This document shows, piece after piece, positions 1 to 64,000 of a DNA stretch of 64,000 nucleotides. This DNA comes from a virus, in IMG/VR virus record IMGVR_UViG_3300030380_006811, positions 55,076-119,075 of that record; one strand, given 5' to 3'. Within the stretch, counting starts at the first letter, position 1. The number at the start of each line of letters is the position of its first letter. The position numbers and the translations under genes were made by a program. The notes under the pieces are model-generated. The model made no database searches and was not told the DNA's origin. It saw only the letters and a list, made by a program, of their open reading frames with translations.

Positions 1-472
1 GGATAATATAAATAGTTTAATATTAACCCCTTATTTAGAAAAAAAATGGGGAGTAACAAGTTATCATAACTATTCATTTGTTAGAGAATTTTGGAATAAT
101 TTTGCTTCATTATTTACATTATTTCCTTTTTATCAAGAAGGGAATAAAAATGATGAAGTTCAACAGTGGGTTAATTACTATAAAACTTCTTTAAAGTATA
201 ATTATGAAACTAATGGTGGTGTTTTTGATTTGTGGATTCAAAATAGCGAATATGCCAATGAAATTTCTAATTACCTAATTAATAAAGACAATAAATTAAA
301 CCCCTTAAACATAACAGGAACGAAATCATCATTTAAAAATTCTGAATTAACAGTAAAAAATTTGTTAAATAGAAGCCAACTTATTACCTTCCCAGATTGG
401 TTTATAGAAATGGTTAACTCAGATGAGGAATTATTAGAACTTTTAAGTAAACAACAATTATTAATATGCTAG
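1..472 (+). CDS. Hypothetical protein, 5'-truncated by window edge
   Basis: The frame of ORF 230..472 is open back to position 2 (DNINSLILTPYLEKKWG...), so the gene starts upstream of the window. Confidence 0.7.
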   Translation, partial: DNINSLILTPYLEKKWGVTSYHNYSFVREFWNNFASLFTLFPFYQEGNKNDEVQQWVNYYKTSLKYNYETNGGVFDLWIQNSEYANEISNYLINKDNKLNPLNITGTKSSFKNSELTVKNLLNRSQLITFPDWFIEMVNSDEELLELLSKQQLLIC

Positions 473-852
473 TAGAAATATCAAATGGAGAGTTATTAGA
501 TAAAGTTTCAATATTAGAGCTAAAAATGCTTAAAATTGAAGATAAAGAAAAATTAGTCAATATTCAAAAAGAATTTGATACATTAAATCCTTTAGCTAAA
601 GAATTATTTGAGCAATTTGGAGGTCAACTACAAAATCATTATCTTGAGTTGGCTCGTATAAATGGGTTATTATGGGATATAGAAGATTGGATTAGAGATT
701 GTGAACGTGAAAAGAGATTTGATGCAGAATTCACTCAGTTAGCTAGATCAGTTTATGTTACTAATGACCAAAGAAGTGAAGTTAAAAAACTTATTAATAT
801 TATGACTAAATCAGGTTTAGTAGAAGAAAAATCATATAAAGATTATAAATGA
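466..852 (+). CDS. DUF6165-like protein
   Basis: EISNGELLDKVSILELK...LWDIED...ARSVYVTNDQRSEVKKLIN...EEKSY pattern. Confidence 0.75.
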   Translation: MLVEISNGELLDKVSILELKMLKIEDKEKLVNIQKEFDTLNPLAKELFEQFGGQLQNHYLELARINGLLWDIEDWIRDCEREKRFDAEFTQLARSVYVTNDQRSEVKKLINIMTKSGLVEEKSYKDYK

Positions 853-1805
853 AGCATTTAGAGGAAACACCTTGGTTTATTTGTGATAAGAATGATGAGA
901 ATTATTGTGCTTATGTAGATACTGATTCTAATTATTTTAATGCAGAGCCTATTCTAAAACATTTATATCCTGATTTTGAATCACTCTCAGATGAAGAAAA
1001 AGATAAGAAATTAGAAGGTGTAGCCTTAGCATATCAAGATATTATTACTGAACATTATGATAATTTAGCTACTAATTGTTTTAATGTTAAACAATTTGAG
1101 TGGTTTGATAAACCTCATTGGCTTGAAATGAAAACTGAATGTGTAATCAGATCAGCTTATTTTAGAGCAACTAGAAGATATGCCCAATGGATTACTAAAC
1201 AAGAAGGTATTGCTAAAGAAACTTTAGATATTAAAGGTCTAGAGTTTATGAAAGCAAATTTTCCACCTATTTTAGGAGATTTCTTTAATAATATTTTACA
1301 ACAAGTACTTAAAGGAGAACAACATAAAAGCATCATTGACCAGATTAAAGTATTTAAAACTCAAATTTTAGATGGAACTATCCCCTTGGCAAAACTAGGT
1401 AACCCTACTGCTGTAAAAAAACTAGATAAATATAGTGGCAAAAGTGCCCGTGCAGGTGAAATGTTTACTGAAATATTAAAAGGTGCCCCTGCTCCAGTAA
1501 GGGCAGCTATTCGTTATAATGATTTACTTAGATTATGGCAATTAGATAGAAAATATAATCTAATTACAATGGCTGATAAAGTAAAATGGATCTATTTAAA
1601 AGATAACCCCTATAAAATAGAGGCATTAGCATTCTTTGATTATGAAATGCCAGATAAAGTAGTTGATTTTTTAGATACTTATGCTGATAGACAAAAAGTA
1701 TTTGATTCAATATTATTAAATAAACTAGAGGGATTTTTTAGTGATTTAGGTTGGTCATTAAATTTAAATCCTTATGTAAACGCTTTAAAATCGTTTGAAA
1801 TTTAA
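849..1805 (+). CDS. Family B DNA polymerase, C-terminal subunit (motif C, palm/thumb) of a split gene
   Basis: YVDTDS (motif C) at residues 22-27, RRYA (KKRYA-like), DIKGLE; no exonuclease or motif A/B. Confidence 0.85.
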   Translation: MKHLEETPWFICDKNDENYCAYVDTDSNYFNAEPILKHLYPDFESLSDEEKDKKLEGVALAYQDIITEHYDNLATNCFNVKQFEWFDKPHWLEMKTECVIRSAYFRATRRYAQWITKQEGIAKETLDIKGLEFMKANFPPILGDFFNNILQQVLKGEQHKSIIDQIKVFKTQILDGTIPLAKLGNPTAVKKLDKYSGKSARAGEMFTEILKGAPAPVRAAIRYNDLLRLWQLDRKYNLITMADKVKWIYLKDNPYKIEALAFFDYEMPDKVVDFLDTYADRQKVFDSILLNKLEGFFSDLGWSLNLNPYVNALKSFEI

Positions 1806-1822
1806 AATAAAATTCGTATATT

Positions 1823-1909
1823 ATGTTAGGATTATGGGATGCAGTAGTAGTGGTTATATTTGTAATATCATTACCAAAAATAATTGAAGCATTTAAAAAA
1901 AGAAAATGA
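1823..1909 (+). CDS. Small membrane peptide, 28 aa (MLGLWDAVVVVIFVISLPKIIEAFKKRK)
   Basis: Fills intergenic gap; hydrophobic stretch plus basic tail; ATGA overlap with next gene. Confidence 0.55.
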   Translation: MLGLWDAVVVVIFVISLPKIIEAFKKRK

Positions 1910-2631
1910 TAAGTAAACAACAATTAAGTTCAGTTATTTCAAAGTATTATTTAAATGGTTTGAATAATCAAGTAAAGTGGAGAATTAAAGATAATACACT
2001 TACAATTTATGCTGGTGAAGCAGGTAGAGTGTGTAGGGTAGTAGCTAATAATTTCCCTTTAGAAGACTCAGAGTTAGGGGTATTTGATACAAATAAATTA
2101 AATAAATTATTATCTATTACAAATGGTGATTTATTAGTATCATTAGAAAAAATGAAGGCAATTTATACTAAAATGCACATTCAGGATTCTAATTTTGATT
2201 TAACTTATTCACTAGCTGATACTTTAATTTTAGGTAAAAATACTTGGTATGATGACCCCGATACATGGGATATAGATCTAAAATTAGAAAATGAAGATGT
2301 AGATTCATTAATTAAAGCTAAAAATGCTTTAGGTGATGTGAATTCAATGTTAATCACTACAACTAATGATTTTGATGGTAATAATATTTGTGAATTTATT
2401 TTTGGTGATAATACAGGATTTTCTAATAAAATTACTTACCAAGTAAATGGAGGGGAAATAAAAGACAATACCTTAAGTATTCCATTTAATTCTGATATAT
2501 TTAAAGATATATTAAATAATAATAAAGATATGGATAGTTGTTCTTTAAAACTATCAAATACGGGGATATTAAAAATAGAATTTGAATCCGAAGATATTAA
2601 AAGTGAATATTTTGTCGCAAGAAACGAATAA
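1906..2631 (+). CDS. DNA polymerase sliding clamp (T4 gp45-like)
   Basis: 241 aa, acidic, ELGVFDTNKLNKLLS and C-terminal SEYFVA patterns; sits between polymerase and clamp loader. Confidence 0.7.
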   Translation: MISKQQLSSVISKYYLNGLNNQVKWRIKDNTLTIYAGEAGRVCRVVANNFPLEDSELGVFDTNKLNKLLSITNGDLLVSLEKMKAIYTKMHIQDSNFDLTYSLADTLILGKNTWYDDPDTWDIDLKLENEDVDSLIKAKNALGDVNSMLITTTNDFDGNNICEFIFGDNTGFSNKITYQVNGGEIKDNTLSIPFNSDIFKDILNNNKDMDSCSLKLSNTGILKIEFESEDIKSEYFVARNE

Positions 2632-3007
2632 AAAACCTGATATGTATGCTGAAGATAAGGCAATTATGCCTTATGGTGATAGTGTAGCTGCTCCCAAAAT
2701 AGAATTAGAAGATACTAATTCGTGGGTTGCAAAACAAACCGTTGATGTAAATAATTATTTAGCAACCAAATTCAAAGAATTAAAAGAAGAATATGCTAAA
2801 CTTATTGCTTTATATAAGTGGAATGAACTTGTAAATAAAGCAGATTTTAGTTTTATCCCCGTTAAGGGGCATATTTATTTTCTTTATCAAAGAGAAAATG
2901 GAAATTTATTCTTATCATTAATTGAACCTGAATTCTGGAATCAACTTTATGTAGGATCAGTAAAATTAGATTCAGATAATAAATGGATAAAAGTTGAAGA
3001 TAGGTAG
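2612..3007 (+). CDS. DUF2452-like protein (probable TTG start at 2612)
   Basis: KKPD...PYGDSVAAPKI...FIPVKGHIYFLY...FLSLIEPEFW...LDSDNKW. Confidence 0.65.
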   Translation: MSQETNKKPDMYAEDKAIMPYGDSVAAPKIELEDTNSWVAKQTVDVNNYLATKFKELKEEYAKLIALYKWNELVNKADFSFIPVKGHIYFLYQRENGNLFLSLIEPEFWNQLYVGSVKLDSDNKWIKVEDR

Positions 3008-3124
3008 GAATATCAATTTTCCTTTTTTATATTATATGTATAATAAATAAACACTTGTAGCTAGGGCACATTGTTATATTTTTGTTTAATCGAGTTAGCT
3101 TAGGCGCTCACAATATAAAATGAT

Positions 3125-3547
3125 ATGAGTACATTAGAAATCTTTGAAAGGCATATAAGTCCTTTCGATATCCTATTTAGGAATCACTTTAAATCTGACA
3201 GCGTATTTAATCCTGTCGCCAATTCAAAACAACCACACCCCCTTAATATATTCTTTGATGATCAAGGACTTCACTTTGAAGTTGCCTGTACTGGGTTAAC
3301 TAAAAAAGATGTAATTTTAGACATTGAAGGCGATATATTAAAAATAAGTTATAAAAAACCAGAAGAAGAAAAGTTTCATGAAGGAACTATTCATAATGGT
3401 TTATCTAAAAAATCATTTGATTTAAGATACAAAATTGCTCCTAAATTTGATTTAGGACAAACCGATGCATCTTTAACAAATGGATTATTAGAAATTTTTA
3501 TACCTTTAGCTGAGGAAGCTAAACCAAAAACAATCAAAATTAAGTAA
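3125..3547 (+). CDS. Small heat-shock protein (Hsp20/IbpA family)
   Basis: PLNI...EVACTGLTKKDV...HNGLSKKSF...ASLTNGLLEIFIP...PKTIKIK alpha-crystallin signature. Confidence 0.9.
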   Translation: MSTLEIFERHISPFDILFRNHFKSDSVFNPVANSKQPHPLNIFFDDQGLHFEVACTGLTKKDVILDIEGDILKISYKKPEEEKFHEGTIHNGLSKKSFDLRYKIAPKFDLGQTDASLTNGLLEIFIPLAEEAKPKTIKIK

Positions 3548-3564
3548 TAAGTTTTATTAAAATA

Positions 3565-3596
3565 TGTGTCCTAGCACATTGTTTTTCGTATATTCA
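3565..3596 (+). promoter_or_regulatory. Host-type promoter upstream of the groES/groEL operon
   Basis: TGTG-N18-CGTATATTCA. Confidence 0.7.
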
Positions 3597-3623
3597 CGTT
3601 ACAAATTATAAACTAAGTTATAT

Positions 3624-3941
3624 ATGACTACTAAAAGAAAATCTATCCAAACTATAAAGGATCCATTATTAGAACCTTATTTCATTACTAAAGATGAATA
3701 TAGCTATACAGTTAAAGAAACGGTTACCTCAAATGTTGATCACTTTAGATCTAATGGTAAAAGTAAAACTTATGAAAAATCTTTATACTACTTCCCTCAG
3801 TTTGATCAGGCTGTAAATAAAATTGCAGAATTAAAAAATACAAAAAAGGATTTTAATAGTCTTAATGAATATATTGAAAATTACAAATTAATAAGAAACC
3901 AAATTAAAAATTATACAAATGGAATTAGAAGCACTGTTTGA
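3624..3941 (+). CDS. Hypothetical protein
   Basis: 105 aa ORF downstream of a promoter motif, overlapping groES start. Confidence 0.7.
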   Translation: MTTKRKSIQTIKDPLLEPYFITKDEYSYTVKETVTSNVDHFRSNGKSKTYEKSLYYFPQFDQAVNKIAELKNTKKDFNSLNEYIENYKLIRNQIKNYTNGIRSTV

Positions 3942-4287
3942 TGCAGTTATAGTTAAACCTCAAGAAATAGAAGAAACCACTTATGGATCTATTATTGTTC
4001 CTGATATTGGGAAGGATAGAAATGAGCACGGTACAGTAATAGCTGTTGGTCCAGGAAGACCAACCCAAATGGGGGGATTTATAGAAACCACAGTTAAACC
4101 TGGGGATAAAGTAATATTACCTACTGTTGGTTTTACAAAACTTCAACATGAAGGAGACGAATATTATATAGGCCCAGAAAACCAAATTTTAGCCAAAGTA
4201 AAACAAAAAATACAAGTTTCGGAATTATTGGAAGAAACTAAAGAAACATTAACTGAAGAAGAAATTAAAGATTTATCAAATGAGTAA
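3919..4287 (+). CDS. groES: Co-chaperonin GroES
   Basis: LFDAVIVKP, TYGSIIVPD mobile loop, GTVIAVGPG, VKPGDKV, ILA. Confidence 0.93.
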   Translation: MELEALFDAVIVKPQEIEETTYGSIIVPDIGKDRNEHGTVIAVGPGRPTQMGGFIETTVKPGDKVILPTVGFTKLQHEGDEYYIGPENQILAKVKQKIQVSELLEETKETLTEEEIKDLSNE

Positions 4288-5902
4288 ACAAGTTGTTTTA
4301 GGTTCTGAAGCAAGAACCAATTTAGTAAAAGGAATTGATATATTAGCAGATGCGGTAGTATCAACATTAGGCCCAAATGGTAGAAATGCAGTTATAGCAA
4401 ACGATCAGGGTGCTCCACAATCTACTAAAGATGGAGTTACAGTTGCAAAATCAATTTCATTAAAGGATCCTAACCAAGAATTAGGAGTTCAATTAGTAAA
4501 ACAAGCTGCAATTAAAACAGCTGAAAAAGCAGGTGATGGTACTACAACATCTACTTTATTAGCTAGAGAAATGATTAAAGCAGGATTAACAGCTTTAAAT
4601 AATAATGAAAATGCAGTTCAAATTAAAAGAGATATAGATGCTACTGTTAAAGAGGTAGTCAATAATCTAAAAAATAATATTGCGGAAGATATTTCAGGTG
4701 AGGAACAATTAGAACAAATCGCTACAATATCAGCAAATAATGATCCTGAAACTGGAAAATTAATTGCTACTGCAATAGAAAAAGTTGGAATGGAAGGGGT
4801 TGTCCACATAGAAGAATCTCGTACAGGTGAAACCTACTTAGAAACTGTTGAAGGGTTACAGTTTGATCGAGGTTATAAATCACCTTATTTTGTTACAAAT
4901 AACAATACTATGACTGCCACACTGGACAATCCCTTAATTCTAATAGCAGATCAAAAAATAACCCAAGTAAAAGAACTATTGCCTATTTTAGAGAGTGTAT
5001 CTTCACAAGCAAAATCTTTATTAATTATTGCTGAAGATATTGATAATGAAGCACTAGCAACTCTTATTGTTAATAAAATGAGAGGTACAATGAAAGTATG
5101 TGCTGTTAAAGCTCCTGATTTTGGTGATAGAAGAAAATTAGTTCTAGAAGATATAGCAATTACAACTGGTGGTCAAGTCTTTAGTAAAGAAAAAGGAATG
5201 AGGTTTGATAAATTTAGTTGGGAATGGTTTGGTGAAGCTAGAACAGCAACAATAGGTAAAGAACAAACAACAATAGTAGATGGAAAAGGAACAGTTGAAT
5301 CAATTGAAACACGTATTGAAGAACTACAGCAACAAATCGACAAAGCAACAACGCCGTTCGAAGTCGAAAAACTCCAAGAAAGACTGGCAAAATTCGTCGG
5401 AGGAGTAGCTATAATTCATGTAGGAGGAAATACAGAAACTGAAATGAAAGAGAAAAAAGATAGAGTTGATGACGCATTACACGCAACAAGAGCTGCTATC
5501 GAAGAAGGAATAGTGCCCGGAGGAGGAACGGCATTATTATATGCCTCTAGTGGCATAAAAGCTAATACAACAGGTGCACAAATTGTAGTTGAAGCATGTG
5601 CTAAACCTTTTAACCAAATTTTAGTTAACGCTGGATATGATGAAGTAAAAGGACAAATTTTAGCTGATAATTTAGTTAATTCTGGTAATGATACTTGGGC
5701 AGGATTTAATATTAAAACTGAAGAAGTAGTTGATATGAAAGAAGCAGGTATTATTGATCCTACTAAAGTAGCTAGAACAGCATTACAAAATGCAGCATCA
5801 GTAGCAGGTACAGTTTTATTAACTGAATGTACAGTAGTAGATGAACCAAGTGAAGATTCAAAACAACCACAAATAGATCCATCAATGATGGGGATGATGT
5901 AA
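4280..5902 (+). CDS. groEL: Chaperonin GroEL
   Basis: TLGPNGRN, TKDGVTVAK, AGDGTTT, GLQFDRGY, KAPDFGDRRK, EEGIVPGGG, IIDPTKV, MMGMM tail. Confidence 0.98.
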   Translation: MSKQVVLGSEARTNLVKGIDILADAVVSTLGPNGRNAVIANDQGAPQSTKDGVTVAKSISLKDPNQELGVQLVKQAAIKTAEKAGDGTTTSTLLAREMIKAGLTALNNNENAVQIKRDIDATVKEVVNNLKNNIAEDISGEEQLEQIATISANNDPETGKLIATAIEKVGMEGVVHIEESRTGETYLETVEGLQFDRGYKSPYFVTNNNTMTATLDNPLILIADQKITQVKELLPILESVSSQAKSLLIIAEDIDNEALATLIVNKMRGTMKVCAVKAPDFGDRRKLVLEDIAITTGGQVFSKEKGMRFDKFSWEWFGEARTATIGKEQTTIVDGKGTVESIETRIEELQQQIDKATTPFEVEKLQERLAKFVGGVAIIHVGGNTETEMKEKKDRVDDALHATRAAIEEGIVPGGGTALLYASSGIKANTTGAQIVVEACAKPFNQILVNAGYDEVKGQILADNLVNSGNDTWAGFNIKTEEVVDMKEAGIIDPTKVARTALQNAASVAGTVLLTECTVVDEPSEDSKQPQIDPSMMGMM

Positions 5903-5918
5903 AATAATTTCGTATATT

Positions 5919-6188
5919 ATGGCTACAAAGATTGAAGAAAAAAACATATTAATTGCTAGGAGAGTACCACCTGGTGATAAATGGAGATTAGTCGCAAATG
6001 AACCAGATGGTCCTGTACATAAGTCTTTAACTGATACTTTAGAGGCTTATATGGTAAAAACTGGATTTAAAGGGCATTATAGATTAGAACCATTAAAAAG
6101 TAGTTTATATGCAATTGATTCTAAGGAAACAGAAGTAATACCAGAACCAGAAAAGAAATATAGCATTTATGGAGAATATGGATCATAG
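5919..6188 (+). CDS. Hypothetical protein
   Basis: 89 aa ORF tightly packed between groEL and clamp loader. Confidence 0.7.
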   Translation: MATKIEEKNILIARRVPPGDKWRLVANEPDGPVHKSLTDTLEAYMVKTGFKGHYRLEPLKSSLYAIDSKETEVIPEPEKKYSIYGEYGS

Positions 6189-7095
6189 TTTATTAGTAGA
6201 GAAATTTAGACCTAAAACATTAAATAACTACGTTGGTAATGAAAATGTTAAAAAGGCTATAGCATCCTACTTAAACCAAAATGATATACAAAATTTTATA
6301 TTTTATGGACCTGCAGGTACAGGAAAAACAACATTAGCAAAGATTATTGTTAATAGCTTAGATTGCGACCATTTATACATTAATGCTTCTGATGAACGTG
6401 GTATTGAAACTATTAGGGATAAAGTCTCTAGTTTTGCATCGGTTGCTTCATTTAAACCCCTTAAAGTAGTTATTTTAGATGAAGCTGATTTTCTTACAAT
6501 TCAAGCCCAAGCATCACTTAGAAATATAATTGAAACATTTTCACGTACTACAAGGTTTATTATGACTTGTAATTTTATAGAACGTATTATTGATCCTTTA
6601 CAATCTAGATGCCAAGTACTTAAAATTGTACCTCCAACTAAAAAAGACGTTGCTAAACATTTAAGTTGGATTTGCAATGAAGAATCAATTACACATGAAA
6701 TAAGTGAGTTAGTACCTCTAGTTAATCAATATTACCCTGATTTACGTAAATGTATTAATACTATACAGTTGTCAACTGTAGATGGTGGTGCAAATGATTT
6801 ATATCTTAAATTAGATCAATCAATATTAGTATCATCTAATTACATAGATAAAGTTATTACTGCTTTAGCCAATAAATCTAAATTTAATAATATTCGTCAA
6901 ATTATAGCTGATGCTAATGTAGATGATTTTGACGAATTATTTAGGGCATTATATGAGAGAGCATCTGAATACTTACCAGGTAAAGAGGGTACAGTTGCTA
7001 TTTTAGTTAATGATCACCAATATAAAGCAAATTTCCGAATCGACAAGGAAATAAATATCATGTCGCTAATTTCAAATTTAATAAATAATAAATAA
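6169..7095 (+). CDS. Clamp loader AAA+ subunit (RFC small / T4 gp44-like)
   Basis: VEKFRP, GPAGTGKTT, INASDERGIETIR, ILDEAD, QASLR, SRC. Confidence 0.95.
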   Translation: MENMDHSLLVEKFRPKTLNNYVGNENVKKAIASYLNQNDIQNFIFYGPAGTGKTTLAKIIVNSLDCDHLYINASDERGIETIRDKVSSFASVASFKPLKVVILDEADFLTIQAQASLRNIIETFSRTTRFIMTCNFIERIIDPLQSRCQVLKIVPPTKKDVAKHLSWICNEESITHEISELVPLVNQYYPDLRKCINTIQLSTVDGGANDLYLKLDQSILVSSNYIDKVITALANKSKFNNIRQIIADANVDDFDELFRALYERASEYLPGKEGTVAILVNDHQYKANFRIDKEINIMSLISNLINNK

Positions 7096-7097
7096 TT

Positions 7098-7340
7098 ATG
7101 GAACAACCGGTTCAACAACCTAAAATTGATTTATCAAACACTACTGCCTTAAAAAATTTTGATGGTGGTGATACTTTTAAACAAGCATTTATAATCAGAA
7201 AAGTCTCTAGATTTGTAACAGGTACAGATGAAGACGCTATGATGCCAATTCCAGTGTTTGTATGCACAGAATCAGGAAAAATTGTAGGAGAAGGATTACC
7301 ACCTGAATTAAGAGAAGAATATAAGGATCAACTTCTTTAA
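7098..7340 (+). CDS. Hypothetical protein, clamp-loader associated
   Basis: 80 aa ORF between the two clamp-loader subunits. Confidence 0.7.
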   Translation: MEQPVQQPKIDLSNTTALKNFDGGDTFKQAFIIRKVSRFVTGTDEDAMMPIPVFVCTESGKIVGEGLPPELREEYKDQLL

Positions 7341-7756
7341 TGAAAAATATTTTTGATTGGTTAAAAGCAATTAATACTACAAAACCTCCCGTAGAGTCCT
7401 TTACAGATAAAGATTGGGAGGTTTGGAATAGTTATATGATTCATAGATTTATTAGTATGAATCTTGATTATTTAGATATAGTAAATTATGTTCAAGAATT
7501 TCCTCCACAGGAGAAAAAAATGATTTATAATATCTATAAAGAATTTATTCCTAAAAACAGTAAATGGAATAAATATATTAAATCAAGCAATAAAGAACCA
7601 AATAAAGATTTAGTAGAACACATTAAAAACTATTACGAATGTTCAGTAAGAGAGGCAAAAGAATATTTATGTATATTAGACCAAATAGATATAAAAAGTA
7701 TATTATCTAGTATGGGATTAGAAAAAAAAGAAATAACTAAATTAATTAAATTATGA
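7340..7756 (+). CDS. Clamp loader small subunit (T4 gp62-like)
   Basis: IFDWLKAIN, WNSYMIHRFISM, IKNYYECSVREAKEYL pattern; context. Confidence 0.75.
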   Translation: MKNIFDWLKAINTTKPPVESFTDKDWEVWNSYMIHRFISMNLDYLDIVNYVQEFPPQEKKMIYNIYKEFIPKNSKWNKYIKSSNKEPNKDLVEHIKNYYECSVREAKEYLCILDQIDIKSILSSMGLEKKEITKLIKL

Positions 7757-7980
7757 ATTTACAAGTGTATAAATTTTTAAAATCTGAAGCTGAAGCTGAT
7801 AAAAATAAAGCTTTAGCAAGTATAGAATTACTAACTAACCATCCAGCGGGAATAGGTGATCATTCAACTAAAGACTATTGGGATAATTGCACTGAAGCAT
7901 TAAAATTATTATCTTCTGCAGATGAAAGGTTAGAAATTTTAGAAAAATATTTTCAAATTAAAGATCAAGTTAATGGGTGA
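7753..7980 (+). CDS. Hypothetical protein
   Basis: 75 aa helical ORF with PAGIGDH motif. Confidence 0.7.
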   Translation: MNLQVYKFLKSEAEADKNKALASIELLTNHPAGIGDHSTKDYWDNCTEALKLLSSADERLEILEKYFQIKDQVNG

Positions 7981-8443
7981 TAGTGTAAGTAAGTACTATG
8001 AATTAGTTAGTGAAGAAGAATTTGATAAATTAGTTGAAAATGATAAAGCTGATTTGGGAGCATCTTTAGAAAAACAAGCTAAGCATACTAATTGGGAAGA
8101 AGAATATATGGATGTTATAACTCACTTTGAAAAGGAATACCCAGAATTATCATCTGAATTTAAATTAATCCAAAAAGAAATGTATGATATGTTTGCTCGC
8201 AAACATATGGATTATGGTTTAAATAATATTGCTTTAGGTGGTGATTTAACTAATGCGGAAGATAAAAAATTTTCACTTACTGGTTTAGCAATTAGATTAA
8301 CTGATAAAATTAGTAGATTAAAAAACCTCCTTATTAACGGCAAAAATTTTGTTGAAGGTGAAGGAATGGAAGATACGTTTATTGATATAGCCAATTATGG
8401 AATAATTGGATTGTTAGTAGGACGTGACAAATGGAAAAAATAA
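7973..8443 (+). CDS. DUF1599 (nucleotide-modification-associated domain) protein
   Basis: RKHMDYG, RLTDKISRLKNL, EDTFIDIANYGII. Confidence 0.75.
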   Translation: MGDSVSKYYELVSEEEFDKLVENDKADLGASLEKQAKHTNWEEEYMDVITHFEKEYPELSSEFKLIQKEMYDMFARKHMDYGLNNIALGGDLTNAEDKKFSLTGLAIRLTDKISRLKNLLINGKNFVEGEGMEDTFIDIANYGIIGLLVGRDKWKK

Positions 8444-8446
8444 ATT

Positions 8447-9415
8447 TTGGCTAGAAAAATACCTAGAATAGTTAGGGAAATTAGAAATAATCCACCCCAA
8501 GAGATTAATTTTGCTTATCAAAAAAATGTCTCTTATTCGCAAATGTCTATATTTCGTAGTTGTCCCCATCGTTGGAAATTACAATATAAAGATAAAATTA
8601 GGGTATTTACATCTTCAATTCATACTGTATTTGGGACAGCCATCCATGAGGTATTACAACATTATTTAGATATAATGTTTGATACTAGTGCTGCTAATGC
8701 CGATAGAATTGATTTAGAAGAATTATTCCAAGAAAAATTTATTGGCGAATACCAAAACCAATATAAAAGAAATAATAATCAACATTTTTCATCTGCTGAA
8801 GAAATGAGGGAATTTTTTGAAGATGGAGTTGGGATCCTAAATTGGTTTAAAAAGAAAAGATCTAGATATTTTTCAAGAAGAGGTTATCATTTAGTAGGAT
8901 GTGAGTTACCTATAATAATTTCTCCAAATAAAATGTATAACAACATAAAATACACAGGGTATCTAGATGTTGTATTATATCATGAACCAACTCAGACATT
9001 CAAGATAATCGACATTAAAACCAGTACTAAGGGGTGGAATGCTAGAGATAAGAAAAATGAAGATAAACAATATCAATTACTTTTATATAAACAATTTTTT
9101 AGTGAACAATATGGGGTTCCATTAAATAATATTGATATTGAATTTTTTATTGTAAAAAGAAAAGTATTAGATTGGGATGATGAAAATATTATGTCTCCCC
9201 ATCAAGCTTATAGAGTACAAACATTTGCCCCACCTAGTGGGAAAATTAAACTAGGAAGAGCTAAAAGAGCAATTACTAACTTTATAAACGAATGTTTTAA
9301 TGTAAATGGGGATATTAAAGACATAGAATATCCAAAATCAGTTTCAAAATGGAATTGTATGTTTTGTCCTTTTAAAGAAGATAAAGAAACTTGTGGAGAA
9401 GGTATAATTTACTAA
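8447..9415 (+). CDS. PD-(D/E)XK nuclease, RecB/AddB/Cas4-like, probable Fe-S cluster
   Basis: SYSQ...CP, GTAIHE, GYLD, IIDIKTS, QLLLY, C-terminal CMFCPF...C. Confidence 0.85.
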   Translation: MARKIPRIVREIRNNPPQEINFAYQKNVSYSQMSIFRSCPHRWKLQYKDKIRVFTSSIHTVFGTAIHEVLQHYLDIMFDTSAANADRIDLEELFQEKFIGEYQNQYKRNNNQHFSSAEEMREFFEDGVGILNWFKKKRSRYFSRRGYHLVGCELPIIISPNKMYNNIKYTGYLDVVLYHEPTQTFKIIDIKTSTKGWNARDKKNEDKQYQLLLYKQFFSEQYGVPLNNIDIEFFIVKRKVLDWDDENIMSPHQAYRVQTFAPPSGKIKLGRAKRAITNFINECFNVNGDIKDIEYPKSVSKWNCMFCPFKEDKETCGEGIIY

Positions 9416-9461
9416 ACTCCTAATATATGTATATAAAAATAATGTTATTAAAATAAAGATT

Positions 9462-9662
9462 ATGAGTATAAAAAAAGACATGACACTTACAAGTGTTAAA
9501 GTTAAAAGCGATCTATTTGAGAATTTTAAGATTGAGTGTGTGAAACGGAAATTTTCTTTTCAAAAACTTGCCGATCGGGCTTTGTTTTTGTATCTTACTG
9601 ATGAAGATTTTCGTAAACAAATTACTAATCAAATAAATCTCGATATAGAAAATGGACAATAA
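9462..9662 (+). CDS. Small putative DNA-binding protein (ribbon-helix-helix-like)
   Basis: LTSVKV strand followed by two predicted helices; heads the glycosyltransferase cluster. Confidence 0.5.
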   Translation: MSIKKDMTLTSVKVKSDLFENFKIECVKRKFSFQKLADRALFLYLTDEDFRKQITNQINLDIENGQ

Positions 9663-11103
9663 AAATTTTGACTATATACCCAAAGATAAAAGAAAAAAAA
9701 TTCTTTTAATTTGTGATGATATTAGAGTACATTCTGGTGTTGCTACTGTAGCAAAAGAAATAGTTACTTATACTGCAAATCACTTTAATTGGGCTCAAAT
9801 AGCTGGAGCTATTAAACATCCAGATAATGGTAAAATTTTGGACCTATCAGATGATACTAATAAAATAGCAAATATTAAAGATTCATATGTAAAGATATAC
9901 CCAGTTGATGGTTATGGAAATGAAATGATTCTTAGAGAAATAATAGGAGTTGAAAAACCCGATGCTATAATGTTATTTACGGATCCAAGATATTTTACTC
10001 ATATATGGAGAATGGAGGCAGAAATAAGGAAAATTTGCCCTATTATTTATTTAAATATTTGGGATGATTATCCTGCTCCTATGTATAATAGTCCTTTTTA
10101 TGAAGCATGTGATTTATTATTAGGGATATCTAAACAAACTGTAAATATTAATAAATTAGTATTACAAGGAAAAGAATCAAATAAGTTATTTAAATATCTT
10201 CCTCATGGTAAAAATGAAAATCTTTTTTACCCCTTAAATGAAAAAGAAAAATCTAGTAAAGAGTTTACTGATTTTAAAACTTCAATTTTTAAGAATATCG
10301 ATCCTAAATTTGTAGCATTTTTCAATTCAAGAAATATTAGAAGGAAACAAATACCAGATACATTATTAGCTTTTAGAGAATTTTTATATTCTTTACCTAA
10401 GGAAGAAGCTAAAAAGTGTTTTTTAATTTTACATACTGAAATTGTAACTGATCATGGTACTAATTTAGATAGAGTAAAAGAATATTTATTTGATGAGCAT
10501 TTCCCTGATCAAATTATTTTTAGTACTAGCAAATTAGATGAAAAACACTTAAATTATTTATATAATATAACAGATGTTCAGATGTTGTTAACTTCAAATG
10601 AAGGTTGGGGTTTAACTATTACTGAAGCTATATTAGCGGGTACTCCTATTATTGCAAATACAACAGGAGGAATGCAGGATCAAATGAGATTTATAGATAA
10701 TAAAGGTAAATGGTTTACTCCTGATGCTGATATACCTTCTAATCATAGGGGCACTTATAAAAATCATGGTGAATGGGCATTTCCTGTTTATCCAACTTCA
10801 AGATCAATTCAAGGGTCCCCTCCAACACCCTACATTTATGATGATAGATGTAAGTGGGAAGATGCTTTTGAACGTTTAAAGGAATGCTATAAGTTAGGTA
10901 GGGAAGAATTGAAACAAAGAGGTTTAAAGGGCCGTGAATGGGCTATTAGTAATGAAGCAGGATTTACATCAACACATCAAGCCAATAGATTTGTACAAGG
11001 AGTAAATGAATTGTTTAGCACTTGGAAGCCAAGAGAAAAATATGAATTAGTTAGTGCTAATGAGTATAAAGGTAAATTTTTAAATCATAAAGTTATATAT
11101 TAA
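9652..11103 (+). CDS. Glycosyltransferase, GT-B fold (GT4-like)
   Basis: SGVATV, NSRNIRRK, NEGWGLTITEAILAGTPIIAN (EX7E motif). Confidence 0.9.
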   Translation: MDNKNFDYIPKDKRKKILLICDDIRVHSGVATVAKEIVTYTANHFNWAQIAGAIKHPDNGKILDLSDDTNKIANIKDSYVKIYPVDGYGNEMILREIIGVEKPDAIMLFTDPRYFTHIWRMEAEIRKICPIIYLNIWDDYPAPMYNSPFYEACDLLLGISKQTVNINKLVLQGKESNKLFKYLPHGKNENLFYPLNEKEKSSKEFTDFKTSIFKNIDPKFVAFFNSRNIRRKQIPDTLLAFREFLYSLPKEEAKKCFLILHTEIVTDHGTNLDRVKEYLFDEHFPDQIIFSTSKLDEKHLNYLYNITDVQMLLTSNEGWGLTITEAILAGTPIIANTTGGMQDQMRFIDNKGKWFTPDADIPSNHRGTYKNHGEWAFPVYPTSRSIQGSPPTPYIYDDRCKWEDAFERLKECYKLGREELKQRGLKGREWAISNEAGFTSTHQANRFVQGVNELFSTWKPREKYELVSANEYKGKFLNHKVIY

Positions 11104-12374
11104 TGAATAAACCAGTTTTTGTAATAAGTTGTCCGTTTGACACCTATAGTGGGTATGGGGCAAGATCAAGAGATATAGTTAAAGCTATTATTGAATTAGA
11201 TGAGTATGATGTAAAATTACTACCACAAAGATGGGGATCCACTTCATGGGGATTTTGTAATGATCATTCTGAATGGGAATTTTTGTATAACCATCAAATT
11301 AAACAAATAACTTCTCAACCCGATGTTTGGATGCAAATAACTATTCCCAATGAGTTTAGTCCTGTAGGCAAATATAATATTGGTTGTACTGCAGGCATAG
11401 AAGCAAACGCCTGCAAACCAGAATGGATTGAAGGTTTAAATAGAATGGATATGAATTGGGTATCTTCTAATTTTGCAAAAGATACATTTGAAAATATGAA
11501 TTTTGAGAAGAAGGATAAAAGAACAAACCAAACTGTAAATGTAGTTAAAGTTGAAAAACCTATACATGTTGTTTTTGAAGGTGTAGATTTAAATGTATAC
11601 AAACCATTAAAAAATTCAGAATTAAAAACTTTTGATTTTAGTGATATTAAAGAAGATTTTTGTTTCCTATTTGTGGGACATTGGATGAATGGGGGCATTG
11701 GACATGATAGAAAAAATGTTGGAGCTTTAGTAAAACTTTTTTATGAAAGTTTCAAAAACAAAAAGAAAAAACCAGCATTAATTTTAAAATCATCAACTGG
11801 AGTAGCTGGGTATGTAAGTAGAGAAGAAATACTAGATAGAATAAAACATATCCGAAAAACTATGGATACTAAAAATTTACCTAACATTTATATACTAAAT
11901 GGAGAATTTGATGATTCAGAAATTAATGAATTATATAACCACCCTAAAGTTAAATGTATGGTAAGTTTAACTAAAGGTGAAGGATTTGGTAGACCATTAT
12001 TAGAATTTACTACAACAGGTAAACCAGTTATAGCTTCTGGTTGGTCGGGTCATGTTGATTTTCTAAAAGAACATTCAACACTATTGCCCGGAGGATTAGA
12101 AAATGTTCATCAAAGTGCTGCTAATAACTGGTTAATTAAAGAAGCTCAATGGTTTAAACCTGATATGTCAGTAGCAGTAAACGTATTTAGGGAATATTTT
12201 AAAAAACCTAAAGGTTTAAATGAAAAAGGAAAAAAACAAAAGTACTATACTAAAAAGAACTTTAGTTGGGATGAAATGAAAAAAGTAGTTAATAAACTTT
12301 TAACAGATAATCTTCCTAAATTTGCTAAACAAGTTGAACTAAAATTACCAACTTTAAACTTACCTAAATTATGA
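11103..12374 (+). CDS. Glycosyltransferase, GT-B fold (GT4-like)
   Basis: SGYG, FLFVGHW, RKNV, GEGFGRPLLEF...GKPVIASGWSG. Confidence 0.9.
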   Translation: MNKPVFVISCPFDTYSGYGARSRDIVKAIIELDEYDVKLLPQRWGSTSWGFCNDHSEWEFLYNHQIKQITSQPDVWMQITIPNEFSPVGKYNIGCTAGIEANACKPEWIEGLNRMDMNWVSSNFAKDTFENMNFEKKDKRTNQTVNVVKVEKPIHVVFEGVDLNVYKPLKNSELKTFDFSDIKEDFCFLFVGHWMNGGIGHDRKNVGALVKLFYESFKNKKKKPALILKSSTGVAGYVSREEILDRIKHIRKTMDTKNLPNIYILNGEFDDSEINELYNHPKVKCMVSLTKGEGFGRPLLEFTTTGKPVIASGWSGHVDFLKEHSTLLPGGLENVHQSAANNWLIKEAQWFKPDMSVAVNVFREYFKKPKGLNEKGKKQKYYTKKNFSWDEMKKVVNKLLTDNLPKFAKQVELKLPTLNLPKL

Positions 12375-12814
12375 AATACGATGCCCTAAAGGAATGCACT
12401 AGATGTGGATCAGATGCTTGTTACACCCAGGAAGTAACTAAAGATATTTCTATTGAAATGTGTTATGGGTGTGGATTTCAAAGTAATAGCGTAATTAAAA
12501 AAGGAAATGATTTTTTTAATGAACAATTTGAAACACTCCCTGAATTGTATAAGGAACTAATGGATGAAGAAGAAGATACAGGTAAAATATGGATGCCCAC
12601 TATTATCAATTTAAAAGATAAAGGCATGGTGTTTGCAGATGGAACTGGAAGGGATAATTGGAAATGGGCTGCAGTTAAAGTAGCTAAAGTACTAAAAGAA
12701 GAAAAAGAGAAATTTAAAGGCCAAAAATATAAACCTGATATGTCAACTATAAAACACTACTCAGAACGTGAGTTTATAGAAGCACTTTCGTATATTGGTG
12801 TTTTACCTGAATAA
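12371..12814 (+). CDS. Zinc-ribbon hypothetical protein
   Basis: CTRC...CYGC. Confidence 0.65.
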   Translation: MKYDALKECTRCGSDACYTQEVTKDISIEMCYGCGFQSNSVIKKGNDFFNEQFETLPELYKELMDEEEDTGKIWMPTIINLKDKGMVFADGTGRDNWKWAAVKVAKVLKEEKEKFKGQKYKPDMSTIKHYSEREFIEALSYIGVLPE

Positions 12815-12815
12815 T

Positions 12816-13439
12816 ATGAAAATAAGTTATGCTATTACAGTTTGTAATGAATTTGTAGAAATTCAAAATTTAGTTTCATTCCTTCTTAAATATAAAAGAA
12901 GCAAAGATGAAATAGTAATTTTATATGATTCCAAAAATGGTGATGAGGGGGTTGAAGAATTTTTAAGATCTCATTCTGTAAATAATGATTTTATTTGGTA
13001 TGAAGGAGATTTTAATAACCATTTTGCTGATTGGAAAAACCATCTAACGTCTTTATGTAATGGTGATTATATTTTTCAAATAGATGCTGATGAAATTCCT
13101 CACCAAACATTAATTGAAAATCTACCAGTAATTTTAGAAGGTAATCCTGATAATGAAGTTTATTTAATTCCTAGAGTTAACACAGTAGAGGGTTTAACAC
13201 AAGATCATATTAATAAATGGAGATGGAATGTTAATGAAAAAGGATGGGTAAATTGGCCTGATTATCAATGGAGACTTTGGAAAAATAAACCAGAAATAAA
13301 ATGGATAAATAAAGTTCATGAAAGATTAGAAGGGTATAAAACGTATGCTCATATTCCTCAAGTAGAAAGGCTAGCTTTATATCATCCAAAAGAAATAGAA
13401 AGACAAGAAAAACAAAACGAATATTACAATACATTATGA
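12816..13439 (+). CDS. Glycosyltransferase, GT-A fold (GT2-like)
   Basis: ISYAITVCNE, FQIDADE (DXD), WPDYQWRL, VHE. Confidence 0.88.
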   Translation: MKISYAITVCNEFVEIQNLVSFLLKYKRSKDEIVILYDSKNGDEGVEEFLRSHSVNNDFIWYEGDFNNHFADWKNHLTSLCNGDYIFQIDADEIPHQTLIENLPVILEGNPDNEVYLIPRVNTVEGLTQDHINKWRWNVNEKGWVNWPDYQWRLWKNKPEIKWINKVHERLEGYKTYAHIPQVERLALYHPKEIERQEKQNEYYNTL

Positions 13440-14263
13440 TAGGGATTATAGGACAAGGGTTTGTAGGTAATGCTATATATCAAAAATTTAAAAACTTTTT
13501 TGATGTAAAAACGTATGATTTAAAAGTAAAATTATGTAATTCAACATTTGAGGAAGTTGCCAGACAAGATATTATATTTGTTTGTTTACCAACACCAATG
13601 GATAAAGATGGAAGTTGCCATATAGGTTTAGTAGAACAAACACTTCATAATATATCAGTTGCTAAATCACCAAATTTATTTAGAACAGTAGTAATTAAAT
13701 CAACAATCCCTCCAGGTACAACAAAAAAACTAAACGTTAAATATCCAAATCTACATATAGCATTTAATCCTGAATTTTTAACTGAAGCAAATGCAGTATT
13801 AGATTTTGAAAACCAAAACAGAGTTATCTTGGGAGGACATAGAGAAGCAACCACTAAACTCAGAAGAATATACTCAAAAGTATTTCCCACAGCTCATATT
13901 ATTAAAACATCTTCTACCCATGCTGAAATGGTAAAATACTTAACAAATGCTTTTTTAGCTACTAAAGTATCATTTGCAAATGAAATGTATCAAATATGTG
14001 AAGGATTAGGTGTTGACTATGATAAAGTTATAGAATATGCTATGTTAGATGACAGACTAGGAAATACTCATTGGAACGTCCCAGGACCAGATGGAGATTT
14101 TGGATATGGAGGACATTGTTTTCCTAAAGATATTAAAGCATTAATTAAAGTAGCAGAATCTTTATCTGTTCATCCTACTGTATTAATATCAACTAATACA
14201 AAGAATAATGAAGTTAGGGTTAATAAAGATTGGGAAAATATGAAGGGAAGAGCAGTAATATAA
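13436..14263 (+). CDS. UDP-glucose/GDP-mannose dehydrogenase family protein (short form)
   Basis: GQGFVG, FVCLPTP, IKSTIPPGTT, NPEFL, AEMVKY, GYGGHCFPKD catalytic Cys. Confidence 0.9.
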   Translation: MIGIIGQGFVGNAIYQKFKNFFDVKTYDLKVKLCNSTFEEVARQDIIFVCLPTPMDKDGSCHIGLVEQTLHNISVAKSPNLFRTVVIKSTIPPGTTKKLNVKYPNLHIAFNPEFLTEANAVLDFENQNRVILGGHREATTKLRRIYSKVFPTAHIIKTSSTHAEMVKYLTNAFLATKVSFANEMYQICEGLGVDYDKVIEYAMLDDRLGNTHWNVPGPDGDFGYGGHCFPKDIKALIKVAESLSVHPTVLISTNTKNNEVRVNKDWENMKGRAVI

Positions 14264-14273
14264 TTATAAAGGA

Positions 14274-15317
14274 ATGAAAAATACAGTATTAATAACAGGT
14301 GTAGCAGGTTTACTAGGTAGTCGCTTAGCTGATTGGATAATTCAAAACCAACCAAATACAACAGTAATTGGTGTTGATGATTTAAGTGGAGGCTTTGAAG
14401 AAAATATCCACCCAGATGTTAAATTTTGGCAAATGGATTTAGTTAACCACCCAATTGAAAACATATTTGAAGCACATAAAATTGACTATGTATATCATTT
14501 TGCGGCATATGCTGCTGAAGGGTTATCGCCTTTTATACGTGGATACAATTATGATAACAACTTAAAAGCAACAGCACGCCTAGTTAATGAATGTATAAAA
14601 CATGACGTTAAAAGATTGATTTTTACGTCTACTTTAGCTGTATATGGTCATGGTTATGGTGGTATATTTGATGAAAAACAACAACAAGCACCAATTGATC
14701 CTTATGGGGTAGCAAAATATGCTTGCGAAATGGATATTCAAATTGCAGGTGAACAACATGGTTTAGATTGGTGTATAATTAGACCTCATAATGTTTATGG
14801 TATTAAACAGAATATCTGGGACAAATACAGAAATGTACTTGGTATCTGGATGTTCCAGTATTTAAATGGTATGGATATAACCATATTTGGTGATGGTGAA
14901 CAAACAAGAGCATTTAGTTATATAGATGATTCATTAGAACCATTATGGAATGCTGCTGTTAAACCTGAGGCAAGTAAGGAAATTATCAATTTAGGTGGAA
15001 TAAAAAGTTATCCTATAAATGTGGCAGCTGAGACGTTAGTTGAAGTATTACAGGAAGAAGAAGGTATAAGTGATTTTGAAATCCCAATTTTATATCTAGA
15101 AGGTAGACATGAAGTAAAACATTCAATCCCTACATGGCAAAAATCAATTGATATATTAGGATTTGAACATAAAACTGATCTAAAAGAAGGATTAAGACAA
15201 ATGTGGAATTGGGCTAAAAAACAACCTATGAGAGATAGATTTGTTTGGCCTAGTTATGAATTAGAAAAAGGTATATATAGTTTTTGGAAAAATGAAACTA
15301 AAAAAATTAATAAATAA
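14274..15317 (+). CDS. NAD-dependent nucleotide-sugar epimerase/dehydratase (extended SDR)
   Basis: ITGVAGLLG, FTSTLAVYG, YGVAK (YxxxK), RPHNVYG, GDGEQTRAF. Confidence 0.9.
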   Translation: MKNTVLITGVAGLLGSRLADWIIQNQPNTTVIGVDDLSGGFEENIHPDVKFWQMDLVNHPIENIFEAHKIDYVYHFAAYAAEGLSPFIRGYNYDNNLKATARLVNECIKHDVKRLIFTSTLAVYGHGYGGIFDEKQQQAPIDPYGVAKYACEMDIQIAGEQHGLDWCIIRPHNVYGIKQNIWDKYRNVLGIWMFQYLNGMDITIFGDGEQTRAFSYIDDSLEPLWNAAVKPEASKEIINLGGIKSYPINVAAETLVEVLQEEEGISDFEIPILYLEGRHEVKHSIPTWQKSIDILGFEHKTDLKEGLRQMWNWAKKQPMRDRFVWPSYELEKGIYSFWKNETKKINK

Positions 15318-16086
15318 AAGTTATTATTGTTCTATAGGTTATATAAGTAGTGAAGATGATCTCCCACTCCTAGAAAGATATATATTACATAATTTACCTG
15401 TCCTTAAAGAGTTTAAACAACATATAATAGTTACTAATTACTCAGGTGACTATAAAACTCAAAATTCTGAATTATGGGTGAAATATTTCCCTAATTGTAT
15501 ATTAATAGACTTAGAAAAAAATAGAGGTCATTCATTTGGGATAGCAGATCAAGAAAATACTATAATTGATTATTGCCACAAAAACAATATTAAATGGATC
15601 TGTAAGTCGGCACATGATGTAATTTTTACTAAAGAAATATTAAATACTAAAATTGATAAAGATAATGATTTTTATTATATGAATGGTATTGGTTATGGAG
15701 GAATGGAAAAATATAATTTTGATTTAGATAAAGTTGAAAAAAATGATTTTTACCCCCAGACAAATTTTTATTTTTTAAATACAAGTAAAATAGATTATCT
15801 TTATGATAAAAAATATGTAGATGAAACTTATGATTATATCCAAGATATAGAAGATTATAACGGAAAAGTTTGGCATTATATTGAAGGGTGGTCATGTGAG
15901 GATTTTTTAAAAAAATGTATTATTAGGAATAATTTATCTAAATATCACTTGATCCCAAATGAAAAATATCGTATATTATTAGAAACAGTAAAAACAGAAA
16001 AGATTATAGACTCCAGCCATAAAAATATTATGATAGAAGGAATATGCCACTATCAAAATGCTAATGAACCAGTTTTAGTTATATGA
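15292..16086 (+). CDS. Putative glycosyltransferase-like protein
   Basis: NRGHSFG and WICKSAHDV resemble GT-A elements; cluster context. Confidence 0.4.
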   Translation: MKLKKLINKSYYCSIGYISSEDDLPLLERYILHNLPVLKEFKQHIIVTNYSGDYKTQNSELWVKYFPNCILIDLEKNRGHSFGIADQENTIIDYCHKNNIKWICKSAHDVIFTKEILNTKIDKDNDFYYMNGIGYGGMEKYNFDLDKVEKNDFYPQTNFYFLNTSKIDYLYDKKYVDETYDYIQDIEDYNGKVWHYIEGWSCEDFLKKCIIRNNLSKYHLIPNEKYRILLETVKTEKIIDSSHKNIMIEGICHYQNANEPVLVI

Positions 16087-17366
16087 GAGTAATTTATAGA
16101 ATATCAGACGCAGGTTATAAAAAAGAAAAACCTAATTATATTAATAATGAAAAATGTTTGTATAATGCTGCCCTTACATTTCAACAAGCACAATGGAGTA
16201 TTATAGCAGATAATATATCGGCGGATACTGATGATATGATTCAGAAATATTTTAAAAAACACCTTATTAAACATGTTAATGTGGGTCATGGAGCTGGTAC
16301 TTTTAATTTAGCATTAGATGAAGCATTAACTTATGATGATGATGAAATAGTATATTTTATAGAAAATGACTATTTACATAAACCTATTTCATTTAGAGTT
16401 TTAAATGAAGGATTTAAGTTAGGAGCATCATTTGTGTCATTATATGATCATCCAGATAAATACCTTGATCCCGAAAAAGGAGGAAATCCTTATTGTAAAG
16501 GTGGAGCTGAAGATACAAGAGTTTATTTAACAAATTCTTGTCATTGGAAAATAACAAATAGTACTACTATGACTTTTGCAGCTAAAGTATCTACATTAAA
16601 GCGTACAGAAAAAATACTTCGTAAACATACTAGTGAGAGACATCCTAATGATTTTAAAATGTTTTTGGAATTAAGAGCAAATAATGAATTATTAATAACT
16701 CCCTTACCTGGATACTCAACACATGGAGAAACAGCTTGGTTAACACCTTTAACAAACTGGAAAAATTATGATTACGAAAAATCCACTAAAAGTTTACAAG
16801 AAATATTTGAAACTCACTCAGCACAAGCTAGGGGAAAAATGAGATGGGGTGCAGGGCATGGAGATAAAGGTACTGTACATTCTTACATCCCTGAGTATGA
16901 AAGATTATTTAGTCCTTATAGAGACAAAAAAATTAATTTTTTAGAAATTGGTGTTGCTTTTGGTGAATCTTTAGAAATGTGGTACGAATATTTTTCAAAA
17001 GAATCTAAAATACATGGCTTAGATAACCAAACTAAAGAAATAGCAACAAAATTAGAAGATAATAGATTTGATATCACTATAGAGGATCAAACAGATCCTA
17101 ATATTGTATCTAAATTAGGTAATAAAAAATTTGATATTATTTTAGATGATGGTAGTCATGTTTTTGAACACCAAATAAAATCATTTCATTTACTAAAAGA
17201 TAGTATTAATAAAGGAGGTCTTTATGTAATTGAGGATATTGATAATATAGATGAAAAGTATAATGATTTTATGGAATTAAAAAAATATTGCTTAGATTGT
17301 GAAATTATAGATCTTAGAAAACAAAAAAATCGCTATGATGATGTTATAGCAGTATATAAATTTTAA
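16083..17366 (+). CDS. Fusion: GT-A-like domain plus class I SAM-dependent sugar O-methyltransferase
   Basis: N-half YFIENDYLH; C-half DKGTVHSY, LEIGVAFGESL, DIILDDGSH, GGLYVIED. Confidence 0.75.
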   Translation: MRVIYRISDAGYKKEKPNYINNEKCLYNAALTFQQAQWSIIADNISADTDDMIQKYFKKHLIKHVNVGHGAGTFNLALDEALTYDDDEIVYFIENDYLHKPISFRVLNEGFKLGASFVSLYDHPDKYLDPEKGGNPYCKGGAEDTRVYLTNSCHWKITNSTTMTFAAKVSTLKRTEKILRKHTSERHPNDFKMFLELRANNELLITPLPGYSTHGETAWLTPLTNWKNYDYEKSTKSLQEIFETHSAQARGKMRWGAGHGDKGTVHSYIPEYERLFSPYRDKKINFLEIGVAFGESLEMWYEYFSKESKIHGLDNQTKEIATKLEDNRFDITIEDQTDPNIVSKLGNKKFDIILDDGSHVFEHQIKSFHLLKDSINKGGLYVIEDIDNIDEKYNDFMELKKYCLDCEIIDLRKQKNRYDDVIAVYKF

Positions 17367-17369
17367 ATT

Positions 17370-17924
17370 ATGACAAAAGAACAACACTTACAACACTTAG
17401 AAAAAATGTCTCGAGCAGTTACTGGGGAAGTAGATTATGATAACCATTGGCAAGTATTAAAATCAATGTGTGATATTGCAAAACCAAAAAATATCCTAGA
17501 GTTAGGATTTAATAGAGGATCTAGCTGCTTAATGTTTTTATACGCTAGTGAAGCCCAAATACATAGTATAGATATACTACCAGAAATAGCAGTTCAAAGT
17601 TCATTAGAAGAAATAAATAAACATTTTGGTGATAGATTTAAATATACTACACTTGATCATAAGGATATAGGAGGACAAATAGATAATTTTAAAGATAAAT
17701 ATGACTTTGTTTTTATAGATGGAAATCATACCTATGAAGGGATGCTTAGAGATGCTAAAAACGCTATTAGTATGAATGCTAAATACTTAGGTTTTGATGA
17801 TTATTACCACCCAGCTCATAGTAAGGATTGTCATAAAATAGTGGAAGAATTAGGATTAGAAATGGTAATAGAATACAAAAATTATACGGGTCAAGCATTA
17901 ACTATAAATCCAAACCATCAATGA
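17370..17924 (+). CDS. Class I SAM-dependent methyltransferase (Methyltransf_24-like)
   Basis: ILELGFNRGSS, YDFVFIDGNHTYE, FDDY. Confidence 0.85.
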   Translation: MTKEQHLQHLEKMSRAVTGEVDYDNHWQVLKSMCDIAKPKNILELGFNRGSSCLMFLYASEAQIHSIDILPEIAVQSSLEEINKHFGDRFKYTTLDHKDIGGQIDNFKDKYDFVFIDGNHTYEGMLRDAKNAISMNAKYLGFDDYYHPAHSKDCHKIVEELGLEMVIEYKNYTGQALTINPNHQ

Positions 17925-18715
17925 TATCAGTAATAATACCAACGTATAGAAACCCAGAATATTTAGATATTTGTTTAAAATCAGCTATTCAATATCAAAG
18001 ATATAGTAATGAAATTATTGTAGCAGTAGATGGTTATATAGAAGAGAGTCAGTCTGTATTAGATAAGTATAAAGATAATATCAAAATATTAGATTTAGGT
18101 GAAAATCAAGGAATGCAACAAGCTCTTAATTTAGCTGTGATGAATGCTAGTAATGAAATCATTTTTGTTGTTAATGATGATAATGTATTTTGTGTTGATT
18201 ATGATTTAGCCATTGAGAAAAACATAAAAGAAAAATCAGTACTTACCTTAAATCAAATTGAACCAGAAGGTCCTGGCATTTTTAAATTTCCAGTTAAAGA
18301 TTTTGGACGTACCCCAGAAGCATTTGATTATGATGCGTTTATAGAGTATGAACAATCAATTAGAAAAGATGAGCTAACTATTGATGGTGGTATTTTTCCA
18401 TTTGCTATGTACAAGAAATATTATATGGCTGCTGGTGGATTTGATGTAATGTATAGATCTCCTTTTATTTGTGATTGGGATTTTTTCTTAAAGTTAGATT
18501 TAATGGGTCTTAGTTTTAATAGAACACATGAAGCACACTTATATCATTTTGGGAGCACAGCAACTAAAAATGGTAAAGAAGGAATAAGATTTAAAGAATC
18601 AGAACGACCAGCAGCTGAATTATTTAATTATAAATGGGGTCACCCACCATCATTATTTAAAAATAATTCACATAGTCCAAAAGGAAAAACCATAAAAGGT
18701 ATAAAGTATTGTTAA
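17921..18715 (+). CDS. Glycosyltransferase, GT2 family
   Basis: ISVIIPTY, VAVDG, VNDDN, GGFD, DWDF, YHFGS. Confidence 0.9.
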   Translation: MISVIIPTYRNPEYLDICLKSAIQYQRYSNEIIVAVDGYIEESQSVLDKYKDNIKILDLGENQGMQQALNLAVMNASNEIIFVVNDDNVFCVDYDLAIEKNIKEKSVLTLNQIEPEGPGIFKFPVKDFGRTPEAFDYDAFIEYEQSIRKDELTIDGGIFPFAMYKKYYMAAGGFDVMYRSPFICDWDFFLKLDLMGLSFNRTHEAHLYHFGSTATKNGKEGIRFKESERPAAELFNYKWGHPPSLFKNNSHSPKGKTIKGIKYC

Positions 18716-18721
18716 AATATA

Positions 18722-18753
18722 TTTGGTTTCCCAATAAATAGTTCGTATATTTA
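18722..18753 (+). promoter_or_regulatory. Host-type (Bacteroidota -33/-7) promoter
   Basis: TTTG-N18-CGTATATTTA. Confidence 0.8.
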
Positions 18754-18780
18754 CCCAAATTTTTAAAAGGTTATATATTT

Positions 18781-19131
18781 ATGCAACAGACTATTGAAAT
18801 CCCCCAAAAAATGAAAATGATTCCTTGCTCACAATGTGATGCACCAATGCCAGAGCTAAGATTAACTAAATATGGTTATGATTTTTGCGTTGAATGTTCG
18901 ACGGTAGGAGCTAAACGAGGTGTTCCTATTATGAGAGGATCTGGCGATCATACATGGACAGAAACAGTTATAATGGAAGAAGAACAATATGAAGAATATG
19001 TAGTGGCATCCGCTATTGAACGTGGTGATAAAAATGCTGCAAAAGCAGAAATGTTAAATATGGATAAAGAAGAACGTAATCTGCAAGGGCCATTCCAAAT
19101 TATTAATAATACAGATAAAGATAGAAGCTAA
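18781..19131 (+). CDS. C4 zinc-finger protein resembling the DksA/TraR finger
   Basis: CSQC-DAPMPELRL-...-CVEC. Confidence 0.55.
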   Translation: MQQTIEIPQKMKMIPCSQCDAPMPELRLTKYGYDFCVECSTVGAKRGVPIMRGSGDHTWTETVIMEEEQYEEYVVASAIERGDKNAAKAEMLNMDKEERNLQGPFQIINNTDKDRS

Positions 19132-19745
19132 TGCCTAAGGCAAAACCCCTATCCAAAGAACAAATTTTAGCAGCACAAGCCAAAACAAAATCTAATATGG
19201 CGGCAGCTAGGTATCTTCATGTTTCATACCAACATTATAAGAAGTGGGCTAAATTATATAAATTATTTGCTGGACATAAAAACCAATCAGGTAAAGGTAT
19301 TCCTAAATTTTTAAAAGGACCGAAAAAAATGCCTCATATGATTGAAATAATTGAGGGTAGAATAGCCGCATCATCTTTTGATCCTAATAAACTTAAGTAT
19401 GCTTTAATAGAACAGGGATATTTATCAGAAGAATGTGCTATATGTTCCTTTAAAGAGAGGCGGGTATTAGATTATAAAATGCCTCTATTACTCCATTTTA
19501 AAGATAATAATAGTAACAATTATAGTTTAGATAATGTTCAGTTACTATGTTATAATCACTATTTTTTGACTGTAGGTGATATTTTTAATTCCAAAGATAT
19601 TAAACAAATAGAATCAAAACAAGAGCATTTTGGAACCTCAGAAAAAGTAGAATGGGAAGTTGATGATTATCATTTACAACGTTTAAAAGAATTAGGTTTG
19701 GATGATGATGAGGATGATGTTAACCAATATATTTCAAGAATATGA
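19131..19745 (+). CDS. HTH plus degenerate HNH-like protein
   Basis: AAARYLHVSY HTH-like; CAIC...LHFKDNN...NVQLLCYNH. Confidence 0.6.
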   Translation: MPKAKPLSKEQILAAQAKTKSNMAAARYLHVSYQHYKKWAKLYKLFAGHKNQSGKGIPKFLKGPKKMPHMIEIIEGRIAASSFDPNKLKYALIEQGYLSEECAICSFKERRVLDYKMPLLLHFKDNNSNNYSLDNVQLLCYNHYFLTVGDIFNSKDIKQIESKQEHFGTSEKVEWEVDDYHLQRLKELGLDDDEDDVNQYISRI

Positions 19746-19921
19746 AAAAAGCCAGAAGAGCAAGATCGCTAAATAAAAAGCATCATAAAATAACTCAAGA
19801 TTATGATAAACAAAAAAGTAAGCATTTAGAAAAATTAACTGATAAAATGCTTAAAAATGATGAAAAAGCCCAACAGTTAAAATCTAAAACAATAAAGGGT
19901 GATTTTTTAAAAAACTTTTAA
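19742..19921 (+). CDS. Small basic protein, 59 aa (MKKARRARSLNKKHHK...)
   Basis: Fills the gap exactly; below ORF-track cutoff. Confidence 0.6.
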   Translation: MKKARRARSLNKKHHKITQDYDKQKSKHLEKLTDKMLKNDEKAQQLKSKTIKGDFLKNF

Positions 19922-19923
19922 TT

Positions 19924-20442
19924 ATGAGAACTTTTATATTATTATTTGTATTATTAATCCCTTCTCCTAAACCAATACCCGTTATAGAGGAAAAAATTAT
20001 AGTTGAGGAAAAAGTGGAGGAAATTAGGGGAATGAATGAATTTTTGTACGCTATGGGGCATCAAGAATCAGGTAATAGATACTTTGTTGTTAATAGATTT
20101 GGATACATGGGTAAATATCAATTTGGTAAATCAACATTAAGAACATTAAAAATTAAAGTAACTAAAGAGGCATTCTTAAATAGTCCTGATTTGCAGGAAT
20201 ATGCTATGCAACAAAATTTATTATATAATAAAAAGAAATTACAAAAATATATAGATAGATTTGATGGGTGCCTTATTGATGGTATATTAGTAACGGAATC
20301 AGGTATATTAGCAGCAGCTCATTTAGGTGGACCTGGTAGTGTTAAAAAATGGTTCAGATCAGGAAAAATAGCTAAAGATGGCAATGGAGTAAAAATAACT
20401 AATTATATGAGGCGATTTTCTGGTTATGATTTATATTTATAA
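19924..20442 (+). CDS. Lysozyme-fold/lytic transglycosylase-like protein with N-terminal hydrophobic segment
   Basis: QESGNRY (catalytic ES), GYMGKYQF, AAAHLGG. Confidence 0.7.
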   Translation: MRTFILLFVLLIPSPKPIPVIEEKIIVEEKVEEIRGMNEFLYAMGHQESGNRYFVVNRFGYMGKYQFGKSTLRTLKIKVTKEAFLNSPDLQEYAMQQNLLYNKKKLQKYIDRFDGCLIDGILVTESGILAAAHLGGPGSVKKWFRSGKIAKDGNGVKITNYMRRFSGYDLYL

Positions 20443-20453
20443 TCAAAAAGATT

Positions 20454-20588
20454 ATGGCAAGAATAGTTTTAAATGATTACACTCCCTCAAAAAGAAAAAA
20501 AAGACCTGGTGTACATGCAAAAAGTAAATCTAGTAAATTAAAAAATAGTAAAAATTATGTCAAAGCTTATAGAGGCCAAGGGAAATAG
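20454..20588 (+). CDS. Small highly basic protein, 44 aa, ending KAYRGQGK
   Basis: MARIVLNDYTPSKRKKRPGVHAKSKSSKLKNSKNYVKAYRGQGK; preceded by ATATTTATAA at 20433. Confidence 0.7.
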   Translation: MARIVLNDYTPSKRKKRPGVHAKSKSSKLKNSKNYVKAYRGQGK

Positions 20589-20589
20589 A

Positions 20590-20742
20590 ATGGAATTAAG
20601 TACAATAGCATTATTTAATCATATGACAGATGAAGATTTTTTAGCAATACATAATGCTGGTCAATTAGAAAATCTATGCCAAGCCCTTAGTTTGGATTTA
20701 CAACCTAAAGACTATGAAAAAAATTACACTTACACAGCATGA
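20590..20742 (+). CDS. Hypothetical protein
   Basis: MELSTIALFNHM...; ATG directly after previous stop. Confidence 0.6.
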   Translation: MELSTIALFNHMTDEDFLAIHNAGQLENLCQALSLDLQPKDYEKNYTYTA

Positions 20743-20908
20743 ATGGTATGATGCCATGAAACTTCCTACACCTCATAGGAATAAGAAAAAATACTATAGA
20801 AAAGAAAAACATAAGAAACGTGGGAGCCAATTTGGTTCCCACAATTATTTTTCGTATATTTACAGAGTAAAATTAAGGTTATGGCTCTTTGGGAATTCAA
20901 AAATTTAA
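20714..20908 (+). CDS. Small basic protein with ArfA-like YxRKxKH motif
   Basis: HRNKKKYYRKEKHK; hairpin inside the ORF. Confidence 0.5.
   Translation: MKKITLTQHEWYDAMKLPTPHRNKKKYYRKEKHKKRGSQFGSHNYFSYIYRVKLRLWLFGNSKI
20820..20842 (+). terminator. Hairpin (terminator or processing site) overlapping the next promoter
   Basis: GTGGGAGCCA-ATT-TGGTTCCCAC, 10-bp stem; weak T tract follows. Confidence 0.6.
20831..20862 (+). promoter_or_regulatory. Host-type promoter
   Basis: TTTG-N18-CGTATATTTA. Confidence 0.8.
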
Positions 20909-21318
20909 ATAAGCACGGAAATTATAGAACTAGGGTAGTACACACTAATGGTGCTTTAAGTATACCTGGAAGTGGTTTTGGTCCTTCTGTATTTGCTAGA
21001 AGATTTAAATATAAATACGAACACCCAGTTATGCCTCCTACAATATTTAAAAATAATGGTAAAACATATTTAATGCCATTATGGAAAGAAGTTATTGAAG
21101 GTACTACTGTTGAAGATATAGAATGGATTAAACCCAAACCTAAAAGATTAGATCCAATAATTGAAATGAATGTTAGCGGTAGCAACCCAGATATTAAATA
21201 TAAAACATCATATTATCCTGGCTCAAATAATTACTATTGTAATTGTCCTGGTAAGTGGATGGCTAAGGATGGTAAATGTAAGCATATAAAAGCATTAGAA
21301 GCAAAAATAAATAAATAA
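20881..21318 (+). CDS. SWIM zinc-finger protein
   Basis: YYCNCP...CKHI. Confidence 0.75.
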   Translation: MALWEFKNLNKHGNYRTRVVHTNGALSIPGSGFGPSVFARRFKYKYEHPVMPPTIFKNNGKTYLMPLWKEVIEGTTVEDIEWIKPKPKRLDPIIEMNVSGSNPDIKYKTSYYPGSNNYYCNCPGKWMAKDGKCKHIKALEAKINK

Positions 21319-21323
21319 AGGTT

Positions 21324-22589
21324 ATGAAAGAACTACACACATTTATAGAAGAAATGAGAGCTACAAGTAGTAGCACTGATAAAGTACAAATAATTAAGGA
21401 AGCAAGTCCATTTGTACATAAAGCATTAGAGTATACTTATAATCCGTTTAAGCAATTCTATGTTACAAGTAAAACCTGTAAGAAAAACCCACATTTATTT
21501 GGGGGTGATGCCATTGATTGTTTTGAGATATTAGATAAATTAATGAATAGGGAAGTTACTGGGCATGATGCTATTAAATTAGTTAACACTTATGCTAACC
21601 TAAAAGGTTATAAAGATTTAATTTATAAAATTATAGATAAAAATTTAGATATTAGAGCTGGGGATAAAGTTATTAATAAAGCAATTCCCAATTTAATACC
21701 AACATTTTCAGTTGCATTAGCTAAAGAATATGATGGTAAATGTGATTGGCAAAATGATACTTGGTGGGCATCAAGAAAATTAGATGGTGTTAGATGTTTG
21801 GCAGTAGTTAATTATGAAGGTGAATGTACACTTTATTCTAGAATGGGTAAAGAATTAACTACACTAAATAAGGTTAAAGAAGCGATTGAAGCAACAGGTA
21901 TTATTAATACTGTATTTGATGGTGAAATTTGTTTAATTGATGAAAATGGAAATGAAGATTTTCAAGGTGTAATGAAACAATTAAGACGTAAAGATCACCA
22001 AATTGAAAATCCTGCTTATATGATATTTGATATGATTCATAAACCTAATTTTGATAACCAAAAAGGAGGTCCTATATTAAGTGAAAGATTAGCAGCATTA
22101 AGAGGATTTTTAACAGGTAGATATATTACAACTAATATTTTACGTTATACAGATCAATTCCAAATAACAGATGGTAGACACTTTGATAAATGGGGTCAAA
22201 TAGCAACTGATAATAATTGGGAAGGATTTATGATACGTAAAGATGTTAGTTATGAAGGTAAACGTACTAAAAATTTGCTTAAAGTAAAGAAATTTTATGA
22301 TGCTGAATATGAAGTAATTGATTTTGATATTGATGATCACGAAGTAGTTAGAGATGGTAAATCTGAAACACTTAAAATGTTATCTCAAGTATGGATTGAA
22401 CATAAGGGGCATAAAGTAAAAGTTGGTAGTGGTTGGACCCAAGATCAACGTTTACAGTATATGGATGGTTCAATTGTAGGTAAAGTAATTACTGTTCAAT
22501 ATTTTGAAGAAACTAAAAATGATAAAGGTGGAATTAGTTTAAGATTCCCAACTGTAAAAATAGTACATGGAGATAAGAGAGAAGTGTAG
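21324..22589 (+). CDS. ATP-dependent DNA ligase
   Basis: RKLDGVR (KxDG), FDGEI, IFD, EGFMIR, LLKVK, VGSG, SLRFP. Confidence 0.95.
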   Translation: MKELHTFIEEMRATSSSTDKVQIIKEASPFVHKALEYTYNPFKQFYVTSKTCKKNPHLFGGDAIDCFEILDKLMNREVTGHDAIKLVNTYANLKGYKDLIYKIIDKNLDIRAGDKVINKAIPNLIPTFSVALAKEYDGKCDWQNDTWWASRKLDGVRCLAVVNYEGECTLYSRMGKELTTLNKVKEAIEATGIINTVFDGEICLIDENGNEDFQGVMKQLRRKDHQIENPAYMIFDMIHKPNFDNQKGGPILSERLAALRGFLTGRYITTNILRYTDQFQITDGRHFDKWGQIATDNNWEGFMIRKDVSYEGKRTKNLLKVKKFYDAEYEVIDFDIDDHEVVRDGKSETLKMLSQVWIEHKGHKVKVGSGWTQDQRLQYMDGSIVGKVITVQYFEETKNDKGGISLRFPTVKIVHGDKREV

Positions 22590-22950
22590 AGTAACTTGGT
22601 GTAATAATCCTAGAAAAATACGTTCTACAGTTTGTGAGTTACATTCACAGTATAAACACATTTGTGGTGCTGCTATTAGATTAGATAGACCTCATTTAAT
22701 GTATAAAGTAGAAAAATGGCTAAAAGGAGAACATCAATGTGAAAGTTGTGGTTTTGATCCTGTAGAAGCTTATCCTACATTACATACTAAAGCACAATCA
22801 TCAATGTTAGATGTTGATCATATTGATTCAAATATTAAACGCACATTAGAAGGTGAACAACCAAGTAATTATCAATTAAATTGTAAACACTGTCATATAG
22901 TTAAATCCCATTTAGAAGGAGATTATGTGGCTAAAAAATATAGAAAATAA
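22567..22950 (+). CDS. HNH endonuclease
   Basis: CESC...DVDHID...NYQLNCKHCH. Confidence 0.8.
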   Translation: MEIREKCRVTWCNNPRKIRSTVCELHSQYKHICGAAIRLDRPHLMYKVEKWLKGEHQCESCGFDPVEAYPTLHTKAQSSMLDVDHIDSNIKRTLEGEQPSNYQLNCKHCHIVKSHLEGDYVAKKYRK

Positions 22951-23333
22951 TGGCAGAAAATAGAGGTAGACCAAGTGAAAATGTAGTTAAACTTACAAAA
23001 TGGAATCTAGATACAGATGATTCTATATGGAAATATGATATGGATAAATCAACTAATGGTCCTTACTTAGTAGAACAAAAATTCCAAGCTGGTAATAAAC
23101 AAGGAAAATTTAAAGTTGATCAAAAACCTTATGGGAAACATCCGGTTGTAATGGTATTTAAAACATCAAACCGTTCAAATGCTAAAACTAAAATTAAAGT
23201 ATTTAATAAAAATATTGATTATATCATTAGCGCTAAAAAGCTACCTGGTGTACCTGAAAAGGCGGAAATAATTGATTTAGCTGTTGGTAAATCATTTATC
23301 AGTAAATATAAACAAAAATATAATTTAACTTAA
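22950..23333 (+). CDS. Hypothetical protein
   Basis: 127 aa ORF, translationally coupled. Confidence 0.7.
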   Translation: MAENRGRPSENVVKLTKWNLDTDDSIWKYDMDKSTNGPYLVEQKFQAGNKQGKFKVDQKPYGKHPVVMVFKTSNRSNAKTKIKVFNKNIDYIISAKKLPGVPEKAEIIDLAVGKSFISKYKQKYNLT

Positions 23334-23340
23334 CTTTTAT

Positions 23341-23350
23341 ATATTTATAA
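23341..23350 (+). promoter_or_regulatory. Putative late promoter
   Basis: ATATTTATAA shortly upstream of ATG. Confidence 0.7.
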
Positions 23351-23375
23351 CAAAATATTAATTAATAAATTTATT

Positions 23376-23654
23376 ATGTTAAAAATTATAGGTCTTATAG
23401 TAGTAGTTTTAGTAATAGGAGCAGCCGTTTATTATTTCGGTTTCTATAAAAGAGGCAAAATTAATGATAGAGATGGAGATTTAATACCTGATGAGGTTGA
23501 AGATGCAGTTGAAGAAGCTAAAAAGAGAGTACAATCAGTAAAAGTAGAAGCTAAACAGGTTGGAAAAGCAGTAAAAGCAGCATCTAAAGAAATCAAAGAT
23601 GTAGTTAAAGCAGCTAAAGGAAAAAAAAGAAGAGGTAGAAAACCTAAAAAATAA
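23376..23654 (+). CDS. Membrane-anchored protein with DxDxD motif and basic tail
   Basis: N-terminal TM helix, DRDGDLIPD, K/R-rich C-terminus; late-type motif upstream. Confidence 0.7.
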   Translation: MLKIIGLIVVVLVIGAAVYYFGFYKRGKINDRDGDLIPDEVEDAVEEAKKRVQSVKVEAKQVGKAVKAASKEIKDVVKAAKGKKRRGRKPKK

Positions 23655-23657
23655 AAT

Positions 23658-24740
23658 ATGAGTAAATATAACTTATCAGAATTACTTACTGAAGTAGCAG
23701 GAGGTAGAATTGGAACATTAGAAATTTCGGCTAGAGATTTAGTTCGTAAAATGGAAGATCTTGAAGATAAAGGTGTTCGAGTAGAACGTTTTGATGGTCT
23801 TTCTCCTGATGGTAAAACATATATTGAATTCCATGTTCACCCAATAAGAAAATATGATGAAGATTATTCATTTTCAGTTTACGACTTTAAATTTGGATTT
23901 GATCCTATGAGCCCAGAACATTCTGATCAAGAATACCCATTTAGTGTAGGTGGTAGATCATCAGCACGTGATAGTGCAGAAACAACACTTAGAGGAGGAG
24001 ATATGGGGTTTGAGCTTAAAGAAGCTAAAGAAGAACCTAGAGATGGAGTTAAAAGTGCTGCAGCTAAACTAGGAATGAAACCAAGTCATGTAAAAGAAAA
24101 CATGTCTAAAAAAGATACATTAAAGAAAGAAATGATGATTCATGTTGACCAATTAATAGATGGTAACATAGACATGAACGACTTTATGAATGTAGTAGAA
24201 GATATAATGGATGAATTAAATCCAGGGGATGATTTCGAACAAGAAGAATTTACAGCTATCCCTGAAGAAGATTCAATGAAAGAAGATTTAGATGATTTGA
24301 ATGATGACGAATATGATGATGGTCCTGATGGTAAATTTGTTAACGAACTAGATAATACTTTAAATGTTGATAAAGTTGCCTCACCAGATGCTAAAGCACA
24401 TGATTACGGAGCTGAAATTAAAGGTATATCTGATGAAGATGATACTGAAGAAAAGTATGCTCATGGGATGGTATTACCATTAGAAGAAGATTCAATTGAT
24501 GAAGCAGATAATATGGAAGTTGTTGCGTTATTAAATAATATAAGAAAGCATTTAAATGATAAATTTGATCGCAAATATAGTAAATCAGAAATCGATTTAT
24601 ACATGGATTCTTTAAAAAGAGATATTGAACGTGGTGAATTTGATGGTGTTGAATCTATTTCAATGGAAGACCATGAAGAGGATTTTGAAAATTACATTGC
24701 TGATAAATCATTACAAGAACATTTTAAAAGATTTTTATAA
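23658..24740 (+). CDS. Highly acidic protein, possible internal head protein
   Basis: D/E-rich; repeated LTE/LKE/LEE/LQE motifs like T4 gp21 cleavage sites; late-type motif upstream. Confidence 0.55.
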   Translation: MSKYNLSELLTEVAGGRIGTLEISARDLVRKMEDLEDKGVRVERFDGLSPDGKTYIEFHVHPIRKYDEDYSFSVYDFKFGFDPMSPEHSDQEYPFSVGGRSSARDSAETTLRGGDMGFELKEAKEEPRDGVKSAAAKLGMKPSHVKENMSKKDTLKKEMMIHVDQLIDGNIDMNDFMNVVEDIMDELNPGDDFEQEEFTAIPEEDSMKEDLDDLNDDEYDDGPDGKFVNELDNTLNVDKVASPDAKAHDYGAEIKGISDEDDTEEKYAHGMVLPLEEDSIDEADNMEVVALLNNIRKHLNDKFDRKYSKSEIDLYMDSLKRDIERGEFDGVESISMEDHEEDFENYIADKSLQEHFKRFL

Positions 24741-24753
24741 TAAAATCTATTTT

Positions 24754-25016
24754 GCCCGCTTTTCCGGGCCTGTAAAGTGGGCGTTATGCGGAGATTATTG
24801 CACGCCCTTGAAAAATGCTAGATTAAAACTCTTCACCCATATTTATGGTTGATTTGTTTTTTTCAAACATTTTTCAAAAGGTTACTTGCTGTCAGTTAGG
24901 CTGAGTCCGTGTTTAATTGGCATGGGACCTTGAGTAACCCCAGTGTTGACAGCGCTTAGGACGCCTACAAATACAGGCCCTCAAATACAGAAAGGAACCT
25001 CACGGTTCCTTTTCTG
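24754..25016 (+). ncRNA. Candidate structured non-coding RNA (multi-stem, pseudoknotted)
   Basis: GC-rich island with closing stem 24766-74/24972-80, several internal helices, G-U pairs favouring + strand, terminator at the end. Confidence 0.6.
24988..25016 (+). terminator. Intrinsic terminator
   Basis: CAGAAAGGAACC-TCAC-GGTTCCTTTTCTG. Confidence 0.8.
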
Positions 25017-25076
25017 ATTCTAAAATTTGTATTTTTATTAGTTGTATATATTTATTATTGTATTTACCCAAATCTT

Positions 25077-25421
25077 ATGAAAATAGATATAATTGGTTTT
25101 AGATTACCAACGGCTACCCCTGATCCTACAAGACATCCTTCTTGTGGTTGGGTTGCTATCTGTAATGATAAAGAAATTGGTTGGTGTAATATGACCTTCT
25201 TACCTAATAATGTATTAAAACTTGAAGATGCATTTATACATCCAGACTATAGAGGTAAAGGAATATATAAACAATTATGGAATAAACGTTATGATTATAT
25301 TCAGGAGCACTTTAGTAATTACAAATTAATAGCTTACTGTAAACCAACTACACTAGAATTTTATAAAAAACAGGGGTTTATTGTAAAAGAAACTATAACT
25401 CTTGTTGAGAAGCCCGCGTAA
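25077..25421 (+). CDS. GNAT-family acetyltransferase
   Basis: FIHPDYRGKGIY, FYKKQGF. Confidence 0.85.
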   Translation: MKIDIIGFRLPTATPDPTRHPSCGWVAICNDKEIGWCNMTFLPNNVLKLEDAFIHPDYRGKGIYKQLWNKRYDYIQEHFSNYKLIAYCKPTTLEFYKKQGFIVKETITLVEKPA

Positions 25422-25424
25422 AAA

Positions 25425-25456
25425 TGTGGTTACCTGAATAAGGATTCGTATATTTA
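25425..25456 (+). promoter_or_regulatory. Host-type promoter
   Basis: TGTG-N18-CGTATATTTA. Confidence 0.75.
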
Positions 25457-25494
25457 CCATGTTGATAATTAAGTCAACGCATTAAATAAAGGTT

Positions 25495-26298
25495 ATGTCA
25501 AATATAGTAAAAATAAAAAGAGGTCGTCCAAGTAAAAAAGTTGGTAAAATTGTAAAAAGATTTAAGCCAACTACTATGAAAATGGATGATTTTAAATTCG
25601 ATCCCCAATTATTCATTCCTATGAAAACAGGTACTAAAATTGATAATTTACTTTCAAGTGAAGGTGGAATGATGAAAGGTACTAATGTTGCATTTGTAGG
25701 AGATCCTGGTGTTGGTAAAACTACGGTTTTATTAGATATGCTTGCTAATATGCAGAATAATGGTAATAAAGTATTATTTATATCAGGTGAGATGACTCAG
25801 ATTGATATGGTAGGAATGGTTAAAAGATTTCCTAAATTTGGTCAATTACCTATTTTATTTATGGGTGATTTTATTGAAAATGATCCACTTGTTATTTTGA
25901 AATCTATTCTTCATGAAGGATGGGATTCAGTTCTTGTAGATTCATTTGCTGAGCTTGCAGTTGCTGTTCAAGATTTTCATGGTGGTACTATGAAAAACGC
26001 TGAAACTCAATTACTAAATTTATTTGAAAAACATAATAAAGCTGAAAATCAAAGTGGTAAAAATACTAACTTTATGATCATTCAGCAGGTTACTAAAGGT
26101 GGTGAGTTTGCTGGTAGTAACCGATTTAAACACATGATTACCGCAATGGCTCATATTAAATTTCAACCTGAAGGTGGTAGAGCTATTTGGTTTAGTAAAA
26201 ACCGAAGAGGTGGTGAAATGAATAAATTATTCTTTAGTTTAGATGCTAGAAATCACGTAGGATGGTTATTCACCCAGCCATTAAATTTAATGGGATAA
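25495..26298 (+). CDS. RecA-superfamily ATPase, RadA/Sms-like core
   Basis: GDPGVGKT, LFISGE, VLVDS, QVTKGGEFAG, KNRRG (KNRFG-like). Confidence 0.8.
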   Translation: MSNIVKIKRGRPSKKVGKIVKRFKPTTMKMDDFKFDPQLFIPMKTGTKIDNLLSSEGGMMKGTNVAFVGDPGVGKTTVLLDMLANMQNNGNKVLFISGEMTQIDMVGMVKRFPKFGQLPILFMGDFIENDPLVILKSILHEGWDSVLVDSFAELAVAVQDFHGGTMKNAETQLLNLFEKHNKAENQSGKNTNFMIIQQVTKGGEFAGSNRFKHMITAMAHIKFQPEGGRAIWFSKNRRGGEMNKLFFSLDARNHVGWLFTQPLNLMG

Positions 26299-26299
26299 A

Positions 26300-26331
26300 T
26301 TTGGATATTTAAAAAAAAATTCGTATATTCA
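26300..26331 (+). promoter_or_regulatory. Host-type promoter
   Basis: TTTG-N18-CGTATATTCA. Confidence 0.8.
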
Positions 26332-26349
26332 CAGTATAAAATTAAGGTT

Positions 26350-26496
26350 ATGAACGAACAATTTATTAAAGCAATTACAATTGCAGTAGACAAAAAAATG
26401 ATTACTATGTCTCAAGGGTTTGAAATTATTAGAGAACAAAGTGAGGAGCGTAGTAAAGTTGTTAACGAAACTATAGGTTTCAATCAAAAAAGATAG
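26350..26496 (+). CDS. Hypothetical protein, 48 aa
   Basis: Follows promoter and TAAGGTTATG start motif. Confidence 0.65.
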   Translation: MNEQFIKAITIAVDKKMITMSQGFEIIREQSEERSKVVNETIGFNQKR

Positions 26497-26498
26497 TT

Positions 26499-26726
26499 AT
26501 GATAGTAGAAACTATAGAAGATGGATGGGATTGCGAACCAAAACTAAATCTCGCAGTTGAAGCAATTGAAAAGTGTGATCACTTTAAATATGAAATTAAA
26601 AATTGTGTACGTGAATCTGAATTAGATTATATGGTATATGAAATGATTGATTTTCTTAAAGAAGCAATTGACGAATTAAAGTCAATTGACACTAATCAAG
26701 AATTTAAAACAGTAGAAGATGAATAA
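26499..26726 (+). CDS. Hypothetical protein
   Basis: ORF in dense early cluster. Confidence 0.65.
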   Translation: MIVETIEDGWDCEPKLNLAVEAIEKCDHFKYEIKNCVRESELDYMVYEMIDFLKEAIDELKSIDTNQEFKTVEDE

Positions 26727-27009
26727 AACATTTAATGATTTAAAATTTAAAGTACACCCTGTTACTAAAAAAGGGATACATGCATCACTTGAGCTGAAAC
26801 CTAATGTGTTTATCTCAGTTGTAGCTGGTGAAGGTTTTTATAGTGGTGGTAAAAATGGAGTTAGAGGTCCAGTTACTAAATTGGAAGAAGCTACTACATT
26901 TGAAGTTGCTATTATAGATGAAAATTTACCTGATGATCAGCAAGAATGGGATGTTTTAGGATGGCAATCAAGAGATGATATTAATAAATTAATGATTGAT
27001 AATGGATAA
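26719..27009 (+). CDS. Hypothetical protein
   Basis: SVVAG...YS...FEVAI...DVLGW pattern of small phage proteins. Confidence 0.65.
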   Translation: MNKTFNDLKFKVHPVTKKGIHASLELKPNVFISVVAGEGFYSGGKNGVRGPVTKLEEATTFEVAIIDENLPDDQQEWDVLGWQSRDDINKLMIDNG

Positions 27010-27235
27010 TACTATGTTTTATACTAAAGATAAGCGTTATACTGTTGAATTAGACATGTTTATAACAGCAGATAATGATTATCATGCTAGAATGATAGCA
27101 CATAAAATAAAAAATGCCATTAAAGATGGTTATAATGTTGAGATTAGATCAATAAATGATACTCCATTTGCATCATTTAAAACTAGAAAATTAGATGATA
27201 TTTCGGAACCAACTAAAGAAAAAATACCGTTTTAA
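27002..27235 (+). CDS. Hypothetical protein
   Basis: ORF in dense early cluster. Confidence 0.6.
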   Translation: MDNTMFYTKDKRYTVELDMFITADNDYHARMIAHKIKNAIKDGYNVEIRSINDTPFASFKTRKLDDISEPTKEKIPF

Positions 27236-27236
27236 T

Positions 27237-27386
27237 ATGAAGTGTGTAGTTTGTGAAATAAAAATTAAAGATTATGGACATAATCCAGATCCATTAAATA
27301 ATGGTAAAGGTAGATGCTGTGATACTTGTAATGTTAAGTATGTTATCCCAGCTAGAATATATCAAATGAAAGAAGCTTATGATTAA
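27237..27386 (+). CDS. Small zinc-binding protein
   Basis: MKCVVC...GHNPDP...RCCDTCN...VIPAR. Confidence 0.7.
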   Translation: MKCVVCEIKIKDYGHNPDPLNNGKGRCCDTCNVKYVIPARIYQMKEAYD

Positions 27387-27525
27387 AGAAGGAGATTGGA
27401 TTATTGTTGATGATTATAGACGTAAAAAATGTTTTGGTGTGACAGAAAGAGGCAACTACCTCATCAAAATGTATAATAAATTAATGCAAGTGCCTCCAAA
27501 TAGAGTTAAGTTATGGCAAACATAG
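27379..27525 (+). CDS. Hypothetical protein, 48 aa
   Basis: MIKEGDWIIVDD...; fills gap. Confidence 0.55.
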   Translation: MIKEGDWIIVDDYRRKKCFGVTERGNYLIKMYNKLMQVPPNRVKLWQT

Positions 27526-27743
27526 AAAAACAAAATTTACATTATTGCTTGGATCAGGCAAAGGAATTTATTAAATTAGGGGAGCGAGATAAAGCTAGAG
27601 ACTATTGTGATATGGGAATAGCTTATGTTGCTGGAAAAAAATTAGATGGGGCAACAGGAGATGATTTAATTGAGGATGTTAGAATTAATCTTTGGTTAGA
27701 ACGCTTTTGGATGTTTTTAGAGAATAAAAACCTAATGTTATAA
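27513..27743 (+). CDS. Hypothetical protein
   Basis: ORF in dense cluster. Confidence 0.65.
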   Translation: MANIEKQNLHYCLDQAKEFIKLGERDKARDYCDMGIAYVAGKKLDGATGDDLIEDVRINLWLERFWMFLENKNLML

Positions 27744-27744
27744 T

Positions 27745-28050
27745 ATGTGTATGTCAGGAGCCCATTATACTGAAGAAAATTTAAATTGTTCTTATTCAGG
27801 TTTATCCTCTGTTATGAGTTATACTTTAGATATAGATAGAATAATTGAAATGGCTTGGGAAGATAGAACGCCATTTGATGCTATAGAATTTCAATTTGGT
27901 ATTAAGGAAAACCAAATAAGGAAAATAATGCGTGAAAATTTAAGTGAATCATCATTTAAGTTATGGCGTAAAAGAGTAAAAGGAAGAAAAACAAAACATA
28001 GTAAAACATCTGAATCAATCAGATTTAAAAGTAAAAATCAAAAATTATGA
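27745..28050 (+). CDS. TIGR03643/DUF2805-like protein
   Basis: DRIIEMAWEDRTPFDAI...SFKLWRKRV.GRKTKH. Confidence 0.8.
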   Translation: MCMSGAHYTEENLNCSYSGLSSVMSYTLDIDRIIEMAWEDRTPFDAIEFQFGIKENQIRKIMRENLSESSFKLWRKRVKGRKTKHSKTSESIRFKSKNQKL

Positions 28051-28280
28051 AACAAGTAATATTTTATTTAAAACTATACTACCCAGTAGTATTATCATTT
28101 ATTTCATTTCTATATTCAGTAGGGTTATGGTTTAGTGGTTATCAATTAGAAGGTATTTTTGTTGGTATTTGGGTACCATCCATTTTAGCATTTGCTATTT
28201 GTATTAGACAAAGAAGAAATGATTATTATAGAGCATTAGCTGCTAGTAAAAAATATAAAAAATATAAAAGAAAAAGATGA
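28047..28280 (+). CDS. Small membrane protein
   Basis: Two hydrophobic helices, GIFVGIWVPSIL. Confidence 0.7.
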   Translation: MKQVIFYLKLYYPVVLSFISFLYSVGLWFSGYQLEGIFVGIWVPSILAFAICIRQRRNDYYRALAASKKYKKYKRKR

Positions 28281-28594
28281 ATTTATTTATAATAACAACT
28301 AACATGAAAGTTATGTTTGCTGTAGGTTTTATTATATTTGTAGTTTACATTTATGCTTTGTTAAGAGCAATAAAATGGGGGCATGACTCACAACGTAAGG
28401 ATTTATTAAATGATCCTGAACTAAGAAATTATTATGGTAGACATGGCATGCCTGATGATATAGATTATGATGGTCATGGTAATTGGGGAAGGTTTCCTGA
28501 TAATCCTTATGAGAAAAAACCTAAACGAAAAAAAGGAAGTCAAAGCAGGATGAAAAGTTATTTTTGGCATGAAAAAAAAGAAGATTTAGAATAA
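28277..28594 (+). CDS. Membrane-anchored hypothetical protein
   Basis: N-terminal TM helix; DYDGHGNWGRFP. Confidence 0.65.
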   Translation: MNLFIITTNMKVMFAVGFIIFVVYIYALLRAIKWGHDSQRKDLLNDPELRNYYGRHGMPDDIDYDGHGNWGRFPDNPYEKKPKRKKGSQSRMKSYFWHEKKEDLE

Positions 28595-28746
28595 TGAGTA
28601 GAATAGAAGAATTAGTTTATAGCGCTTATGACCATGGTAAAAGAGAACCCTTACTTAAGGAAGTAAGCAAAATAAAAACAGAGTACCCACATATGAACTT
28701 AAATGATATATATGAGGAAGCATATAAAAATATAATGAATACGTAA
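28594..28746 (+). CDS. Hypothetical protein, 50 aa
   Basis: TAATG overlaps at both ends. Confidence 0.6.
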   Translation: MSRIEELVYSAYDHGKREPLLKEVSKIKTEYPHMNLNDIYEEAYKNIMNT

Positions 28747-29102
28747 TGATAGATTATAGTAAGTTATTAATAGGGAGTTTTTGGTTTATATTAGGCCATA
28801 TTGCAGTATTTTTTCAATTAAATGGGCAATTTAAATGGGATTGGTTTGCTAAAAATGAATGGGTATTAGCCACAGCTGGTTTAATTATATCATTTTTCTA
28901 TATTTGGGGAACTAAATATACAGTTCTAGCATTTGAAGGATTATTATGGCCTGCTAGATTTATTGGTTTTGGTATAGGAATGATTGTATACGCAGTTGGA
29001 GTTTGGTTTTTCTTTAAAGAAGGTATTACAAATAAAACATTTATTAGTTTATTGCTGTGTACTATTTTAATAGCAATTCAAGTATTATGGAAAACGGATT
29101 AA
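28746..29102 (+). CDS. Four-helix membrane protein (SMR/DMT-like size)
   Basis: 118 aa, four hydrophobic segments, FFFKEG before last helix. Confidence 0.6.
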   Translation: MIDYSKLLIGSFWFILGHIAVFFQLNGQFKWDWFAKNEWVLATAGLIISFFYIWGTKYTVLAFEGLLWPARFIGFGIGMIVYAVGVWFFFKEGITNKTFISLLLCTILIAIQVLWKTD

Positions 29103-29103
29103 T

Positions 29104-29727
29104 ATGAAATTAAATTTATTAAACGGTTTATTTTTTTCAAGACATGAACTAGATTTAGATCATGATTCTATCTATCAAGAAGTTTTAGATTCAAGATATA
29201 AACCTAAAGATAGTACTCATAATAGTAGACCACACTTTAAAGATGTATTTCCTGGTCATACTTTTTATGAAGACACTAATTTGTATGATGAAACTTATTT
29301 AACTATGAAAGGAGCAGTTGTTAGTCTTATTAATGGTATTTTTGGAGAAGGAATGTTACATCAAAGTGAAATATGGGGTCATATTATACCCCACAAAGAC
29401 CAAACAGTAGTACATGCTCATAGGGATGTTTTTAATGACGCCCCAGGTTTATCTTGGGCGTATTATCCTCATAGACCAGAAAATTCCGGTAATATAACCT
29501 TTATTACAAATGTAAATGGGTTTGATCATAAAGTTCCAGTTTACCCTAAAAAAGGAGAATTACTATTATTTTCAAATACTTTATTACATTTTACCCCTAG
29601 AAATGATAGTGGGGAAGATAGGGTTTCAGTTAGTGGGAATTTAAGTATTACAGATAAGTTAAAAGATATATTATATGAAGATATGGATTATAAAAACCCA
29701 TATTGGTATTATAATGGAAGATGCTAA
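29104..29727 (+). CDS. 2OG-Fe(II) oxygenase-like protein
   Basis: HAH, SWAYY, GELLLFSNTLLH, RVSVSGN. Confidence 0.8.
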   Translation: MKLNLLNGLFFSRHELDLDHDSIYQEVLDSRYKPKDSTHNSRPHFKDVFPGHTFYEDTNLYDETYLTMKGAVVSLINGIFGEGMLHQSEIWGHIIPHKDQTVVHAHRDVFNDAPGLSWAYYPHRPENSGNITFITNVNGFDHKVPVYPKKGELLLFSNTLLHFTPRNDSGEDRVSVSGNLSITDKLKDILYEDMDYKNPYWYYNGRC

Positions 29728-29881
29728 ATATAAAATTATGAATAATCATTGGTACAACGAAGGTAAAGAAATTTTAAATCAGGGTAGAACTGAAAAACAA
29801 TATAAAAGTTCAGCAATTGGAGCTTTTGTTAGTGGCTTATCCCTTATTATTATTTTTATTTTAATAGCAATTTTTGGATGA
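29675..29881 (+). CDS. Small membrane protein (true start probably downstream)
   Basis: QGRTEKQ plus C-terminal TM helix. Confidence 0.55.
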   Translation: MKIWIIKTHIGIIMEDAKYKIMNNHWYNEGKEILNQGRTEKQYKSSAIGAFVSGLSLIIIFILIAIFG

Positions 29882-30147
29882 GCAAAATTAAAGCGAGATG
29901 GATGCCTATATTAAGGGCAATGGTTCGAGATAGGAAATTAAATCCTATAGAACGTTTATCAACCAGAGTAGGTTATATGGGTGTAGGATTTTTAATAGCA
30001 GGACAATGGACTGTTGAACCTATTCTATTTATAATGGGGTTTTGTTGTGTACTAATTCAAGTATTAGTTCGTAGACAATGGAACCTAGTAATATTACAAC
30101 TTAATGGTCTAATAGCTTGGACTATACATTTTATAAACTCAATATGA
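29878..30147 (+). CDS. Small membrane protein
   Basis: Three hydrophobic segments. Confidence 0.65.
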   Translation: MSKIKARWMPILRAMVRDRKLNPIERLSTRVGYMGVGFLIAGQWTVEPILFIMGFCCVLIQVLVRRQWNLVILQLNGLIAWTIHFINSI

Positions 30148-30278
30148 CAAAACAAAATAAATTAGAGGCAATTAAAGCACTACAAGAAGCAATTTTACAA
30201 CTTAAATTAAGCCCAGAAGCTAAAAGTAAAAAAACAATTCAACAATTACAACAAAAATTAGACGAATTAACATCATGA
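30144..30278 (+). CDS. Hypothetical coiled-coil peptide, 44 aa
   Basis: ATGA overlaps at both ends. Confidence 0.55.
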   Translation: MTKQNKLEAIKALQEAILQLKLSPEAKSKKTIQQLQQKLDELTS

Positions 30279-30508
30279 AACATAAAGTTGATTTGCATGG
30301 AATGTCTATCAGAAGCGCTGTTGCTAAAGCGGAATCATTTTTAATTGAAGCATCATTTGATAAACATATGAATGTTGAAGTAATAACAGGTAAATCAGGC
30401 AACATGCAGGAGCATATAATTAAAGAAGTACTTGAACCCTATAAATTTGATTATTATATTCCACCTCATAATACAGGAACAATAATTGTAACTCAAAATG
30501 AATTATAA
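30275..30508 (+). CDS. Stand-alone Smr-domain protein
   Basis: VDLHG, VITGKSG, NTG. Confidence 0.8.
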   Translation: MKHKVDLHGMSIRSAVAKAESFLIEASFDKHMNVEVITGKSGNMQEHIIKEVLEPYKFDYYIPPHNTGTIIVTQNEL

Positions 30509-30704
30509 TATAATTTATTATGAAAATGATGCTTATGAAGTTATACATGATATAGCTGTTCATATGTTTCTAAATAAAGATAAATCAGTAAACCAACAAG
30601 TGTTAGGTTTATATGTTCACGATTGGCAAGCGGATAAAGTATTACAAAAGGATAATAAATTCTTAATATGCAAGAAAATAGAGGAAGCACAAATAATAGG
30701 ATAG
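30498..30704 (+). CDS. Hypothetical protein
   Basis: ORF in dense cluster. Confidence 0.6.
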   Translation: MNYNIIYYENDAYEVIHDIAVHMFLNKDKSVNQQVLGLYVHDWQADKVLQKDNKFLICKKIEEAQIIG

Positions 30705-31246
30705 CATTTTGTATTCCAGGAAATACATTCAGTGGTACATTTTTAAAATGTTGGACTCATTTAATTAAACAATTACCACCTAATATGGATTGGTTTTTAA
30801 TTAATGGTTATGCTCCAAATATAACTTATAGTAGACAATCACTGCTGATTAGAGCTCGAATGTTAAGACCAACTCATTATATGTGGATTGATGATGATCA
30901 AGTATTTACTTATGAGCAGTTTAAGACATTATATGATCATAACTTAGATATTGTAAGTGGAATATATAGAAAATCGGATGATTTATTTGCATGTTGTAAA
31001 TTAAATGGAGAAACATTAACAACAGAGGATAAAATAGTAGAAGGAGTAAGTGAAGTTATGGCTAATGGTTTTGGTTTTATGTTGGTTAAAGCAGAGGTAT
31101 TTGATCGCATAGATAAACCATTTGAATACTTAAATGAGGACCAATGGGAAGATTTTGGTTTTGCAAATAAAGCAAGACAACTAGGATATAAAGTAAACGT
31201 TGATTCAAACATAGTGGTGGGTCATGAAAAAAGTCGTATATTATGA
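30668..31246 (+). CDS. Glycosyltransferase-like protein (GT-A fold)
   Basis: THYMWIDDD, DIVSGIY, GFGFMLVK, EDFGF, VGHEK. Confidence 0.75.
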   Translation: MQENRGSTNNRIAFCIPGNTFSGTFLKCWTHLIKQLPPNMDWFLINGYAPNITYSRQSLLIRARMLRPTHYMWIDDDQVFTYEQFKTLYDHNLDIVSGIYRKSDDLFACCKLNGETLTTEDKIVEGVSEVMANGFGFMLVKAEVFDRIDKPFEYLNEDQWEDFGFANKARQLGYKVNVDSNIVVGHEKSRIL

Positions 31247-31383
31247 GTGGAGAAGATATTATAGAACGAGTTAATCAAATAAAAGAATTAATAATTAGGA
31301 ATCCGGATGGTGGAGATTTAGCTCTAAAGTATTGTGATTACCTAATTGATGATATTTACTTATATAGAAAACAATGTTTATGA
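31243..31383 (+). CDS. Hypothetical protein, 46 aa
   Basis: ATGA overlaps at both ends. Confidence 0.55.
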   Translation: MSGEDIIERVNQIKELIIRNPDGGDLALKYCDYLIDDIYLYRKQCL

Positions 31384-31523
31384 AAAAAAAGAGAGAATAC
31401 AATGGCATAGAATTGCAATCACCTTTATATCAACAAGTAGCTAGAGAAATGGCGGCAAAAAGGGGGGATAAAAAAGTGATAAATGAGTATAGAACAAAAA
31501 GAGGCAAACGAAGCTCTTTATAA
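31380..31523 (+). CDS. Small basic protein, 47 aa
   Basis: MKKKREYNG...RGKRSSL. Confidence 0.5.
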   Translation: MKKKREYNGIELQSPLYQQVAREMAAKRGDKKVINEYRTKRGKRSSL

Positions 31524-31560
31524 CACACATCAATAATTTAATACGTATATACAGGATATA

Positions 31561-31896
31561 ATGTGGAGGGAAAAAAGAAATCATTGTAGTTGGTGTGGTA
31601 AACCTACTCATATGGAAGCAATGCAGTTACCAGAGACGCCTATATTGGAATTTATGGAGGAAAAAATAGACGAGCATGGTAGAAATAAAATATGGGGTGA
31701 AGATGGTGATTGGAGCAGCCAAAACTTGGATTCAGACTTTGAAGCCGAGTTATTAGTGTATGATAATATGTTAAGTTCTATTTCAAGTAAAATAGTTTGT
31801 ATAACATGTTTACACGATGATGATAAATTGTGGGAAAAGTATTATGGTGAAGAACCAGATAATGATGTTGAAATAAGATTTGATGCGGATTTTTAA
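31561..31896 (+). CDS. Zinc-binding hypothetical protein
   Basis: CSWC...CITC. Confidence 0.65.
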   Translation: MWREKRNHCSWCGKPTHMEAMQLPETPILEFMEEKIDEHGRNKIWGEDGDWSSQNLDSDFEAELLVYDNMLSSISSKIVCITCLHDDDKLWEKYYGEEPDNDVEIRFDADF

Positions 31897-32053
31897 ACGT
31901 GGTTGGAGATTGTGGGCTAAAGCCTTGGGTGAGAAGCAGGGCAATAATAGGGAAGCAGATAAGATAGCGGCGATGAGAACATTAATAGTAATTCAGGCGA
32001 TAATAACGAACGTTCTGATTGCGATAAACATAATAATAAACTGGATAAAATAA
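31883..32053 (+). CDS. Small membrane protein, 56 aa (WRLWAKALGEK...EADKIA type)
   Basis: Motif recalled from small proteins of marine T4-like phages; C-terminal TM helix. Confidence 0.65.
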   Translation: MRIFKRGWRLWAKALGEKQGNNREADKIAAMRTLIVIQAIITNVLIAINIIINWIK

Positions 32054-32055
32054 AT

Positions 32056-32217
32056 ATGAGCAAAACATTTAAATTAAAGTACACTGAATTAATAGGTGAG
32101 GATCAAGAACGTGATGGGGAAATGATCATTAAAACAAAAAATATACAATGGACTATGGAGCAGTTCTGTAGAAATAGACATGTAATAAAAATGGATTGGA
32201 AACAAATTAAACATTAA
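32056..32217 (+). CDS. Hypothetical protein, 53 aa
   Basis: MSKTFKLKY...; packed ORF. Confidence 0.55.
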   Translation: MSKTFKLKYTELIGEDQERDGEMIIKTKNIQWTMEQFCRNRHVIKMDWKQIKH

Positions 32218-32222
32218 ATAAT

Positions 32223-32348
32223 ATGAGTAAAAATAGTCATAAACAAATGTACGAGCAATTGGTACAATGGTTACCTACGTTGAGTAGCAAACGTAAAAAA
32301 CGTGTTAAATCAAGGAATACTGGGCAACGCAAAGCGTATAATCGCTAA
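32223..32348 (+). CDS. Small basic protein, 41 aa
   Basis: MSKNSHKQMYEQLVQW... Confidence 0.5.
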   Translation: MSKNSHKQMYEQLVQWLPTLSSKRKKRVKSRNTGQRKAYNR

Positions 32349-32429
32349 GTGTGACAATCATATTCTAAAGTGTGACATACGAATATAGTAATATTCAAAT
32401 GTACATAAATTTAGATATAATGTGTGACA
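32347..32429. repeat. Three direct GTGTGACA repeats
   Basis: AAGTGTGACA at 32347 and 32368 (21-bp spacing), GTGTGACA at 32422. Confidence 0.7.
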
Positions 32430-32632
32430 AAAAATGGTGGTGTTACGTGAACTAAAAACGAGGGGGTATTAACCCCTGTGCATCGCAAGCCAACCTATTT
32501 CGACTCGACGAGTATATATTTGTGAACAATGCAATGTTCATAGGTGATCATAACGTTTCACTTGAGGATACGTCAATAAAACATTAGATACGTTGTGAAT
32601 ACAACAATAATAATAAAATAATGACGTAAACA

Positions 32633-32664
32633 TTTGGATACCAGGGTAATGGTTCGTATATTTA
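32633..32664 (+). promoter_or_regulatory. Host-type promoter
   Basis: TTTG-N18-CGTATATTTA. Confidence 0.8.
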
Positions 32665-32687
32665 GGTGTTAATTGTTAATAAAGGTT

Positions 32688-32972
32688 ATGTATACAGTAA
32701 GAGAATTAGATTTAAGCATGGTAAACGAATTAAAGCAATTCGAGGGTAAGATATTTAGTGATAATTCAAGCAACACCGGTAGTAGCCTGTGTTTGAAAGT
32801 TGACCGTAATGAAGGTAGGGTATATTACCAGGAATGCTATAGTGAATATGCTAATTTCAACGGTAAAAATCGTGACGGTGCTCCTCGCACCGATAAACTA
32901 TACCACCCAACACCTGGATTAAATACAATGACGTTAAGCCAATTCTACGGTTGCGCTATAGGTTGGGTATAA
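32688..32972 (+). CDS. Hypothetical early protein (start at 32688)
   Basis: Own promoter (32633-32662) and AAAGGTTATG start motif. Confidence 0.7.
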   Translation: MYTVRELDLSMVNELKQFEGKIFSDNSSNTGSSLCLKVDRNEGRVYYQECYSEYANFNGKNRDGAPRTDKLYHPTPGLNTMTLSQFYGCAIGWV

Positions 32973-33346
32973 ATTAATTAATACAAACATATTACTTACC
33001 ACCATGGTACTCCTTACCGCGGTGGTACTTCCCTACGTATACCTTACTACATACTGGATATATACTTAATATTATAATTACGCCGGTATACCGCCATATA
33101 TATACATACATAATCCCATACGCGTTGGTGTCCATATATGCGTGTATACGCAAAGAAAGGGTGTAGCACAATTTATGGCTCGTACACGATTTTACACATC
33201 GGATTGTATATACTTATATTTGTGTACCTATGTAAATTAAGAGAATTGTCAATATGGCTATTAGACACGCCATTACTAGACTAACACTAGCCATTAACTT
33301 TATTATTAGACCTAATTGTTTTCTATTTTTCATATTATAATATTAT

Positions 33347-33370
33347 AGACCCCCCGAAGGGGGTCTTTTT
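33347..33370. terminator. Intrinsic terminator, probably bidirectional
   Basis: AGACCCCC-CGAA-GGGGGTCT-TTTT; reads as a cUUCGg tetraloop on the minus strand; lies between convergent genes. Confidence 0.85.
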
Positions 33371-33453
33371 CCATTTAACGCCAAAATTTAGAAAATAGTA
33401 AAATGGCAACCTTCTTTTTTCAAAACCTTTTTGGCGTCGAGGAAAATATATAC

Positions 33454-34068
33454 TTATCTATACCAACCTTTTTCGGTAGCTAGTTCTACGGGTATATAGT
33501 GTCCAAAACTACACATTAATCTATTTCTGTCACCGTCAATTCTGGATGACCCATGTTCATATAACCCAGCTAATACTACCCAAGGTTCATTCTCTTCCAC
33601 ATATATTTCTTCACCATCATTTATAGGATTACCTCCACTTTCAGGTTTTTGGATTTGGATATTAAATCTACAGTGAATTTTATCTTTAATTTGGTATATG
33701 TCGTCTACTTTTTCGTATTTTGATTCATCAGGACCATCAGCACATACATTAGGGTCTTTATGCATATGAGTAGAATGACCCTTATAAAATGATGCTAACA
33801 TAAATCCATAATTATCATCAATAGGTAAATCCAGTGGTATGTCGAATGTTTTAAGTATTATATTTCTTAATTCAAAAAACTCATCAAATGGAAAACCACC
33901 ATCAATTAAATCTTGAGGTTTTAAATCAACATTAGGCCTTGCTATAACCCTTCCCCCCTCATGTGGAGGTTCTAATGTTAAATACTTTTCTAGATTTTCT
34001 TCTACCGACATCCATTTTAATATAGCTTCGGTATACTTTTTATCTATTATAACCCCACTTCTCATCAA
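33454..34068 (-). CDS. 2OG-Fe(II) oxygenase-like protein
   Basis: HKD, QKPESGG, HGSSRIDGDRNRLMCSFG. Confidence 0.75.
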   Translation of the reverse strand: MMRSGVIIDKKYTEAILKWMSVEENLEKYLTLEPPHEGGRVIARPNVDLKPQDLIDGGFPFDEFFELRNIILKTFDIPLDLPIDDNYGFMLASFYKGHSTHMHKDPNVCADGPDESKYEKVDDIYQIKDKIHCRFNIQIQKPESGGNPINDGEEIYVEENEPWVVLAGLYEHGSSRIDGDRNRLMCSFGHYIPVELATEKGWYR

Positions 34069-34472
34069 TATCTATTATTAAAATTAGGATCTTCCTTCAA
34101 TGCCCTAATCATCCCCTGTGTATTTTGTATCTCGTTATGAAGTTTTTTTATCTCCGCTTCCGTTAAATCTATAAACTGATTTGTCCTCTGTTGATATCCA
34201 ATAAATGCCCCCTTATTATTTTCAATCCTTTTTCCTAAATCCGTTATTTCAATATAAGAGTCCTTTTCCATCTTCTCCTTCACATCTCGTATATATAAAT
34301 TCAGCTCATCTAATTTTTCTACGTTCTCCCCATACCTAATAGAGGAGATATTTGATGATGATTGTAGCGACGTCAGTAATTCATTATATTTAATTTTCAC
34401 CGAACGTAAGTATACCGCACTGTAAACCGCTATCACCGTAATAATCCCACTAATAAAATATATCAATTCCAT
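34065..34472 (-). CDS. Membrane-anchored coiled-coil protein
   Basis: N-terminal TM helix then heptad-like region. Confidence 0.65.
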   Translation of the reverse strand: MELIYFISGIITVIAVYSAVYLRSVKIKYNELLTSLQSSSNISSIRYGENVEKLDELNLYIRDVKEKMEKDSYIEITDLGKRIENNKGAFIGYQQRTNQFIDLTEAEIKKLHNEIQNTQGMIRALKEDPNFNNRY

Positions 34473-34475
34473 AAT

Positions 34476-34793
34476 TTACAAATATTCATCGTTAATAATT
34501 TTCTCTATATCAAACCAAAGAGTATTATAATCAACTGTTGCCTTATAATATCCTTTTTCAAATAACACTATTGTTGGGTAGTGTGTTATTGGTTTTGGAT
34601 ATAATTGTGTCGATCTTGGAAACATTGGTGCCTCTATATAAACCATAGGTAATAGATCACTTACGTTTTTTAACATTGGTTTTAGATTAACACAAGTTTT
34701 ACAACCTCTAGAACCAAAAATTACTAATAATTTAGGTGCTGTAATAAAATTAGAGAGATTATCCCTTGTTAGTTCAATAAAACTTTTACTCAT
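34476..34793 (-). CDS. Thioredoxin-like protein
   Basis: GCKTC (CxxC), HYPTIVLFEKG cis-Pro motif. Confidence 0.8.
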   Translation of the reverse strand: MSKSFIELTRDNLSNFITAPKLLVIFGSRGCKTCVNLKPMLKNVSDLLPMVYIEAPMFPRSTQLYPKPITHYPTIVLFEKGYYKATVDYNTLWFDIEKIINDEYL

Positions 34794-34799
34794 GTAGAC

Positions 34800-34829
34800 A
34801 ATATACGATTCTGTATTGGTTTTTCCACA
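34800..34829 (-). promoter_or_regulatory. Host-type promoter driving the minus-strand operon
   Basis: Reverse complement TGTG-N18-CGTATATT upstream of the thioredoxin. Confidence 0.75.
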
Positions 34830-34918
34830 TAATTTTATAAAATATCTTATAATATACTGTATATACGTATTTATAGATTGAATATTGTAAAAGAGAGTAA
34901 GTTTTTAGGACTTTTTAT

Positions 34919-34928
34919 ATATTTATAA
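34919..34928 (+). promoter_or_regulatory. Putative late promoter
   Basis: ATATTTATAA. Confidence 0.7.
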
Positions 34929-34953
34929 TAAAACAAATATAATTCAATAAACC

Positions 34954-35943
34954 ATGGTAAACACTCACTTAGTAACTTGGCAAGAATTTCTAAAAGAGAA
35001 GGAAAATAAAAACCTTCCTATTATGGAAGCCAAAGCAAAATATTTAAAACTTCAAAGAAAGTTTAATTTACTTATGGAGGCCGAAGTTGCTGCTTACAAT
35101 GCTGTGGCTTTGAATTCTGTAACACATGGATCCCAAGGTGGTGATCCTTCCTTAGTCAACCCAATTAAAAACATCTTTTTCTCGGATATTCCAACTAAAA
35201 TAGAGGATGGTAATGATCCTGTAGCAATAACTTTAGTATTTCAATATCCTGTATTAGTTACTGGTAATCCTGCTATTAAAATTGCAAATGGACAGCAAGG
35301 TGGAGGAACTGAAAATAATATAGTATTAGCATATGATAGTGGAACTGGTACTGATACACTTGTATTTAATTCTACTCAAGTTTCTGCCAATGTAGATGGT
35401 GATCAACCAATTGGAGCAGGAAAATTATTAGTAGGACAAGATATAGCTAGTATTGTAGTACAAGGAATTACTGGTATTAATGCAGCAGGTACAACAACTG
35501 GTGTTTCTGGGGTAGCAGCAGCAGCTGGAGGTGGTGCAGGAACAGCTCAACAAGATGTTGTATTAACAATTGTTAATGATGTTGCTGGTAACTTTGATTC
35601 AGCTACAATTACTTCTATTGCAAGTACTTCTACTGCTTATTATAATGTAGGTGATACAATTACTGTTGCAGCTTCTGAATTATCAGCAGTTGGTGGATCA
35701 GGTGGATCTGCAGTATTTACTATTACAAATGCTACTTTAACAGGTGATACTTTAGGAATACCTAGAGGTATTGAAATTGTAGAAAACCCAGGAACAGTAT
35801 CATCCCCATCACTTGGAACAATTGCTTTTGATGCCACTAATTTTATTACCCTTCAATCTGGTGAAAAAATAGGATATGAAAATTATATGACATATTCTAA
35901 CGCTATAGTAGGAGGTAATGTTAATGCAGAAGCCGACGGATAA
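34954..35943 (+). CDS. Putative virion structural protein
   Basis: G/A/T/S-rich beta-type sequence; ATATTTATAA upstream; terminator downstream. Confidence 0.6.
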   Translation: MVNTHLVTWQEFLKEKENKNLPIMEAKAKYLKLQRKFNLLMEAEVAAYNAVALNSVTHGSQGGDPSLVNPIKNIFFSDIPTKIEDGNDPVAITLVFQYPVLVTGNPAIKIANGQQGGGTENNIVLAYDSGTGTDTLVFNSTQVSANVDGDQPIGAGKLLVGQDIASIVVQGITGINAAGTTTGVSGVAAAAGGGAGTAQQDVVLTIVNDVAGNFDSATITSIASTSTAYYNVGDTITVAASELSAVGGSGGSAVFTITNATLTGDTLGIPRGIEIVENPGTVSSPSLGTIAFDATNFITLQSGEKIGYENYMTYSNAIVGGNVNAEADG

Positions 35944-35964
35944 TAGATAATATTTAAATAAATT

Positions 35965-35996
35965 AAAGGGATAAACGTTAGTTTATCCTTTTTTTT
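35965..35996 (+). terminator. Intrinsic terminator
   Basis: AAAGGGATAAAC-GTTA-GTTTATCCTTTT plus T run. Confidence 0.85.
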
Positions 35997-36006
35997 ATAT
36001 TTATAA
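35997..36006 (+). promoter_or_regulatory. Putative late promoter
   Basis: ATATTTATAA directly after a terminator. Confidence 0.7.
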
Positions 36007-36018
36007 TAAAATACTATT

Positions 36019-36399
36019 ATGGCACAAATTTACGATTCAGCAGAATTAAGTGGGGCAGGAACTTTATTAAAAGATAATCTGCCTGTAGGGGTAAATAAAT
36101 TTCTGTTTGACACTAGATTTAATGAAGGTACTGTTTATTTTATTTTTGAGACAGTTAGAAATAATGATGGTTTTTATGATTCTAGTTCTTCTACTAATGC
36201 CAGTGGTCTTGTACGTATTGATCTCCCACCTGTGGGGGCAACATTAGTTCCTATTGATCTTATTCAATCTGATTATATTTGGGGTGTTGTATTACCACCT
36301 GGAGGAACTGTTGGGTTAACATTTATCCCAACAACACAAGTTGATGCTGGGGCAGTATTTTTAAGAGGTACCGGTGAGGTTACATTAACAATTTCTTGA
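36019..36399 (+). CDS. Putative virion structural protein
   Basis: Beta-rich; late-type motif at 35997. Confidence 0.55.
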   Translation: MAQIYDSAELSGAGTLLKDNLPVGVNKFLFDTRFNEGTVYFIFETVRNNDGFYDSSSSTNASGLVRIDLPPVGATLVPIDLIQSDYIWGVVLPPGGTVGLTFIPTTQVDAGAVFLRGTGEVTLTIS

Positions 36400-36417
36400 T
36401 AATTTCCTGCGCATCTA

Positions 36418-36449
36418 TTTGGCTACCCAGGAAACGGTTCGTATATTTA
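36418..36449 (+). promoter_or_regulatory. Host-type promoter
   Basis: TTTG-N18-CGTATATTTA. Confidence 0.8.
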
Positions 36450-36474
36450 CCCCATATTAATAATAATAAAGGTT

Positions 36475-36765
36475 ATGTCAAATTTAAACGAAGTGTTAGC
36501 ATTCATTAAAAATGCAAATAGATCCGAATTAAAAGAAATTTATAATGCTTATGCAATTGGAATGTCAGTTGTAAGACACGAGCAAAAAGAATCATTTAAA
36601 ATTGGTGATATTGTTAAAATTAATCATAAAACGGTTAATGATAATGATAGATTTAGAGTAATTAAAATTATGTCTAAAAATATTAAAGTAGTAAAAACTA
36701 ATGTTCCTGAAGGTCGTATTGCAGGAGAAATTAGAGTTTCACCAGGTTTATTAGAAGTTGCCTAA
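36475..36765 (+). CDS. Hypothetical early protein
   Basis: Own promoter and AAAGGTTATG. Confidence 0.7.
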   Translation: MSNLNEVLAFIKNANRSELKEIYNAYAIGMSVVRHEQKESFKIGDIVKINHKTVNDNDRFRVIKIMSKNIKVVKTNVPEGRIAGEIRVSPGLLEVA

Positions 36766-36777
36766 AAAGTAATGCAC

Positions 36778-36805
36778 AGGGAGCTTGGCTACCCAGGCTC
36801 CCTTT
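36778..36805 (+). terminator. Terminator hairpin overlapping next promoter
   Basis: AGGGAGCTTGG-CTAC-CCAGGCTCCCT-TT. Confidence 0.75.
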
Positions 36806-36815
36806 CGTATATTTA
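36784..36815 (+). promoter_or_regulatory. Host-type promoter
   Basis: CTTG-N18-CGTATATTTA. Confidence 0.8.
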
Positions 36816-36851
36816 CCCCATATTAATAATTTAAAAATTAAAATAAGAGTT

Positions 36852-37736
36852 ATGTTAGATTTAAGTAAAAGTCAAGAGTTAAGTAAAGATGAGTTAAGAG
36901 AGATCGCTCCAAGTATCTTCTCAACTAAGCCTTCTCCCGAGGTATCAAAGAAATATTCACATATTCCAACTGATAAGTTAATTGATGATATGAAATTATT
37001 AGGTTGGAAAGCTATTGATGCTAAGGAAGTTAATGCTAGACAAAAAAGTACTAGAGGTTTCCAAAAACACCTTGTAGTATTTAGAAATCCTGATATTGTA
37101 ATTAATCATAATCCAAATGGTTTAACTAAAGATAGTACTTCTCCTACAGGATGGAGAAATTCAGATGGTACTTTCGGTAAGAAAAATAGTGTTGATACTG
37201 TTTTTCCACAAATCCTATTAACTAATTCACATGATGGTAAAAATGCATTTACCTTTACTGCAGGATTATTTAGAATGATCTGTGAAAATGGTTTAGTTGT
37301 TTCTACTAATGAATTTGAAAAAGTAGCAATTAGACATATGGGGTATGATTTTGATGAATTACAAAAGCAAATTACTGAAATGGTTGAAAAATTACCATTA
37401 ACTGTAGAATCAATGAATAAAATGATTGATACTAAAATGGAGCAAAAAGCAATTGTTGATTTTGCTAAAGATATGCTTGCAGTTAGATTCCCAGAAGAGG
37501 AATTAAAAAGAATTACTATTGATATGGATGAATTTATTACTCCAGTTAGACCTGAAGATAAAGGGAAAGATTTATGGAGTGTATTTAATGTAATTCAAGA
37601 AAAAATCATTGAAGGTGATTTTGAGTATACAGTAGGTAGTAAGCATAGAAAAGCTAGACAAATTAAAAACTTTAAACAAGATATGGATTTGAATAGTAAA
37701 ATGTTTGATATTGCACTTGAATACGTTAATGCTTAA
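36852..37736 (+). CDS. DUF932/DUF945-family protein
   Basis: APSIF, YSHIPT, FQKH, NSHDG, GLFRMICENGLV, LWSVFNVIQE. Confidence 0.85.
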   Translation: MLDLSKSQELSKDELREIAPSIFSTKPSPEVSKKYSHIPTDKLIDDMKLLGWKAIDAKEVNARQKSTRGFQKHLVVFRNPDIVINHNPNGLTKDSTSPTGWRNSDGTFGKKNSVDTVFPQILLTNSHDGKNAFTFTAGLFRMICENGLVVSTNEFEKVAIRHMGYDFDELQKQITEMVEKLPLTVESMNKMIDTKMEQKAIVDFAKDMLAVRFPEEELKRITIDMDEFITPVRPEDKGKDLWSVFNVIQEKIIEGDFEYTVGSKHRKARQIKNFKQDMDLNSKMFDIALEYVNA

Positions 37737-38368
37737 TGAAAAAGTTTATTTACATAACCTTAATAAGTTTCCTTTGGGCGTGTAGCCCAGAGGAGCTTAT
37801 TGAAAATTACCCATGTATAGGGGATTGTGATACAGCTTTTTATATTGATCCTTTAGTATCACCTGGTGTTTATCAAGACGAAAATGGATATTGGCATATT
37901 GAACATCAAGGATATAATTATTTTACTATTAAAGGTAATACTAGTGAATTGCATCCTGATTATGTTGTTAATGATGTTCCCTTAATTGAAACCGTTTTTG
38001 ATTCTAATTATTGGGTTTGGATTGATAGTATAACATTTACAGTTCCATTATATAGTGTATTAAGTTATTTTACAGATGGTAATTATAATAATCCAATTCC
38101 TATAGGCAATTTAACATATACTATAGAGGATATGGCTGATGTTCATCCTCCCTTAAATATTGTTGGTTATTCGGTAAACCCCAATCAGTGTTTTGATTGT
38201 CCTTATTCTGAAACACTTATAGGTACTTATAGTAAGTATAATTATACACCTCAACAACAAATATTTTTTGATAATGAAATGGTAGGAGATACAGCTACAG
38301 TATTTGTAAAAACGGTATTTAATAGTGAAATTGAAGTTGAAAAAGAATTTAATATTATATTTGAATAA
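37736..38368 (+). CDS. Lipoprotein
   Basis: MKK + hydrophobic core + LWAC lipobox, acidic SPEE after Cys. Confidence 0.75.
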   Translation: MKKFIYITLISFLWACSPEELIENYPCIGDCDTAFYIDPLVSPGVYQDENGYWHIEHQGYNYFTIKGNTSELHPDYVVNDVPLIETVFDSNYWVWIDSITFTVPLYSVLSYFTDGNYNNPIPIGNLTYTIEDMADVHPPLNIVGYSVNPNQCFDCPYSETLIGTYSKYNYTPQQQIFFDNEMVGDTATVFVKTVFNSEIEVEKEFNIIFE

Positions 38369-38505
38369 TGAATTATCAAATTAAAGAACAATTGTATTTA
38401 AAAATAAATAAAGCCATTGATTCATTGGAATCTAGAGATATAAATGGTACCTTACTAATATTAGAAAGTTTAAGAAAAGAAATACAGGATAATATTTACG
38501 ATTAA
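38368..38505 (+). CDS. Hypothetical protein, 45 aa
   Basis: TAATG coupling; fills gap. Confidence 0.5.
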   Translation: MNYQIKEQLYLKINKAIDSLESRDINGTLLILESLRKEIQDNIYD

Positions 38506-38509
38506 AATT

Positions 38510-38692
38510 ATGACAAAAGAAGAACAAAAAATAGAATTAATTAATGACCTAATTGCTACTTCAACCGTGTTAGATGAATTATGGAATTATCACCCTAATA
38601 ACCCTGATAGAAAAGATGTGGTTAATGAATATGAAACTCTTAAGAAAATTCAGAGTGATATTGAAAAAGAAATAGCTGAGTTGGAGAAGTAG
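38510..38692 (+). CDS. Hypothetical protein
   Basis: LWNYHPNNP helical hairpin. Confidence 0.65.
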   Translation: MTKEEQKIELINDLIATSTVLDELWNYHPNNPDRKDVVNEYETLKKIQSDIEKEIAELEK

Positions 38693-38695
38693 TAC

Positions 38696-38705
38696 ATATT
38701 TATAA
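38696..38705 (+). promoter_or_regulatory. Putative late promoter
   Basis: ATATTTATAA. Confidence 0.65.
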
Positions 38706-38717
38706 CCAAACGTTATT

Positions 38718-39062
38718 ATGTACATATATAAAGCAAAATGTTTAAGAGTCGTTGATGGAGATACCGTTGATGCTCAAATAGACTTAGGATTTGATACCCA
38801 TAAAGTCATCAGAATAAGATTAGTTGGTGTTAATGCTGCCGAATCTCGTACTCGTGATCTTGAAGAAAAAGCAAGGGGTTTAGCTGCTAAACAATTTGTA
38901 AAAGATATTTTAAGTAAACATAAAAATGAATTTATTTTGCACTCTCAAGGTGTTGGTAAGTATGGAAGATGTTTAGGAGAAATATTTTTAGGGGATGTAA
39001 AACTAAATGATTTATTAATTACAGAAGGACATGCTGTAGAATATTTTGGAGGTAAAAGATGA
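38718..39062 (+). CDS. Thermonuclease (SNase-like)
   Basis: RVVDGDT, IRLVGVNAAE, GKYGRCLG, EGHA. Confidence 0.9.
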   Translation: MYIYKAKCLRVVDGDTVDAQIDLGFDTHKVIRIRLVGVNAAESRTRDLEEKARGLAAKQFVKDILSKHKNEFILHSQGVGKYGRCLGEIFLGDVKLNDLLITEGHAVEYFGGKR

Positions 39063-39484
39063 TAGATAAGGATAAAATATTTCAATTGTTTGTTGATGGG
39101 AAAGAAATTAGTGATGAAAAAACTAAATCTGAGATAAAAGAATTTATGAACGGCCCATTTGCTAAGATTGGAATGTTTGTTAAATTAATCCAAAACCATA
39201 AAATATTCCATCAAAAACTTGAAAAATTTCTTAAAAAAGAACAACCTAATTATAATGTCCAATCTACTAAAGAAGCATCGGAACATACGATTTATAACAG
39301 ATCGTGGTCATATATTAAAAATATTAGTTTAGATGATAGTGATGATGTAAATGCAATTATAAATTTTGACAATAAGGTATTCAATCAGGCATTAGAAGGT
39401 GCTATTAGATTTTTTGAACAGTATGAGGAATATGAAAAATGTGCCCATCTCCATAATATTCAGGAAGTAGTTAAAAGAATTTAA
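39059..39484 (+). CDS. Hypothetical protein with C-terminal UVR-like motif
   Basis: FEQYEEYEKCAHL. Confidence 0.65.
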   Translation: MIDKDKIFQLFVDGKEISDEKTKSEIKEFMNGPFAKIGMFVKLIQNHKIFHQKLEKFLKKEQPNYNVQSTKEASEHTIYNRSWSYIKNISLDDSDDVNAIINFDNKVFNQALEGAIRFFEQYEEYEKCAHLHNIQEVVKRI

Positions 39485-39617
39485 AAAATAATTTGGATTA
39501 GTAAAATACTCCACGTACCTTAGGATTACAGGTTTGTTAGAAAAAAGGGAATAAGAAGGAGTGGGAATAAAGGTAATAAAAGGGTTATGAGACACCCTGT
39601 TAATCAATAAAATAAAT

Positions 39618-39782
39618 ATGAAAAATCAAGAATACGTTATCAGATTACTTGAAAGGTTAGAAGATAAATTCGCACAATTAGAATTTATAACTACCAGACA
39701 AGAACCATTAGAAACTTATAAGAAAGTTATTAATGAAAGCAAAGAAATAATATCAGACGTTAAATCAGCAATAGAAAGATAA
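39618..39782 (+). CDS. Hypothetical protein, 54 aa
   Basis: MKNQEYVIRLLERLEDK...; A-rich leader. Confidence 0.6.
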   Translation: MKNQEYVIRLLERLEDKFAQLEFITTRQEPLETYKKVINESKEIISDVKSAIER

Positions 39783-39795
39783 ATAAATAAAGGTT

Positions 39796-40569
39796 ATGAA
39801 ATTAACAGCAGAACAAATCCAATCAAATTGGGAAGTATTCCTAAACAATATAAAAGTACACATCCCAGGAAATAGGGGTGAGCAATTGATTAATTTTTAT
39901 AAACGTTACGAAGAACGTGTTATATTAATGCCAGCTGCTCATAAAAAAGAATATCATGGGGCATTCCCAGGAGGTTATGTTGCTCATGTAAATAGAGTAG
40001 TTGATGGATCCCTTAGATTATATGATATGTGGGAAGAAATGGGTTGTGATATGACTACATTTACTAAAGAAGAATTAGTATTCTCTGCTATTAATCATGA
40101 CCTAGGTAAAATGGGAGATAAAGACCATGAATCATATATCCCTCAGACCGACCAATGGAGAAAAGATAAGCTAGGTGAGGATTACATGTTTAATAAACAA
40201 TTAGCATTTTGTTCTGTACCTGATAGAGGTTTATTTTTATTACAACAGCATGATATTTCTTATTCATTTAATGAAATGGTAGCCATTCAAACTCATGATG
40301 GTTTATACGATGATGCTAATGTAAAATATCTTAAAACTTTCTTACCTGAACAAAAACCCCGTACATCACTTCCATATATCTTACACCAGGCAGATTTAAT
40401 GGCTGCTCGTATAGAATTTGAACAGGAATGGTTACCTAAATTAAAAGAAAAAAATAGCGTGGAACCACAAAAAAAGAATTTTACCTTAAAGTCAAAATCA
40501 ACAGCAAAATCAAAGGCCCTAAATACAGTTTCAAGCCCAGGGTTGAAAAATATGCTAGATAGTTTATGA
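39796..40569 (+). CDS. HD-domain phosphohydrolase (YhaM-like HD core)
   Basis: PAA...YHGAFPGG...H, HDLGK, HDG, LHQAD. Confidence 0.85.
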   Translation: MKLTAEQIQSNWEVFLNNIKVHIPGNRGEQLINFYKRYEERVILMPAAHKKEYHGAFPGGYVAHVNRVVDGSLRLYDMWEEMGCDMTTFTKEELVFSAINHDLGKMGDKDHESYIPQTDQWRKDKLGEDYMFNKQLAFCSVPDRGLFLLQQHDISYSFNEMVAIQTHDGLYDDANVKYLKTFLPEQKPRTSLPYILHQADLMAARIEFEQEWLPKLKEKNSVEPQKKNFTLKSKSTAKSKALNTVSSPGLKNMLDSL

Positions 40570-40841
40570 TATTAGAGATTATAATTGGAATATTGGGTTT
40601 ATTAGTCGTTATCTTAGGGTATACGACTTTTAACCTTTTACGTAAAAATGAAAGAGCAGAAGATATTATAGTTCAGTATAATGATTATTTAACTGAATTT
40701 AATAAACAGATTTCATTTACAAGTGAACGTTTATCTAAAATAGATGCTAAGGGTACATTTGAAAGTGATGATGAAATTGGTTGGTTTTTTAAGCAAATAA
40801 AAAATTTACAGGAGGGAATAGATAAATTCCGCATTAACTAA
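40566..40841 (+). CDS. Membrane-anchored coiled-coil protein
   Basis: N-terminal TM helix; FESDDEIGWFF. Confidence 0.65.
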   Translation: MILEIIIGILGLLVVILGYTTFNLLRKNERAEDIIVQYNDYLTEFNKQISFTSERLSKIDAKGTFESDDEIGWFFKQIKNLQEGIDKFRIN

Positions 40842-40844
40842 CTA

Positions 40845-41549
40845 ATGGTAAGAAAAAGAAGAAAAAAGAGTAAAAATTATTTTACTCAAGAGACAGAGGA
40901 CTATATTGTAAAATACAATAATGAACCAGACCCAGAAGTAAGAAGTAAGATATATGAAGAACATATCCATTATCCTTTTTTTAAACTCACCCAAAATATC
41001 ATTCATACATTTAAATTTTACCATACAGAAGTAGAAAATTTAGAACATCTTCAACATGAAATAATTACATTTCTTTTATCTAAAATGCATTTATTTGACC
41101 CAGGTAGGGGAGCAAAAGCATATTCTTACTTTGGTACTATAGTAAAACGTTGGTTAATATTATATAATACTAAAAATTATAATAAAAAAATTAAAAAAGT
41201 TGAGGTTGATATTTTAACCGGTGAAAATTCTACTCATATCTACAATATAGGAGATGATAAAGTAAAAAGTGATTTAGATAAGTATGTTGATTTATTTGTA
41301 ACATACACTAGTGAAAATATTTTAGAATTATTCCCAAAGAAAAATGATGCTCAAATAGCAGATGCAATTTTAGAATTATTTAGAAAAAGGGAGTCAATAG
41401 AAGTATTTAATAAAAAAGCATTATATATCTACATTAGAGAAATGGTAGATGTTAAAACTCCCAAAATTACTAAAATAGCAGACAAACTTCACGATATATT
41501 TAAATCACAATATATATTTTATTTAGAAAACGGCTACGCTAGATTCTAA
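40845..41549 (+). CDS. Phage sigma factor, T4 gp55-like late sigma
   Basis: NYF near N-terminus; FDPGRGAKAYSYFGTIVKRW resembles sigma region 2.3-2.4 (FDP...AFAYF). Confidence 0.7.
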   Translation: MVRKRRKKSKNYFTQETEDYIVKYNNEPDPEVRSKIYEEHIHYPFFKLTQNIIHTFKFYHTEVENLEHLQHEIITFLLSKMHLFDPGRGAKAYSYFGTIVKRWLILYNTKNYNKKIKKVEVDILTGENSTHIYNIGDDKVKSDLDKYVDLFVTYTSENILELFPKKNDAQIADAILELFRKRESIEVFNKKALYIYIREMVDVKTPKITKIADKLHDIFKSQYIFYLENGYARF

Positions 41550-41564
41550 CCCTTTTCTATATCC

Positions 41565-41574
41565 ATATTTATAA
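41565..41574 (+). promoter_or_regulatory. Putative late promoter
   Basis: ATATTTATAA at head of structural block. Confidence 0.7.
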
Positions 41575-41586
41575 CAAAATAACATT

Positions 41587-41943
41587 ATGGGATCATTAGA
41601 TAATATTGTATTTAAAAAGAAAAAATTTTCGGATATATTAAGCGAAATTTACGATAACCAAAAAAGAAAAGAAGCCCAAATCACCGGATTAATATCGGAA
41701 TTAAAACCTTTAATTAATGATATAGGTGATGCTACTTTAATTGTTCCACTTATTAAAGAATATATGGAAATTGGTGTTCGTAACGATGAACAATTAATTA
41801 AAATGGCTACTATAGTACAGCGTGCGCTTAACAATAGCAGCGGTGAAGATTCACTTGGTATAACGGATGAAGAAAAAAAACAATTAATGGAAGAATTAGA
41901 TAAATTAAATTCTAATTTCGAAGAAAAAAAGGATGGCAAATAA
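41587..41943 (+). CDS. Hypothetical late protein (helical)
   Basis: Late-type motif at 41565; first gene of structural block. Confidence 0.65.
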   Translation: MGSLDNIVFKKKKFSDILSEIYDNQKRKEAQITGLISELKPLINDIGDATLIVPLIKEYMEIGVRNDEQLIKMATIVQRALNNSSGEDSLGITDEEKKQLMEELDKLNSNFEEKKDGK

Positions 41944-43249
41944 TTTAGGATTTAGTGGATTAAATAATACCCTTAATTCTCAAGACCCTACCCAAGAAAT
42001 ATTCCAAAATTTAAATATATTAAATAATAAATTTATTTCTGGGAGAGTAGTTGATATTATTATTAGTAACACTCATCCTTTATTTAATGAAGAAGGAGGT
42101 TGGGGAGGCTTAGGTACTATATTTTTTGAATCAACGGATAATTTAACACAAAATAAACCAGAGGTACAATCTTCGGCCCAACCTTTAATACCATATTTAA
42201 AAAATTATCCTTTAGTAAATGAAATAGTAATAATATTTTCATTACCTTCTAAAAATGTAGATCCCACATCTCAAAATTCATTAATTAATAGATATTATTA
42301 TGTAAACCCAATTAGCCTTTGGAATAGTAATCATCATAATGCATACCCAAACACATACCAACCCAGTACAAACAACCCACCAGAAAAAACATACCAAGAA
42401 ATAGAATCAGGCTCTCCTAGAGTAAATAAACCTAACCAAGAAGAAATTACTTTAAATAGCCCATTAATCGGAGGCACATTTGAAGAAAGATCAAACGTTC
42501 ACCCCATAATGCCATTTGCAGGGGATATAATAAATGAAGGAAGATGGGGTAATTCTATAAGATTAGGAAGTACAGTTACTGGTTCTAATAACACAAGTGA
42601 TTATCAAAGCACATGGTCCGATGTAGGTAATAATGGAGATCCTATTATGATATTTAAAAATGGTCAACCAACAGATTCTGGAGAATCGGGGTGGTTACCT
42701 ATAGTAGAAAACATTAAAAAGGATTTATCTTCTATTTATATGACTTCTTATCAAAAGATAAGATTAAGAGCGGCAAGTGAAAACTTCTCAGCACTATCAC
42801 CAGAACCCCTTTTACCAAGAGAATATTTTAACCCTCAAATTATTTTAAATTCTGGACGATTAATATTTAACGCTAATGAAGATAGTATTATAATTAGTGC
42901 TAATGATTCTGTAGCAATATCATCAAATAAACAAATAGGATTAACATCAGATACAGTTAGTATAGTCGCAGATAAAATTAAATTAGGGAATGCTGCTGCA
43001 GACACACCAGCCATTTTAGGGGGTCCTTTTATAGAGCAATTTAGAGTTTTAGTTGAACAAATTCAAACATTAGGTTTTGCATGTTCAAGTTTAGAAGGGT
43101 ATGATCCAACTGCTACTAATATAGAAACAACAGGAATTGATGCTGCGGGTCAAGCTTTGGAAGAAACATGTCAAAATATATTAAATTTACTACCTAGTGA
43201 AAATAAATCAACTTCACCTTTATTGTCTAATAATATAAGAGTATCATAA
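41933..43249 (+). CDS. Baseplate hub/spike protein (gp5/gpV-like)
   Basis: N-terminal OB-like GRVVDII...PLVNEIV; GDIINEGRWGNSIRLGS; short beta repeats near C-terminus; context. Confidence 0.55.
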   Translation: MANNLGFSGLNNTLNSQDPTQEIFQNLNILNNKFISGRVVDIIISNTHPLFNEEGGWGGLGTIFFESTDNLTQNKPEVQSSAQPLIPYLKNYPLVNEIVIIFSLPSKNVDPTSQNSLINRYYYVNPISLWNSNHHNAYPNTYQPSTNNPPEKTYQEIESGSPRVNKPNQEEITLNSPLIGGTFEERSNVHPIMPFAGDIINEGRWGNSIRLGSTVTGSNNTSDYQSTWSDVGNNGDPIMIFKNGQPTDSGESGWLPIVENIKKDLSSIYMTSYQKIRLRAASENFSALSPEPLLPREYFNPQIILNSGRLIFNANEDSIIISANDSVAISSNKQIGLTSDTVSIVADKIKLGNAAADTPAILGGPFIEQFRVLVEQIQTLGFACSSLEGYDPTATNIETTGIDAAGQALEETCQNILNLLPSENKSTSPLLSNNIRVS

Positions 43250-44739
43250 TGGAAGAATTAAACCCAAATAATGTTGGTGGAGTTGGTACTCAAACTTATT
43301 TAGCATCAGTTTCGACTATTGTAAATGGAGTAAATGATGTTGCTTACATTAATTTAATAACAATAAATGATGGTTCACTACAAACTGAAACCGTTTCTTT
43401 ATTAGAAGACCCTAGACCCAATAAATTTTCTGAACCTGAATTTAGTTTACCGAATGACCAATTAATACAAAATGCTTTAGAACAACTCCAAATTGATGAT
43501 AATGTAGAAATTGGCACTTACCTAATTCAGGAAACACAATACTTTGAAGTACCTAATACTATAAAGAAGGAATATATTATCCAAGGTACTGTAATTGACT
43601 TTTATAAACAAAAACCCATAAAAGGAGCAAAATTGTTGCTGCCTCTTCCTGGTACTAAATTTGATACCAAAACAGATAAAAATGGTAAATTTAAAATTAA
43701 GGCAACTTATCCTATAGATAAAGATACAGAGAAAGTTACCTTAAGACCTCCAATTTTAGTAACTGCAAATGGTTATATTCCAAAAAAGATAACCCCATAT
43801 GCCCTTGACCAAACAATAAGAGAAGATCTTAGAACTACTGAATTAAAGTCAACAAAAGGGTTAACTGATGAAGCTAAAGCTAAAATAGCAGCAGTTGGGA
43901 AAAAGATAATAGCTTCTATTCAAGCTTTAAAGGCAACAAAAATGTCATTTAAAGTTTTACTTAAAAAATTTGTTAAAATAGTTAAAGAAAGATTAATTCC
44001 TTTTCTTTTAAACATGTTAGCTGCCTTTTTAATAGGTAAATTAAGTGATATTCTTTCTGGTAAATTATCAATACAAGACGCCCAAGCACCATGTCCCACC
44101 CCAGAAGAAATAGCAAGATTAATTAATAAAAGAAATAGGGTTGTAAGACAGTTAAACCAAATATATAAAATATTAGATACTGCATTAAAAGTATCAGGAA
44201 TTCTTGGTGGTGTAGCAACTATATTTTTAGTAGCAGCTGATATTATTAAAAAGATCCCATTACCTACATCTGTACCACCTGGAGTAGGTATCCCAACTTC
44301 AGCAATTTTACAATTTCAAGATAAAATTAGCAAATTTGAGGCACTAGCTGAACTTTTACAAGCTATATCCTTTGCTTTAATGGGTGTTCTGTTTGTATTA
44401 TTAGCTTTATTAAAACAAGCTATACAATTACTCAAATTGCTAGATTTCCAATTACAAAGATGTAGTGTAGATAATGAAGATTTAGAAAGTTTGAATTTTA
44501 TTTTAGCTGATGATGTTGAAGAAGATACTACTCCTGATACATCTGTTAATGGATTTACATTACAAGTAAAAACTGATGTTAAGGGAGGAGTCGGATCATT
44601 AAAAAGAAGATTTGCAGTTGCTTTAAATACTCAAGGAGTACAAGCTTTAAAAGGAGAGCCTTCATTTAGTGCAAGTGAAAAAATACTTATTGATGAACTT
44701 GCATTTTATATCCGATCAAATAATTTAAAAGCTAATTAG
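43249..44739 (+). CDS. Structural protein with beta-sandwich domain and hydrophobic helical region
   Basis: IQGTVID...PIKGA...TDKNGKF domain; hydrophobic helices around PLPTSVPPGVGIP. Confidence 0.55.
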   Translation: MEELNPNNVGGVGTQTYLASVSTIVNGVNDVAYINLITINDGSLQTETVSLLEDPRPNKFSEPEFSLPNDQLIQNALEQLQIDDNVEIGTYLIQETQYFEVPNTIKKEYIIQGTVIDFYKQKPIKGAKLLLPLPGTKFDTKTDKNGKFKIKATYPIDKDTEKVTLRPPILVTANGYIPKKITPYALDQTIREDLRTTELKSTKGLTDEAKAKIAAVGKKIIASIQALKATKMSFKVLLKKFVKIVKERLIPFLLNMLAAFLIGKLSDILSGKLSIQDAQAPCPTPEEIARLINKRNRVVRQLNQIYKILDTALKVSGILGGVATIFLVAADIIKKIPLPTSVPPGVGIPTSAILQFQDKISKFEALAELLQAISFALMGVLFVLLALLKQAIQLLKLLDFQLQRCSVDNEDLESLNFILADDVEEDTTPDTSVNGFTLQVKTDVKGGVGSLKRRFAVALNTQGVQALKGEPSFSASEKILIDELAFYIRSNNLKAN

Positions 44740-44743
44740 TCTA

Positions 44744-44753
44744 ATATTTATAA
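44744..44753 (+). promoter_or_regulatory. Putative late promoter
   Basis: ATATTTATAA. Confidence 0.7.
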
Positions 44754-44767
44754 TAAATCAATATACT

Positions 44768-45112
44768 ATGAAATTAAGTCAATTAAAATCAATTGTAAAA
44801 GATGCTGTAAAAGAAGCAATACAAGAAGAAATGAAAGATATTCTTCTTGAAGCAATAAAAGTTCCAAAAACAACTATACAAGAAAACCAAGTGCAAAAAT
44901 CTATGCCCCAATCAGATAAAGCTCAACTAAGAGAAAATATGATGAGTGTATTAGATGGAATGAGACCTGGAGCGGATGGAACATTAAATGCTAATACTTC
45001 AAATACACCTTTGGCAGTAAGTGGATTTGGTGATACTACTTCTCCTAATGGTAAATTACCTGAAGGAAATGTTAGTATGGATCAGATAATGGGTTTAATG
45101 AATAAAAGATAA
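44768..45112 (+). CDS. Hypothetical late protein
   Basis: Late-type motif at 44744; LKSIVKDAVKEAIQEE. Confidence 0.65.
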   Translation: MKLSQLKSIVKDAVKEAIQEEMKDILLEAIKVPKTTIQENQVQKSMPQSDKAQLRENMMSVLDGMRPGADGTLNANTSNTPLAVSGFGDTTSPNGKLPEGNVSMDQIMGLMNKR

Positions 45113-45116
45113 TTAA

Positions 45117-45524
45117 ATGGCATTTGGAGCAACTAAAATATTCCCCAATGACCAAAGGCCAAGAGTCGCAATTGGTTTTGACCTTCCTTTAAATGGAGGT
45201 GGGGTATTTACTCCAAATTATCAAACAAAAGATGCTATAAAAAGTAATTTAATTAACTATTTTTTAACTAACCCTGGGGAAAGACCTGGTAATCCAACAT
45301 TTGGGGCTGGGTTAAGAGAATTTGTATTTAGTCAAATAGATCAAAAGGATTTTACATTTATAAAAGATGATATTCAAGTAAAATTAACAGCTTTTTTCCC
45401 CAATGTGCTAGTAAAGGAAATATCAGTTTTACCAACAGAAACAGAAAATGAAATTAATATAAACATAACCTATAGTGTAGAAGATACAGGGATAAATGAT
45501 GCACTATCATTAAGCTTTAACTAA
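45117..45524 (+). CDS. Baseplate wedge subunit, gp25-like
   Basis: IKSNLINYFLTNPGERPGNPTFGAGL. Confidence 0.88.
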   Translation: MAFGATKIFPNDQRPRVAIGFDLPLNGGGVFTPNYQTKDAIKSNLINYFLTNPGERPGNPTFGAGLREFVFSQIDQKDFTFIKDDIQVKLTAFFPNVLVKEISVLPTETENEININITYSVEDTGINDALSLSFN

Positions 45525-47419
45525 TGGCAGTAAGAAGAACAATTAATTATTTAAATAAGGATTTTAGTGATTATAGATCTCAACTTATAGATTTTTCACA
45601 AACCTATTTTCCTAACACATATACTGATTTTTCCGAAACTTCTCCTGGAATGATGTTTATGGAACAAGCATCTTATGTTGGAGATGTTTTATCCTTTTAT
45701 ATAGATAACCAAGTACAAGAAAATTTTGTACAATTTGCTAGACAAACAAGTAATTTATATGATTTATCTTACATGTATGGTTATAAACCAAAAGTAACAG
45801 GATTATCATCAGTTAAATTAGATTTTTATCAATTAATACCTTCAATGCCCTCTTCAAGTGGTGCTGATACTCTTTATGTTCCAAATTATGATTATGCCCT
45901 TTTTATAGGAGGAAATACTACATCCCAAACAGAAGAAGGAAAATCTTTTGTTATAGAAGATGCCATAGATTTTACAGTATCAAATTCTTTAGATCCAACA
46001 GAAGTTACAATAGCTCAAACAACGGCGGGAGAACCTGATTATTTTTTATTGAAAAAATCAAGAAATGCTTTATCTGGAGAGATAAAATCAGTAAATTTCC
46101 CATTCACAACCCCAACAGAATTTCCAACAGTTGTAATTAGTGACACAAATATTGGTGGTATAATTGATTGCTTTGATACTGATGGTTTCCAATGGTATGA
46201 AGTAGATTATTTAGGTCAGGAACAAGTATTTACAAATTTAAAAAATACAAATGTTAATGATCCAAATAATTTTTCCGAAAGTGATGATTCTCCTTACTTA
46301 CTTCAAACTAAACAAGTACAAAGAAGGTTTAATACTAGATTTTTAAGTAGTACGCAACTGCAACTACAATTTGGATCAGGAAATCCAGCGGACACAGATG
46401 AAGATATAGTACCCAATCCTATGAATGTTGGTTTAGGTTTACCTTTTGAACGTGATAAATTAACTACAGCATTTAGCCCAACTAATTTTATATTTACAAA
46501 TACCTATGGTATTGCTCCAAGTAATACTACATTAACTGTAAGATATTTAAGAGGAGGTGGAATTAGTTCTAATGTAGCAGCAAATACTATTACTCAATTA
46601 AATACTAATTTAAGTAAGTTTTTAAAACAAACTTTAGCTGCAAATACTGCTCAGTATGTTTTTGATTCCCTACAAGTAAATAATCCAAGTGCCGCTAGTG
46701 GGGGTATGGATGGAGATAATGCTGAAGAATTAAGACAAAATTCTATATCACAAATATCAAGTCAATTAAGAAATGTAACTGCTGATGATTATCTAGTTAG
46801 AGCTTTAAGTATGCCTCCTAAATTTGGTATAATTTCAAAAGCAATAACTCAAAAACCAACAGCCCAACAATCTCAATCAACTTTATGTTTATATGTGCTT
46901 TCACAAGACTTTAATGGAAATTTAACAACAGCTTCAAATGCCCTAAAACAAAATTTAAAGTCATATATTAATCAATACAGGATGATTGGGGATTCTATAG
47001 ATATAAAAGACGCATTTGTTATTAACATAGGTGTTAATTTTGAAATAATAACCCTTCCTAATTTTAATAATAATCAAGTAATTACAAATTGTATAGAAAA
47101 AATTAAAACATTTTTTAATATAAATAATTGGCAAATAAACCAACCAATAATTTTAAGAGATATAAGTAATTTATTAAATTCAGTTGATGGGGTACAAACT
47201 ATAAATAATATAACAATAAATAATAAGGCTGGTACTTCTTCTGGATACTCACAATATGCCTATGATGTAGCTGGAGCTTTACAAAATGGAACAATTTTTC
47301 CTTCTATTGACCCAATGATATTTGAAGTTAAATACCCAAATGATGATATAATAGGTAGAGTAGTAAGTATTGGACAAGGTGGTGGTAATACATCAAACGG
47401 TGGAGGTAGAAATTATTAA
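45524..47419 (+). CDS. Baseplate wedge protein, gp6/baseplate J-like
   Basis: YLNKDF...YTDFSETSPGMMFME...YVGDVLSFY; FGSG; SGGMD; RNVTADDY. Confidence 0.88.
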   Translation: MAVRRTINYLNKDFSDYRSQLIDFSQTYFPNTYTDFSETSPGMMFMEQASYVGDVLSFYIDNQVQENFVQFARQTSNLYDLSYMYGYKPKVTGLSSVKLDFYQLIPSMPSSSGADTLYVPNYDYALFIGGNTTSQTEEGKSFVIEDAIDFTVSNSLDPTEVTIAQTTAGEPDYFLLKKSRNALSGEIKSVNFPFTTPTEFPTVVISDTNIGGIIDCFDTDGFQWYEVDYLGQEQVFTNLKNTNVNDPNNFSESDDSPYLLQTKQVQRRFNTRFLSSTQLQLQFGSGNPADTDEDIVPNPMNVGLGLPFERDKLTTAFSPTNFIFTNTYGIAPSNTTLTVRYLRGGGISSNVAANTITQLNTNLSKFLKQTLAANTAQYVFDSLQVNNPSAASGGMDGDNAEELRQNSISQISSQLRNVTADDYLVRALSMPPKFGIISKAITQKPTAQQSQSTLCLYVLSQDFNGNLTTASNALKQNLKSYINQYRMIGDSIDIKDAFVINIGVNFEIITLPNFNNNQVITNCIEKIKTFFNINNWQINQPIILRDISNLLNSVDGVQTINNITINNKAGTSSGYSQYAYDVAGALQNGTIFPSIDPMIFEVKYPNDDIIGRVVSIGQGGGNTSNGGGRNY

Positions 47420-47430
47420 AATTTAAAAAA

Positions 47431-48582
47431 ATGGCAATATATAAAATTTTCCCACTTCAAGATACAACATTATATTCAGGATATCCTGATATGAATACTG
47501 GAATAGATGCTATTTTAGAAATATCTAATTCTTATCCTTCTACTGTAGCTAATCCTATAGTAGCTAGACCTCTAATACAATTTGATCAATCTCAAATTAA
47601 TAATGTTATAGATACTTTAAATACTGGTTCAACTGCTATTTCTGCTAGTTTAAAAGCATTTATAGCAGATGCAAGTGGGGTAGTAATGCAGTCTGAAATT
47701 TATGCATACCCCGTTTCTGGGTCTTGGAATAATGGTAGTGGAGAATTTTTAGATAATCCTCCTACTATTAATGGTTCAAGTTGGGTATTTAGAGCAAATA
47801 GTGGATCAACCCCTTGGCTATTAGATAATTTTACAGAAAATGTAACTGGTTCATATATAGCTGCCTCACCAGGAGGTGGAAATTGGTATACTGCATCTTC
47901 GGATACAAGCTTAAATTTAGAATATTCTCAATCCTTTAATTTAAGAACAGAAAAGGATATAAATATGGATGTAACTGATATTGTAAAAACTTGGTACTCA
48001 AGTTCAAATTCAATAGGTGGTACTTATACTTCTATAGAAAATAATGGGTTTATTTTAAAGTGGGAAGATGAGGTTGAATTTAGTACAAACTTATCAATCC
48101 AACCTAAAATGCAATTCTACTCTATTGATACTAATACTATTTATCCCCCACAATTAGAAATTAAATGGAGGGATTTTGATTATACTTCATCAGGGCTTCA
48201 AATTATTGACACACCAGATTTATATCTTGCTATTGATAATAACCCCGGAGTGTTTTATAGTGAAAGTATTAATCAATTTAGAATAAATTGTAGACCAGAA
48301 TTTCCAGTTAGAAGATTTTTAACATCTTCAGTGTACACTACAAACCATGCCTTACCATCAGAATCGTATTATGCTATAAAAGATTTAGATACAAATGAGT
48401 TTGTTATTGATTTTGATAGTGAATTTACCCAAATTAGTTGTGATACAACTGGAAGTTATTTTACAATTTATATGAATGGTTTGGAACCAGAAAGATATTA
48501 TGAAATATTAGTTCAAACTACTGTAGATGGTAATACTATAGTAAAAGATGATCAATATTATTTTAAAGTTGTTAATGGTTAA
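47431..48582 (+). CDS. Baseplate/tail structural protein
   Basis: DTTLYS...NTGIDAILEI, NNGFILK, FYSIDT; within baseplate operon. Confidence 0.6.
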   Translation: MAIYKIFPLQDTTLYSGYPDMNTGIDAILEISNSYPSTVANPIVARPLIQFDQSQINNVIDTLNTGSTAISASLKAFIADASGVVMQSEIYAYPVSGSWNNGSGEFLDNPPTINGSSWVFRANSGSTPWLLDNFTENVTGSYIAASPGGGNWYTASSDTSLNLEYSQSFNLRTEKDINMDVTDIVKTWYSSSNSIGGTYTSIENNGFILKWEDEVEFSTNLSIQPKMQFYSIDTNTIYPPQLEIKWRDFDYTSSGLQIIDTPDLYLAIDNNPGVFYSESINQFRINCRPEFPVRRFLTSSVYTTNHALPSESYYAIKDLDTNEFVIDFDSEFTQISCDTTGSYFTIYMNGLEPERYYEILVQTTVDGNTIVKDDQYYFKVVNG

Positions 48583-48584
48583 TT

Positions 48585-49052
48585 ATGTCGCAAACAAGAA
48601 ATGTTGATTTACAAAAAGAGACTTTTAATAAAGCTCAATATGAACAAGTAATTGATACCACTTTTTCACAATTAGGGGTACCATCAATTAGTGCAAGTGC
48701 TGAGAATCAAATAAGTATTGAAGAATTCTTTGGATATTACAATGAGCTTTTTTATGATATACCCCCAACTGGTGAATCTAATTCACATGAATTTTTGGTT
48801 AAAAGTAGTGGGGAATATATTAATTTTGATCAAATAGCAGAAGAAATTATAGCATTACAGAACGAAATAACAGGATTAAGAGAAGAATTACTAGCAGAAC
48901 AAATTAAAGTAGTAGAATTAGAATCTGGAATAACATTAGATACAGGGTCATTGAATTTAGGAAACGATACAAGCATTCCTTCTTCGGGTGGAGGAAATGC
49001 AATGATATCCACTTCTAATAGTTCATCTCCTGTATCATCTAATTCCTATTAA
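48585..49052 (+). CDS. Structural-operon hypothetical protein
   Basis: Coiled coil plus Ser-rich tail. Confidence 0.6.
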   Translation: MSQTRNVDLQKETFNKAQYEQVIDTTFSQLGVPSISASAENQISIEEFFGYYNELFYDIPPTGESNSHEFLVKSSGEYINFDQIAEEIIALQNEITGLREELLAEQIKVVELESGITLDTGSLNLGNDTSIPSSGGGNAMISTSNSSSPVSSNSY

Positions 49053-49063
49053 TATAAGCATAA

Positions 49064-52000
49064 ATGGAAGAAAAAATTATAATCCAACCAGTATCTCCAG
49101 ATACTTTTGAATTTCAAGATTACTCTAATAGTGATCAAGATTTGCTGGTTACCAACCAATTAGATACTGTATTCTCGGGATCTACAGATTATATTGAAGC
49201 TTACATCTACGATGCTAATAAAAGTCAAATAACTAGTGCTATTCCCTTTACAAATTATAAAGTTGTAGAAGGAAATGTTGTAATTAGTCCATCAAACGAT
49301 TTAGAAAGATTAGGATTTGATCAGGGAGAATATTTTATCTCTTATGAATTTTACAAACCTAGATTAGGATCTACTTTAAACACTAGATATTATATTAGTG
49401 AAATTAGTTCTGATAGAACAGAAATTAGACTAGATACTACACAAATTGATAATGCTTTAGTAATAAGTTCAAGTTTAGAGTTTATTCAATATAGAGATGA
49501 AGCTAATTATTTTGTAGATTTTTATCTTAATTTTGGTGATAATCAACAAATTATAGCTAATAATCTAGAAATAGATACGACGGATGAAAATAACCCTACA
49601 TTATTAATTAAATTATATGATCCTCTTCCTAGTGAATTTGATCTAAAAGCACAATGTTCTGTAGTTGAAGAAATCTCTACTCCACAATCATATAATGTAG
49701 TTTTTCCACCATTAAATTTTAGTGCAGATGACTTTAATTATATATCAGGTCCAAATTATAATTTATCAGTTACAAATCAATCTGGCACTCCAGGATTAGA
49801 TTATTCCTATAATACTTTATTATCTTCTGATATAACAAGTTCTACAACTCAAATTAAAAGTTTATTAAATAAAAAAGAAATAGAAATTAGTGTTAATTAT
49901 GAAGATTATAATGATTTTATATATTTTTCTTCTGCATTTACTAGACTTCAAAACTTTTATTATAAAGTAGGACTAATTCAATCTGCTAGTGCCCAATTAG
50001 GAACTTTAACATCAGCAACAACTGGTTCAGTAGTTTATAGTGCTAGTCAAGCATCTTTAACAAATATAATTGATACTACTATTGAAAATTTTGATGGATA
50101 TGAATATTTTTTATATTTTAATAGTGGTTCAGATCAATCATACCCTAAATCAAATACTGAACCTCCATTTATTTTATATCCAACAGGAAGTACAGAAGTC
50201 TTAAATTGGCTAGGATCTACTGTTATTGGTAATGCATATTATGGTGGTCAGGCTCTATCAGCTTCTAACTATGATGAAAATAACCAAAATTCTTTATATT
50301 ATGCTATCCCCGAATATTTGAGAAGTGACCCTCAAAATGTTAAATATGAATTATTTGTTGATATGGTGGGCCAACATTATGATAATGTATGGCTTTATAC
50401 TAAAAATATTACAACTAGATTTGACGCGGATAATCGTTTAGATTATGGTATAGCAAAGGATATGGTCGCAGATGCTATTAGAGATTTTGGTGTAAAATTA
50501 TATTCTAATAACTTTAATACAGATGACTTATATACATCCTTTTTAGGATTAACACCATCAGGTAGTTCTTTCCCATTCCCAAATATGACAGGATCTATTG
50601 GTGGAGTAGTTAATACACCTTCCGGGTTTGAGTATGTAGATTCAACAATATCAGCTTCAAATGATATAATCCCATTGGATGATGTAAATAAACGTTTATA
50701 TAAACGAATTTACCATAATATACCATATTTACTTAAAACTAAAGGTACAATAGCTGGTCTAAGGGCATTAATAACATCATATGGTATCCCTGATACTATT
50801 TTAAGAATAAATGAATTTGGAGGTAAAGATAGAAATAACTCTCAAGATTGGGATTTAAAGCAGGATTTTTATAATTTAGGCTTAAACACAACTAGTTCAG
50901 GATTTACATCTTCTTTCTCTCTTAATACAGATTGGGGAGCTAATGAAAATTCACCCTCAAGCATTCAATTTAGATTTAAAACAAATGGTATCCCCTCATC
51001 ATCTAATACTCCAACAACCCAATCCATTTTTGAATCTAATTTAAATGTTGGAAGTGGTGGTCCATTAAGTAGAATTGCAATGGGACTTGATTATGACGAA
51101 TCATTGTTAACTACAGGTACATATTCGGGATCAGTTGAAAGTAAATTTAAAGAATACGGTACTTTAAAATTTTGGCCTAACATAAATACAAACCCTGAAA
51201 ATTCGGCATCATTATATCTTCCATTTTGGGATGGTAATTGGTGGTCAGTTCAGGTAGATAGAGATATTAATGTAGGAAATGATGGTGGTTTTACTTTAAG
51301 AGCTGCTAATAATATTGGAGAAAACTTAGGTTTTACTGGTAGTGATACTATTGAAGGTAACGTTACATTATGGGAAAATTCTACTGAAATATATTGGTTA
51401 CCTCAAAATTTCTCTACATTTGCAGGAATTAATTATTTTGCCCTATCTGGTTCATTACAAGAAGTAAGATATTATACAGATGTAATAAGTGAAAGTGTAT
51501 TTTATGATTACACAATGAACCCTTATTCATTTGAGGGTAATCAAATTAATAGTGCACCCGACCAATTAGCATTTAGGCTTTCTTTAGGAAGCTTATTAAA
51601 CACAGGATCTTTTAATAATTCAATTCATCCTAAAGTAACAGGTTCTTTTATAACAACCTCATCATTTAGTACCAATAGTTCTGCATCTTTTAATGCAACA
51701 CCAACATGGTTAAACAATACAGAAGATATATACTCAGACCAAACCCCATCTGGGATAAGGAATAGAGTAACAGATAAAATTCAAATAGAAAATTTAATAC
51801 TCCCAGAAGGAGATACCTTATCTGGATTTAGATCTATACAACAAACTTCTTATGTAAGTGAAAGCTTTACTCCTGATGTTAATTATTTAGAAGTAGCATA
51901 TTCACCTCAAAATCAAATTAATGATGATATTATAGGACAATTAGGATATTTTAATATTGGAGATTATATTGGGGATCCAAGACTTATATCATCATCGGAT

Positions 52001-55000
52001 AAAAGTTACCCTGATTTAGATTTATTAAGAGATGCTTATTTTGAAAAGTATATAACTAATTATGATGTAACTGATTTTATTAGATTAATTAAATTCTTTG
52101 ATAATTCATTATTTAAAATGATAGAAGATTTTACTCCAGCAAGAACTAGTTTATCATCTGGGGTAGTTATTAAACAACATTTATTAGAAAGAAACAGACA
52201 AAGACCAGCTCAGGTTACTTCTTCTTTAGAACAATATTCTGGATCAGTTAGTAATTTACCAAAAGATTATTCAACTGGTTCTAGTGATTTCCCACAGTAT
52301 GATTTTAGTGGTTCATCAATTTATGTTTTTAAAGCCGGCACTGGTGGATCGTTTGAACCATTTAATGGGTTACAAACATACCCCTCTGGTACTTTAGGTG
52401 ATGGTCCTGATAATAGATATTTTTTAACACAAAGTTGGAGTGAATCTATTTCAACATTTGATGGTATAGCACCCTTACCAAGGGTTGACCAAAGAGAATT
52501 TTACAATGGAGAATTTAGTGGATCAAATATACCAGTAGAACTTGAGGATATATGCAGCGCTTATTTCAAAGTAGGGAATACAGTATACACTTATGTTCCT
52601 GTTTTTTGGAGTGCAGATGGTAATAATAATACTCAAACAATAACGGAGCAAGCTTTCTTAGATCCAACAAATCAACCCCCAGCTAAATATGCTTGGTTTT
52701 GGAATGATGGTTCTAATGTATTATATATTAAAATGTCCCTCGAAAGTTATAATGGGGTCATAATATCCAGTTTTATACAAACTGTAGAGTGGATTATATT
52801 TGCATTTACAAATCCTATAGATGCTAATGGTGCTATTTTACAAGGAACCCAAACTTATTATTTAGAAGATGTAGCCCTTCAACCTGAAACTGCAGCATCA
52901 AACCCAGAAAGCGTTGGGTCTGCCTTATGTTACACAATACCAGGTGAATCTTCAACAGCAGTAAGTTCAGCTGATGCTTCTTTTTATGATTTTAACTTCT
53001 CAGCAAGTGGGGATTATCAATGGCATGCAACACAAGATACATCTGCAGATCCAAATCCTGTATTAGACACAGGTATATCAGCATCAGTACCACAAGGTTA
53101 TTTTCCATTAACATCTACTTATCCTACTGAGTCCTTCTTTAGTGGGTGGGCCTCATCTAATTTTTATACTAATGGTACTTATAATGCCTTTAGTGGGATA
53201 TTAAGTGATCCATTAAATAATTTTAACACTGGATCTCACGAAGTAGATAATACAGATACTACATTGGTATCAGGAATTGACCCTCAAAGTAACCATCCAT
53301 GGTTTATGAATGCATCTCCAGAGGGAGAAAACCAAAGTTGGATAAAAATACCATCAGAATCATTTTTAGATTATGCAAATATACCAGATTCATCAGTAGG
53401 TCCTGTTGCTACAAATAATTATTTTAATATAGCATGGACAAGTGCAAGTTCAGTAGAACCACAAGCGGTTCAAGGAGTTAATTACTATTATAATGCCAGT
53501 AATAATGCTATCTATATGTCTGGTTCAGAATTTCAAAATGAATTAAAATTTCTAAACCCTTTATATTCTAGTAGTTTAGTACATAAAATTAGTGGAACTG
53601 ATCAACTTGGAACATCTGGAACATCTTATACTCCCCCAGGACAAAGTAACTTATCTATTCCAATAGACCCATCAAGAGGTCAAGAATTATGGGTTTATAG
53701 AGGTGAATCAAGTGCTAATGTTGCAGATTCAAACACTTATAGATATAATAGATATATTCATAGACCTTTTAAAATATACTACTTAACAGAAACAGGATCG
53801 GGTATACCAGGAATACCCTACAATTTATATGATCCAATGACATATGAAGGGATAGATAGTTCAACAGCAGGTTTACAATCAATTGATGCAGTTGTCCCTC
53901 CTTATTATGATAACCAAAATGTTTCCTTTGCCACAATGTTAGGAACACAAGGTGACATATCATTTAATGCTCCAACTTACGCACGACCCTTAAATGATAC
54001 CGCAACATTACCTTCACTAGGAGCAGTTTCTGGTAGTTTTGAAATATTTAATGAAGCTAGACAAGTTAGACCTTTTATATTTACTACATATAGAAATAAC
54101 CCATCAACATCAGGTCCTAATCCAGCAAGAGGTAGTGGCTCATTTGTAGCAATTTCCCAATCAGATGGTACTCCATTCGCTTTATTAAGAATGTACCAAA
54201 ACCAAACTCCAAACTTACCATCAGCTACAACAACACCATTTCTTGTAACATGTAATAATACTCAAGGAGCTCCTTTTTGTGCTGTCATTTATTATGGTTT
54301 GAATGATGAGGTAACCACACAATTATTAAATGCTGGGCAAAGTGCAGTTATTTGTGGAGATAGTTCTAGAACTTCTAATTCAAATAGTCCAAATTATGTT
54401 CTTACACCCTCTAGTATTGGAACCATAGCAGTATCAACAAATTTAAATGGCAACGCAGACCCATGTATAAACTTAGACCCAAGTGGAGGTGGAGGTATAG
54501 GTGGGAATCAAAATAGTTCAGTTGGGAAAAATCAAATTCCTTATTTTTATACCTTTAATGCATCAGGTCCTAGTGTTGGAAATCAAGCACTTCAAGAATA
54601 TCAAATACCATATGGAGAATTTTTTAATGGAGAAAATACATCTTCACTTAGTTTAACAACAGGAACACAACCTGGGGGCGGGGATGATGATACAGAAATA
54701 GTATTCCCAGAAGGAGGTTATATCTTTACAATGAGTGCCTTTGATGATACAACTTTTACAAATGGTAGAACTGAATTTGGGTTATGGACTACTTATGGTG
54801 ATTATGTTAGATATGATTTTGATAACCAAGCAGGATCAAATGCCAACCCAGTTACAATAGATTATATAGATAATCAGTATCAAAATACTTCTGTTGATGT
54901 TTATAATGTTGCACTTGAAGAATTTGATAAATCCTCAAATGTTGGAAGTGCTAATAATTCTAACACAGGTACGGGTAATACTGATTCTATATCCTATCCA

Positions 55001-58000
55001 AAAATATTTGTTAATGAAGAAGGTGGTAGTGCTTCATCTGGATTAGGATATATTAGATTTAATGTAGTAGCAGGAGGTGAATTAAATATTAATGTATCTA
55101 AAAATAAAAATGCATTTGTTACTGTTAAAATATTTGTAGGGGATGATCAAACAGCCACAGGCAGTACACCCTCAGGTATGACTCAAATTGCTGAATTACC
55201 ATCATCTTTTACAGTCTCTACTACAGGACCAACTAATTTTACCTCTACAGTAACTAACACACAACAAGTGATGGTTCTAGTATCAACAAATCAAGATGTT
55301 GATAACTGGGGTCAAATAAATGCTTTATTTATTAATCTACCTTCTCCTTCAGTAATAGCTAATATGGGGTCTCCTGAAGCACAACCATCATTTACAGATC
55401 CTTTTGTTATAACGGGATCAATATCAGAAAAATATGCTAATGGGGTAGAGGTACCTGGGTCATTTGCTACTAAAGTAACAGAAGCTTATATTCTTTATAC
55501 ATCTTCATTATCTTCAAGTTTAGCTGGGGCTTATGTATTTGATGTAACTCCAACATTTGGTATATTACATGTCACAGCTTCAGTAGTAGTTAGTTCATTT
55601 ACAGATACACAAGCAGCCCTTTATGGAAATGCAATTTATGGTTCATCGGAATACGGAGGAGGAAACTCAGGAGGAGGTACTACTTGGACAACAGCTTCAC
55701 TAATATTATATACAGGCTCTGCTAATAATTTCCCTAACGAAATGCCTCAAATAGGTGGTGATATTTTTGCTATAACAAGTTCTCATAGTACAACTCATAA
55801 TACAGGTGAAAGAATAACATTAATGACTACAATTTCACCGGGAGAATTAGCATACAATGATGTAATAAAAATGGCTCTAAGAGTAGGAAGTGGTTCGGAT
55901 GCCTCCTCAGTAGTACAAAATTCATTAATTGTAACAGAATATAGTATGAGTTTTTCTTCATCGATAGATGCATCTGTAGACCCATCTATACCAACTATTT
56001 TTAGTGATGATCAAAACTTTAACTATGCATATGATTGTCAACCTTTATTAAATAACTATAGTGCTGCAAGAATTAATAATAGATTACAAAATGTAGATTA
56101 TACAACGGGGTTAGTAATTCCAACTAACTGGCAACAAGTTATAGATTTTTCAGCATCAAGAGCATCAGTTCCAGAATCTAATTATAGTAAAACTAATATA
56201 ATTAATGGTAGATATGATGGTTCTAATATTACATCTCAAAAATATAATATTTGGACACCTGGTGATGCTGGTGGATTTGGTAAGTTACCATCTATTGATG
56301 TAAATAAGACACATTTAGCTTATTTTAACACTGTATATGATGGTTATCCATTATTAAATAATAAAACTTTATATAATGTTCAATATCTAATAGACCAGGA
56401 GGGCCAAGCAACCCAACCAAAACTATCGGATATAACCTTCTTTGACGTTCAAGGTACATTTGAACCTTTACCAGAATGGAATGGGGATGAATTTGAGTAT
56501 GTAAATAATGCCATTATATCATTAGCGGGTGATGCTAAAGAACAACTATTCCCACTTCAGGGAGAGTTTCCATTTTATAAAACACAAGCAAGACCAGAAC
56601 CTGTTTTATATTCTCAAAAATCAGGTATTTTCCCAGTCAATAAAAATGCTACTGAACCACAAGGTATAGAATTAGTAGGTAATCAACCTATTGATGCTAA
56701 TATTGTACCTAATTTTAATAATTATACTTTTGAAGCTTTTGGTGAAACAGAAATATTTACCTCAACTAGAAATATTAATTCAACAACTCAAATCTTAGAA
56801 TCTAAAACACCAGTTCAGGATGGTGATGGACTTCCAGTTGGTGGACAAAATAATATTACAGCCTCGGCAGCAAACACAGGAACTTCTTTACCTATATATC
56901 AAAATGATAAAAATGTTGATGAAGCTGGATTTACAACAATACCAATCTTAGATGGAGGAAGTGGATTTGCCGTAGACAATACACAAGGTTTAGGTAATAA
57001 TACATCTCAGGCATATGATTTAGACTTTGAATTTTTTGTAGATTCGGACCCAACAGATACTAGGTTAAGAACAAGAGATCATGAAGGTGGCTGGAAAGGA
57101 CATAGTCCCATTGATAGTCCTTTGATTGGAGAATTTGAACTAAGATTCCAAAGAAGGAATTTTAATGCTAGTACTGATGCAGAAGTAGGTTGGGGTTCAC
57201 AAGCAATTAAAGGTGTAAAGGTAGAAATAATTGAATATTTTAGTTCAACTAACGCAGCAGGAACAAATTTCTTAGTTATAGATTATAATAGTGTAGGAGC
57301 CTCTTATATATCTACACAACAAAGTAATGGTCTTGTTCAAGTAAATTTCCACACTGATACAATTCGAGATGCTTATCAAAATGCAGGATATGCAAGTCCA
57401 ATAAAACAAAGACTTAAAATATCAGGAAAACATTCAACTACCTCTACAGGTTTTGGTGGGGGAAATAGACCTATAAGACAGGGTGACCAGTTTAGAGTAA
57501 GATATAATGGTAATATAATTACCAATACAAGTGGAAATGGCCCAGTATTTTTCCCACAAGGAATTCAATCATTTACAGGAGGTAGAATATTAATGCAGGG
57601 TCAAAATTCAAACCCTGTTACTGCAGCAACTGCTTCATTTTGGGATTTTTCTGGAAGTGGAACCTCTCAAGCGGGTAATGTATTACATTGTGTAAGTCCC
57701 CAATTAAATAAAGCATATGCTAGAGATTTTGTACAAAAAGATTTAATATATACTGCTAGTTTTAATAAAGACTTCCCAGGTGGTAGAGAACCTTTTTATA
57801 CAACAATGCCCCCTGTTACATTACCTTGGGAATTACAAATAAATGATGAAATTAGATTTGATAATAATGAGGATAATGCTTATAAAATAATAAACATTAT
57901 ACCACCTAGCGAAAATAATGATCCTAATTTAACGAGTAGTGATAATTTAACCCCATCTCTTGTAATAGAATTAGATGGCTCTGTACCTATAAACTTTGGT

Positions 58001-58315
58001 TCTGAGAAAACCAGTACTGGAGGAGGTAGTGGAACTGCTTTAGAATATACTACATCATCAATAACTTTTGAAACAGTTGCATCCTATGTGAAAGTTGATT
58101 TTCCAGAACAATCATTTAGACCAATAGATAATTTTGTTATTCGCAGATATTTGCAAGATGCTGGTGGAATGATTGTAGATCAAAGTTTTCCATATTCATC
58201 AAACCCAGAAAAAATTACATCAGCTGGATTTCTAAAACCTCCATTTACAACCCCAGATTTAGAAACATCACCAGATGTTATATTACAAGACTTAATTGAT
58301 AAAAAACTTATTTAA
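49064..58315 (+). CDS. Giant (3083 aa) baseplate/tail protein, gp7-like core
   Basis: YLLKTKGT..GLRALI..YG (tail protein I/gp7-like motif); S/T/G/N-rich variable C-terminal region. Confidence 0.65.
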   Translation: MEEKIIIQPVSPDTFEFQDYSNSDQDLLVTNQLDTVFSGSTDYIEAYIYDANKSQITSAIPFTNYKVVEGNVVISPSNDLERLGFDQGEYFISYEFYKPRLGSTLNTRYYISEISSDRTEIRLDTTQIDNALVISSSLEFIQYRDEANYFVDFYLNFGDNQQIIANNLEIDTTDENNPTLLIKLYDPLPSEFDLKAQCSVVEEISTPQSYNVVFPPLNFSADDFNYISGPNYNLSVTNQSGTPGLDYSYNTLLSSDITSSTTQIKSLLNKKEIEISVNYEDYNDFIYFSSAFTRLQNFYYKVGLIQSASAQLGTLTSATTGSVVYSASQASLTNIIDTTIENFDGYEYFLYFNSGSDQSYPKSNTEPPFILYPTGSTEVLNWLGSTVIGNAYYGGQALSASNYDENNQNSLYYAIPEYLRSDPQNVKYELFVDMVGQHYDNVWLYTKNITTRFDADNRLDYGIAKDMVADAIRDFGVKLYSNNFNTDDLYTSFLGLTPSGSSFPFPNMTGSIGGVVNTPSGFEYVDSTISASNDIIPLDDVNKRLYKRIYHNIPYLLKTKGTIAGLRALITSYGIPDTILRINEFGGKDRNNSQDWDLKQDFYNLGLNTTSSGFTSSFSLNTDWGANENSPSSIQFRFKTNGIPSSSNTPTTQSIFESNLNVGSGGPLSRIAMGLDYDESLLTTGTYSGSVESKFKEYGTLKFWPNINTNPENSASLYLPFWDGNWWSVQVDRDINVGNDGGFTLRAANNIGENLGFTGSDTIEGNVTLWENSTEIYWLPQNFSTFAGINYFALSGSLQEVRYYTDVISESVFYDYTMNPYSFEGNQINSAPDQLAFRLSLGSLLNTGSFNNSIHPKVTGSFITTSSFSTNSSASFNATPTWLNNTEDIYSDQTPSGIRNRVTDKIQIENLILPEGDTLSGFRSIQQTSYVSESFTPDVNYLEVAYSPQNQINDDIIGQLGYFNIGDYIGDPRLISSSDKSYPDLDLLRDAYFEKYITNYDVTDFIRLIKFFDNSLFKMIEDFTPARTSLSSGVVIKQHLLERNRQRPAQVTSSLEQYSGSVSNLPKDYSTGSSDFPQYDFSGSSIYVFKAGTGGSFEPFNGLQTYPSGTLGDGPDNRYFLTQSWSESISTFDGIAPLPRVDQREFYNGEFSGSNIPVELEDICSAYFKVGNTVYTYVPVFWSADGNNNTQTITEQAFLDPTNQPPAKYAWFWNDGSNVLYIKMSLESYNGVIISSFIQTVEWIIFAFTNPIDANGAILQGTQTYYLEDVALQPETAASNPESVGSALCYTIPGESSTAVSSADASFYDFNFSASGDYQWHATQDTSADPNPVLDTGISASVPQGYFPLTSTYPTESFFSGWASSNFYTNGTYNAFSGILSDPLNNFNTGSHEVDNTDTTLVSGIDPQSNHPWFMNASPEGENQSWIKIPSESFLDYANIPDSSVGPVATNNYFNIAWTSASSVEPQAVQGVNYYYNASNNAIYMSGSEFQNELKFLNPLYSSSLVHKISGTDQLGTSGTSYTPPGQSNLSIPIDPSRGQELWVYRGESSANVADSNTYRYNRYIHRPFKIYYLTETGSGIPGIPYNLYDPMTYEGIDSSTAGLQSIDAVVPPYYDNQNVSFATMLGTQGDISFNAPTYARPLNDTATLPSLGAVSGSFEIFNEARQVRPFIFTTYRNNPSTSGPNPARGSGSFVAISQSDGTPFALLRMYQNQTPNLPSATTTPFLVTCNNTQGAPFCAVIYYGLNDEVTTQLLNAGQSAVICGDSSRTSNSNSPNYVLTPSSIGTIAVSTNLNGNADPCINLDPSGGGGIGGNQNSSVGKNQIPYFYTFNASGPSVGNQALQEYQIPYGEFFNGENTSSLSLTTGTQPGGGDDDTEIVFPEGGYIFTMSAFDDTTFTNGRTEFGLWTTYGDYVRYDFDNQAGSNANPVTIDYIDNQYQNTSVDVYNVALEEFDKSSNVGSANNSNTGTGNTDSISYPKIFVNEEGGSASSGLGYIRFNVVAGGELNINVSKNKNAFVTVKIFVGDDQTATGSTPSGMTQIAELPSSFTVSTTGPTNFTSTVTNTQQVMVLVSTNQDVDNWGQINALFINLPSPSVIANMGSPEAQPSFTDPFVITGSISEKYANGVEVPGSFATKVTEAYILYTSSLSSSLAGAYVFDVTPTFGILHVTASVVVSSFTDTQAALYGNAIYGSSEYGGGNSGGGTTWTTASLILYTGSANNFPNEMPQIGGDIFAITSSHSTTHNTGERITLMTTISPGELAYNDVIKMALRVGSGSDASSVVQNSLIVTEYSMSFSSSIDASVDPSIPTIFSDDQNFNYAYDCQPLLNNYSAARINNRLQNVDYTTGLVIPTNWQQVIDFSASRASVPESNYSKTNIINGRYDGSNITSQKYNIWTPGDAGGFGKLPSIDVNKTHLAYFNTVYDGYPLLNNKTLYNVQYLIDQEGQATQPKLSDITFFDVQGTFEPLPEWNGDEFEYVNNAIISLAGDAKEQLFPLQGEFPFYKTQARPEPVLYSQKSGIFPVNKNATEPQGIELVGNQPIDANIVPNFNNYTFEAFGETEIFTSTRNINSTTQILESKTPVQDGDGLPVGGQNNITASAANTGTSLPIYQNDKNVDEAGFTTIPILDGGSGFAVDNTQGLGNNTSQAYDLDFEFFVDSDPTDTRLRTRDHEGGWKGHSPIDSPLIGEFELRFQRRNFNASTDAEVGWGSQAIKGVKVEIIEYFSSTNAAGTNFLVIDYNSVGASYISTQQSNGLVQVNFHTDTIRDAYQNAGYASPIKQRLKISGKHSTTSTGFGGGNRPIRQGDQFRVRYNGNIITNTSGNGPVFFPQGIQSFTGGRILMQGQNSNPVTAATASFWDFSGSGTSQAGNVLHCVSPQLNKAYARDFVQKDLIYTASFNKDFPGGREPFYTTMPPVTLPWELQINDEIRFDNNEDNAYKIINIIPPSENNDPNLTSSDNLTPSLVIELDGSVPINFGSEKTSTGGGSGTALEYTTSSITFETVASYVKVDFPEQSFRPIDNFVIRRYLQDAGGMIVDQSFPYSSNPEKITSAGFLKPPFTTPDLETSPDVILQDLIDKKLI

Positions 58316-58332
58316 TAAAATAATAATTTAAT

Positions 58333-58360
58333 ATATTTATAACATATAACAATATTTATA
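58333..58360 (+). promoter_or_regulatory. Tandem putative late promoters
   Basis: ATATTTATAA at 58333 and ATATTTATA at 58352. Confidence 0.7.
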
Positions 58361-58373
58361 TAAAAATAAAACA

Positions 58374-59039
58374 ATGGGATACTTAAATAACGCAGTAATT
58401 ACAGTTGATGCAATTTTAACTACTAAAGGTAGAGAAGCATTAGCTGCTAATGATGGTTCATTTCAAATTACCCAATTTGCATTAGCTGATGATGAAATAG
58501 ATTATACATTATATAATCCATCCCACCCATCTGGTTCTGCATATTATGGTGAAGCAATTGTAAATCAACCATTACTAGAGGCTTTTCCTTTAGAAAGCCA
58601 AATAATGAAATATAAGTTAACTACTCTACCTAGAGGTACAGCTAAAATGCCAGTATTAAATCTTGGATATGCTGCAATTACACTTCAACAAGGAGCACAG
58701 TTAGCAATCACACCACAAACCTTAAATTACTTAGGTAATGACCAAACATTTGAAACTAGTGGTTATACTGCTACAATTGCTGATGTAAGAACACTATCTA
58801 GCTTTGAAGGAATTGGTATTCAAAGTACAGCTACAACAACAGCTAATGCAACTGCAACCCAAACAATTGGAACTAATGTATCTTCAACAGTAACAGGAAC
58901 TCAAATAAACTTAAGAGCAACTACAGTTAATACTTTATTTGGAAGTAATTCAACTTTAGTAACAACTTTAACTGTAACGGGATTAGATAGTGGAGCTAGA
59001 TTAACAGTTCCTGTAACCATAACAAAAACTGCTATATAA
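58374..59039 (+). CDS. Baseplate/tail-fibre attachment protein
   Basis: AILTTKGREALA...ITQFALAD; double late-type motif upstream. Confidence 0.6.
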   Translation: MGYLNNAVITVDAILTTKGREALAANDGSFQITQFALADDEIDYTLYNPSHPSGSAYYGEAIVNQPLLEAFPLESQIMKYKLTTLPRGTAKMPVLNLGYAAITLQQGAQLAITPQTLNYLGNDQTFETSGYTATIADVRTLSSFEGIGIQSTATTTANATATQTIGTNVSSTVTGTQINLRATTVNTLFGSNSTLVTTLTVTGLDSGARLTVPVTITKTAI

Positions 59040-59050
59040 AAAAATAAAAA

Positions 59051-60121
59051 ATGAGCTTTAAAAGATTAGACCCAGAAGATTTTGTAGTAAGTGCTGATGC
59101 TGTTTCATCCACAGTTTGGACAGGAAATGAACCTATTTTAACAACATTCTTTACTTCTTCTGCCCAAGAAAATGGAGCATCGGGAAAATTTTATCTTGAT
59201 GTATATAACACAGAATCAAATTTGGCAAATAACCAAATACAATTTGCTATTGCGTATGCAGATGAAACAGGAGGTGGAGCAATCGCATACAATTCAGCAG
59301 TAAATAATTATTCTCCTTCAACTACAATGTATGGTTCTTATAGAACATTAGTATTAGAAGATGAAAATTCAAGTTTTACATTTGGAGATGTTACAAGTAG
59401 TTATTTTTATGCTATAAGTGTAGAAAGAGCTAGATATAAAGAAACTTTATTTCCTGGTTCTTTAAACTTAAAATTATCAAGTAGCTCACCAGGTGCTACG
59501 GGTCCAATAGAATTAACAGATAATTCTCAAGATGTTACAATTCCTCAGTATTTTGGTACAATGAGGGCTTACCAAATAATTAGTGGTTCAAATGGTACAG
59601 CTTATAATAAACTTACAGGAGAAAATGGTAATAATACAGGATTTACTACAAATAGTGGTTCTTATGGGTTATTCTTACCAGATATTTCAACTATATTACT
59701 AAATGGTCTTGCTTTAGATTTAGATAATGCTGAAGGAATTAACTTAGACCCAGCAGGTACTAATAGAACAATTAATTCAGATCAAAATAATCCACAAAAA
59801 TTATATGAACACATGTCAGCAAGTGTTGGAGTTGGGGCAGCAGCTAATTTTGAATTAGGATGTCAAGAAACAATAACATCAGATTATGTATTTGTAAGAG
59901 CAAGAAGCTCTGAATTTAATTATTCTGAAAATCCATCATTTATATCGGGTTCAACAGGTGAAGTAATTTATTCTTATTTTATTAATAACCCTAATGTATT
60001 CCCAACAACAGTTGGATTATATAATGATAGTAATGATTTACTTGCAGTAGCAAAATTATCAAAACCAATTTTAAAAGATTTTACAAAAGAAGCTCTAATA
60101 CGAGTAAAACTAGATTTCTAA
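59051..60121 (+). CDS. Baseplate/tail structural protein (paralog 1)
   Basis: EFNYSENPS...TTVGLYND...LLAVAKLSKP. Confidence 0.6.
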   Translation: MSFKRLDPEDFVVSADAVSSTVWTGNEPILTTFFTSSAQENGASGKFYLDVYNTESNLANNQIQFAIAYADETGGGAIAYNSAVNNYSPSTTMYGSYRTLVLEDENSSFTFGDVTSSYFYAISVERARYKETLFPGSLNLKLSSSSPGATGPIELTDNSQDVTIPQYFGTMRAYQIISGSNGTAYNKLTGENGNNTGFTTNSGSYGLFLPDISTILLNGLALDLDNAEGINLDPAGTNRTINSDQNNPQKLYEHMSASVGVGAAANFELGCQETITSDYVFVRARSSEFNYSENPSFISGSTGEVIYSYFINNPNVFPTTVGLYNDSNDLLAVAKLSKPILKDFTKEALIRVKLDF

Positions 60122-60126
60122 AATGA

Positions 60127-61098
60127 ATGGCGGCTTTCAAACAATTCAATTCTCAAGATATAATTGTATCGCCGTTAGAAGTAAATAAATCGTTTACTTT
60201 TAAAGGCGACGGCGAGCTCTCTGCTTCCAATGCTGATGTTAATAGATTTTTAGGAAAAAATGTAAATTTTACTTCTTCTACAAATTATCAAACTGGTTTT
60301 AACTCAGGTAGTTTAATTTTATCTCAATCCTCAATATATGATTCAGTAAAAGAATTATATTATTCTAATTTTTTAACTTCAAGTTTTGGCGATGATGCAA
60401 TAACTGCTAGTGTAGTTCTTGGGTCTGACCCATCTGGGGATGTATTAATAGGTCCACCTGGATCTAACGGAAGATACGTAAATTATTTACAATCTTCATT
60501 AACCCAATCACGTAATTTCCCTACAGATGAAGATGATTATATTTTGGTATTTTCAATACCTTCTAAATTATTTGGTGATTATATTCAACCTGAATCATTT
60601 GTATTAAATTTAAATAATGATAGTTCTTCATGGCTTATATCAGCAGAAATCACAGACGATGGAGAAGGTAATTTACTATCTGGAAGTGTTAATGTTGGAC
60701 AAATATTTTACCCTCATGGTATTGCAGTTTTAACACAACAAGATTGGGGATCGTTAGGATCATCTAAATTACCAAGTGCGTATTCAGGTTCACAAATATC
60801 TTGTTCATTTTCAAGTTCATATACAATTTATGAAACACAATATAAATGTACAATAAATGAAAGTGAATTTAATTTTTCACAAAACCCAAGTATAATATCT
60901 GGAAGTATAACGGATAACATAACTACTTCTAGTGGAATTGTTTATGATTTTGCAACAAGTTCTTATTTTAGTCCCTATGTAACAACTGTTGGTATGTATA
61001 ATAACGATCATGAATTATTAGCTGTAGGTAAATTAGCTCAACCCTTACCTACTTCACAAACCACTGATACAACAATTTTAGTAAATATAGATAGATAA
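60127..61098 (+). CDS. Baseplate/tail structural protein (paralog 2)
   Basis: EFNFSQNPS...TTVGMYNN...LLAVGKLAQP. Confidence 0.6.
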   Translation: MAAFKQFNSQDIIVSPLEVNKSFTFKGDGELSASNADVNRFLGKNVNFTSSTNYQTGFNSGSLILSQSSIYDSVKELYYSNFLTSSFGDDAITASVVLGSDPSGDVLIGPPGSNGRYVNYLQSSLTQSRNFPTDEDDYILVFSIPSKLFGDYIQPESFVLNLNNDSSSWLISAEITDDGEGNLLSGSVNVGQIFYPHGIAVLTQQDWGSLGSSKLPSAYSGSQISCSFSSSYTIYETQYKCTINESEFNFSQNPSIISGSITDNITTSSGIVYDFATSSYFSPYVTTVGMYNNDHELLAVGKLAQPLPTSQTTDTTILVNIDR

Positions 61099-62252
61099 TG
61101 GCATGTACACTTTCAAATTTAGGAATACAAACGGGATGTGTAATACAGGCATCTCAAGTATCTCAATCTATTGATGCTTTTACCAAAGCTGAAGAGTATG
61201 ATGTTTCATTATCTGGTTCATTAACTATTACAGGTAGTTTATTATTTTCAGGATCAGAAGCATCGTCAGTACAATTCCAACAACTTCCAAATTTAACCCA
61301 AAACCATCTACTAAATTATAATTGTAACACAGGAGGAGTTGGGTTTGTTTGTGTAGATAGTTTTGTAGTAACTCCATCAGAAGGACCATATTTTACAAGT
61401 AGTAATTCTGGTTATGCTTTTGAAATTCAACCCCATGATACTCTTAATAAGGCTACTGGTTCTTATTCTGTAATTTCAGGAGGTAATAAAAATGAAATTT
61501 CTAATCAATCTTGCACATCAATTGTAGGGGGATTTTGTAATACTATAACATCTTCTAGGAGTTCAGCTAATAATTTTATAGGTGGAGGTAGCCATAATAA
61601 TATGAATAATACATATTTATGTCGCAATTCAATACTTGGGGGATGTTTAAATGAAATATGTGGACCTGTAGATGCACCTAGTACTATTGGAGCTAATACA
61701 AGCCAAAATGTTATAGGAGGGGGTTGTAAAAATATTATATCCGGTTCATCTGTAAATTCAATAATAGGGTCTGGTACTAATAATTTAATATGTGGGTGTA
61801 TTAATTCTCCTGGTTTAGCTTTTATAGGAGGTGGTAATTGTAACGTAATACAAGGTTGCGCACATTATGGTAATTCAATTGTAGGTGGGTGTAAAAATAC
61901 TATTGATCCGAGTTTTAACATTTCACCTTCATGTCAAACTGATGTTAGACACTCAGCAATTTTAGGTGGTATAAATAATACAGCTTCTGCTTGTGAATCC
62001 TATATTATAGGAGGATGTGAAAATTTTGCTAAACATGAATGTTCTTTTATTGTTGGTTCAAATATTACGAGTTCTGCTGTTTGTACTACCTACGTAAATA
62101 ATTTAAATGTAGGATGTACAGTGCACATGCTATTAAGAAAAACTATTGGTACGGGTCAAGCAGGGATGTTAGTAGCTTGTGAAACACCTGGTGGGTTAGC
62201 AGAGTTATATTTTCATGATGGGAATGGATATAAAAAAGTTTGTTTAATATAA
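61098..62252 (+). CDS. Cys-rich tail fibre/adhesin with GGxxN beta-roll repeats
   Basis: SGGNKN, VGGFCN, LGGCLN, GGGCKN, GGGNCN, VGGCKN, LGGINN, IGGCEN. Confidence 0.7.
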   Translation: MACTLSNLGIQTGCVIQASQVSQSIDAFTKAEEYDVSLSGSLTITGSLLFSGSEASSVQFQQLPNLTQNHLLNYNCNTGGVGFVCVDSFVVTPSEGPYFTSSNSGYAFEIQPHDTLNKATGSYSVISGGNKNEISNQSCTSIVGGFCNTITSSRSSANNFIGGGSHNNMNNTYLCRNSILGGCLNEICGPVDAPSTIGANTSQNVIGGGCKNIISGSSVNSIIGSGTNNLICGCINSPGLAFIGGGNCNVIQGCAHYGNSIVGGCKNTIDPSFNISPSCQTDVRHSAILGGINNTASACESYIIGGCENFAKHECSFIVGSNITSSAVCTTYVNNLNVGCTVHMLLRKTIGTGQAGMLVACETPGGLAELYFHDGNGYKKVCLI

Positions 62253-62269
62253 TAATTGTTTTTAATTTA

Positions 62270-62279
62270 ATATTTATAA
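62270..62279 (+). promoter_or_regulatory. Putative late promoter
   Basis: ATATTTATAA. Confidence 0.7.
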
Positions 62280-62288
62280 TAAAACCTG

Positions 62289-64000
62289 ATGGCTAAACAG
62301 TTAGAAAATATTTTTAATCCAAATGTTGATGAAATATCACAAGGGTTTACAATTAATTCTTGGCATGTTTCTCAATCAGTAGATGCATTTACAGCTCAGG
62401 ATGCTTATGATATTTCAATATCAGGTTCTCTTAATAATACAGGTTCAGCAAGTTTTTCAGGTAGTGTATTTACCCCAGATTTAACTGATACATCAGCCGA
62501 TTTTGAAGTAGTTGTTGTTGATAATACTACAAAAGAATTAAAAAAAACAACATCATTAGCAGCAGGTTCTTCTGGTTCATCAGGTTCATCTGGTACAAGT
62601 GGCACAAGTGGCACTTCGGGTACAAGTGGTTCTTCAGGAACAAGTGGAACCTCAGGTTCATCAGGTAATAGTGGATCATCTGGTTCATCAGGTGCAGACG
62701 GAGATAGATATGCTACAACTTCAGGTACATCAGAAACACTAGGGGATGGAAATAAATGTATAAATATTGAATTAGGTTTAGCTTATACTGCAGGTCAAGA
62801 AATGATAATGGCTAACAGTGATACTGCTTTTCAAACAGCTTTAGTTGTTAGTTATAACCCTGTAACTGGAATTTTATGTTATGGCGATATTATAACTCAG
62901 GAAGGAACTGGAACCTATAGTAGTTGGCAAGTTAACCTTTCAGGAAATGTAGCAGGATCTTCAGGTACTTCTGGAACTTCGGGTACTAGTGGTACCTCAG
63001 GAACTTCTGGTGGTATAGGAGAAGCTGGTTCATCAGGTTCATCGGGTTCATCTGGTACAAGTGGTACTTCGGGTTCAAGTGGGACAAGTGGTTCATCAGG
63101 TACTTCAGATAAGTACGCAACAACTTCAGGCACCACTTATCAATTAGGAGCTTCAACTCCTTGTCTTACAGTTGAAACCGGATTAGCGTATACAACTGCT
63201 CAATCCATAATTATAGTACATGATATTGATAATTTCCAAGAATGTGAAGTTAGCTCTTATAATTCAGCAACTGGTGAATTATGTTTTACAAATATAACAA
63301 GACAAGTAGGATCAGGAACTTATTCAACTTGGACAGTCAATCTAGACGGTGCTTCGGGGGGAGATGGATCTTCGGGTTCTAGTGGTACATCAGGAACAAG
63401 CGGTTCTTCAGGTACATCGGGTACAAGCGGTTCTTCGGGAACAAGTGGAACTAGTGGATCTTCAGGAGCTAGTGGTTCTTCTGGTTCATCTGGTACAAGC
63501 GGAACTTCGGGTACAAGTGGTACTTCTGGTTCAAGTGGTGAAGATGGATCATCTGGTTCTTCAGGCACAAGCGGAACTTCAGGAACAAGTGGAACCTCAG
63601 GTTCTTCAGGTACATCTGGCACATCAGGTTCTTCAGGTACATCAGGTTCTTCAGGCACATCTGGTACTAGTGGTACTTCTGGTTCAAGTGGAACATCAGG
63701 AACTTCAGGAACAAGTGGTTCTTCAGGTACATCTGGTACATCAGGATCATCTGGTACTAGTGGTACAAGTGGATCATCTGGAACAAGCGGAACTTCAGGT
63801 TCAAGCGGAACTTCTGGTACATCGGGTACATCAGGTACATCAGGTTCAAGTGGTGAAGATGGATCATCGGGTTCAAGTGGTACTTCAGGCACAAGTGGTT
63901 CAAGTGGTACTTCAGGTTCAAGTGGTACTAGTGGCTCATCAGGTACAAGCGGAACTTCTGGTTCATCAGGTACTAGTGGTACAAGTGGAACTTCAGGAAC
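62289..64000 (+). CDS. Collagen-like Gly-(Ser/Thr)-Ser repeat fibre protein, 3'-truncated (absent from ORF track)
   Basis: ATG at 62289 (MAKQLENIFNPN...), open to window end; ATATTTATAA at 62270. Confidence 0.85.
   Translation, partial: MAKQLENIFNPNVDEISQGFTINSWHVSQSVDAFTAQDAYDISISGSLNNTGSASFSGSVFTPDLTDTSADFEVVVVDNTTKELKKTTSLAAGSSGSSGSSGTSGTSGTSGTSGSSGTSGTSGSSGNSGSSGSSGADGDRYATTSGTSETLGDGNKCINIELGLAYTAGQEMIMANSDTAFQTALVVSYNPVTGILCYGDIITQEGTGTYSSWQVNLSGNVAGSSGTSGTSGTSGTSGTSGGIGEAGSSGSSGSSGTSGTSGSSGTSGSSGTSDKYATTSGTTYQLGASTPCLTVETGLAYTTAQSIIIVHDIDNFQECEVSSYNSATGELCFTNITRQVGSGTYSTWTVNLDGASGGDGSSGSSGTSGTSGSSGTSGTSGSSGTSGTSGSSGASGSSGSSGTSGTSGTSGTSGSSGEDGSSGSSGTSGTSGTSGTSGSSGTSGTSGSSGTSGSSGTSGTSGTSGSSGTSGTSGTSGSSGTSGTSGSSGTSGTSGSSGTSGTSGSSGTSGTSGTSGTSGSSGEDGSSGSSGTSGTSGSSGTSGSSGTSGSSGTSGTSGSSGTSGTSGTSG
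63366..64000 (+). repeat. 9-bp period coding repeat, (GSS/GTS)n
   Basis: GGN-(TCN/ACN)-(TCN/AGY) units with synonymous variation; shorter tracts at ~62565-62700 and ~62955-63108. Confidence 0.95.

Follow-up and report, generated by a model that had tools for sequence, protein, structure and literature searches.

Directly after the stop codon of a very acidic gene, virus record IMGVR_UViG_3300030380_006811 carries an element of about 215 nt that is real, is present in ocean RNA libraries and is strongly folded. We propose that it yields a stable plus-strand RNA, derived from the 3' end of an operon and closed by a long rod, whose core acts in trans; taken as a whole, we give this reading about an even chance of being right. 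Coordinates are those of the window, that is, the whole 64,000-nt stretch that was analysed, which forms the last 64 kb of a record of 119,075 bases with a G+C content of 30.6% (0.306) and an estimated completeness of 73%.

The stretch is present in 20 sequencing runs from 13 studies, and six of these runs are RNA runs. Four runs were compared over 24450-25250: the metatranscriptomes X13 and X16, which belong to different studies (P8 and P10), and the runs X9 and X10. In X13, one 202-nt contig (record 9, depth 22) lies wholly on 24789-24980 with no loose ends, and in X16 a fragment covering 24816-24945 stands between adapter sequences. Over the flanking genes the depth of both is zero within 24450-25250, which argues against DNA carry-over. 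The contigs carry no strand, end or level information, and the exact halt of the X13 contig at the last base of the closing rod (24980) hints weakly at a 3' end; its start at 24789 lies inside the proposed RNA and 3' of the 5' strands of the rod. A preliminary description of this DNA, made from the letters of the sequence, had suggested a structural RNA, and this suggestion is borne out by a fold with a z score of -5.81 and by RNA libraries from two studies that contain the element without its flanks.

Probable transcription unit and neighbouring genes

The genes and signals around the element, which would occupy about 24766-24980, are as follows.

21324-22589, plus strand: ligase gene, a neighbour of the element
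Downstream of the ligase gene, plus strand: HNH-like ORF, a further neighbour
23338-23348, plus strand: promoter-like motif TATATATTTAT, the exact motif occurring four times in the window, always on the plus strand
23376-23654, plus strand: ORF with no assigned function, in the putative unit starting near 23338
23658-24740, plus strand: very acidic, hypervariable ORF of 360 aa, directly upstream of the element
24991-25012, strand not given: hairpin terminator AAAGGAACC/GGTTCCTTT, flagged by the scan on the minus strand only and read on the plus strand by eye
25045-25055, plus strand: promoter-like motif TATATATTTAT of the next unit, that of the GNAT gene at 25077-25421
25077-25421, plus strand: GNAT acetyltransferase gene (114 aa), downstream of the element
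25495-26298, plus strand: DnaB/RecA-like ATPase gene, downstream of the GNAT gene

Two ORFs without assigned function stand between the HNH-like ORF and the region of the acidic ORF, all on the plus strand, and Pfam and PHROGs returned nothing informative for the two upstream ORFs. No close isolated phage was found; the ligase and the RecA/DnaB-like ATPase match their nearest isolates at less than 40% protein identity. Within the hypervariable acidic ORF, a 120-nt block (24105-24224) recurs at 90–93% identity in seven contigs (L002-L008), six of which (L003-L008) match the window between 22000 and 27000 almost nowhere else, L006 also matching at 26483-26733; the block may be a mobile or recombining gene segment or, equally, a conserved domain. 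ARAGORN found no standard tRNA across the whole genome. With introns allowed and a relaxed score threshold (-i -ps90), and only then, a tRNA-like gene was detected at G000:C1:48185-48296, 6,780-6,891 bases before the start of the window, with intact acceptor, D and T arms and an anticodon loop enlarged by about 37 bases.

Two recurring motifs in this genome look like promoters. TATATATTTAT precedes the GNAT gene in related contigs as well as here. The second, TTCGTATATTTAC, lies upstream of early genes at eight sites with at most one mismatch (3585, 18742, 20851, 25445, 26320, 32653, 36438 and 36804), exclusively on the plus strand; at several, TTTGG stands some 20 nt further upstream, and the motif precedes AAAGGTTATG starts by about 30–45 nt. 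TTCGTATATTTAC is probably a phage early promoter of the Bacteroidota type, and we infer that both motifs act as promoters. Neither occurs within 23365-25027, even at two mismatches, and the scan called no terminator on the plus strand from the acidic ORF to the element. Since a recurring promoter motif is missing directly upstream, the RNA probably represents an operon's stable 3' end. The TATATATTTAT copy at 23338 probably starts a unit made of the ORF at 23376-23654, the ORF at 23658-24740 and the RNA, and, most simply, a single transcript would run from about 23338 up to the hairpin at 24991-25012 and have the element as its 3' portion. RNA contigs confined to the element, together with a missing upstream promoter motif, are the outcome of our test for a 3'-UTR-derived RNA, in which the contigs come without ends or strand. 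The strong terminator that had been claimed does not hold as stated: the scanning tool flagged 24991-25012 on the minus strand only, and the plus strand, read by eye, has GGAACC/GGUUCC there followed by UUUUCUGAUU.

Translation offers no explanation of the element. No ORF of at least 25 aa with a start codon lies inside it, save an out-of-frame run-on from the upstream gene, and a coding role was rejected, this run-on being the sole longer ORF. Frameshifting or readthrough of the upstream gene was likewise rejected, since relatives without the element have the identical gene end. AAGGTTA in the element was considered as an early-gene start context and dropped, this 7-mer occurring 22 times on the plus strand.

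Predicted fold of the element

The plus strand of 24750-25020 folds at -94.7 kcal/mol (z -5.81), which none of 200 shuffles equalled, and its minus strand at -89.6 kcal/mol (z -5.39). The plus strand appears to be the transcribed one, to judge from this better energy, from the 10 G-U pairs among the 74 pairs of its minimum free energy (MFE) structure, and from the orientation of all neighbouring ORFs and all promoter-like motifs, which lie on the plus strand. The GC-rich island that had been noted is there, with a G+C of 0.44-0.50 in 100-nt windows against 0.306 for the genome, and every pairing listed in the preliminary description, including the hairpin at 24905-28, is found in the sequence. 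The parts of the element are these.

24754-24769, plus strand: leader hairpin GCCCG/CGGGC, chosen when the 5' half is folded alone and overlapping the 5' strand of P1
24766-74/24972-80, plus strand: P1, a perfect 9-bp inverted repeat, ensemble probability 0.99
24777-85/24960-68, plus strand: P1b, GUGGGCGUU with GACGCCUAC, 9 bp, ensemble probability 0.96, absent from the preliminary description
24786-24807, plus strand: junction segment holding ACGCCC, the 3' strand of an alternative hairpin (24779-84/24802-07)
24808-24877, plus strand: P3, a long AU-rich arm whose base (24808-17/24868-77) has probability 0.97
24819-24855, plus strand: tip of P3, hypervariable by allele comparison
24853-63, plus strand: U-tract in P3, read from the sequence
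24880-87/24932-39, plus strand: helix A (24880-86/24933-39 in the preliminary description), probability 0.70, enclosing the inner hairpin 24905-28, in the GC-rich core
24888-95/24946-53, plus strand: helix B, crossing A as a candidate H-type pseudoknot, a 7-bp perfect repeat with a last G-U pair, probability 0.19
24897-901/24963-67, plus strand: helix C, a pairing present in the sequence, ensemble probability 0.0
24960-24980, plus strand: 3' strands of P1b and P1, the X13 contig stopping at 24980

P1 and P1b together form an 18-bp closing rod with a 2x3 internal loop. The AU-rich arm alone (24806-24879) has a z score of -5.61, whereas the domain of crossing helices alone (24878-24960) has one of -0.67, with 49 of 200 shuffles folding equally well; the fold signal stems from the 18-bp rod and the AU-rich arm, not from the pseudoknot domain. 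A tandem 14-nt direct repeat, GCCTACAAATACAG followed by GCCCTCAAATACAG, runs across the 3' end of P1 at 24963-24990.

Folded alone, the 5' half (z -2.42) yields the leader hairpin GCCCG/CGGGC (24754-69) and the hairpin 24779/24807, both competitors of the rod; the second has a probability of 0.005 in the full-length ensemble. The hairpin 24754-62/24774-82, previously put forward as a competitor of the closing stem, also exists as a pairing, with one G-U, and adds another competitor for the 5' strand of P1. Since two local hairpins are favoured over it in the 5' half, the rod may fail to form in vivo. In the folding model these hairpins would have to open before the rod could close, and we regard this kinetic problem as a real uncertainty.

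The preliminary description had centred on three mutually crossing helices, and this picture shrinks to one candidate. Helices A, B and C all exist as pairings, and A crossed by B is plausible, but the much more probable P1b (0.96) excludes C, and two of the three would need the loss of a much stronger nested helix. Six perfect helices of at least 7 bp are present, against 2.2 ± 1.6 in shuffles, and 20 of 500 shuffles reach six, so that one or two of them, for example the 7-bp helix B, could be due to chance. Before any pseudoknot penalty the rough energy estimates are -79.7 kcal/mol for the rod with A and B and -80.7 for the full earlier model, against -77.6 for the nested fold; thermodynamics cannot choose between these folds. 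As an H-type pseudoknot, A and B would have a first loop of 1 nt and a last loop of 6 nt, presumably a sterically possible arrangement if judged by the geometry of the T2 gene 32 pseudoknot. Of the crossing pairs only the A/B pseudoknot remains plausible, as an unproven candidate.

Natural alleles and related contigs

Natural variants of the element differ mainly at the tip of P3. Allele structures were read by hand from tables of contig differences. The allele common to X13 and X9 has seven substitutions and ten inserted bases, all within 24819-24849, and outside this tip X13 is identical over 24789-24980. Record 13 of X9 (24637-25021) carries the X13 tip, with about three further differences listed or implied outside it; it appears to come from an almost identical phage in which the hairpin tip has been swapped. 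In record 3 of X10, of whose 38 differences 8, in the element, are listed, the tip is 9 nt shorter, one more base is lost at 24869 and TTT is replaced by AGC at 24853-55; elsewhere in the element it differs by 24775 A>T, at a base that the rod model leaves unpaired, and by 24947 T>C and 24984 A>T. X16 represents another allele, about 10 nt longer among the differences listed.

Despite these changes to its letters, the tip keeps a hairpin next to the U-tract in all three reconstructed alleles (reference, X13/X9 and X10). The reference hairpin pairs 24833-40 with 24845-52 with one mismatch. In X10 a CUUCAC stem pairs with GUGAAG, two of the pairs (24831-G and 24832-A) being newly made by the AGC change, and in X13/X9 a new UGAUCG/CGAUCA stem sits atop the kept pairs 24833-52 and 24834-51. 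This compensation-like pattern, the sole evidence of its kind here, appears to support the upper part of the arm P3. Only the tip of P3 varies widely. P1, P1b and A are invariant among the alleles compared, with no listed change in the region of helix A in X13, X9 or X10, and this invariance bears neither for nor against those helices. Helix B has one breaking change: 24947 T>C in X10 disrupts its pair A24894-U24947, which counts against the multi-pseudoknot claim. As for covariation, the homologue hunt found no diverged homologues for P1, P1b, A or B.

The region from the ligase to the ATPase is mosaic among related contigs, and the element is absent from them. In all 25 relatives printed, a short motif and a terminator stand where the element would be: the gene end ...FKRFM and its stop are followed by GTGCAGGTGCAC or GCAGGTACAC, the terminator AGAGCGCATTAGCGCTCTTTTTTT, TATATATTTAT and the GNAT gene. 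In some relatives a different gene, or a small ORF on the reverse strand, takes this place. In L066, which comes from a contig of 139 kb, the acidic gene is nearly identical to that of the window over its final 200 nt, yet the short version follows. A separate observation concerns the approximately 100 nt upstream of the GNAT gene in L062-L087 (for example L066:1410-1500), where different upstream genes have in common the ...FKRFM gene end, the GTGCAGGTGCAC palindrome, an identical terminator and TATATATTTAT; by its sequence this site looks like a conserved module boundary for cargo exchange. Record 12 of X9, a DNA contig of 1,448 nt with a depth of 55, joins 24689 to 25092 through 188 other letters and, on sequence, appears to be a third version of the cargo site, with 24690-25091 replaced. 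The short version in relatives and the 188-letter replacement in X9 lead us to regard the element as a cassette in a variable cargo site.

Homologue searches gave the same picture, within collections that may lack records very near the window, which makes the following negative results weaker. Blastn and megablast against 50,697 phage records found no homologue, nor did nhmmer and blastn when run on 9 loci and later on 54, and the GNAT protein used alone as a query in viral contigs led to no homologue of the element. Exact core patterns had no match in viral and metagenome contig collections, and an 18-mer had four chance matches in a genome contig collection, none of which fits the covariance model. 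This model, R1, matched none of 54 viral loci, none of 20 whole related viral records, where two AU-hairpin noise matches (E about 0.05-0.07) were the only output, and none of 62 GNAT-bearing metagenome loci. In 151 Flavobacteriaceae genomes its single match (26.5 bits) is an AU-rich stretch plus a terminator hairpin, and BLAST on 401 Flavobacteriaceae genomes gave at most 41 bits among the matches listed, nearly all to the AT-rich arm.

Competing readings and known RNA classes

The account that we favour would run as follows. The stretch at about 24766-24980 would be an accessory cassette placed between the stop codon of the acidic gene and the terminator. Lacking a recurring promoter motif of its own, it would be made as the 3'-terminal part of the transcript beginning near 23338, and the RNA would accumulate as a stable fragment closed by the 18-bp bipartite rod of P1 and P1b. 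From this rod would extend an AU-rich arm of 70 nt, with a hypervariable tip that forms a hairpin in every reconstructed allele, and a GC-rich, unchanging core of about 80 nt with helix A, its inner hairpin and possibly pseudoknot B. The released RNA may then act in trans during infection, as a protein-binding scaffold or decoy with the core as its binding surface, and the variable tip may be a peripheral arm whose changes are tolerated, or it may confer specificity. Action in trans is a guess to which we commit, in a record (119 kb, 73% complete) that lacks TROVE, RVT_1 and RtcB partner genes.

An unlikely, though by no means negligible, alternative is that the element works in cis as a 3'-end module that protects or processes the upstream mRNA, as an exonuclease barrier or insulator, the RNA in the libraries being a remnant resistant to decay. 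It occupies the site of the relatives' short hairpin motif and terminator, has no promoter motif of its own, and owes its strongest features to simple long helices, all of which would suit such a module. However, 215 nt with an unchanging GC-rich core exceeds what end protection needs, for which relatives use about 50 nt, and among the listed alleles the core stays identical in every letter, whereas the tip differs.

We find it improbable that the element acts at the level of DNA, as a MITE-like insertion, a recombination boundary or a replication signal that is transcribed through its location in an operon. Inverted repeats of some 20 bp at its ends (P1 and P1b), a central palindrome, two strands that fold almost equally well and a variable cargo site adjoining replication genes (the ligase and the DnaB/RecA-like ATPase) would fit this reading, but the genome has a single copy and no relative carries one, there is no visible target-site duplication, pairs that are imperfect turn out as G-U on the plus strand, and the RNA-library contigs lie on the element and not on its flanks. 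A MITE-like element in the strict sense was rejected, the inverted repeats being the only one of its features present, with a single copy, none in relatives and no duplication at the borders. Similarly improbable, in our estimate, is that the element belongs to a new class of phage accessory RNAs, abundant enough for metatranscriptome assembly, in which an unchanging and possibly pseudoknotted scaffold bears a hairpin tip, exchanged among phages that are nearly identical in other respects, as a specificity determinant under diversifying selection, the tip serving as a decoy or guide against a variable host or rival factor.

It is very doubtful that the element comprises two units, with the tip and the U-tract at 24853-63 as an internal terminator or attenuator that ends a 5' RNA of about 100 nt and a 3' domain that is separate or conditional, like a switch. 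A hairpin abuts the U-tract in the reference, X13/X9 and X10 alleles alike, an A-tract lies upstream, TTTTTCAA occurs twice, and the 5' half folds alone (z -2.42); yet RNA contigs from both X13 and X16 traverse the U-tract, no promoter motif follows it, and the scan called no plus-strand terminator there. Last comes the multi-pseudoknotted ribozyme or ligand-sensing RNA of the preliminary description, with A, B and C all formed, which we consider the least credible: its helices exist, its energy before penalty (-80.7 kcal/mol) is near the nested MFE (-77.6) and the core is unchanging among the listed alleles, but C and its companion hairpin require giving up P1b, no fold signal comes from the domain, a pair of B is lost through 24947 T>C, neither a ribozyme nor a riboswitch model gave a match, an RNA contig runs across the domain without a cut, and the downstream gene has its own promoter motif.

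The claim that the element belongs to no known family and is neither a tRNA nor a tmRNA proved sound. No Rfam 15 covariance model reached its gathering score in the whole window, and at E ≤ 10 only noise was returned for 24600-25150, the best being snoRNA or miRNA models at no more than 23 bits, with zero matches in 24872-24990. ARAGORN found no tRNA or tmRNA in the window or the genome, none of its 15 calls at -ps90 with introns fell on the element, and no T arm is visible by eye before the 3' strand of P1. A ribozyme is disfavoured by the X13 RNA contig, uncut through 24789-24980, and by the lack of a match to any ribozyme model, and a riboswitch by the promoter-like motif of the next gene (25045), which lies downstream of the terminator. 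A riboswitch in the 5' leader of the GNAT gene was rejected, relatives having the same gene and motif without the element. HDV-like ribozymes have a nested double pseudoknot of P1 and P2, P3 with its loop L3, P1.1, P4 and a G-U at the cleavage site. The crossing of A and B with a hairpin inside A is the likeness of the element to HDV-like and theta ribozymes, an order that we take to resemble their P1/P2/P3. In contrast, the element has only 6 nt between the 3' strands of A and B, hence no P4, and no G-U at the base of A; RNA contigs cross the would-be cleavage site at 24879/80, no model matches, and an HDV-like ribozyme was rejected. 6S RNA is a long rod with a large central bubble that mimics an open promoter; the predicted fold here is a rod that opens into a three-branch junction, no 6S model matches, and this candidate was also dropped.

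Among known systems, the reading of a stable RNA acting in trans recalls small RNAs derived from the 3' UTRs of bacterial and phage operons, CpxQ and SroC being reportedly examples. Like them, the element lies after the last stop codon, lacks a promoter motif of its own, ends near the operon terminator and appears to outlast its mRNA. It is, however, much larger and more ornate, its stable form seems to end at 24980, before the terminator, and a search of the phage genome gave no seed or target, the antisense matches being limited to AT-rich ones of 11–13 nt. The likely Bacteroidota host would presumably be without the usual Hfq context of such RNAs. The large ornate RNAs GOLLD and ROOL of Rfam, often found in phages and prophages, are likewise phage-borne, accessory, GC-rich relative to the genome and patchy in distribution, but exceed 500 nt, against about 215 nt here, and the element matches neither model. 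The phi29 pRNA, which we take to be Rfam RF00044, is also phage-encoded, of similar size and closed by a helix that pairs its 5' and 3' ends; the element, in contrast, has no Rfam match, and its phage, of at least 119 kb, is unrelated to phi29-like phages. The bacterial Y RNA YrlA, which works with Rsr/Ro60, is similar in size and in having a long end-to-end stem with a branched module, whereas the element has no Rfam match and no visible T-arm-like module, and the phage record has no TROVE gene. No description of this RNA appears in the titles and abstract openings of the papers that literature searches returned.

The element adds a new RNA family to a known kind, the phage-borne structured RNAs without known role. 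Stable phage RNAs other than tRNAs are few, and most are without known role; with its narrow distribution, this one is a well-documented orphan among many candidate phage RNAs. It is found in libraries from the sea, at a fast-changing cargo site and beside a hypervariable gene for an acidic protein, and its frozen core with a swapped hairpin tip is the pattern that selection on a specificity element would leave. A partner, if found, could reveal a new RNA-based means by which phages handle their hosts.

What the first reader, a model, noticed from the sequence alone, without database searches (positions are those of the whole stretch)
47431..64000. [S/T]-[G/A/S]-S motif saturates the virion proteins: candidate sequon for a phage-encoded O-glycosylation system
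Seen: unrelated baseplate and tail proteins are peppered with the same tripeptide, usually after a hydrophobic residue. 47431 gene: ISASL, VSGSW, NSGST, VTGSY, YTASS, TTGSY. 3083-aa gene: FSGST, QSASA, YSASQ, LSASN, MTGSI, ISASN, YSGSV twice, LSGSL, VTGSF, FSGSN, FSASG, ISASV, MSGSE, VSGSF, ITGSI, VTASV, TTASL, ITASA, ATASF, YTASF. 59051/60127 genes: ISGSN, NSGSY, MSASV, ISGST, LSASN, ITASV, LSGSV, YSGSQ, ISGSI. The fibres share LSGSL/ISGSL. By eye it is rare in GroEL, the ligase and the GTs. Known: some phages and giant viruses glycosylate their virions; the Bacteroidota host sequon D-(S/T)-(A/I/L/V/M/T) is different. Inference: this is a recognition motif for the phage's own glycosyltransferases (9652-18715), producing a glycan-coated tail.
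Basis: partly seen in the sequence, partly recalled or inferred. Interest (0 to 1): 0.85.

Follow-up and report, generated by a model that had tools for sequence, protein, structure and literature searches.

The report
Serine motif marking phage tail proteins
A short serine-containing motif really is written several times too often into the outward-facing tail proteins of a whole family of aquatic phages that also carry their own sugar-transfer enzymes, so a sugar-coated tail is a reasonable and easily tested idea, but nothing here proves that sugars are attached.

Summary
Observation confirmed. [ST][GAS]S occurs 96 times against about 30 expected in five tail ORFs (47431, 49064, 59051, 60127, 61098). 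In a blind scan of all tripeptides, SGS, TGS, SAS and TSS rank first to fourth.

The motif reads one way only. [ST]GS is 5.3x enriched and [ST]GT 0.7-0.9x. It is flanked by hydrophobic residues, and its codons are mixed.

T4, SPO1 and phiKZ show no enrichment. All 80 fetched relatives show it, starting sharply at the 47431 homologue. The enriched proteins are mutually unrelated, and motif positions turn over among homologues.

Interpretation partly supported.
- The GT4-GT4-GT2 core (9652-13439) is present in all five enriched, fully or largely sequenced family members. The one distant relative with homologous baseplate genes lacks most of the core and shows little enrichment. All five are one family, so descent confounds this.
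- The genome also encodes, outside the window, an Aah/TibC-type protein O-glycosyltransferase beside the sheath gene. This scan had noted it before (e1-6145314). That enzyme does not track the motif.

A purely structural idiom remains a strong rival. No sugar has been shown.

The parts
47431..48582 (+). 383-aa distal baseplate protein directly after the Baseplate_J gene. It has two beta-sandwich domains, one like a carbohydrate-binding module (CBM). 10 motifs.
   Evidence: 10 vs 2.1 expected. AlphaFold pLDDT 83, pTM 0.81. Best fold matches are CBM-like domains and the Epf adhesin domain. Homologues: 725 vs 165 motifs over 79 relatives.
48585..49052 (+). 155-aa ORF with 3 motifs; not enriched once local composition is kept.
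   Evidence: 3 vs 2.5-2.9 with 20- and 40-residue blocks.
49064..58315 (+). 3083-aa giant baseplate or fibre protein with 57 dispersed motifs.
   Evidence: 57 vs 18.8, z 9.7. No internal repeats by self-BLAST. The N-terminal ~1100 aa are homologous in immuto, Mel-JY01 and LR756508.
58374..59039 (+). 221-aa conserved tail protein; not enriched.
   Evidence: 1 vs 1.0. 72% identical in immuto.
59051..60121 (+). 356-aa tail protein with 8 motifs.
   Evidence: 8 vs 2.2.
60127..61098 (+). 323-aa tail protein with 12 motifs.
   Evidence: 12 vs 3.6. Its family of 22 sequences has 7.8 motifs per sequence spread over 46 alignment columns, of which only 4 are occupied in at least half the sequences. The AlphaFold model is poor, pLDDT 65.
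61098..62252 (+). 384-aa fibre. The N-terminus carries the motif in a six-residue rhythm (LSGSLT ITGSLL FSGSEA).
   Evidence: 9 vs 3.3. Its N-terminus is shared with 62289.
62289..63998 (+). Collagen-like Gly-(Ser/Thr)-Ser fibre that runs off the contig end. The N-terminus has the same six-residue motif array. The repeats follow a different grammar (SGT is as common as SGS).
   Evidence: Translation. Pfam Collagen E 3.6e-44. 36 vs 61.5 in shuffles.
9652..13439 (+). Family-wide core of the glycosyltransferase cluster: GT4 (483 aa), GT4 (423 aa), a 147-aa ORF and GT2 (214 aa). A PD-(D/E)XK nuclease gene at 8447-9415 precedes it.
   Evidence: Pfam. Homologues lie contiguous in immuto, G042, G045 and Mel-JY01; the 147-aa ORF was not found in Mel-JY01. 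Both GT4 proteins fall in virus-only Atlas clusters.
13436..18715 (+). Lineage-specific part of the cluster: a short UDP-sugar dehydrogenase-like ORF, an SDR epimerase/dehydratase, an unknown ORF, two methyltransferases and a second GT2.
   Evidence: Pfam and NCBIfam. Mostly no homologues in immuto, G042 or G045.

Best explanation
The signal is a direction-specific motif: hydrophobic residue, Ser or Thr, a small residue (Gly more than Ala more than Ser), Ser, then often another hydrophobic residue. It is written 3 to 5 times more often than local composition predicts into the outward-facing virion proteins. These are the distal baseplate, the giant baseplate/fibre protein, the fibres, the neck fibres and, more weakly, the sheath. 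This holds across a whole family of aquatic myoviruses; cultured members are Flavobacterium phage immuto and Microcystis phage Mel-JY01. The rest of their genomes does not show it.

I read it as an acceptor signature for O-glycosylation of tail proteins in the host cytoplasm by phage enzymes. The hydrophobic residue ends a beta-strand, and the hydroxyl residues sit where the loop starts.

Candidate enzymes:
1. The virus-specific GT4-GT4-GT2 core at window 9652-13439. In this phage it is extended by sugar-nucleotide and methyl-transfer genes up to 18715.
2. A 1244-aa protein outside the window (genome 8552-12286). It joins a GT4 domain, an Aah/TibC-type protein O-glycosyltransferase domain and a PIG-L deacetylase domain, and lies in the structural operon near the sheath gene.

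Shown: the enrichment, its sequence rules, its restriction to external virion proteins, its spread through the family, the family membership of the Aah/TibC domain, and the co-occurrence with the GT core.

Inferred: that any sugar is attached, which enzyme does it, and which hydroxyl is used.
For: 1. Enrichment survives global and local shuffles and tops a blind tripeptide scan.

2. The rules are sharp (19 relatives pooled).
- [ST]GS is 5.3x enriched, [ST]AS 2.4-2.9x and [ST]SS 1.6-2.0x.
- [ST]GT is 0.7-0.9x, and [ST]G followed by N, D, G or A is 0.6-1.1x.
- NGS is 0.9x, GGS 0.8x and AGS 0.8x.
- So the last place takes Ser, not Thr, Asn or Asp. By my recollection a plain Gly-based turn usually accepts those residues; no call tested this.

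3. Codons are mixed, so selection acts on the protein.

4. The five enriched proteins are unrelated to each other apart from short termini. The giant protein has no internal repeats, and only 13% of motif spacings are 8 residues or fewer. One of the proteins is a beta-sandwich, not a fibre.

5. The number of motifs is kept while positions move.
- 47431 family: 9.2 per sequence over 39 alignment columns, 5 of them occupied in at least 77% of sequences.
- 60127 family: 7.8 per sequence over 46 columns, 4 of them occupied in at least half.

6. It is not a general property of myovirus tails.
- T4: 27 vs 30.7 in 15 structural proteins.
- Over the stretches scanned: T4 76 vs 75, SPO1 66 vs 63, phiKZ 109 vs 107.

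7. It is family-wide: 725 vs 165 in the 47431 homologues, 2946 vs 962 in downstream ORFs and 304 vs 362 in upstream ORFs.

8. The LR756508 homologue has little enrichment (1 vs 0.5; giant protein 6 vs about 3). Where the family has the motif, it carries charged or polar residues (alignment). So the fold does not require the motif.

9. The GT core is present in 5 of 5 enriched genomes that hold the region. It was not found in T4 (70-169 kb), SPO1, phiKZ (20-280 kb), S-PM2 or HTVC008M.

10. Immuto DNA shows dA, dC, dT and formyl-preQ1 only, with no glycosylated nucleoside reported (bioRxiv 10.1101/2023.04.13.536721, section 17 read). DNA is therefore an unlikely target of the conserved GTs.

11. 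The Aah/TibC domain.
- TIGR04414: E 9.4e-60, 202.5 bits against a cut-off of 200.
- TibC structure 4RAP: E 1.6e-35, with Asp110, Lys230 and the four iron-binding Cys aligned to identical residues.

12. [quoted passage not shown] The mapped TibA sites are Ser in N-S-G-G and T-S-A-A (PMC4358343, passages read).

13. In the 47431 model, 4 of 10 motifs begin exactly where a strand ends.
Against: - No result shows a glycan.
- The co-occurrence with the GT core is fully confounded by common descent: all five positive genomes belong to one family.
- The Aah/TibC enzyme does not explain the motif.
  - Immuto and the complete contig G042 lack it and are equally enriched.
  - G046 has it and shows 149 vs 149 with no enriched ORF in the 190 kb held, which includes its sheath and Baseplate_J genes.
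  - No enrichment was seen within 20 kb of it in LR756501 or LR756504.
- In fibre N-termini and neck fibres the motif recurs every six residues, which looks like a structural repeat.
- Two marine T4-like phages without the GT core show a mild version: HTVC008M 160 vs 115, S-PM2 219 vs 174.
- The GT core lies next to a nuclease and a DUF1599 'nucleotide modification associated' gene, among replication genes. In RM378 it lies beside a polymerase-like gene and ribonucleotide reductase.
- Alignment of loops is unreliable, so the turnover of positions may be overstated.
- Surface exposure was judged from secondary structure only.
Confidence: 0.4

Rival explanations
1. Structural idiom without any modification. 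In this family the sequence strand-[ST]-G-S-strand is simply the preferred way to end a beta-strand and turn, or to pack small residues in trimeric fibres. It is inherited and re-invented because it folds well.
For: - Six-residue arrays of the motif occur in fibre N-termini and neck fibres, in this phage, G003, immuto and Mel-JY01.
- Hydrophobic residues lie on both sides.
- Some positions are nearly fixed: 0.95-0.98 at two columns of the 47431 family.
- Enrichment does not depend on the one enzyme known to modify proteins.
- Marine T4-like phages without the GT core show a mild version.
Against: - The motif crosses unrelated folds and proteins.
- Thr, Asn and Asp are excluded from the last place, and Asn, Gly and Ala from the first.
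- Most positions are not conserved although the number is kept.
- The LR756508 homologues presumably share the folds but lack the motif.
- T4, SPO1 and phiKZ tails lack it.
Confidence: 0.35
2. The motif is the acceptor for the Aah/TibC-type enzyme alone. The GT cluster in the window does something else.
For: - The domain is a member of the family with its catalytic and iron-binding residues intact.
- It is widespread in viral contigs: at least 532 loci.
- A sheath gene lies downstream on the same strand in 76 of 87 fetched loci, and within 600 nt in 46 of 87. All 7 sheath-sized ORFs scanned are sheath proteins; 3 further ORFs scanned in the same call were not.
- Sheaths next to it carry SGS at 5.8x and TGS at 3.4x.
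- In Mel-JY01 two motif-rich ORFs (12 vs 2.8 and 24 vs 7.0) lie directly before it.
Against: - Immuto and G042 lack the enzyme and keep the enrichment.
- G046 has the enzyme and shows no enrichment.
- The sheath ratio is 2.34 with the enzyme (79 related sequences) and 1.66 without it (6 sequences), a small and non-independent difference.
- No GmhA-type heptose gene was found in the 119 kb held.
Confidence: 0.1
3. The motif serves another trans-acting partner or another modification. Examples are a fibre-assembly chaperone, phosphorylation or acylation of Ser, or direct binding of host polysaccharide by Ser/Thr ladders on the tail surface.
For: - The motif is restricted to external proteins and has sharp sequence rules.
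- The 47431 protein resembles carbohydrate-binding modules.
Against: No candidate kinase, acyltransferase or chaperone was linked to the motif in any call. The idea rests on exclusion only.
Confidence: 0.1

Closest known systems
Autotransporter heptosyltransferases Aah/TibC (BAHT family) acting on AIDA-I and TibA of E. coli
   Same: [quoted passage not shown] The mapped sites are N-S-G-G and T-S-A-A.
- The phage domain passes the family model and keeps the catalytic and iron-binding residues.
- In bacteria the gene sits beside its substrate gene (PMC4358343). Here it sits beside the sheath gene.
   Different: - Here the domain is fused to a GT4 domain and a PIG-L domain.
- The neighbours are virion proteins, not autotransporters.
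- The sugar donor is unknown.
- The presence of the enzyme does not track the motif.
Virion glycosylation in mycobacteriophages by phage-encoded glycosyltransferases (Freeman et al. 2023). I saw it only as cited in PMC12619734 (passage read); the paper itself is not held.
   Same: Phage-encoded glycosyltransferases decorate virion proteins.
   Different: - There the glycans are reported at the C-termini of the capsid and tail tube subunits.
- Here the candidate sites are dispersed through baseplate, fibre and sheath proteins and follow a defined tripeptide.
Serine-rich repeat adhesins glycosylated by the GtfA/GtfB pair of Gram-positive bacteria (recalled, not read here)
   Same: Two adjacent GT4-fold proteins, and Ser-x-Ser type acceptor sequences such as SAS.
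   Different: - Neither phage GT4 matched any GtfA or GtfB model at E up to 0.001.
- The substrates here are folded beta proteins with dispersed sites, not long repeat tracts.
Chlorovirus PBCV-1 glycosyltransferases
   Same: The best solved relative of the first GT4 is PBCV-1 B736L (3OY2, E 6.3e-07). It is a virus-encoded GT-B enzyme of a virus that glycosylates its own capsid with its own enzymes (the capsid glycosylation is recalled, not read here).
   Different: The similarity is weak. The acceptor of B736L is, to my recollection, not established. The PBCV-1 glycans are N-linked (recalled).
General O-glycosylation of Bacteroidota at D-(S/T)-(A/I/L/V/M/T)
   Same: Ser/Thr acceptor next to a hydrophobic residue, in the likely host phylum of some family members.
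   Different: - The residue before the hydroxyl is hydrophobic here (66%), and Asp is not among the eight commonest residues at that place.
- The host system works in the periplasm (recalled), whereas phage tails assemble in the cytoplasm.

Membership tests
Aah/TibC autotransporter O-heptosyltransferases (BAHT), for the domain at genome 8552-12286, outside the window | Sequence match to the curated family model above its cut-off | tested here: met
   TIGR04414: E 9.4e-60, 202.5 bits against a cut-off of 200, model positions 10-371 of 374. In the close relative G003 the score is 191.4 bits, just under the cut-off. In Mel-JY01 it is 320.6 bits.
Aah/TibC autotransporter O-heptosyltransferases (BAHT) | Catalytic Asp110 and Lys230 and the four iron-binding cysteines of TibC | tested here: met
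   In the alignment to 4RAP (E 1.6e-35) all six positions pair with identical residues; I counted the positions from the printed alignment. Residue roles are taken from PMC4358343.
Aah/TibC autotransporter O-heptosyltransferases (BAHT) | Transfers heptose from ADP-heptose to Ser of a beta-helical passenger domain; forms a dodecameric ring | not testable with these tools
   No GmhA-type (SIS_2) gene in the 119 kb held, which is about 73% of a genome. The neighbours are PseB-like and RmlD-like enzymes, so the donor may differ.
Aah/TibC autotransporter O-heptosyltransferases (BAHT) | Gene lies next to the gene of its substrate | tested here: inconclusive
   A sheath gene lies downstream in 76 of 87 viral loci, and within 600 nt in 46. 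Whether the sheath is a substrate is unknown.
O-glycosylation sequon (as a class) | More frequent in target proteins than composition predicts, and absent from non-targets | tested here: met
O-glycosylation sequon (as a class) | Co-occurs with the transferase across genomes | tested here: inconclusive
   - GT4-GT4-GT2 core: 5 of 5 enriched genomes have it, and the non-enriched LR756508 lacks most of it. All positives are one family.
- Aah/TibC domain: does not co-vary with the motif.
O-glycosylation sequon (as a class) | Acceptor hydroxyls are solvent-exposed | tested here: inconclusive
   In the 47431 model, 4 of 10 motifs start at a strand end, 3 lie in loops, 2 in strands and 1 at a helix end. 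No coordinates were available for accessible area. The second model is poor.
O-glycosylation sequon (as a class) | A glycan mass is found on the site | not testable with these tools
   Needs virions and mass spectrometry.
GtfA/GtfB system of serine-rich repeat adhesins | The two GT4-fold proteins match the GtfA and GtfB family models | tested here: not met
   No such family appears among the NCBIfam matches of 9652-11103 or 11103-12374 at E up to 0.001.
Bacteroidota general O-glycosylation sequon D-(S/T)-(A/I/L/V/M/T) | Asp directly before the hydroxyl residue | tested here: not met
   The eight commonest residues at that place are F, I, Y, L, N, V, T and G; 66% are hydrophobic.

The most novel reading that the evidence does not exclude
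A widespread family of marine and freshwater myoviruses coats its baseplate, fibres, neck fibres and sheath with O-glycans at a defined sequon (hydrophobic)-[S/T]-G-S-(hydrophobic). Virus-specific GT4/GT2 enzymes install them in the host cytoplasm. In many members an Aah/TibC-type protein glycosyltransferase, encoded just before the sheath gene, adds to this. That would be the first sequence-defined O-glycosylation code for phage virions. It could be tested at once in two cultured phages, one with the second enzyme (Mel-JY01) and one without (immuto).
Probability: 0.3. Interest if true: 0.85.

Novelty: new variant of a known kind. Interest (0 to 1): 0.62.

Why it matters
Glycosylated phage virions are known from very few systems, and I know of no sequence rule for where the sugars go.

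Here a sharp, one-directional motif marks exactly the proteins that face the outside world. It does so in a phage family with hundreds of environmental relatives: at least 544 loci encode the 47431 homologue.

The same phages carry virus-only glycosyltransferases. Many also carry an enzyme family so far described, in the papers I could search, only for bacterial adhesins. A full-text search for phage, heptosyltransferase, TibC and tail found 2 papers, neither about phage enzymes by title.

If sugars are attached, this would give:
- a predictive code for glycan shields on phage tails;
- a bearing on host recognition, protease and grazing resistance, and immune recognition;
- new protein-glycosylating enzymes for engineering.

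If no sugars are attached, the motif is still an unexplained and strongly selected structural signature.

Tried and rejected
- DNA-level cause. Rejected: all Ser, Thr, Gly and Ala codons are used in the motif in about their overall proportions.
- Local S/G/T-rich composition. Rejected by shuffles within 20, 40 and 80 residues and by the one-way rule (TGS 5.3x, SGT 0.7x).
- Copies of a duplicated domain. Rejected: no self-hits in the 3083-aa protein, and only short shared termini between 59051/60127 and 61098/62289.
- A general property of myovirus tails. Rejected with T4, SPO1 and phiKZ. Two marine T4-like phages show a mild effect.
- DNA glycosylation as the job of the conserved GT core. Made unlikely by the nucleoside analysis of immuto. 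A paper on glycosylated 5-hydroxycytosine does not mention these phages.
- GtfA/GtfB-like pair. No family match.
- The Aah/TibC enzyme as the cause of the enrichment. Rejected as sole cause.
- Enrichment near the same enzyme in huge phages LR756501 and LR756504. None within 20 kb.
- RM378. It has a distant GT4 homologue and four enriched ORFs, but all are annotated hypothetical, so nothing could be concluded.
- The middle part of the 1244-aa protein (about residues 757-1056). No solved relative, so I do not call it a GT-A domain.
- PHROGs and Pfam gave nothing for most tail ORFs.
- The second AlphaFold model (60127) was too poor to use.
- No paper on Mel-JY01 was found.
- Supplementary files of papers were not opened. 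Those of the 7-deazaguanine preprint and of the TibC paper (its figure supplement on heptosylation motifs) may bear on two claims.

Full report
WHAT THE WINDOW IS. The window is the last 64 kb of a single 119,075-bp viral contig, estimated about 73% complete. G+C content is about 30%. Its nearest cultured relatives are Flavobacterium phage vB_FspM_immuto (160 kb) and Microcystis phage Mel-JY01 (190 kb). An uncultured 484-kb phage, LR756508, is a distant relative. Region 45524-64000 is the distal tail module. A Baseplate_J protein (45524-47419) is followed by the genes in question.

Against shuffles of the whole protein, [ST][GAS]S has these z scores:
- 6.3 in the 47431 protein
- 10.2 in the 3083-aa protein
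- 4.0 in 59051
- 4.5 in 60127
- 3.6 in 61098

Shuffles that keep composition inside blocks of 20, 40 or 80 residues give the same result. With 40-residue blocks the counts are 10 vs 2.1, 57 vs 18.8, 8 vs 2.2, 12 vs 3.6 and 9 vs 3.3. Between 0 and 2 of 500 shuffles reach the observed value.

Three ORFs in the region are not enriched: 48585, 58374 and the collagen-like 62289. In 62289, Gly-(Ser/Thr)-Ser repeats follow another grammar.

A scan of all tripeptides over seven structural ORFs ranks SGS, TGS, SAS and TSS first to fourth.

The 112 ORFs before 47431 on the contig give 63 vs 51.0. Once capsid, sheath and two neck-region ORFs are set aside, this becomes 38 vs 39.8 (my arithmetic).

THE RULES OF THE MOTIF.
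- The residue before the motif is hydrophobic in 66% of 107 sites and the residue after it in 50%. The background is 33%.
- Codons are mixed, so the constraint is on the protein.
- Pooled over 19 diverse relatives (144 ORFs, 68,468 residues), [ST]GS is 5.3x enriched, [ST]AS 2.4-2.9x and [ST]SS 1.6-2.0x.
- [ST]GT is 0.7-0.9x. [ST]G followed by N, D, G or A is 0.6-1.1x. NGS, GGS and AGS are 0.8-0.9x.

So the motif reads in one direction. It takes Ser or Thr first, a small residue second and only Ser third.

IT IS NOT INHERITED FROM ONE REPEATED DOMAIN. The giant protein has no internal repeats by self-BLAST. The five enriched proteins share only short termini, and only 13% of successive motifs lie within 8 residues of each other. 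The 47431 protein is predicted with good confidence (pLDDT 83, pTM 0.81) as two beta-sandwich domains. Its best fold matches are carbohydrate-binding modules and an adhesin domain. In that model 4 of 10 motifs begin exactly where a strand ends, 3 lie in loops, 2 lie inside strands and 1 lies at the end of a helix. The model of the 60127 protein is too poor to use (pLDDT 65).

In fibre N-termini and in neck fibres, however, the motif recurs every six residues. That looks like a structural repeat.

HOW FAR IT REACHES. At least 544 viral contigs encode a relative of the 47431 protein, and 80 were fetched. Over these, the homologues carry 725 motifs against 165 expected. The ORFs downstream carry 2946 against 962. 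The ORFs upstream carry 304 against 362. The enrichment starts sharply at this gene throughout the family.

Whole-genome scans of immuto, Mel-JY01, G042 (complete), G003 and G045 (complete) find enriched ORFs almost only in the tail, fibre and neck-fibre regions, with the sheath mildly so. One enriched G042 ORF (52505-53869) lies elsewhere and has unknown function. The rest of each genome is at expectation: 124 vs 106, 86 vs 90 and 67 vs 61 in the first three.

Controls:
- T4 baseplate and fibre proteins: 27 vs 30.7.
- T4 stretch scanned: 76 vs 75; SPO1: 66 vs 63; phiKZ: 109 vs 107.
- S-PM2: 219 vs 174; HTVC008M: 160 vs 115. This is a mild effect, about twofold in three large ORFs of HTVC008M.

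Within the 47431 family (60 sequences) there are 9.2 motifs per sequence (range 4 to 13). They are spread over 39 alignment columns, only 5 of which are occupied in at least 77% of sequences. The third-place Ser is kept in 61% of sequences, against 39% for other serines. The 60127 family (22 sequences) has 7.8 motifs per sequence over 46 columns, only 4 of which are occupied in at least half. The number is thus kept while positions move, with the caveat that loops align poorly.

The LR756508 homologues show little enrichment: 1 vs 0.5 for the 47431 homologue and 6 vs about 3 for the giant protein. Where the family has the motif, they carry charged or polar residues.

THE ENZYMES. The cluster at 9652-18715 encodes two GT4 proteins, two GT2 proteins, a short UDP-sugar dehydrogenase-like protein, an SDR epimerase/dehydratase and two methyltransferases.

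Only the first part is conserved. A nuclease (8447-9415), GT4, GT4, a 147-aa ORF and GT2 lie contiguous in immuto, G042, G045 and, without the 147-aa ORF, Mel-JY01. G003 does not hold that part of the genome. LR756508 has only the first GT4: no GT2 family match in its 484 kb, and no homologue of the second GT4 or the GT2. The control phages have none of these genes. Both GT4 proteins fall into virus-only clusters. The best solved relative of the first is PBCV-1 B736L.

Immuto DNA was analysed by others and contains dA, dC, dT and formyl-preQ1, with no glycosylated nucleoside reported (section 17 read). DNA is therefore an unlikely target, although the core sits next to a nuclease and a DUF1599 gene.

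I confirmed the following:
- It holds a GT4 domain, a PIG-L domain and, in between, an Aah/TibC-type domain above the curated cut-off.
- The catalytic Asp and Lys and the four iron-binding Cys of TibC are conserved.
- PseB-like and RmlD-like genes follow it.

[quoted passage not shown] The mapped sites in TibA are N-S-G-G and T-S-A-A. That fits the shape of the phage motif.

The domain is rare among deposited phage genomes (4 of 50,697 records) but common in viral contigs (at least 532 loci). A sheath gene lies downstream on the same strand in 76 of 87 fetched loci, and within 600 nt in 46. All 7 sheath-sized ORFs scanned are sheath proteins; the other 3 ORFs in that scan were a YadA-head-repeat protein and two without a family.

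DOES THE MOTIF FOLLOW THE ENZYMES? It does not follow the Aah/TibC domain.
- Immuto and G042 lack it and are as enriched as the others.
- G046, a jumbo phage that has it, shows 149 vs 149 and no enriched ORF in the 190 kb held.
- Sheaths next to the enzyme have a ratio of 2.34 (79 related sequences), against 1.66 for 6 sheaths without it.

The motif does follow the GT4-GT4-GT2 core: 5 of 5 enriched genomes that hold the region have it, and the outgroup LR756508 lacks most of it. All five belong to one family, however, so this is a single evolutionary event and not five independent ones.

VERDICT.

I favour an acceptor signature for O-glycosylation (0.40). The reasons are that the motif crosses unrelated folds, excludes Thr, Asn and Asp from its last place, keeps its number while its positions move, is missing from outgroup homologues, and marks only external proteins in phages that carry virus-specific transferases.

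A structural idiom without modification is nearly as likely (0.35). The reasons are the six-residue arrays in the fibres, the mild version in other marine phages, and the complete confounding of the comparative evidence by descent.

Cultured phages exist with and without the second enzyme, so a mass-spectrometry experiment would settle the matter.

Noticed in passing
outside the window: genome 8552-12286 (locus L008), about 46.5 kb before the window start: A 1244-aa protein joins a GT4 domain, an Aah/TibC-type protein O-glycosyltransferase domain and a PIG-L deacetylase domain. PseB-like and RmlD-like genes follow it, and it lies between the neck genes and the tail sheath gene. Relatives of the middle domain occur in at least 532 viral contigs, usually directly before the sheath gene.
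   Followed up: yes
window 62289-63998: Proline-free collagen-like fibre (Pfam Collagen E 3.6e-44). It has Gly-(Ser/Thr)-Ser triplets and a duplicated globular domain of about 100 aa, and it runs off the contig end.
   Followed up: partly
window 7973-9415: A DUF1599 'nucleotide modification associated' protein and a PD-(D/E)XK nuclease lie directly before the GT cluster. The nuclease is conserved with the two GT4 genes in immuto, G042, G045, Mel-JY01 and LR756508.
   Followed up: partly
window 13436-14263: The UDP-sugar dehydrogenase-like ORF has only 275 aa. It matches model positions 68-298 of 413, so it lacks the start of the NAD-binding domain and the whole C-terminal domain. It has no homologue in the relatives compared.
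   Followed up: no
loci L014-L093, ORFs downstream of the 47431 homologue: The tripeptides HAE, SHA, YSH and AEG are 8 to 29 times enriched in relatives' fibres. One fibre next to an Aah/TibC gene matches the YadA head repeat. This points to adhesin-like beta-roll repeats in the fibres.
   Followed up: no
Mel-JY01 record 2234-4591 (locus L102): Two fibre-like ORFs with 12 vs 2.8 and 24 vs 7.0 motifs lie directly before the Aah/TibC fusion gene of this cyanophage.
   Followed up: partly
genome 4026-4346 (locus L008): A 106-aa fibre-like protein between the capsid and neck genes carries 6 motifs in a six-residue rhythm. Its homologue in G003 has 18 motifs in 192 aa.
   Followed up: partly
RM378 record 64825-67547 and 25085-25387: This thermophilic, distantly related phage has a GT4 homologue (27% identity) and four motif-enriched ORFs of unknown function.
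   Followed up: partly
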